From: Lophium mytilinum | Lineage: Eukaryota | NCBI GenBank assembly: GCA_010093605.1 | Contig: MU004192.1 | Span: 194,882 to 258,881 of the forward strand | Direction: 5' to 3' | Length of the DNA: 64,000 bases | Shown here: positions 1 to 64,000 of the stretch, one piece after another | How positions within the stretch are numbered: the stretch's first letter is position 1 | Layout: each line of letters begins with the position of its first letter | Notes under the pieces: model-generated | What the model saw: the letters and a program-made list of their open reading frames with translations, nothing else | What the model was told of the DNA's origin: nothing | The model's database searches: none | Made by a program: the position numbers and the translations under genes

Positions 1-1490
1 AGGTCTAGAGTATACTAGAGTAGATAATAAGGTTTACTAGGTTCTTTCTATAAGACTATATAACTAGGCTCTCTATAGAAAGCTATATAGTAGAACTAAT
101 TATAGTTACTATAGGTATTCTATAGGGCTTCTCCCTATTACCTATTCTCTTTCTCTTCTTTACTAGTATACTACTACTAACCCTTTAGAACAGTAATATA
201 ATAGCCTACAGATTTATAGATAATATAAATATCCTTATATATAGTAGAACTATAGAGGTAAACTATAGGGCTATTAAGAGAGCCTATAATAGATGCATAG
301 AATAGATAAAAAAGTATAGCGTAGTATTCGCACTAGATAAATATTATCTAATATACTTTATAAGAGCCCGTAAAGAAGTTAACCTAAAAGCTATAGTTAA
401 TATATAAGGCTTTATAGAGGGCCCTATAATAGACCTAAGAGTACTAGAGGTATAGATAGACTTAAAGCTTAAATAGGGCCCGCATATTAGTATTATAAAG
501 AATAAAGCTATAACCTAGATAGGGGCACTTACGCAGCTTATAGTATCTACCTAGGGCGCTAGCTTTAGAAAAGCACGCCTAATATACTTAGTAGTGGTCC
601 AGCCTACTATTATATATAAATGCACTACCTAGTACACTATACTAGGCATGCTAGAGTAGCTTAGTAAGATAAAGATTAAGTAGCTTAAAATAATCTAGAA
701 CTAATACCTCTAGAGAATCTTAGGGGCCTATAAGACTATAAGCACTATAGTACTAGAATATAAAATATTATGCCTACTACTTTAGCTAAAACTAGAGGAA
801 CTTATAGTGGCTTCCGCGGACTATACACGTAAAGGGCTAGCACGCTAGTATATTAAAACAGCATGCAGTAATATATAATAGGAAATCTATACCTACTATA
901 GGCTACTTATAAGGCTAAAGTATAGCCCTAGCCGCTATAATATACTCTATAACCTTATAGTAAAGGCTATAAGGTTATATACTAAATATAAAGATAAATT
1001 AGATAAAGCCTATAAGCGCTTAAGGCAATTTATAATTAAATGTAAATATAAAGAAAGGTAGAAGAAGGTATAGAAGTTCTTTTATAAAATAGAATAGCGC
1101 AGGCTACTAATACTAGCCCTTAACACTAAATAGAGTAAATAATAGAAGACTATATATAAAGGGCTTATAAAGGTTAAAAGTACTATTCTTATAAATCTAT
1201 AAATAGAGTATATAGGGCTTAATAGATACCTATACTATATACGGGTGCTAGGCTATCTAATACTAGCCTGCCTCTATAGGCACGGCCTCTAATTGCTATA
1301 CTATATAGTAATAAACTACAAGAGGCATATAGAGGGTAGAGGCGAACTATTTAAGAAAGTAAAGACTTAGATATATAAGGAAATATATAAAAGTAAAAAG
1401 GGACCTAAGGTAGTAGCTAGGTAGTTTCTATAGAAAATAGACCTGCTACCCTACCTCTTAATAGCAAGAGAGATAGAAAGGGAGTAGACC
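1..1490 (+). mobile_element. LINE (Tad1/I-like) ORF2 relic: reverse transcriptase and C-terminal CCHC region, 5' part outside window
   Basis: Hand translation gives GIL*GFSLLPILFLFF (=GIPQGSPLSPILF, ~114-160), FIDNINIL (=FVDD, ~212-235), FALDKYYLIYF, LK*GPHI, ST*GASFRKARLIY, and ACLYRHGL*LLYYIVINY (=CxCG..Q...H....C, ~1,265-1,320). Confidence 0.9.
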
Positions 1491-1520
1491 TAGCCCTCCC
1501 GCTTAATACTATAGCCCTGC

Positions 1521-1670
1521 TATTACCTACAGCCTTACTATAACTAACAGCCTTATTATAACTAACAGCCTTACTATTACTAATAGCCTTACTATTACCT
1601 ATAGCCTTACTATTACCTATAGCCTTACTATTACCTATAGCCTTATATTATCTATAGCCTTACTATTACC
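1521..1670 (+). repeat. Tandem repeat, ~8 copies of 18 bp (TATTACCTATAGCCTTAC-like), in the LINE 3' region
   Basis: Directly visible repeat units immediately after the end of LINE ORF2. Confidence 0.85.
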
Positions 1671-2899
1671 CCTAACTATACTATAGCGGGCCTTAGCGCC
1701 CCCTCTTAACTAGTACTTAGTATAGATAGTTAGCTTTAGATCTCTACTATATACCCTGTAATATATACTTTCTATATACTTTCTATCCCTTATAGCCCTT
1801 TTATTTCTAAATAGCCTACCTACTTTACAATAGTATATACACGCGGCTTTCTTTCTTCCGCTATTAGTTAGTTATACTATAAGGGCTTATACTTACTATA
1901 AGCGGCTATATACTTTTTAATTATAGACTATAAACTATATACTCTATACTCTTAGCCCTTCTATAGCTATTAGCTATACTATAGAGGCTTATACGTGCTA
2001 CTACGGCTATAAACCCTATATAGCCGCTTGCAGCCCTTCTACTCTTATAGCCTGCCTATAAACTATATACTTTCTATATACCTCTACTATATACTACCTA
2101 TATACTATATAGCCTTTCTATCTCTAATAGCCTATACGGCCACTATTTATTTTACCTTATTACCTTAGATAAAGGCCCTGTAAGCGCACTACTTATACGC
2201 GGGCTCTTACGCTAATTCTATACCAGCCTCGCATCTAGATTCTACTCGGCCTAAACCTAGAAGGACAATAATAAACCTTCCCGGATAGATATAGAAAGAT
2301 ATATCTTAATAGCTTATTCTATAGTAGTTCTTATAGACCTACTATATATTCCCTATAGTAAAATATAAAGAAGAAGGGCGCCTAACACTAGATATAATAG
2401 AGGACGAGGTTTTTACCTAAATACTGCCTAGCAGTAAACGGTTTCCCCTTATAAATTAGCCTAGATAGAATAGCTATATAGACCCTAACGGGAGCTATAC
2501 TAGCGTAATAGAATTTAATAATAATAAAATAGATTATTATTATTATAGTTAATATTATTATTATTATTACCTTAAACTAGCTATACTATAATAACCTTAT
2601 TAGTAGCTATAATATTCTTATTAGCTAATAGAGCTATAAAAATCTTATTAGCGTTACCGGATAGCGCTATAAAGTTCTTATTAGCGCTTCTATTACTATT
2701 ACTATTATTACTAGCATAGTTATAGCTGCGTAGCCTAGCGGGGGCAAGTTAAAGAGGTAAGAGAAAGAGAGAATATATTTTAAGAGAGGACTATAGTAAG
2801 GTTAGTAGAAGAGGTTTAAGTTCCTTAGTATAAGAAACTAGTCTATTTTAGTAAAGTGCATGGAATAGCCTAAGAAAGCTAGGCTTACTTAGCTTAGCG

Positions 2900-5800
2900 T
2901 TATTAAGGGAGAGTAATTTACTATTTAGTATAACTTCTAGACTAAGGTTATAAGATTTAAGTACTATTTAATATTAAAACTAATTTTATAGATTATTAGA
3001 GCTATAAGGTAGATTCTATAAGTAGCGCATAAGGCTATTAGGCTTACCGCCTAGAATACCTAGGCGGTATATAATTTTAAAGTTAAATCTAGTAAGAAAC
3101 TCTACCTAGCATACTTAACGGCGGTTAAGTTCTTTAGTAGTTATAAACTATTTAAGGTTATAATAATCTATAAGAATATTAGTTAGATTCTTAGGGTCTA
3201 TACTTATAAGCTCTAGTTACTATTCTTTAAAGGCTTTAATAATAGTAAGTAGTTCTTTATTATAGATTTTATAGTTATATTTAGCTAGTAATATTTTAGA
3301 AAAAAAGAAGGCAACTAGGTAAAGAAGGCTATTAGGCCTAATCTAGAATATAATACTAGCTATTATATAATTAGAAGTATTAGTTTTAAGAAAGACCTTC
3401 TTACTATACTAGAAGTATATAAGAATAGGTACTTCTATAAATACTTTTTTAAGCGCGCGGAAGCCCTTTTTATAGGCTTCTATCTATAAAAAATAGGGTT
3501 TCTTCTATTCTTCTTAGAGTTTTATTATATTAGTAAGAGGTTTAATAATTTATAAGAACCTATTAATAAACTATTAGTAGAAATTAGATAGTCTAATAAA
3601 GGCTTAGATATCTTTAATATAATTTAGTATAGTCTACTTAAGAATAGTAGTAACTTTTTCTAGATCTATATAGATTCTATTTATAGAAATAATTAATTCT
3701 AGATAGATAACTTCCTTTTAGTTAAACACGCACTTAGATAGGTTAATATATAGACCTGCTACTTTAAGGTATTTAAGGATAGTAGCTATATAGGCCTTAT
3801 AATTCTCTTTTAAACCTTCTATATAAATAAGAATATTATCTAGGTATACTATATAGAATTTATTAAGAAAATTATATAGCGTATAATTAATAAAGAATTA
3901 AAAGGTTCTAGGGCCCCCTATAATACTAAAGAATATAATAAGGGACTTATATTTACTATAGCGTATTATAAAGGCTATTTTATATTTATAGCTAGGGGCT
4001 ATATAGACTTTATTAAAGGCCGCGATAATATTAAGCTTAGTAAACTACTTAGCTTTACTAAGGTAGTAGAGAGTTTTCTAGATAAGCGGGATTAGGTATT
4101 ATATTTTAATAGTAAGGGTGTTAATAGCTCTATAGTTAATATAGAACTAAATACTGCCCCCTAGCTTATATATAAGAAGAATAGGTAAAGAAACTTATAA
4201 TTATAATTATCTAATATAGCCCTTAGCTAGATTATTATTAAGCTATTTCTTAATAATATAGAGTTTATTAGTAGATATAGAGTATAGGCGGGCTTTAGAT
4301 AGCTTACTAAGGTTAACGCTATTAACCTAGTTAATTTTATAGTTAATACCGGGTCTATATAGAGGAAGTATATCTATATTAACTTAGTTAAATATATAAA
4401 TATATTTATATAGGCTAGGGGGAAGTTTTATAAATATCTTCTCTTTAGTATAATATTACTTAACTTCTATAAACTTCTTAATATTATATATAGCTAGTTT
4501 ATAGAGATAGATAGATATATTACTTATTTATAGGGCTATAACCTAGAGGTAGTTAGAATAGAGTAAGAAGTCCTTACTAGTATTAGTAAGGTTAGTAGTA
4601 ATATATTAAGGTAAGTTATTAAGCTAATCTTCTTTAATAGTAGCTATATAGTATATAGTAAGGTAAGCTATAACGCCTATTCTCTATATAGAGTCTATAG
4701 AATTAAAGGATATTAGAATATANNNNNNNNNNNNNNNNNNNNNNNNNNNNNNNNNNNNNNNNNNNNNNNNNNNNNNNNNNNNNNNNNNNNNNNNNNNNNN
4801 NNNNNNNNNNNNNNNNNNNNNNNNNNNNNNNNNNNNNNNNNNNNNNNNNNNNNNNNNNNNNNNNNNNNNNNNNNNNNNNNNNNNNNNNNNNNTAAGTAGT
4901 ATCTATAAATTTATTAGTTACTCTAGTATTACTATAAAGGTATTCTTTAATTATATCTAGTAGTTATTCTTTATAGAAACGCTAGACTTTAGCTAGAACT
5001 AGAAAGCTATAGAGGGTCTTTTTATTAGTTTAACCTACTTAAATATTATTACTAAGAGAGGCAGCTAAAATAACTAACCTTCTTAACTATAACTATATAG
5101 ATTCTTTATTTTTATAGTATTAGACTACTTAAGTAATAATACACCCTAGATCGCGACTATAATCTAGAACTAAGTATTTTCTAAATAGAAATAGCTCTAG
5201 TTTTAGGGTTAGCTATAGCCTATAAATAGTCCTCCTGCGCCTCTAAATAAGATAGAAGTATTAATACCTACTTTAGTAGAAGCTAGAGTAAATATAGTAG
5301 GCGTATAGTTAGATAAAGTATATATAGATAGAGGCGTGTATATAAATAGAGTATATATAGATAGAGCTAGAGTTATAATATTATTAGAATATATACTAAT
5401 ACTATATAGGGCGAGTATAGAGCGCTCTATAGAATACTACTAGTTAGTAGAAGTATAGCCTATAAGTTAGTAGTAGAAGTAATAGTTCTTACTTATAAGC
5501 TAATACTTTTAATTATCTATAAGGCGGCCTAGGGCAGGGCGCTACTAATTAGTAGAGATATTAATAGAAAAGTTTATAGCTTTATATATCTATAGCATAG
5601 ATATCTAGTAATTCTAGCTAGGTATATTTATTATATTCTAGCCTTATTTTTAGCTCTAGTTATTCTAGTAGCCTTAATTTTAAGAGACCTAATTCTAAGT
5701 AGCTTAGAATTAACCTATTAGAGTCTAATTAGTAGGGTTCTAATTAGAAGGGTTCTATAGGCGGTTACTATAGTAGCTACTATAGTAGCTATTATTAGTC

Positions 5801-7840
5801 TAGAAGTTATTAGGCTATTAGCTATACTATTTAGGCTAGTTATATAGTTAGTATAGCTAGATATAGTTAACTATAGCTTAGTCTAGAAGCTAGTTATAGT
5901 AAGTATTAATAACTTTATATTCTTTCTTATAATATTTCCCTAGAATACCTATAGGCTTAGTAATACTAGGGCGGATTTTTACCTTAAGCGCGGTAATATT
6001 CTAATAGTATTCTTAGTTTAGTAGTTATACTATAAGCGCTTAGTATTTTATATAGAATATATTAAGGTTATTATTACTCTAAATTAGTTAGTTAAGTTAC
6101 TAGAAAGTAATAGCTTTAGAGTTATATAGTAGGTTCTTAATATTAAGGCGCTTAATAGCTTTATTAAGAGTATAAAAGGGCTAATAGCCTATTATCTATA
6201 CTATATAGTTGCTAAGAGGTATACTAGTAAAGTATATACTAAGAAAGTAGAGGCGGAAGCCTTTATTATATTAGTAGAGGTAGCTACTATAAGTAAACTT
6301 ACTAAGAATCTAGTAACGCTAGGTAATATATTTAGCTTTATTACTATTATACTTAGGGGGGTATAGTATAGTCTTATCTTTATTTTAATTAGCGCAGGTT
6401 CTATAGTTAATATTATATAGAGGTAGTAGAGCGCTATCTAGTTTTATATAAGGTAGCGTATATAGTTAAAAGGCGTAAATTAGATTATAGTTATAGGAGT
6501 CCTTATTATTATTACTATTACTAGAATTAAAGGGGGGTCTATTACCGCCCCTAGTAGAGTATAGATAGTTCTATTAACTATAGGGGGGCTTATTAGGGCG
6601 GCGGAGTAGTAAGAGTTCTAGTTAGTAGTAGTTATAGCCGCGTAAATAATTATAGCTAGCTAGTAGAATAAAAGGGCGCTATATAGACTTAGTACCTTTT
6701 TTAGCTATAATATAGGCTATAAGCTTATATTAATAGCTTATAGTAGCGGCAAGCTATATAGTAATCTTAGAGGAAGGGCTATTAGCGCGGGCTATAGAGC
6801 TATAAATAGTAGTATTCTAGAGACTATTAATATAGACTTTAGTAGTAGTAAGAGCTTTCTTAATATTCTTAATATAGGCTTTAAGCTTAGTAATATACTT
6901 AGCTAAAGCTTTACTATAGGCCTTAAGCTTAGTAATATACTTTACTACTATTATATTAATAGTATCTATTTAGGTAGTAAATACTACTATATTAGTAATA
7001 TATTTATATATAATTTTATCTTTAGCGTTCCTAGTATAGATAGTATTATCTTTATCTTAGATAGTATTATCGCGGTTATTATAGAGGTTAGAAAGGTTAG
7101 ACTAGTATTTAAATTTTATATTAGTAATAGTCTTTTCTAGCTACTTAATATTATCTTTTATAGCCTAGAGGTAGTTATCTTATTACTTAATTATATTATA
7201 AGCTTACTTATTAAGCTTAGCCTAAGCCTCTATAGAGGCCTTATTACACTTAAGATAGTTATATAGTTAATAGATCTTAGCTTTATATAAATAGGTTAAT
7301 TTAAAGGCTATTACCTTATTTTTAGTAATAAAGTCTATAAAGGCTTTAGTATCTAGAACTTTATATATAATAGAAGCTTTATTAGTATCTTACTTATTAA
7401 TAGTAGAATAATTAATAAGCTTATTTACTTTAAGAATAGAAGTCTTAAAGGCGCTAGGTATCTTAAAGTAGTAGATATAGCTACTAGAGTTAGGTTAATT
7501 AGGGTATTTCTAAAGCTTATTATCTTTAAAAATAGTATCGCCTTTAGTAAGGCCTTTAGTAAGATTATCTTAGGTATTATTATTATAGCTGCGCGCGCGC
7601 TGTAAGTTTCTAGTAATTATCTAGAATTCCTTAGTAGTATTAGTATTCTAGAAGTTCTAAGTTAAGGCCTAGAAGTCTAAGGGTATAAGAATAGTATACT
7701 ATAAGAGAAGATTATATAGCTTTTATATACTAGTTATACTAAGGGGATTAGAGTTATTAGCTAAGCGTACTCTATTTTTAGCTAGATTCTTAAGAGATTC
7801 TTAGTTATAAAGAGAAGATATAAACTTAGTAATATTATAG
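2900..7840 (-). mobile_element. Ty3/Gypsy LTR-retrotransposon relic 1 (gag-like region, RT, RNase H; integrase not found)
   Basis: Minus strand reads FYIVYLDNILIY (YLDD motif, ~3,823-3,860) and RNase H NYKIYNKELLTIIKAFKE...DYYNL...LNRR*VC*VEFL (~3,050-3,300). Interrupted by an N gap. Outer limits approximate. Confidence 0.85.
4723..4892. other. Assembly gap (N run)
   Basis: Run of N characters. Confidence 1.
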
Positions 7841-7845
7841 TAACC

Positions 7846-8045
7846 TATTAGGGCTTAAGGTTAGAATATTAGAATTATTAAATTAAATAGTATTAATATT
7901 AACAAAAGATAAATATAAGAGAGAAAGAGGTTCCTAGAATAGACGTTATAATAACCTAAAGGGCGGAGCAACGTTTACCTGTTCTATAGAGCCTCTATTA
8001 TATAACCTCTAGTTATATATTATACGTAATTATATAGCTATAATA
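7846..8045 (-). repeat. 3' LTR of Gypsy element 2 (200 bp)
   Basis: TATTAGGGCTTAAGG...GCTATAATA, a RIP form of TG...CA. Near-identical to 42,890-43,089 and adjacent to the PPT. Confidence 0.95.
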
Positions 8046-11000
8046 TATCTCCCCCCTCTAAAAAAGCCCTCTAATTAAAGCCTTCTTTTTATAAGAGAGT
8101 TCTTTCTATACTAGAGTATCTATAATTACTTAAATATCTATTAAATAAAGTGCTAGGTTATGCTATAGTTATAATTTAAATAAAGGAAATAAATTAATTT
8201 ATAGAGAATTACTTATCCTTTCTATTTTTATATAGCCTTCTATAGCCTTACTATTTAGTATAGTATTATATAGCTACTTTATTAGTCTATTAGTATTACT
8301 ATATATAGTATTACTATGCGCAGTATTACTATACGCAGTATTACTATTTTATTATTTATCTAGACTAGGGCCGGCTATAATAGAGCTATAAGGAGCTATA
8401 TAGCTTTTATAGCTACTAGCCTACTACTAGGTACTTATAATAATCTACGCTATTATATTACATTTAATTATTATATACATCTATAGTTAGGCCTTCTTAA
8501 TAAATTAATTTAACCGCTAGTCTAGTAATTAAATTATATAGCTTCCGTAGTATTAGTTATATAGAGGTCTATTATAGTAAGAATAGTAGCTAAGGTTAGT
8601 TTCTAGTCTAATAGTAATTAGAATAATAAGTAAGGGCCTAGTTTCTTAGAGTATTAGTAGTAGAAATCTATAATAAGGTGCGGGCAACTATTAGCGTAGT
8701 TATAGTTATTCTATTAGGGCTTATTATTCTATCTAATAAACTTAATCTTATATTATAGTATGCCCCTTTTTCTAGTAGTAGAATTAAGATATCTTCTATC
8801 TAGATAGCTATCTATAACCTTTTTAGCATTACCTTTCTAATATATAGGTGTTATTTAAATAGGGGGAGGCTTAGAATTATATTATCCTTTTATAGAAATA
8901 GTGTTAGCTAGATAGAGAAGCTATAGGTAAAATATTAGATAGATATTCTCTATACCTTTTAGTAGGTTAAGCTTGTACGCGTTTCTATTTTTATAGCTCT
9001 CTAGGATCTTAAAGAGGCCTAGCTTCTTAAAGTTAAGCTTCTTATTTAGTTATATTATTTTAATAAAGCGTCTATCTAGCATAACTTAATTACCTAGATA
9101 ATACATCTAAGCTAGTTATTATCTAGTGTTAGCGTATTTCTTTTACTTAGCCTAGGCCTATTTAATTTCCGTGCGGAGGAACGCGCGTAACCTATCTAGC
9201 TTATTAATAAGTTTATCCGCTAGCTTAGTAAGTTAAACTATTAGTATAGTTGTATCCTATAGTAAATATACAGCTAGTGCGGTGCCTGCGCTAGGAATAT
9301 AGCCTTTAGTAGCTATAAAGGGGGCTACTCTAGTAGAGGCATTTCTTAATAAGTTAGCTTTAAATTTAGCTATAGTAAGAAAGTTATACTAGTTATCTTA
9401 CTAGTAGTTAATATATACTCTAAGGTACTATTTTAAGCCTATATTAGTAATCTCTATCTATCTATCTATTTTAGGGTAAAAGGTAGTAGAGAGCTTTAGC
9501 TTTATACTAATATACTTATATAGGCGAGACTAGAAGATTAAGATAAATTATATTCCTCTATTAGAAATAATAGACTATAGGTACTCTTTAGTATACTATA
9601 CCTATTTAAGAAAGGCTTATACTACTTTCTTAGTATCTATTATAACTATTAGAATAAACTTGCATATTTTAGAGAGTCTATTAATAATAACTATAATATA
9701 TTAGTAATCTTATCTAAATTATAAGTATATTAGTAGGGGGCCAATAAAATTAACTATAAGATTAGTCTAGTATTACTTAGAAATAGAAAGTAGTTTAAGA
9801 AAGCCTTACTTTATATTGCGTGCATGCTTAATATAATTATATAGCTAGCAGGCCTTAATATAATAGTTAATATTATTAGTTATTTATAGCTAGAAGTAAT
9901 ATATTAAAACCCGGTTATATATAGACGTAGTTCTACTATAGCTAACTAGGGGAGGTTTATATAGACTTTTAATAATAGCTAATTATAGTTCCTCTTTAGT
10001 AGAAATATATAGGTAGTCCTTCTAAATAAAAATAAGGCTATTATAAATTATATAGTTGTAAAGCTTAAGCTTAACACTATAATTTTTAACTATATTAGTA
10101 GGTAGGCGGCGTAGCTTAGCTCTAATAGCGTCTTTAATAGCGTTGCTAATAGTATTATTAATAAGGGCTTCTCTTATATAATCTACTATATCTTACTCTA
10201 TAGCACTATTAGTAGGGTTACTCTATAACTCCCCCTACCTTAGTAACTTCTATAGTTCTTTATTAAGGTTACTCTAAGACTCCCCCTAATTAAGTTCTAC
10301 TTTACTAAAGTTATATAATATTACTAAGAGGGAAACTATATTATAGGTAACACTATTAGTTATAATATAAGCTAGTTTAATAGCGTAATATATTTCTAGT
10401 TCTAGGTTATAGTCCTTTAAGATTATTTATTATTAGATTTTATAGCGTTTATTATCTTAATCTAGTATATTACCTAGGCGTCTAGTTAGTAGATTAGCCT
10501 TACTATTATCCTTGCCTGGTTAGTAAGTAATCCGGAAGTTAAACTTAGAGAGAAATTTAGCCTATCTAGCCTATTATTAGTTAAGCTGTTTAGTCTCTAT
10601 AAAGTATTATAAGGTGCAGTAATTAGAAAGAACCTTAATTAGATTACTATAACTATAGCTAGTAAGCTTAGTGCACTATTCTTTAAAGGCGTAAATAATA
10701 GCGAGAAGTTCCTTATTATAGATTTAATAGTTAAGCTAGGCGGCGCTTATCTAATAGGATATAAACGCGATAGGGCGGAGAACGCCGTCTTATATTTAGA
10801 ATAGTATAGTAGCTGTAATAGTATTAGATATATTATATTCTACCTATATCTCTAGGTCTAGATTAAAGTGCGCTATCTAAGAAGCGTTAATAAACGCTTA
10901 TTTTATTTATTTAAAGAAGAAGTCTTCTAAGCTATCTTTCTACTATAGAAAGGTAAACTACTTATAGACCTCTACTCTAGTAAGTCTTATAAGTGGCCCT

Positions 11001-14000
11001 ATAATATTAGAATAGGTAATAATAAATTGCTAGTAGAAGTTATAGAAACCTAGAAAGGCTTATATATTATAGAGGTTCTATAGCTATAGCTAGTTAATAA
11101 CTATATTAACTTTAGCTAGATCTATCTTAAGGCCGTTAACGCTAATAATAACGCTTAGGTACTTAACTTCCTATTTATAGAACTTACATTTTATAATATT
11201 AAGGAATAGGCCAGCTTTATAAAGTTATTAGAGGACCTTCTTAACGTGCCTAATATATTCTTTAAGTATTTTACTAAAGATAAGGATATTATTAAGGTAG
11301 GCTATATAGAAGTTATCTAAATATTCTAAAAGAATATTATTAATAAAGGCTTAGAATGTTGCTAGGGCATTATATAAGCTAAATAGTAGAATAGTAAATT
11401 TAAATAGTCTATATCTAGTAAGAAACGCTATATACTTTTTATTGCCTTCCCGCATCTAAATAGTATTAAAGGCGGTAATAATATTAAACTTTATATAATA
11501 TTAGACGTATTTTAATAAGGCTAGAGTATTCTTTATAGCTAGAGGGATATTCCGGGCCTTAATTATAATAGCGTTAAGGCCTTAATAGTTAATATAGATG
11601 TATAGACCTCTACCTAGTTTATAGATAATAATAACTAGAGCTATATATTAACTATTACTTTTCTAAATATAGCCCTTACTATATATCTTATTAATAAACG
11701 TTTTAATAACTAGTGTCTTGTCTCTTAAGAGCCTGTAGATCTTGCGCGCCGGTACTTTAAATTCTAGCTTAATATTAATATAGTAGTTAATATTAGTACC
11801 GTCTTTTACTTTATAATAGAGTAGAAGTTTATTTACTTTCTTTAAATTCTATATATTAAGAAAGCTATAGTATTCTATAGGTACTAATACTTTAAGTTTA
11901 TTGCGGGTTATTAGCGTACGTTCCATCTTCTTAAAGAATTTCCGTTAGTTATCCTTTAATATTGCGTATAGGCTAATAGCCGCTAGGTTATTAGTAAAAT
12001 TAGCTAGACCTAGAATAATATTGCCTAGTTTATACGGGCGTCTATTAGCGCGCGCTTAGGCTTCTATTTTCTTATCTATAAGCGCTAGCTTAAAATATTT
12101 AGGCTATATATAGATAGTATTCTCTTCTAGTAATTACTAGAAGTTATATAAATACTTATTACTAGATATAGTATTAATATTAAGTACTTTAAAAGTAGTA
12201 AGCTAAGCGTTTAGCTTCTACTAGAATAGGCGCTTACTAGTGCAAGTAATAGGGTCTTTAGACTAGATATAAACTAGTTTATAATTAACTAGATATTAAG
12301 AATAGTAGTAGTCTAAATCTAGCTATATTATTTAGGTACTAAATTTTATATAAGCATTATGTATTACTAGCTAGCCTATACTAAAAATAATATTATAGCT
12401 CTTTAGGTTATAGATTAGAGCCTAGAACTTATTATAGTGGCCTTTAATCTATATAGTAACTTTAGCTGCCCTATTAATAACTAACGTAGAACTATTTAGT
12501 AGTTTAATATTACGCGGGGTAGCCTTATAGATATTAAGCTTATAATATTTTATAAAGCTTATAGAAATAAATATAAAACTACTATATCTAGAGTCTATAA
12601 GAATAGTTAATTTAACTATTCTAGTTAAAGTAATAATCTTATAGTTAAAGTCTATTTATTTACTAGAGAGAGGGGTAAGTCTAACGGCGCATGCGGAAAG
12701 CTTAATAATATTAGGTAGTTTAGAAAGAGGTAGCTTAAGCTCTTAAATACGTGCGAGAACTTAAGCTAGCGTGTCTTCTAACTATCTCTAATAATAACTT
12801 TTATTAGAGATTAAGTATTTTCTAAGCCGTCTAATTAAATTACCTTATTATTATTATTATCTTAGCCTTAGTTATCCTTATATTTATACTTATATTAATA
12901 CTTCTAATTACTACTATAGTTAAAGGCGTTAAGTTTTATACTATTAATGCTAGCAGTAGTAAGGCGCTTATTACGCTAAGCCTTTAATATAGTCTTTCTA
13001 GCTATAGTGCATTTAGAATTACTAGTATAGTAGTTCTTCTTAAAGTAGCTAAAGTATTATTCTTCTTTACTTAGGCGTAAGCAAATATAAGGTAGAACGC
13101 TTAGTAATAGAATAGTAATAGTTTTCTTAACTATAATATAGTTATTAGTCTTAGTTATAGGTACTTTATATTGGGCGCAGTCTTTACGCCGGGCGCAGTT
13201 AGAATTATAATAGCTATCTTGCGTGTATGCGTTATTTAAGTAGCGTGCTAAGATTTATATAGTAAGAAGCTCTTTATTAGCTTATTTTTTATATTAAATA
13301 TAATAACAGTTCTTATATAGGATATTATCTTTAACCTAGTACTAGATTAATAAACTAAAGTTAATATATTCCGTAAGATCTATATATAGTGTTTTCTTAA
13401 GGTAATAGTATTAAGTTGTAAGGCTATTATTAATTTTACTATACTTAAGCCTGTTAAGAACAACATTAAGGCGTTATAGAAAGTTAGCTGTCTTTTTATT
13501 ATATTACTATTTTATGCCCTTACTATTAAGCTAGTTAAGAAGGCAGTTATAATAAATAGTGTTACTCTTTTAAAATATAGCATCTAGGTTCTAGATAAGT
13601 TTCTTAAGTAATTAATATAGGTTAGTAGATATAAGAAGACTATAGTCTTCTATAACCTTATATATACGCCCCTTATAGTAGCTAATAGTAAGCTATATTT
13701 AGGTTATAGCTATAGAGTAAGTCTACTAGTCTACTTAGACTAAGTAAATTAGGTAGTTTTTCTAGGCTATATATACTAAAGCTTCTAATTTAAAGTCCTA
13801 TAGATATATATATTTAGGGCAAGGGCCTTATTATTTAAATTAAGAATAGACGGGCCTATATACTTATAGCTAGGTAAAGCCTTCTAGTTAGCTTAAATCT
13901 AGGTTACCCCCTTCTCCTCTAGCTATTATAAAGTATTAACCTGGAACGCGGTTATATTAAAAGTTATCTAGGTTAAGGGTATATAGACCTACTAGTAGTA

Positions 14001-15234
14001 GAAAGAAGGTATTATTAGTAGAATTATAATTAGGGTATTTATCTATATATAAATTATTAGGTTATCCTGCTAATACTAATATATTCTATTAGACTTAAGC
14101 TTTAAAATAGGTAATTCGCGTTAAGGCCTATTAGTATTTAGCTTCTAGGTTATTAAGCTAAAGGGTTTAGGCCTAAAAGTTGGCGTACTTTTTATTATAT
14201 AGGCGGCGTACGCAAGCTAACTCTATTTATTTAGACTTAAGTTTATAGTTAAGGGTGCAGACTTAGGTCTAAAGTTTAGTAAGTTTACTATTAGTAAGTA
14301 AATACTTCTTATTTAGCTCTTTAATAGTAGTGTTGGCAGCGTCTTATTCTTATATAGTAATATTTATTTTATACTTATAATTATTACTATCTTAGTAAGC
14401 TATTATAATGCGGTTCTACTACTATTCTAGTATAAGTTAAATGTCTTTAATAAGATTCTATAGAACTTATAGTTTATATTACTAGTAAACGCCTTCTCTA
14501 TAGCGCATCTTAAAGATAGAGCTATTTATATACTAGGTAATTATAAGATATAATTATTAATAATCCTCTACGCGTATTATAGTCTAGTGTCTATTACTCT
14601 ATTCTATGCCCGCTACTTACTAGGCTAGGTTAGAAGTATCTAATCTAGTAATAGATTTAACGCGGGTAGATTAGTATTATAATAGAGATATATTAGGTAA
14701 GGGGATACTATAAATAGATAGTATTCTTAGATACTTAGAGTTACAGGACTAATATACTTTAGAAATAGTATTATAGTACGCTATAGCTTTAGAAGTATTA
14801 ATAGTAACACCTTAATATACTATCTTAAGCTTATTTACTTTATTATCTTTATTATTACTAAACTAATATTTCTCCTCTTAATAGTCTTATTTATTGGCTA
14901 AGTTAAAGTTAGAGGAGAAGCTATTATTATAGGTAGTAGTTATATTATTAAGGCCGGTAGTTATATTATTAAGTCTATTAGATAAATTAAAGTTGCCTAA
15001 TATATAGCTACTAACGCGGGAGAGCATTAGGAATTTCTAAATTAAGAAACGCGCGGAGAATACTAGTTACTTACGTGACCTTCTAGAAGACTACGCATTT
15101 TGCCGCTCCGCGGGCTTTACGCTACTCTATAAAAGTTTGCCTACTTCTTGCGCAAAATTTGCGCGCAGGCTGCGCAGACAATTTTTAATTATAGATAATC
15201 TAGCATTATGGGCAATTATTACAGTCAATAACTA

Positions 15235-18200
15235 CTTTATAGTCCTTATAAATGTAGCTATCCACCTCCTCTATCTAACCTTCTAAAACTGCCTAATCCG
15301 CCTGGGTTGCAGATAGATAGATAACAACGTAGATGGGGCCTTATACACTAAATACATAATTATCGCGTGCAGTAGAAAATTTAAAGTTGCACTAGTATAT
15401 CTAGTTGTCCCTTCTTACTACCTCCGCTAGGGCTTTATAGTCTACGGCAACTTTGCATGTATTATAGACTTTACGCGTTGCGTAGATAGTAATGCCTGTA
15501 TATATTTCTAAGGATTGCGTAACTATTACTAACCTTAATAATTTTAATATCCTAGTAGACTATTAGAGCTAGCAACGCGTGCGCTAGACGTCCGGGCTAG
15601 GGAATAGCACGCGACATGCATGTTGCGCGTTAGATAGTAGACTATATAGTAATTTAGGACGCATCTAATTACGGTATATATATTGCAAAATAGAAAGATA
15701 ACGCTAAGCATAAGATAGAGCCTACTTACACCCTATTTACTAATTCCATGCTACTATTCCTTATCCCTAATACTCTTAAGCAACTCAACAACTAGCCGCA
15801 GGCTTTCTTCTCTAGAATCCTGTGCCTTAACGCAGGCAGCTATAAACTTTTAATATTAGTCCTTATTAGATACAATTATAGTATTATTTTTATACCAGCC
15901 GCATTTATCTTTCTTTATATAGAACTGCTGCCTAAATTACGCAAATAAGAGATTAAGAGGGCACCGCTTCTAGCAGTCCTTTATTTTAATACTCTCCTTG
16001 GCCTCCCTATAAATTAGAGCTAAGCGGTATAAGTTATTATCAGTAAGGGGCTCTATATTATTAATCTTGTTATTCTATAGTTAATATAATTAGTATATTA
16101 TGCTTTAGCTCTCTACCTTATGCAATTACCTACACTGTCCACAATATCTAATAAAGTGTCCCTAAGGGGGGGGCTAGATAGAATTAAACGCGGTAAGGAC
16201 GAGTACCTAGAGTTAAATAGTTGTACTTCACTCTTAATGCGCTTTATTAGCGCACGTGTCTTCTCGCGTCAGTTAATAAGGTTCCGCTGCCGATCCCGCT
16301 CCTTTGCTTCCATTCTCGCCACCCTCGCGGTAAAGGCCTATTATTGTTCCAGTGTCATATCTTTAGTTAAATTTAATGCGTTGTGGCGGTTAGAGTCATT
16401 ATATATATCCTTGTTGTCGTCTTCTTTATAGTTTATATGCCAACCTACCCGTTTTATAATAAATTCTTGCCAGTAGGATAATAGTTAGTGCTTGCGGCGT
16501 AAGCTAAGTGCCCGCCATTAGGCGAGACATTTATTATAATTTACTACCCTAGCTTATAGTTAGCATAGTCTTGTATAAGGGGGGCGGTAGTTAATACTAG
16601 TAGCGGCGACCCCGTAAATTAGGTTTATGCGCTTCTGGCCCGAGGTATATTCGCTAATGGCGTGGTAGAGGCAAGTACACACATATGTAATAGTATCGCC
16701 TAAGAGGGGGTTAAAAAACTCTTTTAAGTATCTTTATATCCCTAAGGCGTTTATAGACCGTCCTGTAAAGAGTAGGTCTGTAACTACTACCTAGATGGCC
16801 TTAGCTATAAAGATTACTGGTGGCCCCTATAATCTATTAGAATGCTGTCTAACGCTAGGTTAGTAACTAACCTTAGCTTAGTCTTTATCTGCCCTGAAGA
16901 GATAGTTCCAATCCTTTATTAGCGTTAACGCGGTGCCGGCAATATCTAGAGTTATAGAACCGAAACTATAGTATTCTCGCACAATATTATAAGCAACCTT
17001 TATTGCAGTATTACAGAAATAACTAAAAGCGTTATAAATCTAGGTTATATATTATAATTAGCCATTATATAAGGTTATAGGAGTGGGGAGAGAGTAACGC
17101 ACCTTCCGCGCGCAAAAAGGGTCTAGAGTAGTAGGGACGTTAGCTTAAGCATAGAATAGTTAGTCTTTATAGACGTCTGCCTATATTTATATTAGCACTT
17201 GCTAAAATATATCTAGCCTAACACTCTTAGTCTAGGCTATAAGGTTGTTGCCGTATTCTCTAATTACGTTGGTGCCTAACACTATGCTTCTAAGTATCTA
17301 GTATCTTATTTATTCTTCTACTGCCGTGTATTTTACCTCTATAGTTAGTGCTTTAGCATGCCTATCTACGCCATCCCATATCTAAATTATTTTACTGCGT
17401 TATTTTATGCTAAGGAAGCTAATGCGGTTATAGACGGGTGTGCCTCTACCCGTGCCTAAGAAGCGGCTAGTAGAAGAGAAGGATGGTAGACCGCTTAACG
17501 CAAAGGTATTAGACCCAGTTATTTAGTTAACGGCCCTGCGGGCTTCTATCCTAGCCGCTATCTTATCTTGGACCACGGCGGCACCCTAATAGGTATTTAT
17601 TAGTATACACTGCTTAGTAGAGTGGCCGTAATATATATATAAGCTAATCTTACGCTTAAAGTCTATTTACACGCAGAAGTTAGTATTACTAGATTAGGAG
17701 ATAGGCGCGTGCCTGTCCTCGTCCTCTATACCGCGTTTTCTCTTTCCGGCAAGAGATAAGGTGCGGCTAGACGGCCGAGATAATATGGCATTACTATCTT
17801 AGAATGTCCTAGTAGTGCATCCTCTTTTACTTATTAAGTTCTATATATTTGTTATTAGTCGGCAGGCGTTAGAGTTAAGGAAGCTAGGCGCGTTACCGTG
17901 TCGATTAGTTTTAAGGCAGCGCGTTTTTACTTCTTCGCCATCTATAGTTATACGCGTTAGCTGTATATATATTAACGTATACTATAGATAGGGTATATAG
18001 TATAGCACATTTAAGTTATATAGTAAGTCCCTATTTAGGGCAGAGAGAGATAGTCCTATATTACCTTTTACTATGTTTAAGTAGGTAACATTAAGCCTTA
18101 CTAAACAATAGATAGGGGGCGTGTGGTAAAAGAACGTTCTATTTCTTAAGGCAGAGTGCGAGAATAATAACCATAAAGGGAAGTAAAGCAGATTATAATT
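15235..18200 (-). pseudogene. Cargo gene relic, multi-exon, with DUF6532-like domain
   Basis: Reads IFIAKAI*VVVTDLLFTG...EFFNPLLGDTITYVCTCLYHAISEYTSGQ (core at ~16,638-16,686), resembling the DUF6532 pattern AlvctAi..aL.Ew.tG. Several GT..CTAAC..AG-type introns. Ends approximate. Confidence 0.6.
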
Positions 18201-18499
18201 AAGCAGCGTAGAGAGAAGGGAATAAAGGGGGAGCAAGTTGCGCGTTTATTATAACAGGATGTAATAGAGCTAGCCGGATGCGGTCCACATGCGTTAACTC
18301 GGCGTCTTTAGCCAGTTATATACCTCTTCTCTATCCCCCCCTTAATAAAGCCCTATTATCCTATATAATTAAACACTTCTATCTACGCAATTACCTCTCC
18401 TATTATATTGCCTTAGACTAGAGCTTGCACTTGCGCACTTGCGTTGACTTCCACTAATCGCCGCACGCGCGCTGCCACCTCCCGCTATTATTCCTGGAT

Positions 18500-19220
18500 A
18501 GCATCTCCTACGCTGTTAGAATAGTGGTTAGTTAAGAGATTGTGGACTTCGCGTTCTACATTATTAGATAGATGGCTGGCCAAGTTAGAGGCCCTAATAG
18601 AGGTATTAATATTATAACGCGCAGCCGTCCCCTTATCGCTAACTTTATCCCCGGTTAGGCAACCTACTCGGGCGCAAATAACCCGCTAGCTATCTCCTCC
18701 AGCTATAGTATATGTCCCTCTTCTACATTATTAATAATAAACGCCTCTGCCTTCGCCAACTAAATCGCGCAACCTTAAGCTATTGCATCCTCCTCTCTCT
18801 CGGCCTAAAACACCCTCTTTACTACTATTCGGGCCTTCTTTCTACAATTCCAGCCCTCTATTAGTCGCTACGCTGTAAGCAGTTATACACTATATTGCAG
18901 GGTACTCCTCTATAGTAAAGAGGTCCCTAGATAGAAGAATAGAAGGGCAGTCTGCTAGCAGCGAATTCCCCCCCCGTGGGATCTATATACCTGGTTAGGA
19001 CGTTTAGCCGTATAGCTACACTTCTAGTTCTAATAATAGCTATAGTTTAGACAACTCTATACCGCCTATATATAGGGATATTAAGCTATCTATATTCTAG
19101 TCTAGTAAGACAGTATAAGGTTATAATAAGGCCCCGCCTCGGGGTAGTATAGTCCTAGTCTAGTTCCCTCGGCAAGGCGGGCTGTAGAATAGTCTAATCG
19201 CAAATTAGGTTGGCTAGGTA
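18500..19220 (+). pseudogene. Cargo gene relic, Pro/Ser-rich hypothetical protein
   Basis: Frame is open apart from RIP-type stops. Short GTAAGC...TGCAG intron at ~18,875-18,900. No domain recognised. Confidence 0.4.
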
Positions 19221-19389
19221 TATAGACTCTTGCGCTGTCTAAGTTCTCTGCCTTTTATAGTTCCGCACTCTTATCTCTTGTATAACTCTTATATTCTTTT
19301 TAACTTTTTCTACAGCTCTAATTTCTTACTTATTTATCTTATTGCGCAGGTGTTTATAACTAGCAGAGGCTAATATAGGTGTAGGTAGA

Positions 19390-20215
19390 AGGATAGCACA
19401 GTACTAGCTAGGGTAGATAGGTGCGGGGGTGTCGTCTATCTATATTAGCTATATTAATTAAAATCGTCGCATATATCTAATATACTATTTAGCTAAGGCT
19501 TAATAATTAGAGTAATATAGTCCGGTTCTCTTAATAAACTCTAATGCACTATTACTATATGCCAGTCTACCTTATTCTTAACTAGGAACTTAAGATTATC
19601 TATAATATAGTAATATATAGTTTCGCGTCCTATATTAAGACTAAATATTATATTTAACCTAGTAACAAGCATACTAAATTTAGGGGCCGGCATTACTAGC
19701 ACACTCTTTAGCAGCGTGGGTGGTGCAAGTTTATATACTAGTATAATGCGGGCGGCCTTACTACCTAGCCGCTTTACTAATATTAACTTTATTCCTATAT
19801 GCGCTGAACTGCGGTAGTATTTAGGGTGCGGCGAAGTTCTATTTTATTCGGCAGGCGGAGTGTCCATAGAATCGGAATAACAAGACGCGTTAATGTAATC
19901 TCGTCTTTTCTTATTATAGTTGCATCGCTGTGCGAGTTTTAACATCCACTTGTATCCTTCTTTAAGTGGAACGCGCAAAAGCATCTTAGGGAACTTCTTT
20001 ATAATATCTATTATTATAGATTATACTATCCCCCTAATTATCTTTAAGTAGAGGAATCCGCCTAGCAGGTCTACTAACTTTATCTTAGTCTCTATTACGG
20101 TATATAGCGTATTATATTCGCGGGCGCTAATATTAAGGCCCTGCATAAGCTTATTCCTAGAGTCCAGCTTAAGGTTATTAGGCATTAGGGACTAGCCTTG
20201 TTCGTCTAACAACAT
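19390..20215 (-). pseudogene. Cargo gene relic, hypothetical protein
   Basis: ATG at 20,215: MLLDEQG*SLMPNNLKLDSRNKLMQGLNIS...KWMLKLAQRCNYNKKRR. Long frame broken mainly by CAA/CAG-derived stops. Confidence 0.55.
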
Positions 20216-20669
20216 AATAGTTTAACAATTCTCGGGGTGCAGAAGGGGTAGAAAAGGCAAAGTTGGAGTTAGTTTATGTACGTGTTCGGACGATAGAGTA
20301 CCGAGACTAGACTCTTATTGCGTCTGCGTAACCAAATTAGCTACTTTAGCGGTAACTATTTTACAGTAATTAATAGAATACCTATACTGCCTCTTCTCTT
20401 AAGAAGAAACTAAAGCCCCTTCGCATTAACAGCAACCTAGCATTTATTAAGTTGTTGGTGTAAGATCTAGATAGTTTAGTATTGGGCTAAAAATTCTATA
20501 TTTTATGCTGCTGCCTAATATATTTATGCATTTAAGTGTTAGAGATAATTGTAAATAATGCTCTATTATTAACTATTACTATGTAACGGCCCGGTTTATT
20601 TATCTAAATGTATGCTTAGGCGGTGCTCCCTTTTTTATAATTATTAACGTTATTATAGGGCGCCGTTAT

Positions 20670-21530
20670 AATGCTTTAGGGCTTTAGCTAATTATATATA
20701 GTGTAGGAATACTAATATTATAAGAGTATAGGCCTACACGCCTATTTTAGGATACTCTTATTTAATTTATATAATAGCTAGGACTAGGGATATATACTTT
20801 CTCTAGCAACTTAGATATATTAAGAAGCGTAATAAATATAATAGTGTTTTAGAGTATTTTCTAAATTAAGTAGAAAGGTTACAAATAGATAGCGTCTAAA
20901 TTAGCTATAGAGTGGCATGTGAACGTATTATACTATCTTAAAACTAACCTAACTTGTCTCTACATCTAATTAGCCGTGGTGTTGGTAGTATATTAAAATA
21001 TAGGTAGCTAGAAAGGGCTTAGCATTAGTAAGTGTATACTTTTCTACCTGTTTTCTTTTAGCTAGTATGTATATACGGCACTAAATCGTACTACTACAGG
21101 CCTATAGTATACTCTAATTTATAGGCTACTCTATTTAAATCTCTTTATTAGGAATATAAGTAAGATTAGACGCATACTAGCTACTAACATCCTGCGGTCC
21201 AGATTAGAAGGGTAGGATAGAGGGTTCTTGCGACCTTTCTATGCCTTATAACGTGCGAGAATATTACTAACAACACATGCGGGCCTACGGAGCATCAGCG
21301 CCGCTATATAGATATTTACCCATATAATGCTATAGTTTATATCGCTAATACTTAGGCCTTAAATTGCATTTAAGGCTCGCACTGCTAATACCTAAGCCTT
21401 GCAGCAAGTATATAGTTAAGTAGATTATATTAATATTAAAAACGGACAGTCTACAGCAGACCTACTATAGATATAGTATACTTATTAACGCGGCGATTAC
21501 AGGTGTATTATAGAAGTAGAAGTTAGAATA
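20670..21530 (+). pseudogene. Possible cargo gene relic, hypothetical
   Basis: GTAAGT...TTTAG intron at ~21,028-21,061 with coding-like frames on both sides. Heavily interrupted. Confidence 0.3.
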
Positions 21531-21599
21531 GTTTATTTTATAATGTCTGCTATAGAACTATGTGCACTATATAATTAGTGCATTTAGCAGTTACCTTAG

Positions 21600-24500
21600 T
21601 ACTAATAGTTCCTTAGTTTTCCTTCTTTTTTAGTACACTTCGCATAACCTTATACGTAAACTTATTATTATTAACCGCACGGGACTAAGCTAGCGCATCT
21701 GCTGGGTTGTTACCCCCTATATAGGCGAGAATAATGCCGCATGTTCCGTTGGACCTCTAGTTCTTCCGCCACACTCTAGATATAATCTATACCTTAAGGC
21801 TAGATGCAGTCTATGGCTCTATAACTATCACGCACGTGCATTAAAAAGCAAAGTTGGAGCCTTCTACTCCTCTAGTCTTCCGGTTCGCAACTAGAATATT
21901 AACGGCCGCTGGATCATCTTAATTACGCTTAAAGCCGGTATTAAATTGCTCCCGTTACTTAACTATTAGCAATAAATGTAACCATGCGAGCTTTTTAGTT
22001 AGCATAGTCTTTATAATTATCTAGTATTAATTATATTAGTTTATTAGATAATAATCGCCAATTATAGATAGAGATGGGTAGCAACTTATAATGCAGATAA
22101 CTAAATTAACTATAGGCTCCTCGCCGACAATTAGTATCTTCTTCTTCTTAGCTTAAATGTGTCGAACTATGCTCCTAATCTTCTTTAGCTTCCCCGAATT
22201 GGCTAGTAGGTTAGTGTACTGTTTAGTGAGGGTACTCTTAGAGTCTATATAATCTATCTAGCCCGCATTTTTAATGTCTTCTAGAGTAAAGGTTGGGTTA
22301 CTTATTAAGCTAAGCTCTTCCTATCGCGTTTTTAACTTAGCCAGCCCAGGAATTAATACAAAAATCCAGGGCAGCCTCCCCTTGCCCGAGCCCGTTAGGA
22401 AGGCGCCCAGGCTAAAGAAAGGCGGCGGCTTATTAATTGCCGCTCTATACCTTAGCTATTCTTTATACTCTTCTTTAAGGTCTATATATCTCTCTCTAAT
22501 AACCGTGCAGTACTCCTTAATAAAGGGTTTAAAGTAGTTAGGTGTACTAACTATTACCTGCTATATAATATAGAGCGGCATATCCCCTAAGAGAAGGCTA
22601 TCTAGGCTAAGGCTTATTAGCATTCTGCGGATGCTTATAGCTATAATTACATCTAACACTCTCTAGAGACGCCCAGACAATTTAGAATTATTCTATAGTT
22701 ACCGCTCTTTCTCTATTTTTAAGGCAAGGTAGTAACCTCTAGCCCCTATAAGGTCTTCTTAATTAACACGCCGGAGGGTAGGGCCTTAATAAAGAACGTT
22801 AAACTTATCCCCTTTATCTATATCCTCTTCCTCTAACTCCTTATCTAGAAGAGTATTATCCGGGTCGTCTTTAACATCGGCGTCTAAGTTAGTTAGGTCC
22901 GCCGTCTAAGTTGGCGTCTATAAACCTCCGTATAGCATAACTATTAGATATAATAGAGTTTTAGGGCCGCGGAGAAAAGGAGTCCCGCTATAGAATAAGC
23001 CTCCGGGGCAACTGTACGGATCAGCAGCCTTATTAAACCCTTCTAAGTTCCAGCCCCAATAAACCCAATTAAGCGCACGGTTAATATTCGCCCATTTGCG
23101 CGTAGTTAGGCGGAATGCATGCCGACACTATATAGACTTAATATAGCTAAAAGCCGTAATATATAGAGACGTATTATTAAATCCTAGGTGGAACTTGTTA
23201 AAAAAAACGGCCCCACATATATATATAGGGGTTACTTTATCGCCATGCAATAGGTTATAGAATATTATAAAGGTCTCTAGCGAGTTTAAATTCTTATTAT
23301 ATTTTTTATTAAAGGTCTCCGCGCTTATAATAATAAGATAGGTTTTCGCTCTTAGATTTAGCTTATACCACACCCGACCGTTTATTTCTTAGTGGATAGG
23401 CCTAAGGTTCTTCTAGTCTTTAGAAGTAAGGTTACCCTCCGCAATACTTCTATATACACGCCGGATGTAAAGTCTTTCGCCGGGGACCTTAAAATCCTTA
23501 TTCTTGCATTTAACATCCAGCCAGTATTTTGCCTCCTTATAGGTCTAATTTAGCAGACTCTTCTTAGTAAGCTAAATAACGCAGCCTTCAACGCTGCTAG
23601 AACGCGGAGCATTAGTGCTAGCCTCTCTAGCATAAGTAGCGAATGCTATTAATATTTGCAGAGTTTTTCCTATCCTAGGGGGGTCTATAAGAATTAGCCC
23701 ACGCGCCCTGCCGGCGAGACCTTAGATAATGCTGTATGTCCCGGCTACCTAGTATAGGGCCGCACATATCTTTAGGTTAGTAGTTATTCCTAGCAGCTTA
23801 AAGGTTGCGTTACTAGAAAAATTTCTATATATTAGAGGCAAACTAAAAAACTATAGCACCTTCTTAAACGCTGCCACTAAGATATTCTTTATAGAGCTTA
23901 ATGTCAGGGCTATCGCAGCAGTAATATTAACAGCATCTACCTTCTCCGCGTTAGCCGTAATTATCTTGTTTACGTCTATAGAGGGTCTAGTCTCGCTAAG
24001 ACTATATATATTAAATTTAAGCGTGGCCGCGACATTAATGCTGCTAATTGCTATATCCCCCGCGACTTAGGTATTGCTGGGGATAGTCTAGCCGCTCTCT
24101 ATAGCGACCGCAAGCGCATAGAGTTGTTTTTAGGCAGTTAGGTACTAAGTAGTCCTAGGCCTAAGCGCCCTAAGCTACTATATAACCTTATTATAGACAA
24201 CACTAGGCTAAATAGGATCGCGCATTAACTTAGCATATAGCTAGATAATGTCGAGCATCTATTAGAGTAGTCGCGCTTTCTTCTCTATTTATAGCTTCTG
24301 TGCCTTCTTCTCTACTAGTAGTTTCTACTTTCTTTATTCCTCTTGCTCCACCGCCTCTTCTAGCTGTTCCTGCCTCTTTACTTTCTCTTTAGTCGCGGTC
24401 TCGGCCAGCTCTCTCTCCTTCTATTCTGTCTGCTTCTTAGCCTTCTCCACTATCGCTGTATCTACTAGCTCTCTCTCCTTTATCTCTTTCTCCTTTATTT

Positions 24501-26007
24501 CTTTCTCCTTCCTTTCTTTCTCTACTTTCGCTGTTTCTGCCAGCGCTTTCTCTGCCAGCGCTTTCTCCGCCAGCTCTTTCTCCACCAACTCTTTCTCCTT
24601 CTTCTCTTTCTCTTTCTTTTCTCTCTCTGCTTTCGCTGTATCTGCCAGCTATTTCCACTTCTCCCCTTTATCCTGCTCCGCGGTGGAATTAACTCTATCT
24701 ACATCGGCCACATGTACGTATAGACTTATAGTTAAGTTAATAATTATTTTATCTAGAGCGTTGGCGGCGGTGGGTTTAGGTAGACCCTTAGCCGCGGCAG
24801 CCTTAGGCTTACTATAGCGGGGGCGTTTCTTAGCCGGGCGGATACTAGGGGGCGAGGACTTAAGAAAGTGCGGACCTAGCTATGCATTAGTTAGTGGTAA
24901 TGTTTAATAATCAACAATAATTAACGTACGTCTAGTCTTAAGTTTAGACATCGCCTCCCTAATATTAAGGCCCTTTACTGTAAAACTAAGCACTATCTCT
25001 TTAGGTATACTCTTTATTTCCTCTAATAGCGTAGTTAGATGGAAGTTGTTCTCTATTAACTCCCAGGTTCCATTAACTACAACAACGTGCTCTAGAGGGT
25101 TGAAGTCTGCGAAAGTTCCGTTAATGGCTTCTAGAAACTTTGCAAAGCTATAGTCTTCCGGCTCTAGGCCTTTGCCGCTAGACCTTACAAGACGGAGAGT
25201 AAAAAGGCGTCCAGTGCTTTCCCGCTGCGGCAGCTAGTATATTATAGCGAGGACCGCGTGCAACAGCCGGGGCTTAAATAGGGTATTTTAGGCAGCGACA
25301 TCTAGGGATTTTATTAGAGAGCTAAGGCCTGCTAATGCAACCAACTTCGCGGATAAGGCCGACTTAGACCGCTTCCGCTTCTTATTACTTTTAATAATAC
25401 TGCCCCGTATCTTATATTTCTTATAGACTTTATACTAGATTAATATCTAATACGCTCGCTTCTACTTAGCTAATATAGAAGACTTCTTAAATATGCAACT
25501 CTATATATCTATAAAAAGTGTATATATTTTAGACTAAGCATCTAAGTAGGCGTTATTCTTACTATAGTTATTTTAGCCTAGTTGCAAGAGACGTTTTACC
25601 TGTAGGTACGCTTCGGAGTTCTCTATTAGCATAAATAAGTTAGCTTCTATCCAGCGCTACACCTTAGAAGCTAGACCCAAGCCGGCCATAATATTTATTT
25701 AACTTAAGTAGCCTTTAGGGTTCTTAGTAAAATTAGATGCCGCCTTGCTCTGCATAGTTGTGTTGCGTAGCAGGTCTACTAGGGGTGTTACAGCCTTCCC
25801 CCAAGCAGGTCTAGAGCGTTGGCAGCTGCTGCGGGGAGGCCGGCGGCTGCGGCGGTTATCTAGCTTATCTAGCTCTGAATTGCTATTATAGTCTACTTAA
25901 CTAGAGTCTATGCTTAACGACTATTTATCTAGGTTAAACTCCTTGTTATTTTAATCGTCGGGGAGGCGTTGTTGGCGACTAGTGCGTTGACCCGATCCTT
26001 TAGCCAT
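21600..26007 (-). pseudogene. Cargo SNF2-family (SWI2/SNF2) ATPase/helicase relic with long N-terminal extension and E/R/K-rich linker
   Basis: Motifs in order: LY*VAG, GLILIDPPRIGKTLQ (Walker A, 23,656-23,700), VFFNKFH (=DEFH, ~23,188-23,208), YSGTPF (~22,975-22,992), SIRR, SGKLKKI, KKILIVGE, ILVANRKTRGVEGSNF (~21,850-21,900), *IISRVWRKN* (=QxxxRxxRxxQ, 21,757-21,789). ATG at 26,007. Introns near 24,880-24,930 and ~22,020-22,090. Confidence 0.88.
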
Positions 26008-26749
26008 GTCGGGCGAACGAGATAAGGAGTTAGGGTGTAAGGAAGGCAGATAGGAGGGGGCAGGGTTAGTAGATGGAATGGCGTTGTGCGGCGATGCGGG
26101 CGAGGGCGGGCGGGAGGCTAATAATATTAGATAAACAGCGATAGTAAGTAATAAGTAAGGTAGTTACTTACCTGCAAAGTTATAATAGTAGACGCCACTC
26201 GCAGTGCAATTAACCTTGGGATCGCGCGCGTTAAAAAATAAGGTAACCGTAGTAGAAGATGTATAAATCCGCGCGCGCTAGTAATAGGAGCAGCTACTCT
26301 TAGTTGTACTTTTAAATAGGTACAACGTCTATTAAAGAAGTACTTATAGAGCGGTACTAGAAATACAGCAAGCGCAGGTAAGCCTAAGGCGTAGAGAAGA
26401 AAGTTAGCGTATAAGGAAGGGAGGAGAAGAAGGAGAGAGAGAGGGAAGAAAGAGATGGAGGAGGAGGAGGATGAGGGAGGGAAGATAGGTAAGAATAGTA
26501 GATAAGAATCAGAATTAAAAGGCCGGACAGAAGGTAAAGTTTAAAGTGGCGCACGATTAAGTGCGTAATTAGTAAACGGGCCGTGTTATAATATAATAGA
26601 AGTAAAGAGTTATATAGCTTAAAAAACTCCACCACCCGATAATTAGTAATAATTGGCCTCTACCTTAATATTTATCTACACCTATTAGCTTTTAGTAACG
26701 CTCAACAGATTAGCAATAACTTCTACCTAATATTGCCTTCTACTTGCCC

Positions 26750-29700
26750 AGGTTGGTTAATATAGGGAGGAAGGCCAATTTCTATATATAGGTGCCCCCC
26801 CCTATTATTTAAGTTGGCGTTGTAAGCTCTACTAGATTAGCGGCTAATAGGTTAAGGTCCTTAGAATAGAAAGAGAAGTTAGCCGCAGCTACCTAAGGAG
26901 GTACTGTGCTGCTTATTATCGCCCGAGCTGCTGCGCGCCTCTCTACCTCTAATAGCAGCTCATTGTCTACTAAAGTTGCGCCCTATAAGCTAGCAGGTAG
27001 CAGTACTAATTTATACGTCTTCTTACTATCTGCCCTTCTTATAAGTATTGCTAATTTAGCTTATACTACGGGATAGCTTACTTATCTACTCCCTCCCTTG
27101 CTAAACAAGCACCCTCGCCCTTTAGCCCCTCTGCTAGCGCGCACACCGCCTCTATATAGAGAACGCCTACTTTAACCTGCCCGGGAAGACTAGCGTTACC
27201 CACCCACGTATTCACTATACTCCTCATCCGCTCGCTCGCCCCCGCCGGCGCTAGGCTAACCGTAGTCCGCATTTAACTAGCCTGCATATCTCTCTCTCTT
27301 AAGGCCCTCCGCTGCTCCAGGCGGCGCTTCCTAGAGGCTCTACTTAGTAGTTCCCGCTCTCTCTCTATCTCTCGCAGCTCGCGCTCTAACAACCAGGTTA
27401 GCGCGCTCCTCCTCGCGGATTTAGCCTTCCTAGAAGTAGTAGGATTGCGCAGTTATATCTTATAGGCCACGCCTCTAGAATATATATAGATTAGCAACGC
27501 TTAGGTTTACCTATTGCAGTATGCTATAAGGCTAACCCTTAAGTATAGCTTAAAATTAGCAGAGGCAGGTTAGAAGCGGATAAGAAAGATAATAGGGCGA
27601 TACTTAGATATTTAGGGGACCAATTAACTGCTATATAGTACCTGCATCCTACTAGGTAATTTAGCCATTAGATGCGCGTTTAGATAAAAGCCTCTTAACG
27701 TAACTAACATCTTACCAGACGCAATAGTACTTAGTCCTAATCTAATTATTAGCCCGACGTTATACTAGCCTTAACTCTAACCCTCTAGAAGGCAGCTGCT
27801 GCTATAGCAACTTACGCCTTCTATAATAATAGCTAATATACCACCGGCGCATATTAGACTAAAGCCCCAAACTCTTCTAATAACCTACTCGCTATTAAAT
27901 TACGGCCTCTCCTCTAACCCTAACTATTTTGTTCGGAATATAAGCGTATCCACCTATACTAACACCAACTAACTATTTAAATATGTTGGGCCTAACAGCG
28001 ATATATAGTCTAGAATAGCAAAGGCCAATACACTTTAGATAGAGACCGAGCAGTAAGTCCAGCTTATGCGCGGTAGTACCTAGACTTAATAGACTAATCT
28101 ATATATAGAGAGGTTGCTGCTAAGCCCTTCTTCTAACTCTACTCTAAGGGCGCCGACTAATTCTTTAATCTTCTATATAGTATACGCGAAATCTTAGTTA
28201 TAAGGGATAAATTAAATAAACCACAGGGAGCGGAACTTAAGAAGATACTCGCTACTTAAAAGACTATAATATAGTCTACTAATAGGTCTAAGTCTATAGT
28301 AACCTTTAAAGAGAAATATAGCAACCTCTAAAAGCGCTAGAGACATACTAAATACTAACTTAATTCTATAGCAAATATCCTAATCTTAGAAGGCTAAATA
28401 GGGGCGATAGACGCCCACGCCCTTACTATCGTTCTGACAACTATGCCTAATGCCACCCGTGCGGTAAAGCTTGCTAAGGCGCTATAAGACCGAGAGCTAC
28501 TAAAGTAAGTTGCAATTAAGTGCCAATTTAGGATCTCTACTTAGATGCGCCCTGGCCTACCTACTAATATACCGGGTGCATAATAGTGCACTTGCTCTTA
28601 TTATTTTAATCTAGACACGCGTAAACTATAAAAGGTGGCCTCTATAAATAAGCCTAAGTACCGCTGCGACCTTACTATTAAGGGCACCCTTAAGGTCCTT
28701 AAAATCCTAGAAGAACACCTACCGCCCTTATTTAGAGGCCAGATAATTAGGTGCAATACTAACGCGACCGCTAGCAAAGAGCTGGCGGAGGTCCCTATCT
28801 TCCTCGCTGTTATTCCAACCCAACCGGCCACCCCCGCTAAGCTAGTAGAACCCCGCAAGAGGTTAATATAGAACGCCGTTTACTATGTAAGGGTCTAAGA
28901 CGAGCACAAGTCTTATATTAGTCTGCCTCGGGATCCACGTTCTAAATAGCGTATACCTATTATCTCGCACATAATCTATAGAGGATTAGCTAATGGAAGT
29001 CCAGCCTTATAAATATAGCTTATATTTATAGTTCTAGTGTTTAGATTACTATATACTAATAAGCTATACTAGATTGCATTCTACAGCCAAGCGGACTCTC
29101 TACTTAACACTATCTGCACCGATAAGAAGTTTAAGGCTATAATAACAGACAGTTTCGCCCGGATGCACCTAGTTATATCTGCGCTAGATACTCTAGAGAA
29201 GTTAGCGTCTACAGAAGTATAAGCCGGAGAATTTTACAGCCTTAAGTAGCCCCTAAACCTACCGTAAACTACACCCCCGCTCCTAGAGTTATAGAAGGCT
29301 AAACTTCTTACCTAAACTAACCTGCCATTTATTAGAATTGCAGAGCACCTACTAGTGCCCCGGCGTAACTACTATACCTACTCTTCTATTAATACTCTAA
29401 GCAAGTATATAGACCTAGATTATATTCTCTATTTTAAGATTACCACTCCTAATATAGAGGAGCAAAGTCTAGATAATAAGCGCCGGCATACTACTTAGAC
29501 GGTACATAAAAACATCGCCCGGCGTACTATACTAGTTAACTTATTATAGAAACGGGTTAACGCCTAGACTTATAAGGAGTTTTATAAGGTATTATATAAT
29601 GCAGCTGCTAAAATACTCGCAGTGTTACCTATAACGCTAAATATAGTAAATATAATAAATAATATAGTAGAGGGCTTTATAGACGCAACTAAGTCCCTTC

Positions 29701-30615
29701 GCATATATCTAGATTAGCACCGGGTTCTAATAATAGAGGATTATACACCGCTGGAGGAACTATACGCTATTAACATTTCCCACTAAGGCCGCTCTAACCA
29801 GTTCCTATCCCCGTTTAAGTTGGCACGGGTTGCGGTTAAGCGAGTTTACGACTTTAAGATAACTGGCAGACCGGGAGGGCATAGTAAATACAACATTAAG
29901 AATATTCTTAGGTACTACGCTAAGGTACTAAATGAGTTTAAGGCTGGCCGGGCCAAGGCTAGCAATAGTGCGGAGGGGGATAAATGGGACGCCGCTAAAG
30001 TCTACTATATTAACAGTCTAACCTTCTATATAGACCGCTACACGGCTAGAGGTTTTACTACATTTATCTAAGAACTAATTGCTAACAGCACTATTAACTA
30101 TTGCAAAGTAAGCAGCTATCTAGTGGTTAGCTATTACTACTCCGCCTTTAGCTATAATGGAAGCAATAACTTCTACTCCAAGTGCAATACTAGCAAAGAT
30201 AATAACACTAACCGAGACGGTACCTATACGCTACACTCGGGCGACGATAAATTAATACGCCGGTGGCCAACTATCTTAGATTGCATCCACGAGGCTATTC
30301 TAGACCTTAAGGACTGCGCTGGGCTCCTTAACAGAGATAGCAATAGTGGCAACAACTTAAACGCGCAAGATAATTGCGGACTATAGAATCCGCGCAAAGA
30401 TAAGCTTAGCTAGAGAATGCAGGACTATATAGCTAAAGCGTCGGCTAAAATATAGTAAGTAGTAGAGGGCTACTACAATTAGGAATAATCGACGATAATT
30501 AAAAACAATTAGACATCCTGCGGGCGGCCCGGGTAGACTGTAGTATAAGAGTTGCTGCTAGCACTAGTTATAGGCGCCGGCGACTCGGACGGGAGGCAGC
30601 ATCCCCGCCACTAAT
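26750..30615 (+). pseudogene. Large cargo gene relic (>1,000 codons), unknown function
   Basis: Continuous coding-like frames that join ORF-track pieces 28,635-28,871, 29,820-30,071 and 30,123-30,386. Interrupted by RIP-type stops and short introns (~27,656-27,718; ~29,031-29,072). Start approximate. Confidence 0.6.
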
Positions 30616-30769
30616 TTAGAGGTATTAGTAATCTAGAAGTCTTCTATATCTATATACTTAATTTAAAACACTAAGTTATTATTATATTTACTATAGGTTG
30701 TACACGTAAATACTAGATAGTAATATGTATAGCCTATAAGCTAACATCTTTCTAGGGCTAAATATCTAC

Positions 30770-31600
30770 TAGCCTAATTTCCAGCACCATTAACAAGGGC
30801 TTAACAATTCTTTAGCTTCCCTGTTGACCCGGTATAGAATAGGGCCTAGAGTTTCGCCGGGGTGTTATTGTAAAAGTAGCTAAAGGACTTAACCTACTCC
30901 TAACGGCGCGGTATAGACTATTAAAGGAAGGCTTAAGCACTCTTATAATCCGCAAGAAGATAGTCCTCCGCCCTTGCCACTTGCTAGTCCTTGTAAGTCG
31001 TCTACTCTCCATCCACCTTATCCTTATTAAGCGCAGTCGTCGCTAACGTGCATGCCGCTAATTCTGCCGCGTGCAAGAGGCTTAAGCGGCCAAATTAGTA
31101 ATGTTGTAAAACTCCCTGCCTAACCAGCGCCTCCCAGCTATTATCTAATTTTGCGCCGGCCGAGAGAGACGCGGAGTTTAACCTGGGCTGCTTAATGCGC
31201 ATCTAATATTACTATCTCGCAGCCGTTCTATAACTAGCACTTACCCCAGCGGCCGTCTTCTTAATAACGCCGGCACCCTTAGCGGATACCCGTTAACTCT
31301 GTTCTACTGGACTAGTAATGCATCGCCGCCCAGCGCTCGCCTTGCGGAAGGGAGTAACGCGCTTAGACTTAGTATCTTCTTCTGTGTTGCCTGGATAGCA
31401 CTCGCCTAGAGTTAAGAGTTCTTTACTGTGGCCGGTAACTGCGGCAGGAAGTTAGATACTAGAAATTAGTAAGAGGTAATACTTACTTTTAATACACGCC
31501 GTGCTATTAGGACTAGGGAAACTAGATATAACTGCCGGTACGCGCTTAAAACTATATCTACTATAAAGGTTTATGCTAGCTATAAAGGATATAGAAATAA
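30770..31600 (-). pseudogene. Cargo gene relic, hypothetical, divergent from the transposase
   Basis: Two GTAAGT introns (~31,460-31,486; ~31,204-31,244) joining open frames such as MRIKQPRLNSASLSAGAKLDNSWEALVRQGVLQHY. Confidence 0.5.
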
Positions 31601-31749
31601 TAGAAATAATTGCGTACGGGCTTTAGAGTTACGGTTTAAGGGAGTAAGCCGTAGTCTTTAACGCGTAGATGCGTTAAGGTTCCGGGCTAATAGAATAGCC
31701 CGCCCCCTATTAGAACGCGTCGCGTGCTATTAAAGAACGATAAGTGCTG

Positions 31750-34700
31750 CATACTAGCCCATAATCTAATATAATCTGCAATAATCGCTCGCAATCTATA
31801 AGTTTCTACGTGGGGCCAACTAAATTTAACTAGAAATAGGGTATATACCTTCTACTAAATATAGACACTGCTATAAGTTGTTCTAAATACTTAGCGCCCT
31901 AAATAAATATATACCGTGCTGCAAAAAGCTCCTTAAGATGCTGCAGCGGGTCCCGCTCGCTAATACTAGGACTACTAGATCCGTAATCTAGTCTTGCATG
32001 CTCCGCGTTATTTAGATAATAGACGGGATATTATTTAGAACGCCTAGATTGCCACTAGTAAGTCTACCCCTACCAGCCAACCCCTATAATAAGATAGAGT
32101 ACAAGATAAATAGAATAGAGCTATATATCTCCAGTAAACTAGAAGAGTACTAGAGTCCGCCTTCTATAAATAGAGGCCCTATAAGCTTAATATACAATAA
32201 CCCGCCGGAGGCTGCTAAATTCTGCGTTCCGCACTAATAAGGCCGACTAATAATATCGTCCACATTATTGCTATAAGAGGAAGTATATCCCTCTACTAAA
32301 TTAGGCATGCCCGCAGGGGCGTCTATTAGACAGGCCGATGCTAGATAGTAGACGTAAGTATTATTAGGGACCGCTATCCCCCCCGCCCGTAAAGGCGGCA
32401 TTAGAGCTTACTAACCGGTTGCTCTATTATAGGGACTAATCCCCCTTCTATCTATTCTAATCGGCGTTTAACCATGCTTTTATATTATAGCTTTAGTAGA
32501 TTGGCTGCACTAAGAATAATATTAACCTGCTGTTTAATAACATCCACCTTAAGAGCACGTTTTCTAACTCCCTTATGTTTACATCGGGCGATTTATAGAA
32601 CAGTAAACTAGAGGAAATTAGATACGGCGTTAGCAATACTAACTATATAGTGGAGATGCTGCATTTCCCAAGTAAAAAATAAAGCTTAAGCGGAGAGTAG
32701 CATCCGGTGTACTACTTTAATATAATAGTAGCTATATTATTCCTAATTAGATACCGCCCTTTCTATAATTACCTTATATTTATACTAGTTTAAGTCTATA
32801 ATATAGAAGGCCGGCAGGTATATACTAAGTTGCATACATTAGACTAGTAGTAGTAGACTTAGTTAAAGCTCCCAGCGGGGGCCACGGTAATACCTATCTT
32901 GCTCTCCGCGGACGAGATATAGCTTACCTAATATCGCGGCGACAAGAGCGCATAGCCAGTCTATCTAACTATTAGCAACCTAGATAGGACCACGCGGCGC
33001 TTAAACACGTTGCCTGGCACCCTACTACTAGGCTTTATACTAAGCACGGCGGATAAAGGAGACTACCTAAAGCATTAGCTGTACTATAGCTCTTTAGGCT
33101 ACATTCTTAGGCATTAGTAAAATTCTTGCCAATACTAAGCGGTTTTCTAATATAAAATAAGCTATTATAGAACATACTACTAATAGAATTATACTAGAAT
33201 GCAGGGATAGTAAGAATTAAAGGTGCTATCCAGTATTATGCGGAATTATAGCTAATTATAAAGAATAGAGCCTACTTATAGGTATTAAATTTAGAAAACA
33301 CTGCACTATATACTAGGTACCATCACATTAACGCGAAGACCTAGAGACTAAACACGCCGTAAGGTCTTACCGCTTAACTATTATTTAGATTAAATAGCAA
33401 CGCAACAACGAAGAGCGTTTAAAACTTCTGCTAAATAAAGCGCTGCGCAACGTAGAGGCTATAGAGCTTAATATAGAGTTATACGTACATTCTATAAATA
33501 ACTTTACCTAGAAATACCCCTATACCAACATCCACTAAATAATAATAATAGATATCCTATACTAACTATTTACGGGCGTCGTTCACGACCTTATTAAATG
33601 GGTCTAGCTACTAGTGGCGGAGGTCTGCACCCCAGCAATTAGAAGAAAAGATGCCCGTGTCCTAATAGAAAACGAGAGCGGCTTAACCTAGCTAGACGAG
33701 CGATTTAAGGACGTGCCGCCTTTCCCGGGTCTATCTACATTTAATAAGAAGAATTTTAGCAAACTCTTGTAGTATACTAGCTCTAAATAAAAGTCTATAG
33801 CCCGCCAGCTTATAGTAGTAGTAGCACCGCTGCTAGAAGTAAAGGCACTAAACGCGCTCCGGTTTGTCCGTGCAATACTTAATTTTACTATTCTAGCGCA
33901 GTACAAGATATATAACGAGGCCACGCTAGAGTATATAGAGCTGGCGATAGCTTAAATTAATATATATAAGTTAGAATTTAGGACATTTAGACCTAGGGAT
34001 AAGGATAGAAACTACGCCTTCTACTACCCGAAATTCTACATTATGCAGCACTACGTTGATTTTATACAGAAATTCGGCGCCATTAATAGCTATAACACCG
34101 GCTTAAATAGCAAAGCAAAACACCAACACCTAGTTAAATCACAGTATTAGTTAATAAACTATAAGAACTTTCTACCCTAGATCTGCCAATTAAACTAGAG
34201 ACTTATAAACGACCAGGCCATAAACAATATACTAAACTACCAACATTACTATCCTTAACTAGTAGCGATAAGAGACATGCTAATGCGATAGATAACAGTA
34301 TTAGAAAGTATTAATATCTTAAACTTTAAATGGCCTGGATACAATAATTTCTATAAAGGCCGAATAGTGCACCATCTAAAAGTAAGCGTTAAGTACATAG
34401 CTAATATAAGCCGGGAGCCAGACTTTATAGCCGCCGCCGCCGTGTTTATTTAAGAAGAGAGGCGCAAAATCCAAGGCTAATATACTAAGCCTAGCAGCCT
34501 AGATATATTAGACCCTAATCTATTCTAGGTTAGCCACCTCTAGCTTAAGTTCCACGCTAGTATTTCGTGTTGGAAGCGATTAGGTGCTAGCGAGGACCTA
34601 GAAAGCCTTATAAAAGAAAATCTATAGTGCAACCCTAAGTAGTAGAACTAAGAATAGTAACGCAACTATCTATAGGTGCAAGAGTATAGCTTAGACTATA

Positions 34701-35329
34701 CTAAAAACGGGAAGACGCGCGTTAGTATTGCTAACAGGAGGTTAGTAGGGTAGCTACAATTTATAGTAACTATTATAGACCCTATTCTAAAGGGTAAAGA
34801 TACTCTATAGGCGGCACACTCTAGAGTTTTTATTCGCCTTCTAGCGCCAATTAATAATGGGAAGCTACATTACGTCCATGGCCTGGTGGAGGTAGCTTCT
34901 TAGGCTTCTAACAACAGCCGCCGCTAATAAAAGCTAGGAGCATATTAATTCTATCTACTGCCATAAGTCCTCTAAAGTGCACACGTTATACCAGCTACCT
35001 CTAGCCTAGACCCCACCCGTTTTTTTATTAATAACTATATTAACTGGGATTAATATAATACACTCTATACAGAAGACTGGAAGATAGAGGCGCAAGAGGC
35101 AATGAGGTAGTACCGGCTTAGCGGTCGCGCTAAAGAGATTAAAGCTGCCCTAAGAGTTAAAGACGCAGCGGAGATTTTAGTAAAGCGCGTAAGGGCAAGA
35201 GCACTTACTAACGCCTCTCTCCCGCAACTAAGCCGGTAAACACCAAGAAGCAGCACAGTAAAGAGGGGCCATGGCACCGGCAAGTAACAGCGTAGGTAGG
35301 AATAAGGCCGCAAGGAAAGACGTCCTTAA
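31750..35329 (+). pseudogene. Plavaka-family (CACTA/EnSpm-like) transposase relic with N-terminal C2H2-like finger
   Basis: VYTKLHTLD****T*LKLPAGATVIPILLSADEI*LT*YRGDKSA*PVYLTISNL (~32,818-32,982, =DWWWxTQ..LP.GAT..P....D.TQL...G...AWPVYLTIGN). CYPVLCGIIANYKE* (=ADYxEQ, ~33,225-33,268). DILY*LFTGVV (=DxLHQ, ~33,551). LDERFKDVPPFPGL. PKFYIMQHYVDFIQKFGAINSYNTG...KH (~34,028-34,125). SAHVIP...FFINNYINW near the C-terminus. Confidence 0.93.
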
Positions 35330-35619
35330 TTTTTCCCCACTATTAAGAGATAATTAAGCATTATTTAGCTTTATTAACCTCCAAGGCCAATTAACGCAAG
35401 ATAATAACCGCGTACTTTCCTGTATAATTTCTATAAAACTAGGTAACGCTAGTATACCCTACTAGCGCTGCCTTACTTTACTTTTTAAAATCGCACGTTG
35501 CCACCTTTACCTATTTCCCTTTACTAATGACGGCCGCCTAATTAAATTTACCGGCTACTTAAACTCACCACCCCCTAATTACTTTCTTTCCTTAATACTT
35601 TGCAGCAATTAACCCTAAA

Positions 35620-36780
35620 TAGCGCCTATAGTAAGCATATTATCTATGCTAGAGGTTCTAGGCTGCGGTTAAGTTATAAACCGCTTCCTAGTGGGTTAAC
35701 ACCGCGAGACAGAGGTGTAAGGTGTAGACCTTAATACACTTAAACTATACTTACCTATTCTAGTCTAGTTGGACGCGGACAAACCTCTCTCTAAACCGGG
35801 TCGGGACTATAAGATACCCTCCGCCTTCGCTAGAGCGTACACGTCCGAAGAGGGGGATATCTTCTACCTCCGTAACTTTAAGCATGTTAGTAACAACACT
35901 CCGCATTTTAGCCCTATTAAACTAACACCCGCAAGCTATATAACGTCCTGGCCGACAATACTAAGCTAATAGAATAAGCGTTTTATTAATTAAAGCTGCA
36001 CCCATCTATACGCGGTTGGAACGCAATCCTCTTATAGCCCTACGCTATAAAATATAATACTAAGATAAATCGTCTAGAAGAGTCGGCGAGCATTAGCCTA
36101 CTTAAAGAGGTAAGTAAGCACCCCCTCTCCTACAGATACCTGCTAATATAATATCCCTTTTCTAGCTGTTTAGGTAATGCTGTTAAGACTCTATTGTCTA
36201 TAATGCTTACACATACGCGTTACTAGGTAAGATGCTAACCTTTGCCCTCCTAAAATTCTTCTATATATACGGTCGCGTCTACTATATAGACCTAAACACT
36301 AATAAATACTTTAGCCTATAACTATTATCTCCTGCTATAATATGCATAGATTGCGGATCTGCTGGCCTTGCAGACAAGTGCACCGGTCCAGACCCGCTCT
36401 AACTAAACGCAGCTAACTAGTTAATAATACTTTAAAACCTCTTAAGCAACATCTACATGCAATATGTTATTAACCATAAATAATAGTTAGACCGTAACCT
36501 ACTAAAGCCTTTTAATCTAGAGGACTTTTAGCACTTAGTTAATCTATATATAACGGAACTTACTAACTACGGAACTAATTTAGAGATAAGCGAAGCATTT
36601 AAGTTGGAATTTAAGCCTAATGCGGATGACACGGAGAAGAAGGATACAGAGACGGAGGCAGGCGAGGTAGGTAATACTAAAGCGGAGACGGAGGCAGACA
36701 ATACAGAGACAGAGGACAGCGGGCAGAAGGCTCCTCTTAAGCGTGCTTAAGTTACATAGTAGGCGGTATATATAGTTAGT
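35620..36780 (+). pseudogene. Cargo gene relic, hypothetical, with acidic E/T-rich C-terminal tail
   Basis: Includes ORF-track piece 35,769-35,969. GTAAGT intron at ~36,110. Tail DDTEKKDTETEAGEVGNTKAETEADNTETED. Confidence 0.5.
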
Positions 36781-36999
36781 CTAGACCCCTAAATATAGTA
36801 GTTTATCCTATAATAGCGTCTATATTTAAGTATAAGGCATAATAGGGTTTTAAAAATATTAATACATGAGTTAATTACTGGCAATTTAATTTTTCTTGCT
36901 ACCCGTGCGCTTAACCCTTCTCTTTCGTAGATTATTAATTATAATTAGAGATTATGTATATCTCCCTTTTATAATTAGAGTTAGCCCGCTACTTATATT

Positions 37000-39240
37000 A
37001 TCTTACCCGTCTTAATTCTATTACACCCCTCCTTATTAAGCAGGGCTACTGCTCGTTTAAACACCGCGCAGGTATATATAAGTCGGTTGCACTAGTTAAG
37101 ATTTACGCCCTATAAACTATTTAAAGTAATACCTAGGGTAGCTAATATTAGGGGCTGCATCCCTAATAATATTAAGAGGCATCCTGTTAGTAGACCTACT
37201 ACCCTATCTAACGGACCTAAATCCTTCCTCTAATTCTAAAGTAGCATATATTATTCTTTACCTTTAGGCCCCAACGCTAAAAGACCGCCCTTTGCAGAGC
37301 CTAGTGTCGCCCGCGGCTTCTACTCCATCGCCTCTAACGCTTAATACAATTAATTATAATTAGAGATTATCGCCCTCTTACAACAGCATAAAGTCTACTT
37401 TAACTATCTAACTTCTTAGGCCACGCAGCGTTATCTATTACCTAAGCCGAGGCTATAAACCCGCTTTACCTAATAGGCGCGCGTTATATTACAGCTAGCG
37501 AAGACCTTTACCTCCTCCGCTAATAACTAAGCAGGCCGGTAAGTAAAACCTAACTCTAACCTTACTCTCGCGCATAAGCCTCGCTATACTCTTCCTTACT
37601 ATATTACTAACAGCTTAACAGCCTAAGTTGCTGCAACCCCGCCACTATAATAGAGTAGACAGCAGTCCACTAGAATAGACCGGCGGACCTTACTATCGCC
37701 GTCTATATTAATAGCTATATAGACTACTTTAAAGCGCTATATACTATATATAGTAGAGACGACCTAGAGGAAGCTACTATATTCCCCTAGCGCCCTTAGA
37801 AAGATATTACTAACTTTAAGGTTAAATACAACGCACTTATCTAGTCTATATATAAGTATTTACTATACCTAGTTCTAAGTTAAGAATTAGGTAATATATA
37901 GGGCGGCCAGTCTAATAAGCTAGAGATAAAGACTATGCTAGAGGCAGTAAAGAAGGCCTACAGGGAGGGCTCTAAGAGCTTCTTTATTAAGAATTAGGCC
38001 CACGTAAGTCTATCTACTACTTCTCTACCCGCGTCTACTAACTGTTCGCCAGTACAAGGAGCTTATAGTACCCGCGGTCCTGGATAAGAGCGGCTTTAAA
38101 TACTCCGGAGGTAAAGAAGGCATAGTAGTGCGGCTGCGCAAGGGCTATAGACTCTAAGTTAATATATCTATAAATACGCTTAACGTTGCTAGCAGCGCAG
38201 CACTAATTGCACATATAAGCTGCACTTTAATACCTACCCTACTAAGTATATCCTAATCTATACTTATTAATATAGATGTTAGAAAGACCTTCTACTACTA
38301 CTAAGACCCAAAATATACGCCGCTGCTACACGCGAGAAGATCGCATATTTACTAACCCGCATTTAGTCCTCTTACTAATGCGTGCCTACTTTATTGACCC
38401 TAAAGATAGTTCCACGTTTAAAGTTAGCCTTATAAACCCAATATTATTCTACTTAAATTACGCCGCCTTAGGCGAGGCTATTAGCTGCTATGCAGCTACA
38501 TCTAGGGAGAAAGGGGAGAAAGATAACTGCAACCTCTAACTAGAAGTCTAAATTTATACTAAGCACATCCTTGTAGTTAAGCCGTAGATCTTAATATTCT
38601 AGAAGACCGGAAGCGTGCAAGCGGCGCTATTATTGCTGGAGACCTATATCTTTACAGACAAGCCGCAGACCTTAATGCGCTGGAAGACCGGAAGTGTATA
38701 AGAGGCGCTATTATTGCCGGAGACCTTAGCAACAGCTAAGGCTGAAGAGAAGAACTCGGGAACAGCAGTATTAGGATAAGAGACTTAAGATGCGACCTTA
38801 AAGAATAAATGTAAAGCGCCACCTAATAAACTAGAGCCTATAGACCTTGCAGGAGATAAAGATAAATTAGATATATACTACTTTAATAACGGAAAGAACT
38901 AGGTAGAGAAAGTTAACTAGAATAAAGAAAATGCCACGGAGGAGGTATCGTCCGTGGGAGACCTAGATAGCTTAGAGGCGGCGGAGGCGGCCTTGCGTAA
39001 GGCTAAAATAGGCCTAATTATAGCTTAGACCAGCATTAAGAAGGCCTTAGAAATTATGCGTACTCGCATAGCGAGGGATAAAGAGAAGAATGCTAACCCT
39101 ACTATCTTCTACTCCCCCGATATTATCTAAGAGACGCCCGAAAGTGGATGTAGAAGGCGTGTGCGCTTAGTATAGTAAGTACCTCCTTAAGGAATCACTA
39201 ATTTTCTAGCGCACGCATAGATAGAAAGCGGCCTTAAATA
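37000..39240 (+). pseudogene. Cargo gene relic, multi-exon, weak DUF6532-like segment and internal 81-bp duplication
   Basis: Introns near 37,540, 38,005 and 38,215. Segment RIFTNPHLVLLLMRAYF...FYLNYAALGEAISCYA. C-terminal coiled-coil-like LEAAEAALRKAKIGL. Confidence 0.5.
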
Positions 39241-40072
39241 GAACTATGCAAGTCTACCTATATATACTCCCTATATGCCTTCTATACCCTCGCGCTACTA
39301 CTAAGTTAACTTTTAATAGATATGCAGCATGCATATATACCTTATGTCTTAGAGCCTATCCCCGCCCTAAGCTCTAACTTAGAAACTGCTTATCTGCCCA
39401 CTTCTAATATAAACCCCCTAAACTGCACGCGCTTAAAAACACTACTAGTCTTGCGACACCCATTTAGAGATGTTCTATAGTTGCGATATCTAGCGCGTTA
39501 AGCTATAATACAAGGGATTAAACCTAAGGCCAATTAAGAATAACTATTAGTAATAATAGCGCACTACCGTAAAGACGCACTTATATAAGATTCTAATAGT
39601 GCACTTAAGGGAAAAGTATGCAGCAACCGTTGGTTAAAACACGTGCGCCTAAGCCTTAAATTTCTAGCGCCTGCCCGTACACGTAACAGGACTGTTCTCC
39701 TCTATTCTGCGGGTATAAAAGCCTGCCCCGTATCTCTTTCTCTATGCCACGGAGTAGTAGGAGGTGGCAAGAGTTAAAAAGGTAGAAGAGTTATAGTAGA
39801 GATTAACTTAAGGCTAACTATTTAGAATATAGCGGGTGTTAAAATCGCGTACACTAATAAATTATAGTAGGGGCTAAAGCTAGCAGAAACTTGTCTAAGA
39901 CTCTAGAAAATAGAGAATAAGAGGCAGTGCGCGGGTATAGCTTACTAATAGTGTCTACTATAATAGAAAGCTAATAGCGCACTAATATCTAGGTTAGTAG
40001 TTAGACTAGCACGGTTCTGCAAAGCTATATTAGGCAAAGGTAATATACTCTAGCATCGCCGGCTTATATTAC

Positions 40073-40205
40073 CTACTAAGCTTCTCTATTCCTTCCGCTC
40101 TACTCTATAAGCTTTTTTATCTACTAGGTTTCTCTATCCCTTCCGCTCTACTCTATAGAATTTTTTTTCCACTAAGTTTCTCTATCCCTCCCGCTCTACT
40201 CTATG
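40073..40205. repeat. Tandem repeat, 3 x 48 bp
   Basis: Units start at 40,073, 40,121 and 40,169 (CTACTAAG.TTCTCTAT.CCTTCCGCTCTACTCTAT). Confidence 0.9.
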
Positions 40206-42889
40206 TAATAGCGCCTTAGTTCTAGTGCGATCTTTTATATGCACAGCTCTTAATCTTCCTAACTACTGCACGCGACTATATATCTACATTTTCCACCGGC
40301 TTTTAACCCCACCCCAACTACTACTTCTCTAGCCCTACTTTCCTTAGAAAATAAGCGGGCGGATAGAATATATACTCTATCGCCGGCGCCGGATACGCTT
40401 TAATCTAGTGTTACGGGGATAACCTAGCCCTTATATGCGCTAGTAATAGACGACTATCTACTATATAACAACGCGGTAGAGAGAGGGAAAATAAAGCTAC
40501 TTCTACTCTAATATCTCTAACTCTCCTTATAGCACTGCGTAAGATTATCTAGAATTATATAAGATTATCTATAATTATTATAGCGTGCCCCCCACATTCT
40601 TATATTCTAAAAGAGACTCTAGCCTATTTCTTTAAGTATATTTTAGGTTCCGTAACTGCCCCGCTAGATAGAGAGTATATATTCTTATTGCCTTCTAGCG
40701 CATAAGTATACTATAGGCTGGGTTGCAAAACAACAGTATTCTAACTCTTAAGGTTAGAAGTGTAATGGGAGAGACTATAAACGGAGGAGCGGCGACCTAA
40801 AATATAGGTAGAAGAAGTAAAGCGTACTAATATAGAGGGAAACAAGAGATATAGAAGAAGTAAATAGAAAGAAGGGGCTATAGAGGCGGTAGCGTTATAG
40901 CTATAATGCTAGAGGCTATTCTATAATATAGATATAAGAGACTACTGCTGGAGCTTATATTAGCAGTAGAATAGTTATATACTTTTTATTATTTGCGGAT
41001 AGTTATACACCGCAGCCCAACTCTTAAATAATAGGTCTTAGTAGCGACGTAGTAAGAGTCTACCTAAGAATATATTAAGTATCCTAATCGTAATTTGCAA
41101 GCCGGACCTAGCGCTAAATTATAGAATAGATAGATTATATCTTTTCCACCTATCCTCTATGCATCCGTTAAATCCACTTTTTAACTGCTACGGCCCTAAC
41201 TTTGCCGTACTAACTGTTTATGGGATGAAGATTAGACGTCCTAGCCTAAGTACTTACTATCCCTGCTTACTTCCACCCCCGCCTTGCACTGCTATAGAGA
41301 GGGAAGAGCGGCGAATAGAATTATTTTATAGCAGGACGTGGGCGGCATTATATACGGGGCACGTGTGTATTAGCTCTAGCACCGCTAAGGCTAATTAGGC
41401 AAAAGACACTATGGAACTAAATTATCAATAGTTTAAAATAATAGATAATAATTAAGTATTATTAGGCTGCGTAGTATATAGGTAAACTACTACTAGTCTA
41501 CGCAGTAATATTACCTGCGCTGGTAGTTTACGCAGACGTTGCGTAATTTGCGCGGTTTGCCGGAAGTTTGCGCCGTTCGCTGCCGAGCACTAACAGCCCT
41601 AACTTTTGCAGTTTCGGGTTTTCCTAATAAGTAGTAGTATAGTTTCCTCTACCGTAGTTACTACTAGAGAAGCTAAAGTAGCTAGTAGAGGTTTACCTAT
41701 AGTTCTAAACTTAGTCTAATAATATTATAGCTTAGCGGGTATAACTAGAGGGACTAGTCTAATAGATAGAGCTAGTTAAGAGGTAGTAGCTAATATCTAT
41801 AACTGGAATTAAGTTGCGCCTTAGAAGGGTAGGTTTATAGCCCTAATAAAATAAGGCTATAGACTATAATTAATCTATATTATATTATTATTATTATCTT
41901 TTATAAGAAGGTATTATAGGTTTAAGGCACCTTTTTAATATAATATAATACTAATACAGCGGGGGTTAATAGAAATACTATTAGCGTTACTAAATAGGCG
42001 TTTAGGGCATCTACCTAAGATAGAGTTACTAAACTATAGAGCTTTAGCGCGGTTAAAAGTATAGTAGTTAGGGTTAGCTATATAAGAAGATAGAAAAAGT
42101 TAGTATAGAAGAAAGAAAACTTAAAGAGGTAAGGTATTAAATTTATATATAAGGGCCTATTAAATTTAGATTATTTACTATATACGCCGGGTGCCTAGAA
42201 GGTTTAAGAGGGTAGTGCTAGTAGCACTAGTTACGCCTAGTTGCGGGACTACCTAGGGGGTTATAGTAAATAATAAGTTTAGTATTTATAAGGCGCGGGT
42301 AGTATATAGAAAATAAGTAGTATATAGAAAATAGGTAGTATATAGAAAATAGATAGTATATAGGTACTTATTCTATAATACTAGATATATACTTAGCTTA
42401 CTATTATTAATACTAAGCTTTCCGGGCGTTAGTCTCTATATAGTAATAGTAATTAATTAGTAATACTAGGCGCGCGCGCACTGTTATCTATACTAAGCTT
42501 TCCGGGCGTTAGTCTTTATTTAATAATAGTAATAGATAGAAGAAGAAGTTATAGAGCTGTTAAAGTAATTAATAAGAATTAGTAAGGACTTTCTAGGGTG
42601 CTACTACTACCCCTCTATTATAGGGGCTTATTGCGGAGCGTTTACTATAGTTATAAGATCTATTATCTAGCTTTACGCATAATAGCTAAATCGCTTTATT
42701 AGGGGCCTACGGCGCTACTAATAGAATACTATATTAGTATAGTCTTTATTAGGGGTCTATAACTCTACTAATAGTTACTATATAGAAAGGTATAGGTATT
42801 CTATAGCTTATTATAAGAGCGCACTCTATTATAGAAAATTTCTAGGGGTGCTTCTATTACTTCTAGAAGCTAGAAGGGTATTTATCTTA

Positions 42890-43089
42890 TATTAGGGCTT
42901 AAGGTTAAAACGTTAGAATTATTAAATTAAATAGTATTAATATTAATAAAAGATAAATATAAGAGAGAAAGAGGTTTCTAGAACGGATATTATAATAATC
43001 TAAAGGGCGGAGTAATATTTATCTATTCTATAGAGCCTTTATTATATAACCTCTAGTTATATATTATATATAATTATATAGCTATAATA
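42890..43089 (-). repeat. 5' LTR of Gypsy element 2 (200 bp)
   Basis: Same sequence and length as 7,846-8,045, differing almost only by transitions. Followed by TAACC. Confidence 0.95.
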
Positions 43090-45582
43090 TAACCTTATTA
43101 AATATAAGCCCTAGTAGTCTTTTAATAAGCTATTAGAGTCTACCCTTCTATAATAGGTATTAGCTAAGTTTTAAAATACTTTAAAAGTAAAGCTAAACTT
43201 ACTTTAGAATAAATAAGTCCCCTTACTACTCTACTAATAATATTCTATATAGAATCCTTAGTAGAGAGAAGAACTATCTAGATTATAAGCCTAAATATAT
43301 TTACTAAACTAATAGCCTTCTAAGAATATTCTTAAGTAGTAGTTGCAGGCCCTATAGATAGAAGAAGCCCTAGAATTCTTACTATAATCTACTCTTAAGC
43401 CTAAATACTATTTAAGAAGCCCTATAAAGTATAAAGTATAGCTATAGTTTTTATTTAAAATTAGTTTATTATTTCTAATATTACTAAGAAACCCTTAAAG
43501 TAGTATATTTCTTTAAGCTTTACTACTACCTTTAAACTTTAGGGGGTATTTAGTATAGTTTAGATAATTAGAAGCTATAGTATAGCGTTAGAAGGTTTAA
43601 GAAAGTAGAATAGAATTATTAAAGGCTATTAGCTATATATAGTATAGATTATAGAACCTCTAGACTATTAAAAGATTAATAATTAATATAAGTATAATAG
43701 TAACTAGATCTTATTAGCTTTATTAAGAGAAAAAGCTAAACTATTATTAGAAACTTACTATAGGCCTATAAGGCTTTATAAGCTAAGATACCTAAGAATT
43801 TATAAGAGCGCAGAACCTTATAACTATAGCTAGAGTCTAAAGAATTATTACCTCTATTTCTACCTCTTTCTAAATAAAGTAAGCTAGAGGCTATAGAACC
43901 TAGCTAGATATTAAGTAATATTATAATACTAACTTAGAGTAAAAAGAAGTAGCCTAGAAGCTAAAAGAGAGAGAGTTCTAATAAAAGAATTAATAAAGAA
44001 AGATAATAGTAATAAGAAGAAAAGCTATAAGAGTCTTTAATAAACCTTTAAAGATAAAAGAAGCTTAAACCTTAAAGAAGAAAGTTAAGTATAGAAAGAA
44101 GAGTATAAGAGTATTAAAAAGGCCTTATATATACTCTAGATTCTTAAATCTATTACTTCTAGATTACTACTTACTACTCTATAATATACTAATAGCTTCT
44201 TAAATCTATATAATATTATAAGCTTCTTACTAGATTATAAAAGACTTTATAAGATTTCTAATAAGCTATTATTAGCTATTATAGCTCTAATTATATATTA
44301 AAACCTAATGTGCGCTAGTATACTAATATTTATATTATTTTATAATTCCCTCTATTATAAATACTTTATAATCTCTTCTAATTCTTTCTTACTATTAAGC
44401 TATTAAATATTCTAATACCTCTATTATTTTCTACTAATATAGTAGTAGACCTCTAAAGAATTTTAAACCCCTCTTAGATAATATTACCTTAATATTACTA
44501 TCTACTAATGCACCTTTTATAGTATTATATACCCCTAGAAGCTTTAAAGCTTCTAAAGAAGCTAATAGCCTAATATACTAATAATATATAGTATAAAGTA
44601 GTAAGCGTAATATACTATTATAAATATAATTTAATAGTAAATTAGATCTAGAAGAGGAGAATATAGAATTTTTAATATATAGTTAATATTTAGATATTAT
44701 ATATATAATATATAAATCTACTATAGAAACGCTTTTCTATATAGATTTAGTATAATTAAGGCCTATATAGGCCTCTCTAATATATATATAGCCTAGCTAG
44801 ATTCCTATATAGAATTAATATCTATTATCCTCTAAATTCTTACATTACGTAATTAGAAATATTACACCTAAAGACTTTTAATCCGTTCGGTGCAGTAGAC
44901 GGAGTTTAAGAGCTTGCTTTTTATTCCAGGAGACAAAGACCCTGTTTAGTTTTCGTATCCTTCACATAAAAGAGTAGCATGAAGAAACGGGTAGTCGAGG
45001 ACCTAGACCTGTTGCAGAATTTCCTGTTCTCTCCGGATATCTCTAAGTTCTGGTGGAACTATAGAGAAGATATCTATGTCTTGCACCATACAGTTGCCCA
45101 TCTACACCAAAGAATGGAATCCGCTGAATATGTGCACATGTCTTATATCACAACAACGTACCCCGCGAAATCCTTGATCATCCCTTCTTGGAAGTTCACT
45201 TCGCCCTAATTCCAAGGAGAGCGCCCTGGACATTGGTGGGGCTCCCACGAGCTGAAAGGCTGTTCATTGCCTTTGTTAAGACTCATTAATACTTAGCGTA
45301 TCCATGCTGCAGGGGAAACCATGCCATTAGTTGGGCTATCGGGAAATTCTGTCGAGGTGGGATGGTGCGACAAAGGCGTAGAGATACTTGACAGAACCCT
45401 GTTATCTTTACAAGTTACAACTACGTAGAAATCTGATAGGAAGGATTATGTGAACGAGCTGTCGTGAGATCGTAGACTGGATGTCAAAATCGCCACGCCG
45501 TGGGTGGTGTCAATGTGGTTGAGACTGGACGAAAGCTGTCATTGGTATCCAAAATCTACTCTATTAACAAGACTAACCGCTA

Positions 45583-48500
45583 TCAATCGTCATCCTCATG
45601 CAATATCCTATCAATACCCAATTCACGTTCAATATCGTCATCTCTGTCATCGCCTGCAACCTCACTTTCTTCTCCTCCCCCTTCCTCGTCCTCTTCGTTC
45701 TGTTCATGATCCACGGCATCCCCCGCCATCTCCGCCGCATCGTCATCATACATCTCCTCTCCCTCAGCCCTCGCCCTTGCCCCAAGCACTCTCCCTCCAC
45801 CATCTCCACCATCCTCACCGCCCTCTTCTCGTCTCACTAGTTGCTTTTCCAACTCCCCAATCGTCCCCTTGGTCTTCAACTCATCTACCCACGACTGCTG
45901 CGCTTCTAGCCCACGTATGTCAACCTGATACTGCCACAAACCATTCCTCGCACAGAATGCTAGGAAAGCAGTCCAATTTTCGTCTTCCGCCAGCACCTCC
46001 GGATTACCGATGACGATGAGGCCGTGCTTGGCGCGAGTGAGAGCGACATTCATGCGTTTCGGCATGTTGATGAGGCCGAGAGCGCGAGAGACGTCGGAGG
46101 GGAGAAAGCGACGGCGGGCGCGGGTTGTACAGAGCTAACGAGCCAGTCAGTGAACGAATTCTGGAAGACGGATAGTGCAAAATGCGTAGACTCACAATGA
46201 CAACCCGACTCTCTAGGCCCTGAAAAGCTTCCGCTGGCCCGATGTTAACGTCCCATAGCTGATATGGTGGTTGGCGAATCAAAGCTCGCAACCGCCGCAC
46301 CTGAGCGTTGAAGGGGCTCATGATACAAATGTCCTGCTGCAGCACCATCCCTGTTTTGAGTAATTCTAGCGCGTAGTCGCACGCCATGCGCGCTTCAAGG
46401 GTGTTGTACCATCCGCCACCGTCTTGCTCGACCTCATCGAGACACGAATTGTATGCGAATAGGACAGGCCATTTGCGGCCCCGCCACCCGTTCCATGAGA
46501 GAAGAGAGTCTGTATCTGTGGCTTCGGGGATGAGAGTGTCATGATAGAATAAAGAGCTAGGAGTTGCTAAGATGGAGGGATGGGAACGGTAATTGCGGGT
46601 AAGATTTGTAAAAGAAGGACGAGCGATGGGGAGCATAGCTTTGGTAAGTACGGGTATTGAAGTACAGGACTTGGTATTGCTGCGAGCGAGGGGATGTTTA
46701 GAAAATACAGGGAGCGTGAAGAGACGTTCGAAGAGAGATGTTTCGATCGCTGCCGACTTAGAGGAGGTGCGAGGCCCCAACTGCTTTTGGTCACCGGCCA
46801 TGACAAATTGGGGGTCGAATGTGAGTTCAGTTGCGGGTGGTGGTGCAATGACAGTAAGAGGAATGAGTGCCTCGGGTTCGATAGCCTGAGCAGCCTCATC
46901 CATGAGTAGAGCACCCCAATGTGGCTCCCAAGCACCCTCAGCGGGACGATCAGGGTGTAGGGCGGAGTGTAAGCCTGTCCCAAGACTGTGGAGATCGTGA
47001 TTCGTAACCCTACCAGACACTAGAATCGCAGCATCTCTGCAAGTAGTGACGACGATCTCATATTTTAAAAGGGTCGGCATCGGAGGAATGTAGAACCTGT
47101 CCTCTTCGATGTGGGAGAACGGCATTAATGGCCCAGGAACCTCGGGGAACGACCTTGAAGGCCCATTCAGGCGAAGTAATTCATGCGGCTTGAGATGCTC
47201 ACTGAGCCGTAATGCTAGAGTATCTGCTGCTGGATCCGACGGAGCACATACTAGGATATGCTTCACTTTTGTTGTCGTGAGGAGTTGTAGTGCTGTTTCG
47301 ACAAGAGTTTTCGTCTTTCCAGTTCCTGGCGGACCAGATATAAGGAATGGGAGCGTGCCATATTCATTTCTGCATACGGAGTCGACGGTCTTGAGTTGCT
47401 CAAAATTGAGCTTTGCATCGAACATCCTCCTGCGGAAAGGTATGCTATGCAGCATTTTCTGCAGCACAGTGTGACTTTCATCCGGAAACAGCATCTTTCG
47501 TACCCATATGAGGTTTAGATTTGATTGCCGCTCACTTTCTGCTTTCCTCTTCTCTGCTTGACGTGACTCCGATCTATCTGCCGTTACCGTAGCCAGAGTC
47601 AAGTCCCGCGGGACACTAGGGCCGGTGGTCATTCGTGGTGGGAACATATTTGGGGGGAACATATAGGCGTCGGCCATGGCTATCGACGTCCTCAGCGCTT
47701 TGATCCGGTGTGGCTGTACTCGGAATATGACGTTAAATATCATGCTTTCGGGTACGAGCCCTTGGATTTCGAGGAATAACATCTCTTGAGCACGGTTTAT
47801 AGAGACAACCAAAGCGTTGTACTCGTAGCCCGTCCAACCAGGGCAAGGGAGACTTCTACTCGCTCCACCACCCGGAGCCAGCCACAGGCCCATCGCGGCT
47901 GGGTTGCCAAGGGAGTCAAGACGTAGCTGTCGAAGCTGGATATGGTCGCCCATCTCAATCATGGGGGTATCTTCTCGGAGGCCAGGTACATAGAGCTGGA
48001 ATACCCCATGCAAGGCGTCTACTACCGCGATGGGCACCTTGTAGAGAGCATAATTTTCATTTTCTCTTTGTTTAGCTTGAGCTTCTGTGTAGAGCAAATC
48101 TTCGAAACAAGCTTGATAGCTTGTCTTTCGCAATGGAATTGGTGTCTCGCCGGGACGACTTGGGGAAGTTTCATCTAGTCCACGTGGCGGGCGGGCGGGT
48201 AAAAATGCACTCCCTGCAAAGGTTCGGACGTAGGCATGGAAGTCAATTACGCGATTAGACTCCGTCTCGATGACAATGGCAGGCTGATCGTTGATCACAG
48301 TGAGTGTTTGTGGTACGAATGGTTTCGCATAAACATCGAATTCGAAACCGTCTCGTTCCTTCTTGGCGGAACTGATGGCCACGCTTGATATAGGAGTAGA
48401 ACTTCCATTTATTGGAAGTGTTTCACTTGCAGTATCATGAGTCCCGCTAATCTTAGGAGCATGGTTCTTCTTCCGTCGTCCAATACCATCGCGCGAGGAG

Positions 48501-48646
48501 GGTGGAGTAGGAAGCAGATCCGCCGCAACGGCTGGTGTCGGAGCAAGCTCTGGCTTTGTAGGGCCGGGAGCTACAATTGGAATGGACTTCGAGCCTTTGG
48601 GTATAACGAACTTGAAGTTGCCGCTGCGAGGAGGCTTGCTCGCCAT
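45583..48646 (-). CDS. MOV10/SDE3/Armitage-like Upf1-family (SF1) RNA helicase; 2 exons (48,646-46,196; 46,134-45,583)
   Basis: ISGPPGTGKTKTLVE, ILVCAPSDPAAD, LMDEAAQAIEPE, AGDQKQLGP, SLFERL, LTRNYRSHP, FQGLESRVVI, RMNVALTRAK. GTGAGT...CTGAC...TAG intron at 46,195-46,135 joins the two ORFs in frame. Acidic C-terminal tail. Confidence 0.93.
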
Positions 48647-51600
48647 CTTGATAGTGCACCGTCTAAGGCGGCCTAATTACACTCTCTGACGCGATTATTG
48701 GATGCCCTCTTTGGAATTTCGAAAGGACGTCAAAGCAGTGAAAGCAAAATTAGACAGCGGTAATTCTAGTTGGTGCCAGGTTTATCAACAAGGCTGAGAT
48801 TTTTAAGATTCGCTTGGAAACTTTTAAGTGACTCTCGGCTAGAAGAATATCTGAAGGTATTATAGCGAATGAAAATATAGATCTAGTGAAGTGCATCAAA
48901 CGATAATTTGAAGAGGGGAAGGTTCATGCCTGATGACGATGTGTTGTTGATGAATTAGGCGGAAGCAATGCGCGACCTCGCGATACAGGCAAGCTCGGGC
49001 CCACGCTAAGCTCTTTATGTGATCGTGTGCGGACGTGCTAGTTCACTAGAATAGTTTTCATGTGATCTCAGAGTGAAGCTCACCTTACAAACGTTCCAAA
49101 AGATTCGAGGTTACAGTGGTTTCTACAAAGCGTGCCAGGGCTTGGAAAGCAATAAAGTTATGGTTTTCTAGCGGGTATGTAGCAGGCGGACATGCGAGGG
49201 AAATACATCAAATGAACCTACTGCCGCTTCTAATTGAACATCATAAAAAGAAGGGAGAAAATGTTGTCACGATTAGCTGCTTCGAACTACTACAGATAGT
49301 GTGATACGCTCTGAGCGGTACTGGTTACTTTGCCATATGATGGGGCATGTTTACATCACGTGATCTAGTATGATTTCAACGTTCCTCCTTCCGCTTCTCG
49401 AGACTACGATCCATCAGCGACTTGAGAGTCGGAGTATGCCTTCGACAACGCTTAGCAGATTTAGCCTCTTTCCCACGCAGGTGAAATTCGGGCAACGCTG
49501 AAAGAATAGGTAGGCAGTTTAGTTTCTTTGTGTATCGGGCGCGTCGACAGACTGCTCCTTCGGCGCGTATGAAGGTCTTCTTTGAACAGCGTAGCTAACA
49601 TGAGTCCTGGGACATAGATCGAATAGCATTACCCATCACAATATCCTGTGCTCAAGCTTGCCTTCAAAATCCAAGTAGCCTCGTACAACATAGTATGCGT
49701 GCCACCAGGATCGCGCGAAGAAGGGGACCTTCGCCAGAGCGTCGGTTCGAATTGCATGTGCAGACAATGCGGATATGAAGAACGTAGAAGTGAAATAATC
49801 TGACTGGATCAATAGGCGTATAGTTAGTGGGTGCTTGACGACGCGACTAGACTGTTCTGGGTACGATATCAGCCTATTTCCATCCCTATCCCTAATCCGA
49901 GGCCTCATGTTCGCTATGATGTAGCCTTCGAGGATGATCAGAACGATACCGCACAGTTATCTTGAAACATACGACTTGCTTGAACTCTTCGCATATGACG
50001 ATGAGATCGACTGTCGTAATGAGATGGGATTATCAAGTATGCTGTGGAAGCGCGCTATCAAATAGTAGTATCTCGGTAAGCTTAAAGATATATGGGTACA
50101 TGGATAAGCGGTGAGTAGAATGTGCTTCATACGCTGAGTGTCTTATTCTTAGTACATCAACTTCTAAGGTAAAGGATATTTTCCGTACTCACGGGGGCCC
50201 ACTTGATGCGCTGCCATCTCAGAAAGAACCCCGATATCCCCGGCAGCTTTCCTACAACAAAGGTCCTTCAGCGCTGTCCCCCTTCTGTTTGCTCTTCAAG
50301 TGAAGGGAGTTGAGGTCCTGCCCGCACGGGCTCCTTCGCAGGACCTCCGAGCGCGGACATCTCTCCAGGGCTCTAATCAGTACCCAAAGATGCAATGAAG
50401 ACACATGCTAACGCGAGCCTCTAATGCGAACCTCATCTTCCTTATACCAACGTAGCCCGGCTTACTCACCCGCGCCCCCGATCGCTGTCTCGTGGCTTGT
50501 ACCCCCTCCATTCAGCTTCACGACGCCGACGACTCCACCTACACGTCACATCGGCACAGCCACCGGAATACCGCATACCGACTACCTCTTCGGCGTGGCC
50601 TCCCATGCCGACCCGTAGTATTGGGAGGACCCGGGCGAAAGGATACTACCTATTGTCATGGCGTCGTGAGTCTTGTGACTGTGGGGATTGGCCGGCCCAT
50701 GCTCCGAGGACGATGGAACTCTGTAGGGCTGGGATCGTATGCCGTTTTTGCTCCAACCGCGGGAAATTTCCGCTTTTGCGGAAAGCCGCTTGTGGCCTGT
50801 CAGGATCTTTACAGCATCGCAGTCAACCTGCAGAACTATCTAGGAATGATATCGGAATATCGAAACCGCATTGTGAGCTCCGAAGCTGTCGCCTCTAGAT
50901 GAGATGGCGACGCTAGCTATCGAACAAGTAAAAGTTCGGCCGAATATTCTTCTATCACAATAGTTTCAGAAGTGAGAAGCCCCTGCTTTGTAGTAATCAG
51001 ATCGAACCCCCCTTCATCGAATCACTCCGCCGATGTCGCTTCTACCGATGACTCTTCGTTTCCGGAGCCCTCTTGGTCACTTATTTGCTAGCTGCGGCAC
51101 CGAAAACTTGCGAAAGCACATTTTGGAAAGGTTGGAGCGAATACTTGCGACATCGCAGCCTTACCATTGCCGTGATAGGGCATGCCGTGTTTGGGAGACA
51201 AGCCGCAGATGGCAGCATGTGCCATTGCTGTCATGAGTGAGCATAGGCATGAGACCACGTCAAAGCCTCTCCACCGAACACCTCAGCCAGCAGTACGTAT
51301 TTGCCCGACCAATTCAACGCCTCGTTTTGCCGACGACAGCTGGACTGTCCCTCGAATGAAGACAGGGGAGAACTTTGGACCCTTCACAGCCCCCTTCGTG
51401 CCTGTGGTAAGCGGCGTCACACTCCAGCTCGGCTTGAGTCACGAAAGCTCGCCAGTTGGCCAGCGGATGCAACCGAGGCGAGTGAATGGGAGCTGCCAGC
51501 AAATCCGTCGTCGTTCGGGGCATAAAAGCCTTCCCTCGTTCCTCCAGACCTTCCTCTCGTTCAGCACAACTACACCAACACCGCACCAACTTTTCGCAGC

Positions 51601-51750
51601 ACCACCACAGCCTACACCAGCAACCGTCTTCACGCAGGCCGTGTCTATTTAGCCACTCCTTCTGCTCACCCTCTTATAACTTTGTTGACCCTCAACCCGG
51701 CCTTGACCTTTGTTTACCACCCTACTACCACTGGACGTCAACAGGCCAAC

Positions 51751-52939
51751 ATGTCTGGCTTCGTTGCTATCAACGCACCTAGCAACTCCAACCCGCCCTC
51801 CCCTCGTTCGGAGTCTCCCGGAACCTCTGACAAAGTCATCAAATCTGTGGAGCAGATGCTCCCAGAACGCCCGAGTGGTAAGTGCTACATACGCGAGTAG
51901 CAAAGTAACGGACACTAAACTATAATAGGAGACCCAAACAACAATGATGACAACAACCATCCACTCTCCCCCCCTCGCGAGGCCTCCCCATCCAAGCTCA
52001 CGCCCATCTCGACGACCGCCCCCCTCGCCGAAGGCACTGCTGGGCCCACCCCCGAACCTTCTGAACACGAGGACGCATCTATGGAGGGGAGCGTAGACGG
52101 TGACACTACTATGAACGAATCCATGGGGAATACCACCATCGACACTTCTATGGAGGAGGACTCTCTTGCTATGTCTTCGGAGCATGCCACTCTAGACGCT
52201 ACTGGCAAGGAAGAGTCTGTCACCGACGACCAGCCCTCGACCGTGATGACTAAGGAACAAGCCCGTGCTAGTAAGTCACCCCGACATCCCCCTCAAAATA
52301 CATTCGCTAACCTTCGCCTTCCCCAAAGACCGCGAGTTTGAGTGCGTCTTCAACCCCAAGGGCCAGTGCAATACCGGCCAGTACACCATGGACCTCGCCC
52401 GCAAGACCATCTCGCACCACTTCGGCCGCAACAAGGCCTGCACGCGCGCCATCAAGGGCTGGCCCATGTACTGCCGCAAGCACTACCAGCGCGGCTGCTA
52501 CGGGAAGCACCAGTGGCAGATGACCAAGATCGACCTGATCAAGCACATGTTCAAGAAGATCGAGAGCCAGTACCCGGGCATCGAATACACCATCGCGATG
52601 AAGAAGTCTGAGGAGAAGCGCATCAACGAGTATGCGCGCGAGCAGGCTTTCCCGAACGCCAAGGAGTACAAGTGGGCGGACACTCCGTCGTGCATCCCCA
52701 CCAAGGGCGAGGCCCAAGAGGCGCCTATGAGCCTGCTAATCAAGCTCCAGGGCCGCATGGGCCCGGATAGGGACATGAAGTTCTGCCGCGAGACGGTCAA
52801 TATCATCAAGAAGGAGATTGAAGCGGATACAACTGACAAGCTGGAGCTCCCGAACATCGAGTTCCTTCCTCAGATCCCGGTCCTTCGTTCGCCGAAGAGC
52901 CGTGTTACCGCCAAGGGTGGCATTCAGAAGCCCCAGTAG
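51751..52939 (+). CDS. Conserved fungal protein with Cys/His motif (ORP1-like family); 3 exons
   Basis: ATG at 51,751. Introns ~51,878-51,928 and ~52,271-52,328. Motif C..C...RKTISHHFGRNKACT...WPMYCRKHYQR...ELPNIEFLP. Strong codon bias in exon 3. Confidence 0.75.
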
Positions 52940-54152
52940 GCGCTTCCAGATGCTTCGATTGCAGCTGTTTGTGGGCATTGCGTGGCACGGGTTCCATTGT
53001 GGGGTTTGGCAAAGGTGATGTTGATGCGACTGCTTGTGGGAGTCCTAAGTTGACACCCTTACTTCTGTTCGGCAATACCAGACTCTCCCTTCCTTGGACG
53101 GCATCCTTGGACTATACCCTTCTGGCAGTTGGTTTTCACGGAGATGAATTGGGCGTAGGATACTTGTGATCCTCGGCGGGCGGATGACTTCCTTCCTTAC
53201 TTTTCTTCACTTTGTCTTCTTCTACTACTTTTCATAACTGTCAGCTTTCCTTGTGTCTTTATGACGGGTCGCCAGCGTCAAGTATCGTGCGCATGTACAC
53301 AAGCATAGACTACCTTTCGACATTGCGGAGATGCTCTCTGTAAGATAAGGAAGGTCGACGTACACGCGAACGAGGTATTTGGCATGGCATGGCATTCTCT
53401 GGCGTTGGGGTATACCCATGGGTTGGATTATTTCGCGAACTTGGCACGAGTAGGGCGATGGTGTTAGGTATCCGTCGGCGCCTTTGTGGATAGGTAGCGG
53501 ATAGTTCATGGACTTGGTGAATCCAATTGGTTTCACCATCTAACTCGTTCCTCATGTCAGAGCAATGCTCTGTCACAACCCTGTGAAATCTATAATACTT
53601 CGTCCCATCAGTTCCCCACAGTGAGATTACGGAGTCGGCGCCGGCCTCCTGGGCCTGGTGACCCCTGCACCATGCCGATCTCCCGCACTCCCTGTCAGCC
53701 CTACCCCCCACATTTCCTCAACCCCACTGTCCTCTCACCAGATCTTACCAAGTTCATGCCATCCCGAGGCTATCCCTGCGCAATGTTCCATACCCAACAT
53801 GACCTGATCTTCTCTCTTCACTGACCTCACTACTTTCACACTCATATCACGTAACAAACCCAACATCCAGTATCAGATATTATTACAATTGAACCGACTT
53901 GATGCACCTCTGCAGCAAGCATGCGAGAGCCTCCAAAACCAAGAAGCTTCTCGTCCAGAAAACGCCTCAGCCCGCAAACCCATGCCCGAGCCTCGCAATA
54001 GGCTAAAGCTCAATGCTGCCCTAGAATATCCAGTAGAAGCAACTGTCCAGACCAGTAGCCGAACCCCGAAAGCCTACCAGAAAGTTCCGTGAAATAGCAT
54101 AATCGAAGGAAATCACGATCATCAACCATTGACCTTAACCTACGCCGAGGAT

Positions 54153-57100
54153 CTACTTCCCCAAAAACCCCCTCAGCGCACTCTCCACCTTCCCCTCATC
54201 CATCTCATCCGTCTCTTCCACACCCGCGCCCATGCCAGCACTGACAGACTGCACGACCCTCTGCACCAGTGGCGAAGCAGGCGGCGGCACAGCGCTCGAC
54301 CGCATGCTCCCCGCCTTCTCCGTGCCATTGTTCTCAGCAGCGCTCCCGTTCCCATTTACGTGCAGCGGCGACGCCGAATGCGTCCCCTGCCCTTGCCCAT
54401 ACGCGTGTCCATTCGCAGCAGCCACACCCGCGCCTGCATTCCCAGTCCCCACTCCAAGCGCCTTCTCCTGCGCCTTCTCCCTGTCCCGCTTCTTCTTCTG
54501 CACAAGCGTGCCTTTCACGCCCCTGAGGTACTTAGCGGCGTTTTCTACGAGTTCACGGCTCTCCGTACTGTTCTTGAGCGCTTCAAGCATGTCCCGCACC
54601 TGCGTCTCCGAGTGGATGTGCGGACACGTGCGCTGGGTACCGTAGTGCGCCATGCCGCAAAGGCCGCAGTGTTCGACGTCAGCTAGCTTGAGCGAGCACG
54701 CGCCGGGTGGGTGCTGCAGGCGGCATGCTTGGCAAGGCGGGAGAGTCTGCGCCATGTAGGGGTCGAGAGGGGGCGCGATGGGGAGGGCGGATCGGACGAA
54801 GGGTTTGACTGCAATGTGTTTGTTAATAGGGCGTGTGTTTTCCTCGGTGTCTGAGAGGACGATGGGGGTAGAGGCGGAGTTGTTGATGAGGGGAGTGGGT
54901 TTCTTTTGCTTGTTTTGAAGGGGTTGGGGTATGATGGGGAGAGAAACGCGGCCACGACCGAGTTTGAAGCCGAACGGGTTCTTGACGCCCTTGAGTCCAT
55001 TCGGTCTGCTGCCGAGTGGGACAAACACGGGTGTCGGTAGACCGTTCTGCTTCTTGACTGGCGTTCTTGCTGTGGCGACTTTACCGTTGCGTGGAGAGGG
55101 GGCGAGAGTTGAAGAAGAAGAGGTGTGTTTACCAGCTGAGTTGTGCTTGGGGGAATAGTTGGCGCCGGCTATTCCGCCTTGCTTTTTGGTCCGCTCCATC
55201 CCTACCAACTCTTGCATGAGAACAGGCTCATCTTCATCAGGGCTTTCGTCAGCGTCTTCCACGTCCGTGTGTTCTGCCTGGAAGTCGGTGTCAGAGGACT
55301 CATCTAGAGCCTTTTTGCGCCCCTTAGGTTTGGCGGGTGATACGCCATAGCCATCGCCATTAGCATCCTGCTCGTTGACGTTGTAATTGACAACTCCCCT
55401 CTGAACACGTTTACCCCTACCAAAAGCTTCTGCCCTCGCAAGTGCCTCTGCCGCTCTGGTAGCCTCTCGCTCCTTCAGAATCTTTTCCCATACCGACGGA
55501 TCCGGAGGTGTCTCATCTGGTGCTTCAATGTCCTTAAGTAGCGTACCCTGATCGTTGGCCCATACTCTGGCGAAACTGAATTGCGATTCGGCGGAGTCGT
55601 CTTCGCCCGCCTTGGTGTTCTCGATCTGGCTGCGGTCAAGAAGCTTGTCGATGGACGCGTCGTCGTATCGAATGTCGTGGTCGGTGCCGTCATCCTTGAA
55701 TAGTTCCGCTGCCCCGTGCTTTAGGACAGACTCGACGTCGTGTTCCTCCATATCATCGGCATCTAGCTGTTCTACGACGACATGGTCCAGCGCCATCTTC
55801 TTTCGGCCAATCTGGACTATCTTTTCTTCGGCGCTGGCACGGATCATGAACTGGAAGCAGAGAACCTTCTTCTTCTGTCCGATGCGATGAGCACGTGACA
55901 AGGCCTGGATATCCTGATGGGGGTTGAAGTCCGGGTCGAGGATGATGACAGTGTCTGCGGTGGCAAGATTGATACCTACTCCGCCAGCCCGTGTTGACAG
56001 CAGGAAGGCGAAGAGCGGCGAATCTGGCGCGTTGAATTTGTCAATACGCTTCTGCTTCTCTAAAGACCCAATACTTCCATCAAGACGTCCGTACTGCATC
56101 TGAAGGCCGTCGAGGAAGTCTTCCATAATATCAAGCATGTCGAGAAACTGGCTGAATATGAGTACCCTATGCCCTCGTTCCTTCAGCTTGGGCAGCAATA
56201 GATCTAGGAGCTGGAGTTTCGCGGATGCTTCCACCAGGTTGCGGTGAGAGGCGGTAGCGACATCCGTGCGCTCTTCGATGGCACGACTGTAGACGAAGGG
56301 ATGGCACAAGCACTTTCGGAGTTGTATGAGAATATTACTTAAGCTCGCGCGCTCCTTAGGATTAAGCGTGGTGGCTGCTGTTGAAAAGAGGGCCTTGAGC
56401 AAATCCGGGCTCTTCGAGAGGATGGACTTGTAGACCTGCTTTTGGAGCACGCTCATCGATATTGGCACGATGATCTGGCCCATGGGCGGAAGAAAAGTCA
56501 AGACTTGAGCTTTGGTTCGACGTAGAATGTAAGGGCGGATAAGGTCGTGCAAACTCTTGATGTTCTCGTTGGTCATCTCAGCGTACTCTTCTTCGAGCTC
56601 GGCAGCCTTGTTCGTGTCGTCAAGGAACTGTAAGAGGTTGAATAGTTCTCTAGCATTATTTTGAAGGGGAGTTCCTGTCAACAAAACTCTGAAGGGAGCC
56701 CTGACAGCATTCAAGGCAGCGTAAAGTTGCGACTTGTCGTTCTTCAACCGCTGGCCCTCGTCGACAATGAGTCCAGCCCAGGACACACCTCGAAAGAACT
56801 TGCGACAGGAGTCATCAGCTGCAGCATCGTAAGATGTAACAACGACGTGGCAGCGAAGATCTTTTGACTTTTCCGGATACATCTCGTATTGGTAGGCCAT
56901 ACTTCTTGCTTTGCTTGATCCGAAATACGTGACTACGCGAAGAGCTGGTGCCCACTGTTTGATCTCGCGTCGCCAGTTCGCGCAAGTGGAGTTCGGAACG
57001 ACCACCAAGAACGGGAAGCAGTTGTGGTCCTGTACTAGAGTAGCTAGAAAAGCTATCACTTGAATCGTCTTTCCCAGACCCATCTCGTCGGCGAGAATTC

Positions 57101-59724
57101 CGTTCTTGAGGGAATGCCACTGGTAGTAGAGCCAGTTCAAGCCCTCGATTTGGTATTTCATCAACTCGCCGCCAATCAAGTTTTCCGGCTGCTTTTGTTT
57201 TTCGAGTTTTGAAAACGGCACGGCCCTCGCCTTGTCGAGCCTTGCTTTCATGGGTCCTTGCTTCGGGATCTTGACATACCGTCCGGCAACCCAGTCGTTA
57301 TACGCCGTGACGAAGTCGATCCAACGGTCCCCGTCCTCGGAAGTTGGTACCTTCTCCCATACTGCATCCTCATAGCCGAGCCCTTTGTACTTCATGAGAG
57401 CTGTGTCAACCTCCTTGATGCGGGCCTTGTCAATGTCTTCCGTACGAACATCAACATAACTGGTAAATTTGACATCCAACACGATATCGATTCGCAGGAA
57501 CTCTTCCGGGATCGCATCTTCGGTTCTCATCTTCGCCCCTTGATCCTTGTTGTTAAACGCTTTGCGCATGGCGAAACCCGTCACACCCCAAGTCCAGGCT
57601 CCTGACTGCCACGTTGCTCGGAAGTAGGACTGTTTTTCCCATTTTACGAGGTACTGCTTGTCGTCTTCGTTTACGGTAGCGCATGGGGTGCCTGGGTAAT
57701 ACTCGTCGACATCAACCGGCCTCCAGGCAATGAGACCTGAAACAGTACGATCCTTATTGTCGTCACAGTCCTTACAACGCCATGTCTTGGAGTATTCATG
57801 GAAGCGCTCTTCTGCTGTTTCCTCCTCGTCACGCGAAATGTCCATGGTGTATGCAGAAAGCGCGGGCAAATGGTGGTAATGGAACGCCCTCCAGCATCCC
57901 ATACAGCGAAATAAGACGTTGCTGGCCTGGTTGACTAGTCTAGGGTCCACGTTCGTGATAGGGTCCTCGCCGCCGTTATCGTTTCTCTCCTTCTGCTCCT
58001 GCGCAGTCGTCGTTCTCTCTCGGAAAGGCGAGCATGCAGCTCCGACCTCCTGACACTCTTGGCACAGCGACAAATCGGGTGCTGTTGGGTCCTTCCTTTG
58101 TGGTACATTCACGCAGCGTCTGCATTGCAGGACGAAATCTCCATCGCCGATCTTGGTGACAAGGTGTTCCCTCCCACTGCGATTCCCCAGGCAGGATTTG
58201 TGATATGAGAGGGAGCATCCTTGACAATGTACCAGCGGGCCGTCCTGCGTACCTTTACCGCAAGTCTCACAGCCGTCAACGTGGAGTGTTCGGAACGGGT
58301 TATTGCTCGGGATCGGCTTGAACACCTCTTTCACGCTGACAACCTTGGGCGCGTTTGGCTGGGACCGCTCAGAATCAGAACGGTAGACATCGTCTAGGCC
58401 TGCCTCTTGCATGTTCTTCTGGGCTCGTGTCGATCGGTCGGATTGCCGATAGCCCGTTCGGGGGATTTTCTCGTCTTTTGCAGTAAAAGTCCGGCCGCGC
58501 TTTCGTTTCAAAGAGGTGACATCTGATCTAAGGATGTTCATGCTGTCGGAGCTCTCTTGCAATTCATCCATATCCTCCTCACTAGAACGAGGTGCATTGC
58601 GCTGACGCTCAGAACGACGTGGCTCAACTGAACGGCCGCTTGGAGCTGTGCGGGTGCTTCGCCCGTTCCGGGCAGCCCGCCCACGGGTCGGTCGTCCGCG
58701 AATCGGTCGTGCTTCAGAACTCTCGCTTCCGCCGGAGGAGATGGACTCCACGGTAATTTGGCTTCGTGATCTGGTGCTCGTCTGTCTTCCACGGGTGCGC
58801 CGCGACGGTCCGGCTTCGGCTATCAGCTCATCTTCGTCGCCAGAGAGATTCATCTTGGATATGTCGAGGTATCCCGGTTGTCGCGCAGACTTGCGTGCGG
58901 GACGCAAATCCATGGCTGGAGCCTCACTTCCAGAACCTGAGGCTTCTTCGGAGCTGACCTTGTTGTTATACTTCTCGAGAGCAATGGGTCCGTCGTCTGT
59001 AGCGATGAGCTGTTCGAACGGCAGCTTAAAAGTTGTCAGTGTACGCAGACGGAGTTGGAGATGGAGTTGTGTGGTGCTTCATGAAAGTGTGAAAGGTCTA
59101 GAGCGAGGTGTAGTTGGATATATATGGCAGTGAGAGGTGGATGGTGGCAGAGACAAGCGGGGTGATGAAACGAAGAAGTAACCGAGACTCTTGAATGTTA
59201 AGGCTCAAGACGGCAGCAACTTGGAGCAGGCGTGGAAGAACAGAGATGGATGAGACATGAAGGTGAGGAGAGGCAAGAATTGTGGAAGTGCCTGGGTCTA
59301 GCTAGAAGCAACGGAGGTTGTATGGAGGAGGTGAGGGCGAGAGGGAAATATTTAAATTTAGCTCGAGACATACCACTACTCTCCGCCCATCCGTAAATAA
59401 GGCGGCGTACATGAGTGTGCCATCGGACTGCTCATAGTCTCGGAGCACGGCCTCCACAACGTCCTCAGGGTCTGAATAGTACTCGAATTCCTCCGGATTC
59501 TTGAGCGGTGTTACTTCGACCGCAATAGCTCTCCGAACAACCTGCGAGCGCGACGAAGATGCGACCACCTCTACTTCGTCACTTTCCGAGGAACTGGGGT
59601 CCGATATGAACATGCCCGGCGATAATGACGGTCGTTTCGACGACGCGGCGCGCGACGTTGTTTGTGAAGTTCCACTGCGAGCTTTGCGGCCAAGAAAGCT
59701 ATTTCCTGCCCGTATGCTCGCCAT
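54153..59724 (-). CDS. mit1: Mit1/Mi-2-like CHD chromatin remodeler (PHD fingers, chromodomains, SNF2 ATPase, C-terminal Zn finger); 2 exons (59,724-59,374; 59,024-54,153), ~1,740 aa
   Basis: CETC..CQGCSLSYHKSC PHD, YLVKW and MKYKGLGYEDAVWE chromodomains, GILADEMGLGKT, DEGQ, LTGTPLQNN, LSTRAGGVGINL, QALSRAHRIGQ, CGLCGMAH..C. GTATGT...CTGAC...AAG phase-0 intron joins ORF 59,302-59,724 in frame. Confidence 0.92.
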
Positions 59725-60093
59725 TATAACTGCTCTCGCGTGTGATTGTAATTGCCGCTCGAGGGCGTGATTGCGGGATGCGACGCGTAGGGAGTGTTAT
59801 CGTAGTGGGGAGTTCATTGAGGTTCCAAAGACTGAAGAGGACAAGTCAATAGCTTTCTTTCACCTAGAGGGTATTCAGGAAGTCTATCTACCTGCTCTAC
59901 TGACATGCAAAGTCTCCTCGGGCGTTGGCGGTTGTAAAGACAGGGAGTGCTGGTGGAGGTTTGCGACGAGACGAAGATGGACGCGATGAAGGATGTGGTC
60001 TGTGCGAGAGTGGCCCAAATTTATTTGCGACTGCGAGCTATATCGTCTACATCACCACCCCCATACCACTTCTCCGCCAACAATGCCACGGTC

Positions 60094-62338
60094 ATGCTAA
60101 GATCCTCCTCATCTCTCAGAGCCGAACTCGTACACCATTTGCGAGTCGCCCGCTGTTCAAATGTTCGCCATATAACCACCAATACTGCCATCGCGAGGGC
60201 CCTCTCCAAACCCTCGATCCCCCTTGGGGCCGAGCGCTCCTCAAAGCCCAGATATAGCGTCGGTTCTCCGTCCCGGGCTGTTGAAGGTCGTGGGAGCAGT
60301 AGAGGAGGAAGACGATCGACCAGGAGCACGCCTAGAGACGATCGGTCGCCTCCACGCGACTCTTTTGAATGGACCGGGCGAGCGAGTAATAAGAAGAGTA
60401 TATCCCCAATTGCCATCAGCGAAGCGCAAAGGAGATCAAACGTTGCCTCGAAGCGGAAGATTGGCAGAGCTCCGCCAGCACAGAGCGACAGCGTTCGATA
60501 CTATGCCAGCAGAGAAAAAGCGCTAGTAGATAGGACGAGTTATAATCCTGACACGAAATTTTTCAGAGGGAGAGATATCCTAGGAGACAGACGGAGGGAT
60601 GCTTTCTCTTCGGAAAGGTTTGACGAGGATAGAGCGCCAGAACAGCCGCGTTCGTTTCCAGAGCCGCGATATGAGGGCAGCTCCAGAAGTAGCCACCGAG
60701 GCGTAAGAGCTGAAAGGGAAACACCATCAAAACGGACTCGTCCGTTTCCGGAAAACCTAGAAATTGTGCACGAGGGACCAACCTCGAGGCTATTCGTGCA
60801 TAAACCTAAATACCGTTCGGAGGATACAGAGGACGGTTATTTTGGACATCTACTTGATGGAGTAAGAGGGAAGAGGGATATACCACAGGCGCGAAATTAT
60901 AAAGATGATCGCCAAGAAACACAGAAGCCTCATGAAGCTCGTGCCCTTTTAGGGGAGTGGGACCAAGATAGCTCAGAAATAGTGACCGAAGACCGAAATC
61001 GTAGGGCCACCTCTCATTCTAGAGAAGAAGACGCTTCATACAGCCTGAAAACGAGGACCTCAGAACCTATTGTGCCTCCAAGAGAGTCGGCCCGGGCATT
61101 TGTTGTTCCTAGGAGCATCCCCTACACCACAGCAGCCTCCGAGTTCTTGTACGGCTATAGTGTTGTCCTTGCTGCTATCAAGGCTCACCGCAGGAAGCTA
61201 TATAAAATATATATTCATCCTCGGGCGGAGCGTAACGAAGGCTACGCAGTTTTGGACAGGCTCGCAGGGAAGGCGGGAATTAATATCGAGCAGGTGGACG
61301 ATTCCTGGCTCCCTCTCATGGATAAGATGAGTAGCGGGAGACCTCATAATGTAAGAGATGATTCTTCCTTCCTCTTGCTTTCTTATATCCTAGAAATATC
61401 CTTGTTCCCTCGGTTGTTTTCCTAGGTAAAACTACTTGTGAAACCATTCATCCCCAAATTGCACATGTATACCTCATCACCGACCGAATCTCCCCCAACC
61501 TAGCCCTACCACCCACTAACAACTCCAGGGCTGCATCGTTGAAGCTTCCCCCCTCCCCCGTCCGCCCATCGCGAGCCTCGGCGCGGCCTCGATGGAATCT
61601 AACACCTTCAGAGTAACGCTCTCTCACCAAAGCCGCGAAGACGCCGACATAAACGGCTCGGAAGAGTACTACAGCTACCCGTCCTCCGGCTGGCGCCACC
61701 CGTTCGTCCTCTACGCCGACGGCGTCACCGACGAAGGCAACCTCGGCGGCATCATCCGCGCCGCCTACTTCCTCGGCGTTGACGCCATCGCCCTCCCCAC
61801 CCGCACTTCCGCGCCCCTCACCCACGTCGCCCTAAAAGCGTCCGTAGGCGCCGCCGAGGCCATCCCCATCTTCGCCATCGCAGATCCGACGGGCTTTATG
61901 AAAGACTCCAGCGAAGCAGGCTGGCGGATCTACGCCTCTGACGCGCCCACTCCTATCGCTTCAGCGCCCGGGGGCTTTGGCACCCAATTCGACCTCACCG
62001 CGGCGTCTGTGAGGAAACGCGAGCGAGACCGCGAACTCGCAGAGCAAGCGGGCAGCGGCCTCGTTTCGTTCTCGTTCAAAGGCGGGAAGCCGTTCCAACA
62101 CGCCCACCCGCTCGCTCGGCATCCGACCATCCTGATGCTCGGGAGTGAGGGCAGCGGCATCAAGTCGAGTCTGATGGCCAGGGCGCATTTCAAGGTGGGC
62201 ATTAGGGGCGCGAGGCTGATCGATGAGGTGGGCGTCGATAGCTTGAATGTTAGTACGGCGGCGGCGGTTTTGTGTGGGGAGTTTATGCGGAGGCCTCCGG
62301 CTCCGGATAAGAGTGGTGAGGAGGGGTTCTTGTTTTGA
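60094..62338 (+). CDS. MRM1: Mitochondrial rRNA 2'-O-methyltransferase (SpoU/TrmH family); 2 exons (60,094-61,350; 61,529-62,338)
   Basis: IPYTTAASEFLYGYSVV, MDKMSSGRPHN/GCIVEASPLP across the GTAAGA...CTAAC...CAG intron, DEGNLGGIIRAAYFLG, LMLGSEGSG, VDSLNVSTAAA. Arg/Ser-rich presequence-like N-terminus. Confidence 0.92.
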
Positions 62339-63059
62339 GAGTGAGAAGTTAGATGTATGCATTGGGTGGGTGTTAGGAAAGGTGTAGAATACTGTAGTAT
62401 ATTGGGTAGATGGTGTATCATATTGTATCTAAGCGCGTAACTAGATATGCATACTGGTCAATTTGCACCGAAATCGGGTGAGACGCTGCGGCTACGCATC
62501 GCCGCAGCTTTGTAGAGAGAATCCAAATCCACAGATATAGCCGGGTTAAACAGCGTCATTGCGGGCGCATATTTCCACGGCACTGGAGATGCTTGACGGG
62601 TCCGGTGCGGTTCACAGTCTCGTGGAAAAGGGTTGAGCACGTGATGTCTATGTGTCTTGTGACACGTAACCTGAATCTTTATATATAAGCGTCGTCCTCG
62701 CCATTTAGACCAGTTGCACAAGAAGAGGCGGACAGGATCCTGATCAAAAATCCGGCAGTTCCGATTCATAGCATTGGGGCCGGCGGAAGGTTCAAAACCG
62801 GTACCAGAATGGTTTAATGGTTTGGGGAGGAGGGTTGGGGCTTGCAAAATGCCAGTGGAGATACTGCATGGAGTAGGAGGCGTGGTTTGTAGTCTGTGAT
62901 GATGATGACGACGAGGATCATTTCCCGTAGGTAGTGAAATTGTATAGGTGGCAGCATTGAGGTGGTGGTTAGCGTTTGTTGCAATGGCGGGGAGGATGAC
63001 TATATTTCGCTACTCTCGAGAAGCAAGATATGTTGACGGTGTTCATCATCTGCGGGTGG

Positions 63060-63950
63060 CGTGCAGAGGTGGCTCCTAACACTTTGGCCGCTTTTGTTGG
63101 AAGAACTTACGAATCTACCTGTGTGGAAATTTGGTTTTGCGGACGCGGCGTGTATGTTATATAACCTCAGGGAGCTTGATAGTTGAACGTTTTCTACAGC
63201 GGTAACATCGGGCTATGGCTCAATTATTACGAAGGTATGAATAGGCGTTGCGTGAAGCACCTCTTCGACGCTTTGGCCGACTTTGTCGGAAGAAGTTACA
63301 GATTGAACCGTGTGATCATTAGTTTCGTAGACGCGGCGCGGACGAAATGTAGCTTACGCGTAGTCCCAAATCAATTCTAATAGAATCTCGCGAATAAGGA
63401 TAGTATCTTCCATGCGTTAGAAAGTGCTCTGCCTCTGTACTAGAACGTCTCCTCCACGCTTTGATCGCCTTTGTTGGATAAAGTTACAGATCTAACCGTG
63501 TGATAGTTTGGTTTGCGGACTTGGGGTGTATAAAGCTTGCCTCCTCGTGCTTTATATTTTGGCGCCTTCTATAAAGTTGATAATGGAAACCGATTTACCT
63601 GTTAGCAAGCTTTAATTAAACACTGCGTGATTTTGGACGCTTTGGCCGGCTTTGTTGGAAAGAGTCATAGATCGAACCGTATGATCATCGATTTCGTAAA
63701 CGGGGGGCGGACGAAGTGTAGCCTACACACGGTCGCAAAGTCCTTCGAACGTAAGGTCCTGAAATACGTCCATGGTTTACGGGATTCGAGGGGACTGCTG
63801 AATCACGTTGTGGGGTGATTCTATCACGCTTTGGTGGCTTTAGTGAGAAGATGTTACAGATCGAACCGTGTGATCGTTTATTTTTTGGGCAACGGAGCGT
63901 AGATGAAATGTGGCCTACGCCGGACTTTAGATCACTTTCGATTCCTAAGC
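63060..63950. repeat. Degenerate tandem repeat, at least 5 units of ~181-189 bp
   Basis: Core CTTTGGCCGxCTTTGTTGGAAGAAGTTACAGATCxAACCGTGTGATC recurs at 63,082, 63,271, 63,459, 63,640 and 63,829. Confidence 0.85.
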
Positions 63951-64000
63951 CCTCATATGTGGGCGAGGTACTTCAGCCCGTGGAAGTTAACGCGAGATAT

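Follow-up and report, generated by a model that had tools for sequence, protein, structure and literature searches.

A probable relic of a very large PlavakaB-type DNA transposon inside a Ty3/Gypsy retroelement

The segment at positions 15025-41629 of the window (the whole stretch of 64,000 nucleotides analysed here) probably represents a single, now inactive copy of a very large cut-and-paste DNA transposon of the PlavakaB type, which would have entered a resident Ty3/Gypsy element as a unit and was then mutated by RIP (repeat-induced point mutation, a defence of the fungus itself). The boundaries of the segment, the family of its transposase, the retroelement surrounding it and its RIP pattern were observed directly.

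Results

Boundaries, termini and target site

The segment measured 26,605 bp and was read directly as starting with CATTAGGAA and ending with TTCCTAATA. Its termini formed a 9-nt inverted repeat when C and T were treated as equivalent at position 1, and AG was present on both sides. The flanking 3-mers differed (GAG vs. AGT), and the repeat was 2 bp only. The inverted termini and the 2-bp duplication of the original prediction were thus found at the predicted segment. The features of the ends were as follows.

15025-41629, plus strand (oriented by the transposase): whole probable PlavakaB-type DNA transposon relic (termini, duplication, change points, even RIP, Pfam scans)
15023-15024, no strand: left copy of the 2-bp target-site duplication, AG (read directly)
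15025-15033, plus strand: 5' terminal inverted repeat CATTAGGAA (equal to CATCAGGAA after one CpA>TpA change)
15090-15180, no strand: left subterminal cluster of TTTRCGC and YTRCGYAG motifs (motif counts)
41467-41575, no strand: right subterminal cluster of TTTRCGC and YTRCGYAG motifs (motif counts)
41621-41629, minus strand: 3' terminal inverted repeat, reverse complement TATTAGGAAAACCCG
41630-41631, no strand: right copy of the 2-bp target-site duplication, AG (read directly)

The terminal 9-mer YATYAGGAA was no rarer in the window than expected by chance (3 matches vs. 3.56 expected). Two of the three matches, in inverted orientation, fell inside the support intervals of change points that had been placed independently from composition. 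On the left, the change points were located at 15007 for GC (14985-15052) and at 15076 for CA/TG (14983-15149); on the right, the CA/TG change point was at 41610 (41608-41650) and the GC change point at 41844 (41674-41869), approximately 200 nt outside the element end. The element ends therefore lay inside three of the four intervals. The third match, at 21146, was considered as an alternative left end and rejected, as it lacked an AG flank, a cluster of subterminal motifs and a step in composition. Both subterminal motifs were concentrated at the ends: the 2 x 300 terminal nt held 6 copies of TTTRCGC vs. 10 in the 26-kb interior, and 7 copies of YTRCGYAG vs. 9, an enrichment of approximately 26-34 fold.

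The element ends read CATTA..TAATA (TATTA at the 3' end on the reverse complement). They correspond to CATCA..TGATG only under a RIP-tolerant reading, in which each difference is a CpA>TpA transition, the dominant type of change at this locus. The AG/AG flanks agree with the 2- or 3-bp duplications of PlavakaB; the PlavakaB label is based on the termini, the duplication and PF18759.

The Ty3/Gypsy element that received the insertion

The insertion lies in a Ty3/Gypsy-type element on the minus strand, in which an LTR pair and the reverse transcriptase, RNase H and integrase-side domains (RVT_1, RNase H and SH3_Tf2-1 in Pfam) were found in order.

7846-8047, minus strand: 3' LTR of the host Ty3/Gypsy element, pair of 42890-43091
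8915-11539, minus strand: host Gypsy pol relic (RVT_1 11144-11539, RNase H 10541-10915, SH3_Tf2-1 8915-9094)
42890-43091, minus strand: 5' LTR of the host Ty3/Gypsy element, 91% identity over 202 bp to 7846-8047

When stops were read through as X, the pol relic matched RVT_1 with E 1.1e-11, RNase H (including RT_RNaseH and RT_RNaseH_2) with E 1.8e-14 and SH3_Tf2-1 with E 4e-5. The two 202-bp LTRs showed 18 differences, all of them transitions. They bracket the Plavaka insert, and the flanking fragments together make one 8.6-kb element. The insertion site is 1,260 nt inside the host 5' LTR and 3.5 kb upstream of the reverse transcriptase. Pfam scans of the host element revealed no gag family on either side of this site and no rve profile. 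A clean 5-bp duplication around the host element was absent (flanks TAACC and ACCTT). A second Gypsy relic upstream aligned with the host element in the pol regions only, and not at the insertion point. The predicted insertion into another transposable element as a single unit is supported by the termini, the AG/AG flanks, the change points and the bracketing LTR pair. The prediction had further placed it in the gag ORF of a Gypsy element; the LTR pair and pol confirm the Ty3/Gypsy element, while gag found no support in the absence of a gag family on either side.

The Plavaka transposase

A single Plavaka transposase was found in the element, as predicted. It matched Pfam PF18759 in two frames joined by an intron (55.9 and 46.5 bits vs. 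a cut-off of 26.3) and gave the only tblastn match within the 64-kb window.

32602-33111, plus strand: transposase relic, end of exon 1 (matched part), PF18759 profile 33-217, E 5.2e-15
33161-35107, plus strand: transposase relic, exon 2, one frame without frameshift, PF18759 profile 193-325, E 3.9e-12

The PF18759 protein P0001 matched the transposase relic with E 1.8e-57. Exon 1 shared 38.5% identity with ORF o1 of L001, an intact metagenome relative (tblastn, E 2.5e-25), and exon 2 matched P0001 and ORF o2 of L001 (tblastn, E 7e-51 and 1.7e-58 respectively). Twelve in-frame TAA/TAG stops were present in the 170 codons of exon 1 and 39 in the 649 codons of exon 2; the gene probably started near 31.9 kb. 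The two-ORF layout is common to the element and L001, and the break at 33.11-33.16 kb matches the ORF break in this intact relative, indicating a conserved short intron. This is the only intron supported in the element, although introns had been predicted for several relics. The HCTICEVP of P0001 corresponds to HCTIY*VP in the relic, which may be a C(2)C site altered by a single transition-type change.

Other coding relics

Six-frame Pfam scans with X read-through (14.5-43.8 kb, E ≤ 0.01-0.05, at a sensitivity lowered by RIP damage) detected only the Plavaka and DUF6532 families in the element, and no other transposase, reverse transcriptase, integrase or recombinase family. The DUF6532 domain had been predicted and was recovered with PF20149; a fragment of it was also the only match when 71 stop-free ORFs of at least 55 aa were searched against Pfam. 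None of the 28 candidate frames of the element matched a Pfam family at E ≤ 0.2. Frames were also scored for stop poverty against the 95th percentile of 200 codon shuffles, a test of low power which the proven transposase itself fails and which does not distinguish sense from antisense.

16626-17045, minus strand: DUF6532 domain relic (Pfam PF20149, 33.3 bits, cut-off 24, E 5.8e-8)
19544-20398, minus strand: stop-poor frame, putative gene relic without match (285 codons, 5 stops, above the shuffle 95th percentile)
21616-26007, minus strand: long frame from a candidate ATG (1,464 codons, P-loop/helicase-like motifs)
28632-30383, plus strand: stop-poor frame, putative gene relic without match (584 codons, 17 stops, above the shuffle threshold)

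Besides the transposase and DUF6532, three frames passed the shuffle test and two were near the threshold, fewer than the approximately ten gene relics originally proposed. The frame enclosing DUF6532 (16116-18245, 710 codons, 32 stops) was just below the threshold. The strongest stop-poor segment was 22039-26328 (1,430 codons, 52 stops, score 27 vs. 9.5 at the 95th percentile). Frames 19544-20398 and 28632-30383 had no Pfam (E ≤ 0.2) or PDB match. No supported frame was found at 35.1-41.6 kb or 26.5-28.6 kb. The supported relics were on the minus strand on the left (16-26.5 kb) and on the plus strand on the right (28.6-35.1 kb), which does not agree with the mostly alternating orientation suggested before.

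The long frame 21616-26007 contains an E/K-rich tandem-repeat stretch at 24.4-24.65 kb and had been labelled as a SNF2 gene. It matched no Pfam family at E ≤ 0.2, none of 7,999 candidates in a word-indexed search and none of 1.84 billion representatives in phmmer, and only antibody noise was obtained in PDB. BLASTP against the Mit1-like SNF2 encoded in the window itself gave a best E of 0.45-0.65, at motif I. In a RIP-aware alignment, the sixth negative test, the observed score was reached by 10-15 of 200 shuffles; scoring by the best ancestral residue did not discriminate for the SNF2 question. Only collinear motif look-alikes are left (GKT, 'SGTP' and 'GVEGSNF..VIVIEP'), and none of these searches supports the identification as a SNF2-family ATPase.

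RIP pattern

Across the element, every 1-kb window gave a RIP index, (CpA+TpG)/(ApC+GpT), of 0.43-0.78. The retroelement DNA on its flanks scored 0.03-0.27, and the genes at 45-64 kb scored 0.87-1.29. There was no gradient towards the element centre (rho 0.03, p 0.90, 26 windows). All in-frame stops were TAA or TAG in the transposase (51 of 51) and in the long frame 21616-26007 (60 of 60). The absence of in-frame TGA was rejected as a mark of former ORFs, because TGA accounts for only 46 of 4,522 stops across the six frames and its absence is therefore non-discriminating. The even, intermediate RIP level suggests that the whole 26.6-kb unit once existed in two or more copies; as RIP is even across the unit, at least two copies of the 26.6 kb would have been present during at least one sexual cycle. 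The RIP of the element may instead come from leakage out of the repeated flanks.

Discussion

Proposed history

We infer the order of events, as we do the past copy number, from the features described above. A Plavaka-family DDE transposase, predicted from a two-exon gene at approximately 31.9-35.1 kb, would bind the subterminal TTTGCGC-type repeats and cut at the CATCA..TGATG ends. The Ty3/Gypsy element would have been in place beforehand, and the whole 26.6-kb unit would have entered its 5' part, with duplication of 2 bp (AG). This unit would have carried a gene for a DUF6532 protein, another of approximately 1,460 codons that encoded P-loop-like motifs and a coiled-coil stretch, and two or more additional open frames, these extra frames being presumed former working genes. 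RIP would then have struck the whole unit evenly, converting Gln and Trp codons to TAA/TAG stops without frameshifts.

Alternative explanations

The possibility that there was never a mobile unit, and that RIP-damaged ordinary DNA lies between unrelated retroelement fragments with inverted ends and AG flanks arising by chance, is compatible with the chance frequency of the 9-nt terminal word in the window and with the absence of a second copy within the 64 kb. We consider it very improbable: the flanking fragments share an LTR pair and reconstitute one 8.6-kb element, the ends coincide with change points and match the family-specific terminus given in the available part of PMC12730594, subterminal motifs cluster at both ends and a transposase of the same Plavaka family lies inside. 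An unlikely, though less remote, explanation accepts the Plavaka outer ends but takes the 26.6 kb as a composite, in which later insertions of other mobile elements, no longer recognisable as such, or a single capture of adjacent host DNA enlarged an element of approximately 8-13 kb, so that cargo would not be a stable feature of the family. Most published Plavaka consensus lengths are approximately 7-13 kb (among the lengths listed, the first 19 of 71 in PMC12730594), the stretches at 35.1-41.6 kb and 26.5-28.6 kb lack a supported frame, and all 28 candidate frames lack a Pfam family. Against later growth, the RIP level is uniform without steps, the element holds no reverse transcriptase, integrase or second transposase, and its interior shows none of the paired direct or inverted repeats that nested LTR or TIR elements would leave behind; long internal repeats were absent even in purine/pyrimidine code. 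Moreover, a 24.4-kb PlavakaB consensus is in print (PMC12730594, available part), and size alone needs no nesting.

Within the preferred explanation, a single PlavakaB-type unit, the extra frames could be accessory genes of the family itself, with chromatin or anti-silencing roles, like TET/JBP of basidiomycete Plavaka or PAG1-3 of red-algal Plavaka, instead of host cargo captured in the manner of Starships; we rate the chance of this as appreciable, somewhat below even. Accessory genes are the rule in the large Plavaka elements described in bioRxiv 10.1101/2025.02.11.637652 and the available part of PMC12730594, and each of the frames here is one long exon, packed closely with the others on the element and mutated by RIP along with the transposase. 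DUF6532 and Plavaka are also co-listed as extra domains in some Ganoderma genomes, a co-listing without linkage (PMC8955403). By contrast, no frame contains a TET/JBP, SET, DNA-methylase or ParB family, and the long frame has no relative among the 1.84 billion representatives.

Comparison with known elements

The CMCT clade is related to CACTA/EnSpm and Transib/RAG1. PlavakaB belongs to this clade and is defined by CATCA..TGATG termini and 2- or 3-bp duplications in the available part of PMC12730594. Its published 5' ends read CATCAG.AAAAC.., e.g. CATCAGCAAAAC (among the first 19 of 71 supplement entries). Plavaka consensus elements in this supplement measure approximately 7-13 kb, with one of 24.4 kb (PlavakaB-1_GyCo from Gymnopus confluens). 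The present element resembles PlavakaB in its PF18759 transposase, CATCA-type termini (with RIP transitions), 2-bp duplication, large size and extra coding capacity, as originally predicted for a very large Plavaka-type (CACTA/EnSpm-related, DDE) element with more content than a transposase (PF18759, 26.6 kb, DUF6532). Its 26.6 kb exceeds every length among the first 19 of 71 supplement entries (PMC12730594). It differs from PlavakaB-1_GyCo in that the copy is RIP-dead and the host is probably a Dothideomycete and not an Agaricomycete, given a gene in the flanking DNA with 100% identity to a protein of Lophium mytilinum, and from TET+ Plavaka in that no TET/JBP gene was detected (Pfam scans and 28 frames at E ≤ 0.2, in which a mutated copy could be missed). 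In Pezizomycotina, Tuber Plavaka shares the 2-bp duplication but carries the terminal motif CATAC, compared to the CATCA-type ends found here (PMC12581995, available part).

The giant Plavaka elements of red algae (Bostrychia) measure 17.4-19.1 kb, make up a third of the algal genome and carry three accessory genes, PAG1-3, of which PAG2 combines a DNA methylase (PF01555) with SET and PAG3 combines ParB with a 2OG oxygenase (bioRxiv 10.1101/2025.02.11.637652). They resemble the present element in the combination of a DDE transposase with several accessory genes at approximately 20 kb; the host here belongs to another kingdom, a single degraded copy is present and the PAG domains (PF01555, SET, ParB/2OG oxygenase) were not detected, although in so heavily mutated a copy they could be missed. 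Considering the 24.4-kb PlavakaB (PMC12730594, available part) and these algal elements, the proposal that giant fungal elements with gene cargo form a separate class here does not hold: the element is a new, very large member of the known Plavaka kind.

Canonical CACTA/EnSpm elements have CACTA/CAC..GTG termini and 3-bp duplications (PMC12730594, available part). The present element shares with CACTA/EnSpm of plants and fungi the short inverted CA-starting termini, the subterminal repeat clusters and a related DDE transposase; a canonical element was discarded given the CATYA-type termini, the duplication of 2 bp only and the Plavaka profile match. Starships reach approximately 700 kb (PMC12134995, available part). 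The element resembles them in its large size, the several genes besides its own mobility gene and the Pezizomycotina host, but it is far smaller and has an internal DDE transposase. A Starship was also rejected because no tyrosine-recombinase captain (DUF3435) was found in the six-frame scans of 14.5-43.8 kb, at the sensitivity that RIP allows. ToxhAT is a hAT-bounded transposon. It spans 14 kb and carries ToxA in Dothideomycetes (PMC12506042, available part). Being larger than 10 kb and moving passenger genes in Dothideomycetes, this transposon sets a precedent for cargo carriers other than Starships, although it belongs to another superfamily, with other ends and another duplication length.

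Significance

The present value of the finding is modest, as it concerns a single dead copy with passengers without identity. It shows clearly how RIP can inactivate a large element evenly, through nonsense mutations and with no frameshifts, and the RIP pattern offers a way to date and order nested insertions, since the host Gypsy element carries a far heavier load of mutations than the insert. If further copies exist, Plavaka would be extended to Dothideomycetes, its maximum size would rise from 24.4 to 26.6 kb (among the lengths listed, the first 19 of 71 in PMC12730594), and a DDE-driven multi-gene carrier would be added in a subphylum where large carriers are discussed almost only as Starships. 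It is doubtful, though conceivable, that filamentous ascomycetes outside truffles harbour a Plavaka lineage routinely carrying no less than 20 kb, including at least five accessory or passenger genes. Should this be true, one passenger would be a large P-loop/coiled-coil protein without detectable relative, and Pezizomycotina would have a second route for moving gene blocks, independent of Starships, of which the present copy would be the first trace.

Boundaries and host of the insertion

The element, a probable PlavakaB-type DNA transposon relic, begins at 15025 with CATTAGGAATTTC and ends at 41629 with GGTTTTCCTAATA, and AG was read directly on both flanks. The terminal word YATYAGGAA alone is no proof, because the window holds three matches vs. 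3.56 expected. Two of the three are inverted and lie within independently computed change-point intervals. The third, at 21146, was rejected, having no AG flank, motif cluster or composition step.

Composition change points (interval in brackets)
Left, GC: 15007 (14985-15052)
Left, CA/TG density: 15076 (14983-15149)
Right, CA/TG: 41610 (41608-41650)
Right, GC: 41844 (41674-41869), outside the element end

The motifs TTTRCGC and YTRCGYAG were clustered at both ends (6 and 7 copies respectively in 2 x 300 terminal nt, vs. 10 and 9 across the 26 kb between them). Subterminal repeats of this kind are typical of CACTA-like elements. Termini, AG flanks and change-point intervals confirmed 15025-41629, the limits set in the original prediction. 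A tandem repeat (48-nt unit, 2.8 copies) lies near the right end (40069-40204).

The host is a minus-strand Ty3/Gypsy element of 8.6 kb without the insert. Its LTRs (7846-8047 and 42890-43091) share 91% identity across 202 bp and differ at 18 positions, each time by a transition; in purine/pyrimidine code they show no difference.

Host domains between the LTRs, in order (minus strand)
RVT_1, Pfam E 1.1e-11
RNase H domains, Pfam E 1.8e-14
SH3_Tf2-1, Pfam E 4e-5, under the curated cut-off

Measured from the 5' LTR, the insert sits 1,260 nt into the host element, with the reverse transcriptase 3.5 kb farther downstream. This is the expected place of gag, in whose ORF the insertion had been placed, although Pfam scans found no gag family on either side. 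The host LTR ends are TA..TA, as expected of TG..CA after repeat-induced point mutation (RIP, CpA to TpA). There was no clean 5-bp target duplication of the host (flanks TAACC, 7841-7845, and ACCTT, 43092-43096); to obtain a 4-bp AACC duplication, one LTR end has to be moved by one base.

Upstream lies another Ty3/Gypsy pol relic of greater divergence (2842-4403, minus strand), with 62.5% identity to the host pol over 1,627 nt and 36% over 516 aa (E 7.5e-44). At least two retroelements and the Plavaka insert are thus nested in the AT-rich block. This relic is alignable over pol only, and is therefore silent on continuity across the insertion point.

RIP and the history of the insert

In per-kb windows, RIP indices split into three levels matching three GC compartments.

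Compartments (GC; TpA/ApT; (CpA+TpG)/(ApC+GpT))
1-15 kb and 41.6-45 kb, flanking retroelement DNA, extremely AT-rich: 0.21-0.33; 1.5-2.05; 0.03-0.27
15-41.6 kb, every window over the element, intermediate GC: 0.33-0.45; 1.53-2.1; 0.43-0.78
45-64 kb, gene-like: 0.46-0.59; 0.41-1.01; 0.87-1.29

RIP targets duplicated DNA. Because RIP is even throughout the 26.6 kb, including sequence as far as 13 kb from the flanks, the data suggest that the whole unit formerly existed in at least two copies. Leakage of RIP from the repeated flanks is a possible alternative. The RIP index was unrelated to distance from the element ends (rho 0.03, p 0.90, n=26 windows), and per-kb windows showed no internal RIP steps. 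Even in purine/pyrimidine code the element showed no repeat pairs resembling internal LTRs or TIRs, and six-frame Pfam scans found no second mobile-element protein in it. The RIP load of the host Gypsy is far heavier than that of the insert, consistent with a later arrival of the insert or with its having passed through fewer rounds of RIP.

TGA was nearly absent from the element (46 TGA, 2,300 TAA and 2,176 TAG among 53,206 codons, all six frames, 15025-41629); the TGA/TCA context is nearly saturated by RIP, whereas roughly one in two CA/TG dinucleotides overall remains. On the right, RIP-saturated DNA (index 0.24) passes very sharply, within about 1 kb, into unmutated gene DNA (1.28) at 44.9-45.1 kb, and the first host gene begins directly past this switch.

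Intact host genes
46007-48676, minus: MOV10-like AAA_11/AAA_12 helicase
54156-59078, minus: Mit1-like chromatin remodeler (zf-PHD-like, Chromo_MIT1, SNF2-rel_dom, Helicase_C, zf-CCCH_6)
59938-62335, plus: SpoU-type RNA methyltransferase, two exons

The helicase ORF is 100% identical to a Lophium mytilinum protein and 86% to one of Mytilinidion resinicola (NCBI). Two silencing-related genes thus adjoin a RIP-mutated nest, which may be coincidence. Several copies of a diverged direct repeat (about 290 nt, 68% identity) occupy 63079-63920, in otherwise unmutated DNA at the right window end.

Transposase and other frames

Six-frame Pfam scans of 14.5-43.8 kb, with stops read as X, revealed two families within the element, Plavaka and DUF6532.

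Coding matches in the element
32668-33183, plus: PF18759, profile 33-217 (Pfam)
33158-33604, plus, other frame: PF18759, profile 193-325 (Pfam)
32602-33111: match of the first of two L001 ORFs, E 2.5e-25
33161-35107: match of the second L001 ORF, E 1.7e-58
16626-17045, minus: DUF6532 (Pfam, 33.3 bits vs. cut-off 24)

Read through its stops, 33158-35032 retrieved a single protein among 7,782 candidates (P0001, 616 aa, PF18759; E 1.8e-57, 26% identity). P0001 in turn had a single match in the window, at 33248-35089, which keeps to one frame and is damaged by in-frame stops alone. The protein encoded by L001, a metagenome contig with an intact relative, shares 88% identity with P0001, and the contig changes frame at the same place, so the frame change marks a short, conserved intron rather than damage. 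The relic has 51 in-frame stops, all of them TAA or TAG. Directly downstream of its transposase stop L001 carries two copies of an approximately 110-nt repeat (4350-4769); the contig is too short to reach the ends.

Stop-poor frames were assessed by a max-scoring-segment test against 200 codon shuffles, a weak test, because the proven transposase fails it.

Stop-poor frames
22039-26328, minus: 1,430 codons, 52 stops; passes, as does its antisense frame
28632-30383, plus: 584 codons, 17 stops; passes
19544-20398, minus: 285 codons, 5 stops; passes
16116-18245, minus, contains DUF6532: 710 codons, 32 stops; just below threshold
25932-26540, minus: 203 codons, 2 stops; just below threshold

The longest frame, tested for the SNF2 label of the original prediction, is readable from an ATG at 26007 to 21616 (1,464 codons, 60 TAA/TAG stops, zero frameshifts). 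It contains an E/K-rich tandem-repeat stretch, encoded by a 15/30/105-nt periodic array (24399-24649), and look-alikes of helicase motifs. All six tests for SNF2 were negative: a word-indexed search (0 of 7,999 candidates), a BLASTP comparison with the Mit1-like SNF2 protein of this window (best E 0.45-0.65), a PDB search (noise only), a Pfam scan (no family at E<=0.2), a phmmer search of 1.84 billion representatives (no match) and a RIP-aware alignment, whose score was attained by 10-15 of 200 shuffles. Likewise, none of 28 candidate frames in the element had a Pfam family at E<=0.2. With these searches negative, SNF2 and the "about ten gene relics" remain an impression of the original prediction; three frames pass the shuffle test and two fall just below. 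Nor do orientations alternate as proposed, the supported relics running leftward in the left half and rightward in the right half.

Relationship to PlavakaB

PlavakaB is defined by 5'-CATCA..TGATG-3' termini and 2- or 3-bp duplications, and PlavakaA by TGT..ACA termini and a 2-bp duplication (PMC12730594). Published 5' ends include CATCAGCAAAAC, CATCACGAAAAC and CATCAGTAAAACC (PMC12730594 supplement). The element reads CATTAGGAA at its 5' end and, reverse-complemented, TATTAGGAAAACCCG at its 3' end; all departures from CATCAG are CpA-to-TpA transitions, the dominant change at the locus. The element thus shares with PlavakaB the 2-bp duplication and, under a RIP-tolerant reading, CATCA-type termini. 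Together with the PF18759 transposase, these termini bear out the predicted Plavaka family.

The proposed new class of element is not borne out: large Plavaka with accessory genes are already published. Plavaka consensus elements in the PMC12730594 supplement include ones of about 7-13 kb and one of about 24.4 kb (PlavakaB-1_GyCo, TET+). One third of a red-algal genome consists of "Giant Plavaka DNA transposons" that measure 17.4-19.1 kb and carry three accessory genes (bioRxiv 10.1101/2025.02.11.637652), and Plavaka with 2-bp duplications are described in Tuber (PMC12581995).

The host is most likely a Dothideomycete of Mytilinidiales. In the literature searched, only a general survey (PMC5751038) mentions Plavaka and Dothideomycetes together, and a TE study on the same fungal order mentions neither CACTA, CMC nor EnSpm (PMC12910237). 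Judged from its sequence, the element is probably a new, very large, dead PlavakaB-type member, in a host class without Plavaka reports in that literature.

Follow-up and report, generated by a model that had tools for sequence, protein, structure and literature searches.

The window, that is, the whole stretch of 64,000 nucleotides of contig MU004192.1 of Lophium mytilinum that was analysed, contains an older Gypsy element whose ORF1 is interrupted by a giant Plavaka element. The following features were recognised.

7,846-8,047, minus strand: 3' LTR of the host Gypsy, 91% identical over 202 bp to the other LTR
8,048-15,024, minus strand: 3' part of the host Gypsy ORF1 and pol region (RVT_1, RT_RNaseH, SH3_Tf2-1), from domain matches
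15,023-15,024, no strand: left copy of the target-site duplication, AG, from the sequence and empty sites
15,025-41,629, plus strand: giant Plavaka element, whole, 26,605 bp, GC 40%, the least RIP-mutated of 15 copies compared, with no internal assembly gap
15,025-15,041, plus strand: left terminal inverted repeat (TIR), 9-bp core CATTAGGAA, with RIP-compatible positions up to about 17 bp, from end comparison
16,626-17,045, minus strand: DUF6532 domain in an accessory gene broken by RIP, Pfam E 8.7e-9, above the cut-off
19,823-20,236, minus strand: remains of an unnamed coding sequence, whose homologue lies next to a related transposase (L085), E 3.8e-6, 0 matches in the reversed control
21,700-23,862, minus strand: relic of a likely SNF2-like, divergent ATPase, N-lobe via a homologue, C-lobe motifs seen only on inspection
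32,500-35,100, plus strand: gene of the Plavaka DDE transposase, disrupted by RIP and read in two frames, an intron being probable near 33,110-33,160, from PF18759 and motifs, extent from intact relatives
41,613-41,629, minus strand: right TIR, 9-bp core TTCCTAATA at 41,621-41,629
41,630-41,631, no strand: right copy of the target-site duplication, AG, from the sequence, public contigs and empty sites
41,632-42,081, minus strand: 5' portion of ORF1 in the host Gypsy, taken as gag from its position and holding 11 stops in 150 codons, from frame reading
42,890-43,091, minus strand: 5' LTR of the host Gypsy, 91% identical over 202 bp to the other LTR

The host element was assigned to Gypsy by its pair of 202-bp LTRs and by the domain order RVT_1, RT_RNaseH, SH3_Tf2-1, while neither a gag domain nor an integrase core gave a Pfam match in it. 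The interrupted frame is taken as gag from its position upstream of the RT, RNase H and SH3 domains. The duplication made by the Gypsy element itself would be the 5-bp TAACC if its LTR ended two bases earlier. To the left, positions 2,935-4,256 are 60% similar to the Gypsy RT region (10,394-11,709) and belong to another, older LTR element. About 3 kb past the Gypsy lie the first intact host genes (46,004-62,338), which encode an SF1 helicase (AAA_11/12), a Mit1-type SNF2 remodeller and a SpoU methylase; four degenerate unit copies, spaced by 181-189 bp, lie in non-RIPped DNA at 63,079-63,890.

At the left junction the window sequence reads GGGAGAG followed by CATTAGGAATTTCTAAATT, the first element base being 15,025, and at the right junction it reads AGTTTCGGGTTTTCCTAATA followed by AGTAGT, the last element base being 41,629, which gives an element of 26,605 bp. 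The GC content rises from about 27% in the Gypsy flank to 38-44% across the left junction and drops again past the right one. The breakpoints proposed in the preliminary description, 15,025 and 41,629, were both borne out by the junction reads and by empty Gypsy copies, and the imperfect TIR it described was recovered: eight of the nine core positions are identical and the ninth is a C/T transition, and over the first 17 positions 15 are identical or differ by a transition only. Neither a longer TIR nor subterminal repeats rose above background in a comparison of the two 700-bp ends (score 35 vs 27.5-57). Public contigs cross the right junction (41,564-41,734) without any difference, and their loose ends at 41,630 correspond to the empty Gypsy sequence. 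These contigs exclude a slip of the assembly at this junction but do not represent independent strains, as they probably derive from the sample that was assembled. Assignment of the left CA to the Gypsy, which would shift the breakpoint, was rejected, since the empty copies that keep a C there (L049, L060 and L069) read CG and 19 other left ends start at the same base.

The length of the duplication was determined on empty sites. Of 31 other genome matches to the right flank, 29 were available as loci, and the two flanks were aligned separately to each of these empty Gypsy copies. They overlapped by exactly two bases in 24 of the 29 copies, or in 22 with stricter, RIP-tolerant scoring, in agreement with the AG found on both sides of the element and with the 2-bp duplication proposed earlier. 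A different breakpoint or duplication length, which would contradict the junctions, was looked for in the same copies: the 22 gave exactly two bases, and the remaining seven carry small indels near the insertion site, six of them multiples of three. Length variants of the Gypsy ORF1 beside the site (equivalents of 41,600-41,670) were observed at loci L046, L047, L053, L054, L056, L062 and L065. The expected overlap was thus found, but the hexamer TAGTAG predicted for the empty site was not: at 41,635, where the window copy has T, 21 of the 22 clean empty copies have a purine and read TAGAAG or its RIP variants.

The preliminary description had also argued that removal of the element and one AG restores the gag frame. 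The two parts are indeed in register, but the joined frame is not open, stops being absent only from a run of 73 codons (28 + 45) that spans the junction. The distance of exactly 150 codons from 42,081 is arithmetic and not evidence. Those codons hold the 11 stops listed above, and the ATG at 42,081 is kept in one of the 28 other Gypsy copies read. In L065 and L069, which are naturally empty, the frame continues through the site. Since the frame argument sets the duplication length modulo 3 only, the real proof comes from the empty copies.

The search of the genome (43.4 Mb, 49 contigs) for further termini yielded 20 left and 18 right ends, with 0 in the reversed controls; two right ends duplicate others, which leaves 36 distinct ends. 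Twelve insertions have both ends, ten with a 2-bp duplication (AG, AA three times, CT, TA, AC, AT and TT twice) and two with a 3-bp duplication (ATA and AGA), so that the collection of termini which the preliminary description had proposed gives duplications of 2 or 3 bp at 12 insertions. A 2-bp match in 10/12 same-contig pairs compares with a mean of 1.9 in shuffled pairs (p = 2e-6). Empty sites showed an overlap of two bases at five insertions (22/29, 13/13, one, one and two copies), so that of the 2-bp cases three have one or two empty copies each and five have none; the overlap was three bases for AGA (19/19) and for ATA (13 of 32 projections, the rest being explained by the empty variant L052).

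Four sister copies are colinear with the window copy from end to end, with a unit of 26.5-26.7 kb, and the four gap-free copies (window, C7, C13 and C12) measure 26,605-26,650 bp and have their own duplication each. In several other copies the sequence is interrupted by 10-N scaffold spacers or by stretches that are unreadable, and their pairing is weaker; the unpaired ends lie at contig edges or beside unreadable stretches. The same-contig pair C11:366120 and C11:328078 proved false, the right end C11:328078 (L215) belonging with the left end C9:1994592 (L194): the two flank a single target site, AGA, in 19/19 empty copies. Mis-scaffolding is a likelier cause of this split than a real exchange, because scaffold spacers are present in those copies. 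Given the unreadable stretches and spacers at these places, neither a translocation between the C9 and C11 halves nor deletion of three missing ends is claimed. Nested insertions were also observed. A second giant copy (C7:1090915) sits inside another Gypsy copy of the same family, in the leader region at the equivalent of about 42,744, with the ATA duplication. A full copy is nested in its own family at C12:1357799-1384403 (L120-L122) with an AA duplication and 13/13 empty sites, and further apparent self-nesting occurs on C2, C9 and C12.

Every family copy found is wrecked by RIP. Between the sister copies and the window copy, transitions make up 99.1-99.5% of the differences, and the window copy has the highest GC content among the 15 copies (40% vs 25-34%). 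The pairwise identity of these copies is 84-94%, with 1-43 transversions per 10 kb in a nearly star-like pattern. Copies C7:2186485, C9:2022027 and C2:1912665 have 11 transversions in common and may represent a second subfamily or master. Transposition after RIP was considered and rejected, there being no near-identical pair among the 15 copies. RIP in this genome is strongly biased towards TpCpA: about 93-95% of TCAN is lost in the window copy and about 100% in the others. GpCpA is spared, with GCAN least hit and GCAT the most resistant context, at 37.4 per 10 kb vs 44.4 in host genes; host genes served as the no-RIP baseline, and the context rates are therefore rough. Reversal of RIP by pooling of copies fails because the TpCpA sites are saturated, and 36 of the 40 stops in the transposase stretch of the window copy are stops in every copy.

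The ancestral terminus was reconstructed against this background. All ends read (C/T)ATTA, the 36 distinct ends having TA at positions 4-5 and the 20 left ends T at position 3. The terminal C is kept in one of the 20 left ends, that of the window copy, in a GCAT context; it survives after G because RIP spares this context, and its counterpart at the right end, where TG is followed by A, is lost because RIP depends on context. As none of the termini in the assembly (20 left, 18 right) has C at position 4, CATCA is deduced and not read directly from any end. The preliminary description had left two pre-RIP termini side by side; on the RIP context rates, CATCAGGAA is likelier than CATTGGGAA by about 4:1, since the probability that RIP alone leaves TA at all 36 ends is 0.78 starting from CATCA vs 0.21 starting from CATTG. 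The form CATCAGGAA equals the first nine bases of PlavakaB-1_SLL from Serpula lacrymans, given with the ends CATCAGGAA and TTCCTGATG in Fig. S2 of Kojima 2025 (PMC12730594), where all B families begin with CATCA. The same element could nevertheless have had a native CATTA or CATTG, which would be a new terminal type. The uniform TA of all ends agrees with such a terminus, and the pentamer does vary among Plavaka elements, since those of Tuber end in CATAC according to the available text of PMC12581995. Both the RIP probabilities for CATTG and the published B termini speak against it, and we regard a native CATTA or CATTG as unlikely.

The identification as Plavaka made in the preliminary description was confirmed by PF18759, which matched at 32,668-33,604 in two frames above the cut-off (E 2.8e-15 and 2.2e-12); the genome has 16 matches to this profile, all with stops. 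Roles of the transposase motifs were assigned by alignment and from the published description. The first D of the DDE triad is kept in 12/12 copies, the second D in 1/11 and the E in 1/11. The two cysteines of the C(2)C motif are kept in 2/11 and 3/11 copies, the first His of HxxxH in 0/11 (Tyr in 11/11, one C-to-T step away) and the second in 8/11. Every one of D, D, CxxC, H..H and E thus either occurs in at least one copy or lies a single RIP change away, and all are conserved in intact relatives. Protein searches gave 906 matches to the transposase at E 0.001 or better; among the 20 strong matches looked up, three have an organism name, and these are Plenodomus lindquistii, Ciborinia camelliae and Periconia digitata, all of them filamentous ascomycetes. 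Intact relatives of the transposase include KAI8940000.1, KAI9640247.1 and CAI6270625.1.

The CA..TG terminal ancestry and the 2-3-bp duplications agree with the CACTA-like (CMCT) behaviour noted earlier, which raises the possibility of an EnSpm/CACTA element proper with a merely Plavaka-like transposase. Such ends and short duplications are common to this transposase clade, and rust EnSpm families with Plavaka-like transposases are described in the available part of PMC12730594. The same source, however, gives fungal EnSpm/CACTA families CAC..GTG ends and 3-bp duplications, whereas the window family has T at position 3 in 20/20 left ends and 2 bp at 10/12 insertions, and PF18759 is the sole Pfam match of the transposase, with intact relatives scoring E 1e-72 to 1e-75. 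An EnSpm element proper is accordingly very improbable.

Besides the transposase, the element carries remains of other genes, although much of its 26.6 kb is without annotation. Homologues of the DUF6532 gene in metagenome relatives (L073-L075) lie upstream of the transposase on the opposite strand, as in the window. The gene at 21,700-23,862 is likely to be SNF2-like. Its frame at 23,185-23,862 is 27% identical over 283 aa to a frame of L112 (pairwise E 3e-13), which has a clean motif I and DExH and weak SNF2 scores (Pfam E 0.044; own profile E 0.002). A Lys/Glu-rich stretch (24,266-24,817) precedes the relic, and Helicase_C pieces occur upstream of related transposases at L077, L088 and L095. 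Direct SNF2 profile searches of the RIP-damaged frames of the window copy gave no significant match, and the L088 helicase piece did not align with the window element. Likewise, no TET/JBP dioxygenase gene, the mark of TET+ Plavaka, was matched by Pfam in 36 + 22 X-read frames, a weak test, as RIP damage hid the SNF2-like gene from it too. Inspection by eye suggested an Ulp1 protease near 38.9-39.6 kb, but searches did not support it. In the intact relatives L081 (1471-4353) and L085 (5051-7933) the Plavaka transposase is immediately preceded by an SF1 helicase gene (AAA_11/AAA_12), which was not detected in the window element. Three tandem 48-bp units lie at 40,069-40,212, about 1.4 kb inside the right end. 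No element ends were recognisable in the 42 metagenome loci of relatives, most of which are too short.

The weakest alternative, hardly credible, takes the 26.6 kb for a composite of a normal-sized Plavaka and unrelated neighbours, or for an assembly product, with the AG match due to chance, and although a chance 2-bp match has a rate of about 16% in these flanks (shuffled mean 1.9/12) and scaffold spacers do occur in other copies, it is already largely refuted by the four gap-free colinear copies with their own duplications, by the agreement of the empty sites and by the public contigs that bridge the right junction.

We conclude, with a probability of about 0.93, that a single 26.6-kb PlavakaB-type cut-and-paste transposon, inserted into ORF1 of an older Gypsy, ends at the two junctions. 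The ends and their duplication, the empty sites, the multi-copy colinear unit with its internal Plavaka transposase and the RIP damage are observed directly. By analogy with the CMCT/DDE family, the transposase would bind short CA..TG ends, most likely CATCAGGAA, and excise the unit; joining would then take place at a cut staggered by two, sometimes three, bases without an evident target sequence, and gap filling would produce the target-site duplication. The GC contents and transversions suggest that one or two masters recently gave rise to a burst of copies, each of which was then presumably hit by RIP independently. The window copy appears to be among the latest arrivals and probably landed in a Gypsy that had already been mutated by RIP.

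The suggestion that this locus may define the end structure of Plavaka does not stand, because such ends are already in print (PMC12730594 and PMC12581995, available parts), and the Marasmius paper PMC8290104 likewise states that the Plavaka TIR has been characterised; the available text of PMC5751038 and PMC13519894 contains no Plavaka end data. The window family is instead a confirmation, which extends the PlavakaB rule to a RIP-active ascomycete and has both duplication lengths, 2 and 3 bp, within one family. Its unusual features are the large size and the cargo (DUF6532 and the divergent SNF2-like gene), which is also found beside the transposases of relatives. As the exact ends prove that the 26.6 kb moved as one unit, these two genes are passengers and not neighbours.

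The terminal 9-mer together with the duplication rule can be used to search other fungi for giant copies that are still intact. As a guess, the cargo could serve chromatin access. A wider proposal, which we consider possible but on balance doubtful, is that filamentous ascomycetes harbour an undescribed giant (>25 kb) PlavakaB lineage, in which a conserved module of a divergent SNF2-type ATPase, DUF6532 and orphan genes would open or protect chromatin for movement in silenced, repeat-rich regions. Starships are giant cargo-carrying transposons, and if the proposal were true, giant PlavakaB elements would be a second class beside them, with exact ends known from the window family. An ascomycete giant Plavaka with SNF2 was not found in the literature searched (subscription journals and Repbase lay outside the search).

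Among known systems, the giant Plavaka of the red alga Bostrychia (bioRxiv 10.1101/2025.02.11.637652, available part) resembles the window element in its giant size, the accessory genes by the transposase and the mostly degenerate copies. It differs in its length of 17.4-19.1 kb and in its accessory genes, PAG1, a methylase-SET gene and a ParB-2OG oxygenase gene, none of which was detected in the window element. The Plavaka of the Chinese white truffle, as far as described in the available text of the Tuber genome paper, has in common with it the ascomycete host, the 2-bp duplications and a TIR starting with CAT, and differs in the motif itself. PlavakaA has the termini TGT..ACA, with TGTCG in Fig. 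S2 of PMC12730594, whereas the window copy starts with C and its positions 4-9, TAGGAA, fit the B pattern and not TGTCGGAAAA. For PlavakaB the available part of the same paper gives the ends CATCA..TGATG together with duplications of 2 or 3 bp. The window element, whose ends are RIP-compatible with CATCA, agrees with PlavakaB-1_SLL in duplications of 2 or 3 bp of free sequence and in a transposase that has the C(2)C and H(3-4)H motifs. It departs from the PlavakaB published there in its 26.6 kb, compared with insertions that measure about 6.2-9.3 kb by the coordinates in Fig. S2 and a single consensus of 9.9 kb, in its DUF6532 and SNF2-like cargo, and in its host, apparently a RIP-active ascomycete where those elements belong to Agaricomycotina. 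All assessable features of PlavakaB membership are present, with the placement in B and not in A made from the termini only, and the element works like PlavakaB.

Follow-up and report, generated by a model that had tools for sequence, protein, structure and literature searches.

To our knowledge, accessory genes are rare in eukaryotic DNA transposons. Among element-encoded helpers that choose or prepare the target DNA, or that undo the silencing of the element, MuB, TnsC and IstB are the AAA+ ATPase partners of bacterial transposases, none of them being of the SNF2 type, and VANC of the plant VANDAL elements is not an ATPase. The gene described here may resemble these helpers in role only.

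Accessory genes whose products target DNA or chromatin have been described in Plavaka elements (PMC12730594; bioRxiv 10.1101/2025.02.11.637652). Closest in kind are fungal DNA transposons, Plavaka and KDZ among them, in which a TET/JBP gene is present and for which an escape from silencing has been proposed (PMC12730594). Our locus would share with them a Plavaka-type element that moves by cut and paste, and an extra gene directed at DNA or chromatin. However, their extra gene encodes a dioxygenase whereas the present one encodes an SNF2-like ATPase, and the Plavaka families described in the consulted part of PMC12730594 come from Agaricomycotina whereas the host here is a dothideomycete. The giant Plavaka elements of red algae, at 17-19 kb for a presumed 27 kb or so here, are also very large and likewise combine several accessory genes with tandem repeats (bioRxiv 10.1101/2025.02.11.637652). 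As given in the consulted part of that source, their PAG1-3 genes encode an adenine methylase together with SET, a ParB together with a 2OG-oxygenase, and an unknown protein, none being an SNF2 ATPase; its single mention of SNF2 there concerns host gene families. Finally, Helitron, AcademH and KolobokH are eukaryotic DNA transposons, found in fungi among others, that encode a helicase-type ATPase of superfamily 1 or 2 beside their transposase, but these are PIF1 or DEAD plus Helicase_C helicases associated with other transposases (PMC10799480), whereas here an SNF2-like protein is found with Plavaka. The literature searched revealed no SNF2 gene in a Plavaka element; earlier reports of a helicase near Plavaka may exist outside its scope.

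The window analyzed here is a stretch of 64,000 nucleotides from Lophium mytilinum (assembly GCA_010093605.1, contig MU004192.1, positions 194,882 to 258,881), in which all coordinates below are counted. We consider it slightly better than an even bet (probability of about 0.55) that it contains a dead copy, mutated by repeat-induced point mutation (RIP), of a many-copy Plavaka (CACTA/EnSpm-like) transposon with a DUF6532 gene and a divergent SNF2-type gene as accessory genes. The SNF2-like gene is organised as follows.

21601..26007, minus strand: RIP-inactivated SNF2-like reading frame of 1469 codons, read in a single frame with no frameshift needed
24664..26007, minus strand: uncharacterised N-terminal region, ORF residues 1-448, in which Pfam detects nothing at E up to 10
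24283..24663, minus strand: E/K-rich repeat linker, ORF residues 449-575, from composition and TRF
21601..23787, minus strand: SNF2-like ATPase core, ORF residues 741-1469, from hhalign to our own SNF2 profile, Pfam and PADLOC

Read from 26007 to 21601, the frame contains 61 stops (23 TAA, 38 TAG and no TGA), against 145 and 170 stops in the remaining two minus-strand frames over the same interval. In-frame stops that are exclusively TAA or TAG are the signature of fungal RIP, and their number rules out any function of the window copy, which is a dead pseudogene. The long N-terminal region and the charged linker, which the preliminary description of this DNA had placed at 24,290-24,660, were both recovered: 65 of the 127 linker residues are E (34) or K (31), and TRF detects tandem arrays with periods of 15 and 105 nt at 24399-24649. 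For the N-terminal 740 codons, Pfam returned zero families at E up to 10, and comparison by hhalign with our own SNF2 profile gave a best score of just 15.8, that is, no similarity. A fusion comparable to JBP2 was also considered; no TET/JBP domain was detected by Pfam (E up to 10) in these 740 codons, a search whose sensitivity is lowered by RIP.

Further copies of the gene were sought in sequencing runs of the same organism. Contig pieces lying on 21601-26007 with at least 80% identity numbered 768 in run X1 and 696 in run X2. A third run, X3, presumed to be RNA, gave no piece there. Among the 236 kinds of variable position seen in run X1, 233 were transitions; in run X2, up to 15 contigs had the alternative letter at a single place, 24772. 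Places where other copies retain G or C amounted to only about 25 in the aligned run contigs. P0003, a gene model located on a different contig of this species, aligns piecewise to 27272-24433. These data support that the SNF2-like gene is part of a many-copy, diverged, RIP-mutated repeat, a status covering 21.6-27.3 kb only, with the transposase lying outside that range.

RIP indices are high over positions 1 to 45000 and normal past 45000. Within this region, three further features are relevant.

15000..41750, no strand: block of even, moderate RIP with a GC content of about 0.40, presumed extent of the element (about 27 kb), with approximate borders, from GC steps and a dinucleotide ratio
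32740..34300, plus strand: remains of a Plavaka transposase gene, RIP-damaged and in two frames, from Pfam PF18759 and from visible motifs
16626..17048, minus strand: DUF6532 domain (Pfam PF20149, E 6.7e-9, 36.3 bits for a cutoff of 24) in another RIP-damaged frame, read over 16200-17999

At the borders of the block, near 15000 and near 41750, the GC content rises abruptly from 0.23 to 0.39 and drops from 0.42 to 0.29, respectively, and the (CpA+TpG)/(ApC+GpT) ratio ranges from 0.47 to 0.71 inside it against 0.05 to 0.25 in its flanks. The element is probably about 27 kb long. PF18759 was detected at 32740-33159 (E 2.9e-14, 53.5 bits for a cutoff of 26.3) and again at 33401-34300 (E 1.7e-4). 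The transposase and the SNF2-like gene lie head to head on opposite strands, about 2-7 kb apart, and the AT skew is reversed around 26 kb, the pattern expected of divergently transcribed arms. The DUF6532 gene is located on the far side of the SNF2-like gene from the transposase, all three being inside the block of about 27 kb. It was the only family found by Pfam in 8 additional low-stop frames, and 48 of the 53 stop-free pieces of 14.5-45.2 kb (the 5 linker pieces were omitted) yielded a single chance match, Tox-GHH2, with an E value of 0.077.

The ends of Plavaka elements consist of TGT..ACA or CATCA..TGATG inverted repeats with target duplications of 2-3 bp (PMC12730594). Neither terminal inverted repeats nor target duplications were found near the GC steps, in letters or in a purine/pyrimidine code. 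Inverted runs of 15-18 found there are at the chance level, and RIP leaves short terminal motifs uninformative. No alignment was obtained when the flanks of the block were compared with an uninterrupted copy of an older repeat.

The many-copy RIP repeat holding the SNF2-like gene, head to head with Plavaka in one evenly mutated block, suggests that the gene rides in a Plavaka element. In this respect the earlier proposal of an element carrying its own remodeler is partly supported, but no element ends could be assigned to it. A true SNF2-like gene might instead come from another repeat, either a mobile element of its own, separate or nested, or a segment that was amplified and lies beside Plavaka in the RIP cluster. 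The missing ends, the nature of positions 1-45000 as a pile of RIP-mutated repeats, the restriction of the demonstrated copies to 21.6-27.3 kb and the lack of a precedent in the literature searched all agree with such an origin. On the other hand, the level of RIP is uniform over 15-41.7 kb and sharply unlike that of both flanks, and the two genes form a close divergent pair with a change of skew sign between the arms. On balance we hold an origin from another repeat to be unlikely, and retain the Plavaka element as the likelier carrier of the gene.

The identity of the encoded protein was examined from its motifs, read from the damaged codons (asterisks are stop codons) and aligned to the SNF2 profile.

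23656..23688, minus strand: motif I (Walker A), IDPPRIGKTLQ, aligning to ADdMGLGKTiQ in the profile
23521..23559, minus strand: motif Ia, SLLN*TYKEAKYW, with a TAG stop at the W position of the profile 'NW'
23167..23208, minus strand: motif II, VFFNKFHLGFNNTS, in which N (AAC)-K (AAG)-FH becomes DEFH by one G>A reversal per codon in two codons
22963..22995, minus strand: motif III, FYSGTPFLRGP, with SGTP intact, aligning to LTGTPveN
22117..22200, minus strand: start of the C lobe, NSGKLKKIRS...KKKILIVGEE, comprising the block that precedes motif IV and this motif itself, in degenerate form, aligning to SaKl..L..ll..l...g.kvLvFsq
21757..21894, minus strand: motifs V and VI, LVANRKTRGVEGSNFAF ... 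VIVIEP*TASSLKV*IISRVWRKN*, aligning to SlkAGG.GlNL ... DpwWNPave.QAtdRAhRIGQ

Motifs I to III (Ia included), V and VI align in order, as do the blocks specific to SNF2, directly or after single transition reversals. The ordered blocks of the extended alignment are YQ..G, GKT, NW..E, DExH, TGTP, LRR.K, S.KL, GG.G.NL and WNP..Q..R..R.GQ. In the Walker A motif, R is encoded by AGG and I by ATA, so that a single G>A reversal restores G at the former and M at the latter. In the block of motifs V and VI, TAG stops occupy the W, Q and Q positions of the profile; the two stops bordering IISRVWRKN (21831-21757) are TAG, and a single C>T reversal turns each into Q. Altogether 5 stops fall on conserved columns, 3 of them on Q columns, and those three are TAG. 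The preliminary description had stated that SNF2 motifs I to VI are legible through the RIP damage, with DPPGMGKT, DEFH and QIISRVWRKNQ as restored forms. All are present, with codons one reversal away from the restored letters, motif IV (ILIVGE) being degenerate.

To quantify the similarity, local profile comparisons were run by hhalign against our own SNF2 profile, built from 11 Mit1-type and 12 plasmid SNF2 cores. The final 730 codons of the ORF match the blocks of the SNF2 ATPase core collinearly and weakly. The C lobe gave a score of 36.7 (P 8.5e-4, residues 523-680 of the ORF core against 320-447 of the profile), and motifs I-Ia gave a score of 28.3 (P 0.012), collinear with the former. 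None of 70 shuffles reached 28.3, their maximum being 21.6, and the maximum was 25.3 for 5 other reading frames and 22.6 for a real SF1 helicase. In Pfam (24736 models), SNF2-rel_dom (PF00176) was the sole family reported on the N lobe, with 11.2 bits and an E value of 0.19, below the cutoff of 24.9, this match appearing only when the N lobe was submitted alone. In PADLOC (5027 models), the sole family reported was ZorD, an SNF2 helicase, with an E value of 0.053.

In the core alignment, 39 of the 98 conserved columns are identical and 16 more are transition-reversible, against a maximum of 14 identical columns in a control where the sequence was slid. When 30 shuffles were re-aligned identically, up to 36 identical columns and up to 41 in sum were obtained; this being the fair control, little weight is given to the column count. 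Under simulated RIP heavier than that of the window, a canonical SNF2 core still scored 167-314 against a bacterial profile, whereas the SNF2-like ORF scored 29. The protein was thus very divergent before it was damaged. For the same reason, the family membership of the ORF rests on weak similarity.

Other searches returned nothing for the ATPase. The whole ORF, with stops read as X, matched 0 Pfam families and no NCBIfam model, and Helicase_C (PF00271) was absent both from 21601-22200 and from the whole ORF (Pfam, E up to 10). Using phmmer against the PDB, the 9 matches obtained at E up to 10 were all antibody chains, and none of the 11 matches obtained in another search at E up to 1 was a helicase. 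Against 1.84 billion protein representatives, phmmer yielded 5 matches, all within the linker and none in the ATPase part. The ATPase part also had no match at E up to 10 in a word-indexed search of proteins; this is weak evidence because the same type of search also missed a piece of the transposase clearly recognised by Pfam. No relative, intact or not, was retrieved in these protein searches. Masking all RIP-alterable codons placed 542 X in the 1469 codons and the SNF2 signal was lost, and sampling transition-reverted variants to build profiles brought no gain in HMMER or hhalign score. A Rad5/Rad16-like SNF2 protein, with a RING between motifs III and IV, was also considered and rejected: Pfam detected nothing in 22201-22950 (E up to 10), which also displayed no visible Cys/His pattern, although RIP turns Cys codons into Tyr.

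One may ask if the frame encodes a different NTPase, of the P-loop or superfamily 2 type, or an unknown protein resembling SNF2 partly by chance and partly through the choice of RIP reversals. The absence of a significant match in Pfam, NCBIfam, the PDB and the 1.84-billion-protein library would fit with this, as would the persistence of a true SNF2 signal under simulated RIP and a conserved-column count that exceeds shuffles only modestly; the Walker A form DPPG.GKT is also reminiscent of SF1 and AAA+ proteins. However, the two collinear profile matches stand well above the 70 shuffles and the 5 control frames, and Pfam and PADLOC, which are independent libraries, each report an SNF2-type family alone. 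Moreover, the SNF2-specific TGTP, GG.G.NL, W..P and R..R.GQ occur in the correct order, and the match between a host SF1 helicase and the ORF is confined to the 12-residue Walker A. We therefore judge a non-SNF2 protein to be improbable. Profile similarity supports an SNF2-like gene that is very divergent, in agreement with the preliminary assignment to a divergent SWI2/SNF2 ATPase, with scores lying below the curated thresholds.

A host SNF2 gene, that of the SHREC remodeller Mit1, is located in the window at 54153-59078, 28 kb from the SNF2-like gene. Both have an SNF2-type ATPase core with an identical motif order, but Mit1 reaches 227.7 bits on SNF2-rel_dom and contains PHD-like, chromo and CCCH domains, whereas the ORF stays at 11.2 bits and none of these domains was detected in it by Pfam. 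BLASTP of the ORF against Mit1 gave a best E value of 0.46 and no similarity beyond the motifs, which bears out the earlier statement that it is not a copy of its neighbour. Simulated RIP leaves a recent copy 60-79% identical, with identities of 76-79% among these, and a recent copy of a host gene would consequently have shown up in our searches. That an ordinary host SNF2 gene was recently captured or duplicated and then mutated by RIP, in a one-off transduplication, is thus very improbable and largely refuted by these comparisons, even though CACTA-type elements acquire pieces of host genes and Mit1 is nearby, since a library including the annotated proteins of the same species has no match to the ATPase part.

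If the SNF2-like gene belongs to the Plavaka element, its active ancestors would have encoded a product of about 1470 residues, made of the N-terminal part, the Glu/Lys-rich repeat linker and a two-lobed SNF2-type core, and transcribed away from the transposase. The ATPase would have been a motor translocating on double-stranded DNA. Such a motor may have loosened nucleosomes at the ends of its own element or at the target sites of the transposase; alternatively, it may have opposed silencing by heterochromatin. Either role would parallel that of the chromatin and DNA-modification genes of other Plavaka and KDZ elements.

The present case is a lead for whole-genome work, drawn from a single species and a single, dead gene family, with a weak family membership and a putative transposon linkage. 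In its broadest form, which we regard as possible though rather doubtful, it would reveal a giant Plavaka lineage of Dothideomycetes, past and perhaps still extant, endowed with its own SNF2-type chromatin motor, remote from all known SNF2 subfamilies, with a private N-terminus and a coiled charged linker, and serving excision and insertion or resistance to heterochromatin. Within the searches made, a remodeller-type ATPase would here be described for the first time among the accessory genes of eukaryotic cut-and-paste transposons. Known accessory genes (TET/JBP dioxygenases, SET, adenine methylases and VANC) indicate a fight over chromatin and DNA marks. If the lineage is real, nucleosome or DNA translocation would join the transposon toolkit, and highly divergent SNF2-like genes of fungi would have one of their sources in such elements.

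RIP (repeat-induced point mutation) marks were found across the window from position 1 to about 45000 (TpA/ApT 1.6-1.9, (CpA+TpG)/(ApC+GpT) 0.05-0.7, GC 0.25-0.44), and from 45000 onward the window consists of ordinary coding DNA with a GC of about 0.52. Within the RIP zone, 15000-41750 forms an evenly and moderately damaged block (GC about 0.40), both edges of which are sharp GC steps towards far more degraded flanks. The following features were considered:

16626-17048, minus strand: DUF6532 domain (PF20149, E 6.7e-9) in a RIP-damaged frame at 16200-17999
26007-21601, minus strand: RIP-damaged frame (hereafter the ORF) with an N-terminal part, a charged linker (24663-24283) and a likely SNF2-like core (23787-21601)
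28200-32700, plus strand: long low-stop frame upstream of the Plavaka domain, no Pfam match
32740-34300, plus strand: Plavaka transposase remains (PF18759, E 2.9e-14 and 1.7e-4)
46004-48676, minus strand: SF1 helicase, intact host gene (AAA_11 and AAA_12, E about 1e-22)
54153-59078, minus strand: Mit1, host SNF2 gene (Pfam zf-PHD-like, Chromo_MIT1, SNF2-rel_dom (2.1e-67), Helicase_C, zf-CCCH_6)
ordinary part of the window (from 45000): SpoU methyltransferase, host gene

The SF1 helicase gene sits right where the RIP zone ends, and the ATPase part of Mit1 is 100% identical to an annotated Lophium mytilinum protein. The heavily degraded left flank (1-15000) contains repeats about 7.45 kb apart (pairs 3219/10675 and 4106/11559) as well as a tandem array of 18-nt units at 1495-1691. 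A segment of 202 nt at 7846 is found again at 42890-43091 with 91% identity. Together with the left-flank repeats, it indicates older repeat families on either side of the block.

The ORF is read in a single frame of 1469 codons from 26007 to 21601, with zero frameshifts required. It contains 61 in-frame stops (23 TAA, 38 TAG and 0 TGA), compared with 145 and 170 in the remaining two minus-strand frames. By RIP, CAA, CAG and TGG codons become TAA or TAG. The preliminary description had read SNF2 motifs through this damage, and its motif strings are indeed present, every restoration needing a single reversal, G>A or C>T, in each codon concerned. Its Walker A, DPPGMGKT, stands in the sequence as DPP-R(AGG)-I(ATA)-GKT, its DEFH as N(AAC)-K(AAG)-FH, and its QIISRVWRKNQ as stop(TAG)-IISRVWRKN-stop(TAG). 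The SGTP motif is undamaged, and ILIVGE stands as a degenerate motif IV. The charged repeat linker was also recovered, with TRF periods of 15 and 105 nt at 24399-24649 and E or K at 65 of its 127 residues. The sequence observation was confirmed.

No family was detected in Pfam with the whole ORF reading, no match in NCBIfam and no helicase match in the PDB using phmmer. The phmmer search of 1.84 billion cluster representatives gave 5 matches, each within the charged linker. A word-indexed protein search with the ATPase part gave 0 matches, a blank of little meaning because the same type of search also misses the Plavaka transposase piece. Using the N lobe alone, SNF2-rel_dom was the sole family detected among 24736 in Pfam (E 0.19, 11.2 bits, below the cutoff of 24.9) and ZorD, an SNF2 helicase, the sole one among 5027 in PADLOC (E 0.053).

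An in-house SNF2 profile, formed from 11 Mit1-type and 12 plasmid SNF2 cores, was compared with the last 729 codons of the ORF using hhalign. Two collinear local matches were obtained, one in the C lobe (score 36.7, P 8.5e-4, over 127 columns that start with the S.KL block and take in motifs V and VI) and one over motifs I-Ia (28.3, P 0.012). Across 70 residue shuffles the highest score was 21.6, short of 28.3; the five other frames scored at most 25.3, the N-terminal half of the ORF 15.8, and the window's genuine SF1 helicase, taken as negative control, 22.6. With a loose hhalign setting every SNF2 block was aligned in order. Over 98 conserved columns, 39 were identical and 16 transition-reversible, modestly above the maxima of 30 re-aligned shuffles (36 identical, 41 in sum), and this count was given little weight because of that modest margin. 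Q columns take 3/5 of the stops located on conserved columns. Taken together, the faint Pfam and PADLOC signals and the profile comparison make it likely, with a probability of about 0.85, that the ORF encodes an SNF2-like core.

RIP damage could itself have caused the weak SNF2 similarity. We simulated RIP on the host Mit1 core at the observed level and far beyond (GC down to 0.26), and it still scored 167-314 against a bacterial-only profile, compared with 29 for the ORF. This explanation was thus ruled out, and the ORF protein must already have been far from canonical SNF2 before damage. The simulated cores retained 59-79% amino-acid identity to native Mit1, so any annotated gene copied recently would show in the scan of 1.84 billion representatives; with linker matches only, such a copy is very unlikely. 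Consistent with the preliminary description, the ORF is not a Mit1 copy (best BLASTP E 0.46).

In two DNA sequencing runs of the same organism, 768 and 696 contig pieces aligned to 21601-26007 with at least 80% identity. For the first run, the differing places were tallied by kind as C>T 109, G>A 99, A>G 16, T>C 9, T>A 2 and A>C 1. There are thus many copies, differing almost exclusively by transitions, and the copy in the window ranks with the least mutated ones. P0003, an annotated gene model on another contig of the same species, matches 27272-27087, 26360-26176 and 25029-24433. Among the 40 of 259 rows listed, both letters of CpG were often changed (to T and A) among the copies at 21641/2, 22125/6, 23170/1, 23241/2 and 23281/2, from which RIP in Lophium mytilinum seems to target CpG besides CpA.

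The transposase remains lie about 7 kb from the SNF2-like gene. On the opposite side of this gene, in the same evenly mutated block, the DUF6532 frame is probably a further accessory gene of the element, and the 28200-32700 frame may represent the transposase N terminus or an additional gene. AT skew is negative at 15-26 kb and positive at 26-40 kb, the flip coinciding with the switch of coding strand, consistent with two arms transcribed in opposite, outward directions. Tandem arrays in or just past the right arm (38567-38726, 40069-40212 and 42400-42533; 2 x ~80 nt, 3 x 48 nt and 2 x 54 nt) may be subterminal repeats of the CACTA-element type.

From the even damage, sharp borders and gene layout, we infer with a modest preference that one mobile unit comprised both the SNF2-like gene and the transposase. 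This goes no further than inference because neither terminal inverted repeats nor target duplications were found, in letters or in a RIP-proof purine/pyrimidine code, and the block flanks could not be joined via an uninterrupted copy of an older repeat. The wider interpretation, that the element carries its own chromatin remodeler or DNA translocase, is partly supported; family membership is weak, linkage to the transposon putative, and no intact copy was found.

No Plavaka or other cut-and-paste element with an SNF2-type gene appeared in the literature searched; the 2014 paper reportedly defining Plavaka and the AcademH paper lay outside it, and novelty is thus claimed within the searchable literature only. 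Plavaka is placed in the CACTA/EnSpm-Transib group, and fungal members are known to carry TET/JBP dioxygenase genes (PMC12730594). Giant Plavaka of red algae have three accessory genes, one methylase-SET, one ParB-oxygenase and one unknown; the text on them terms accessory genes in transposons rare and names SNF2 once, about host gene families (bioRxiv 10.1101/2025.02.11.637652). The helicases that Helitron, AcademH and KolobokH encode (PMC10799480) are of a different type from the SNF2-like core in Lophium mytilinum.

The window contains an inactivated gene whose large protein product had an SNF2-like core. The gene exists in many RIP-mutated copies, and in the window a Plavaka transposase is its neighbour. 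We class it as a putative chromatin-directed accessory gene of a giant Plavaka-type element. In active ancestors, the protein would have moved along double-stranded DNA using ATP, its private N-terminal part and charged linker possibly serving targeting or partner binding. Such a motor might have exposed element ends or target DNA in chromatin to the transposase, or it might have counteracted heterochromatin.
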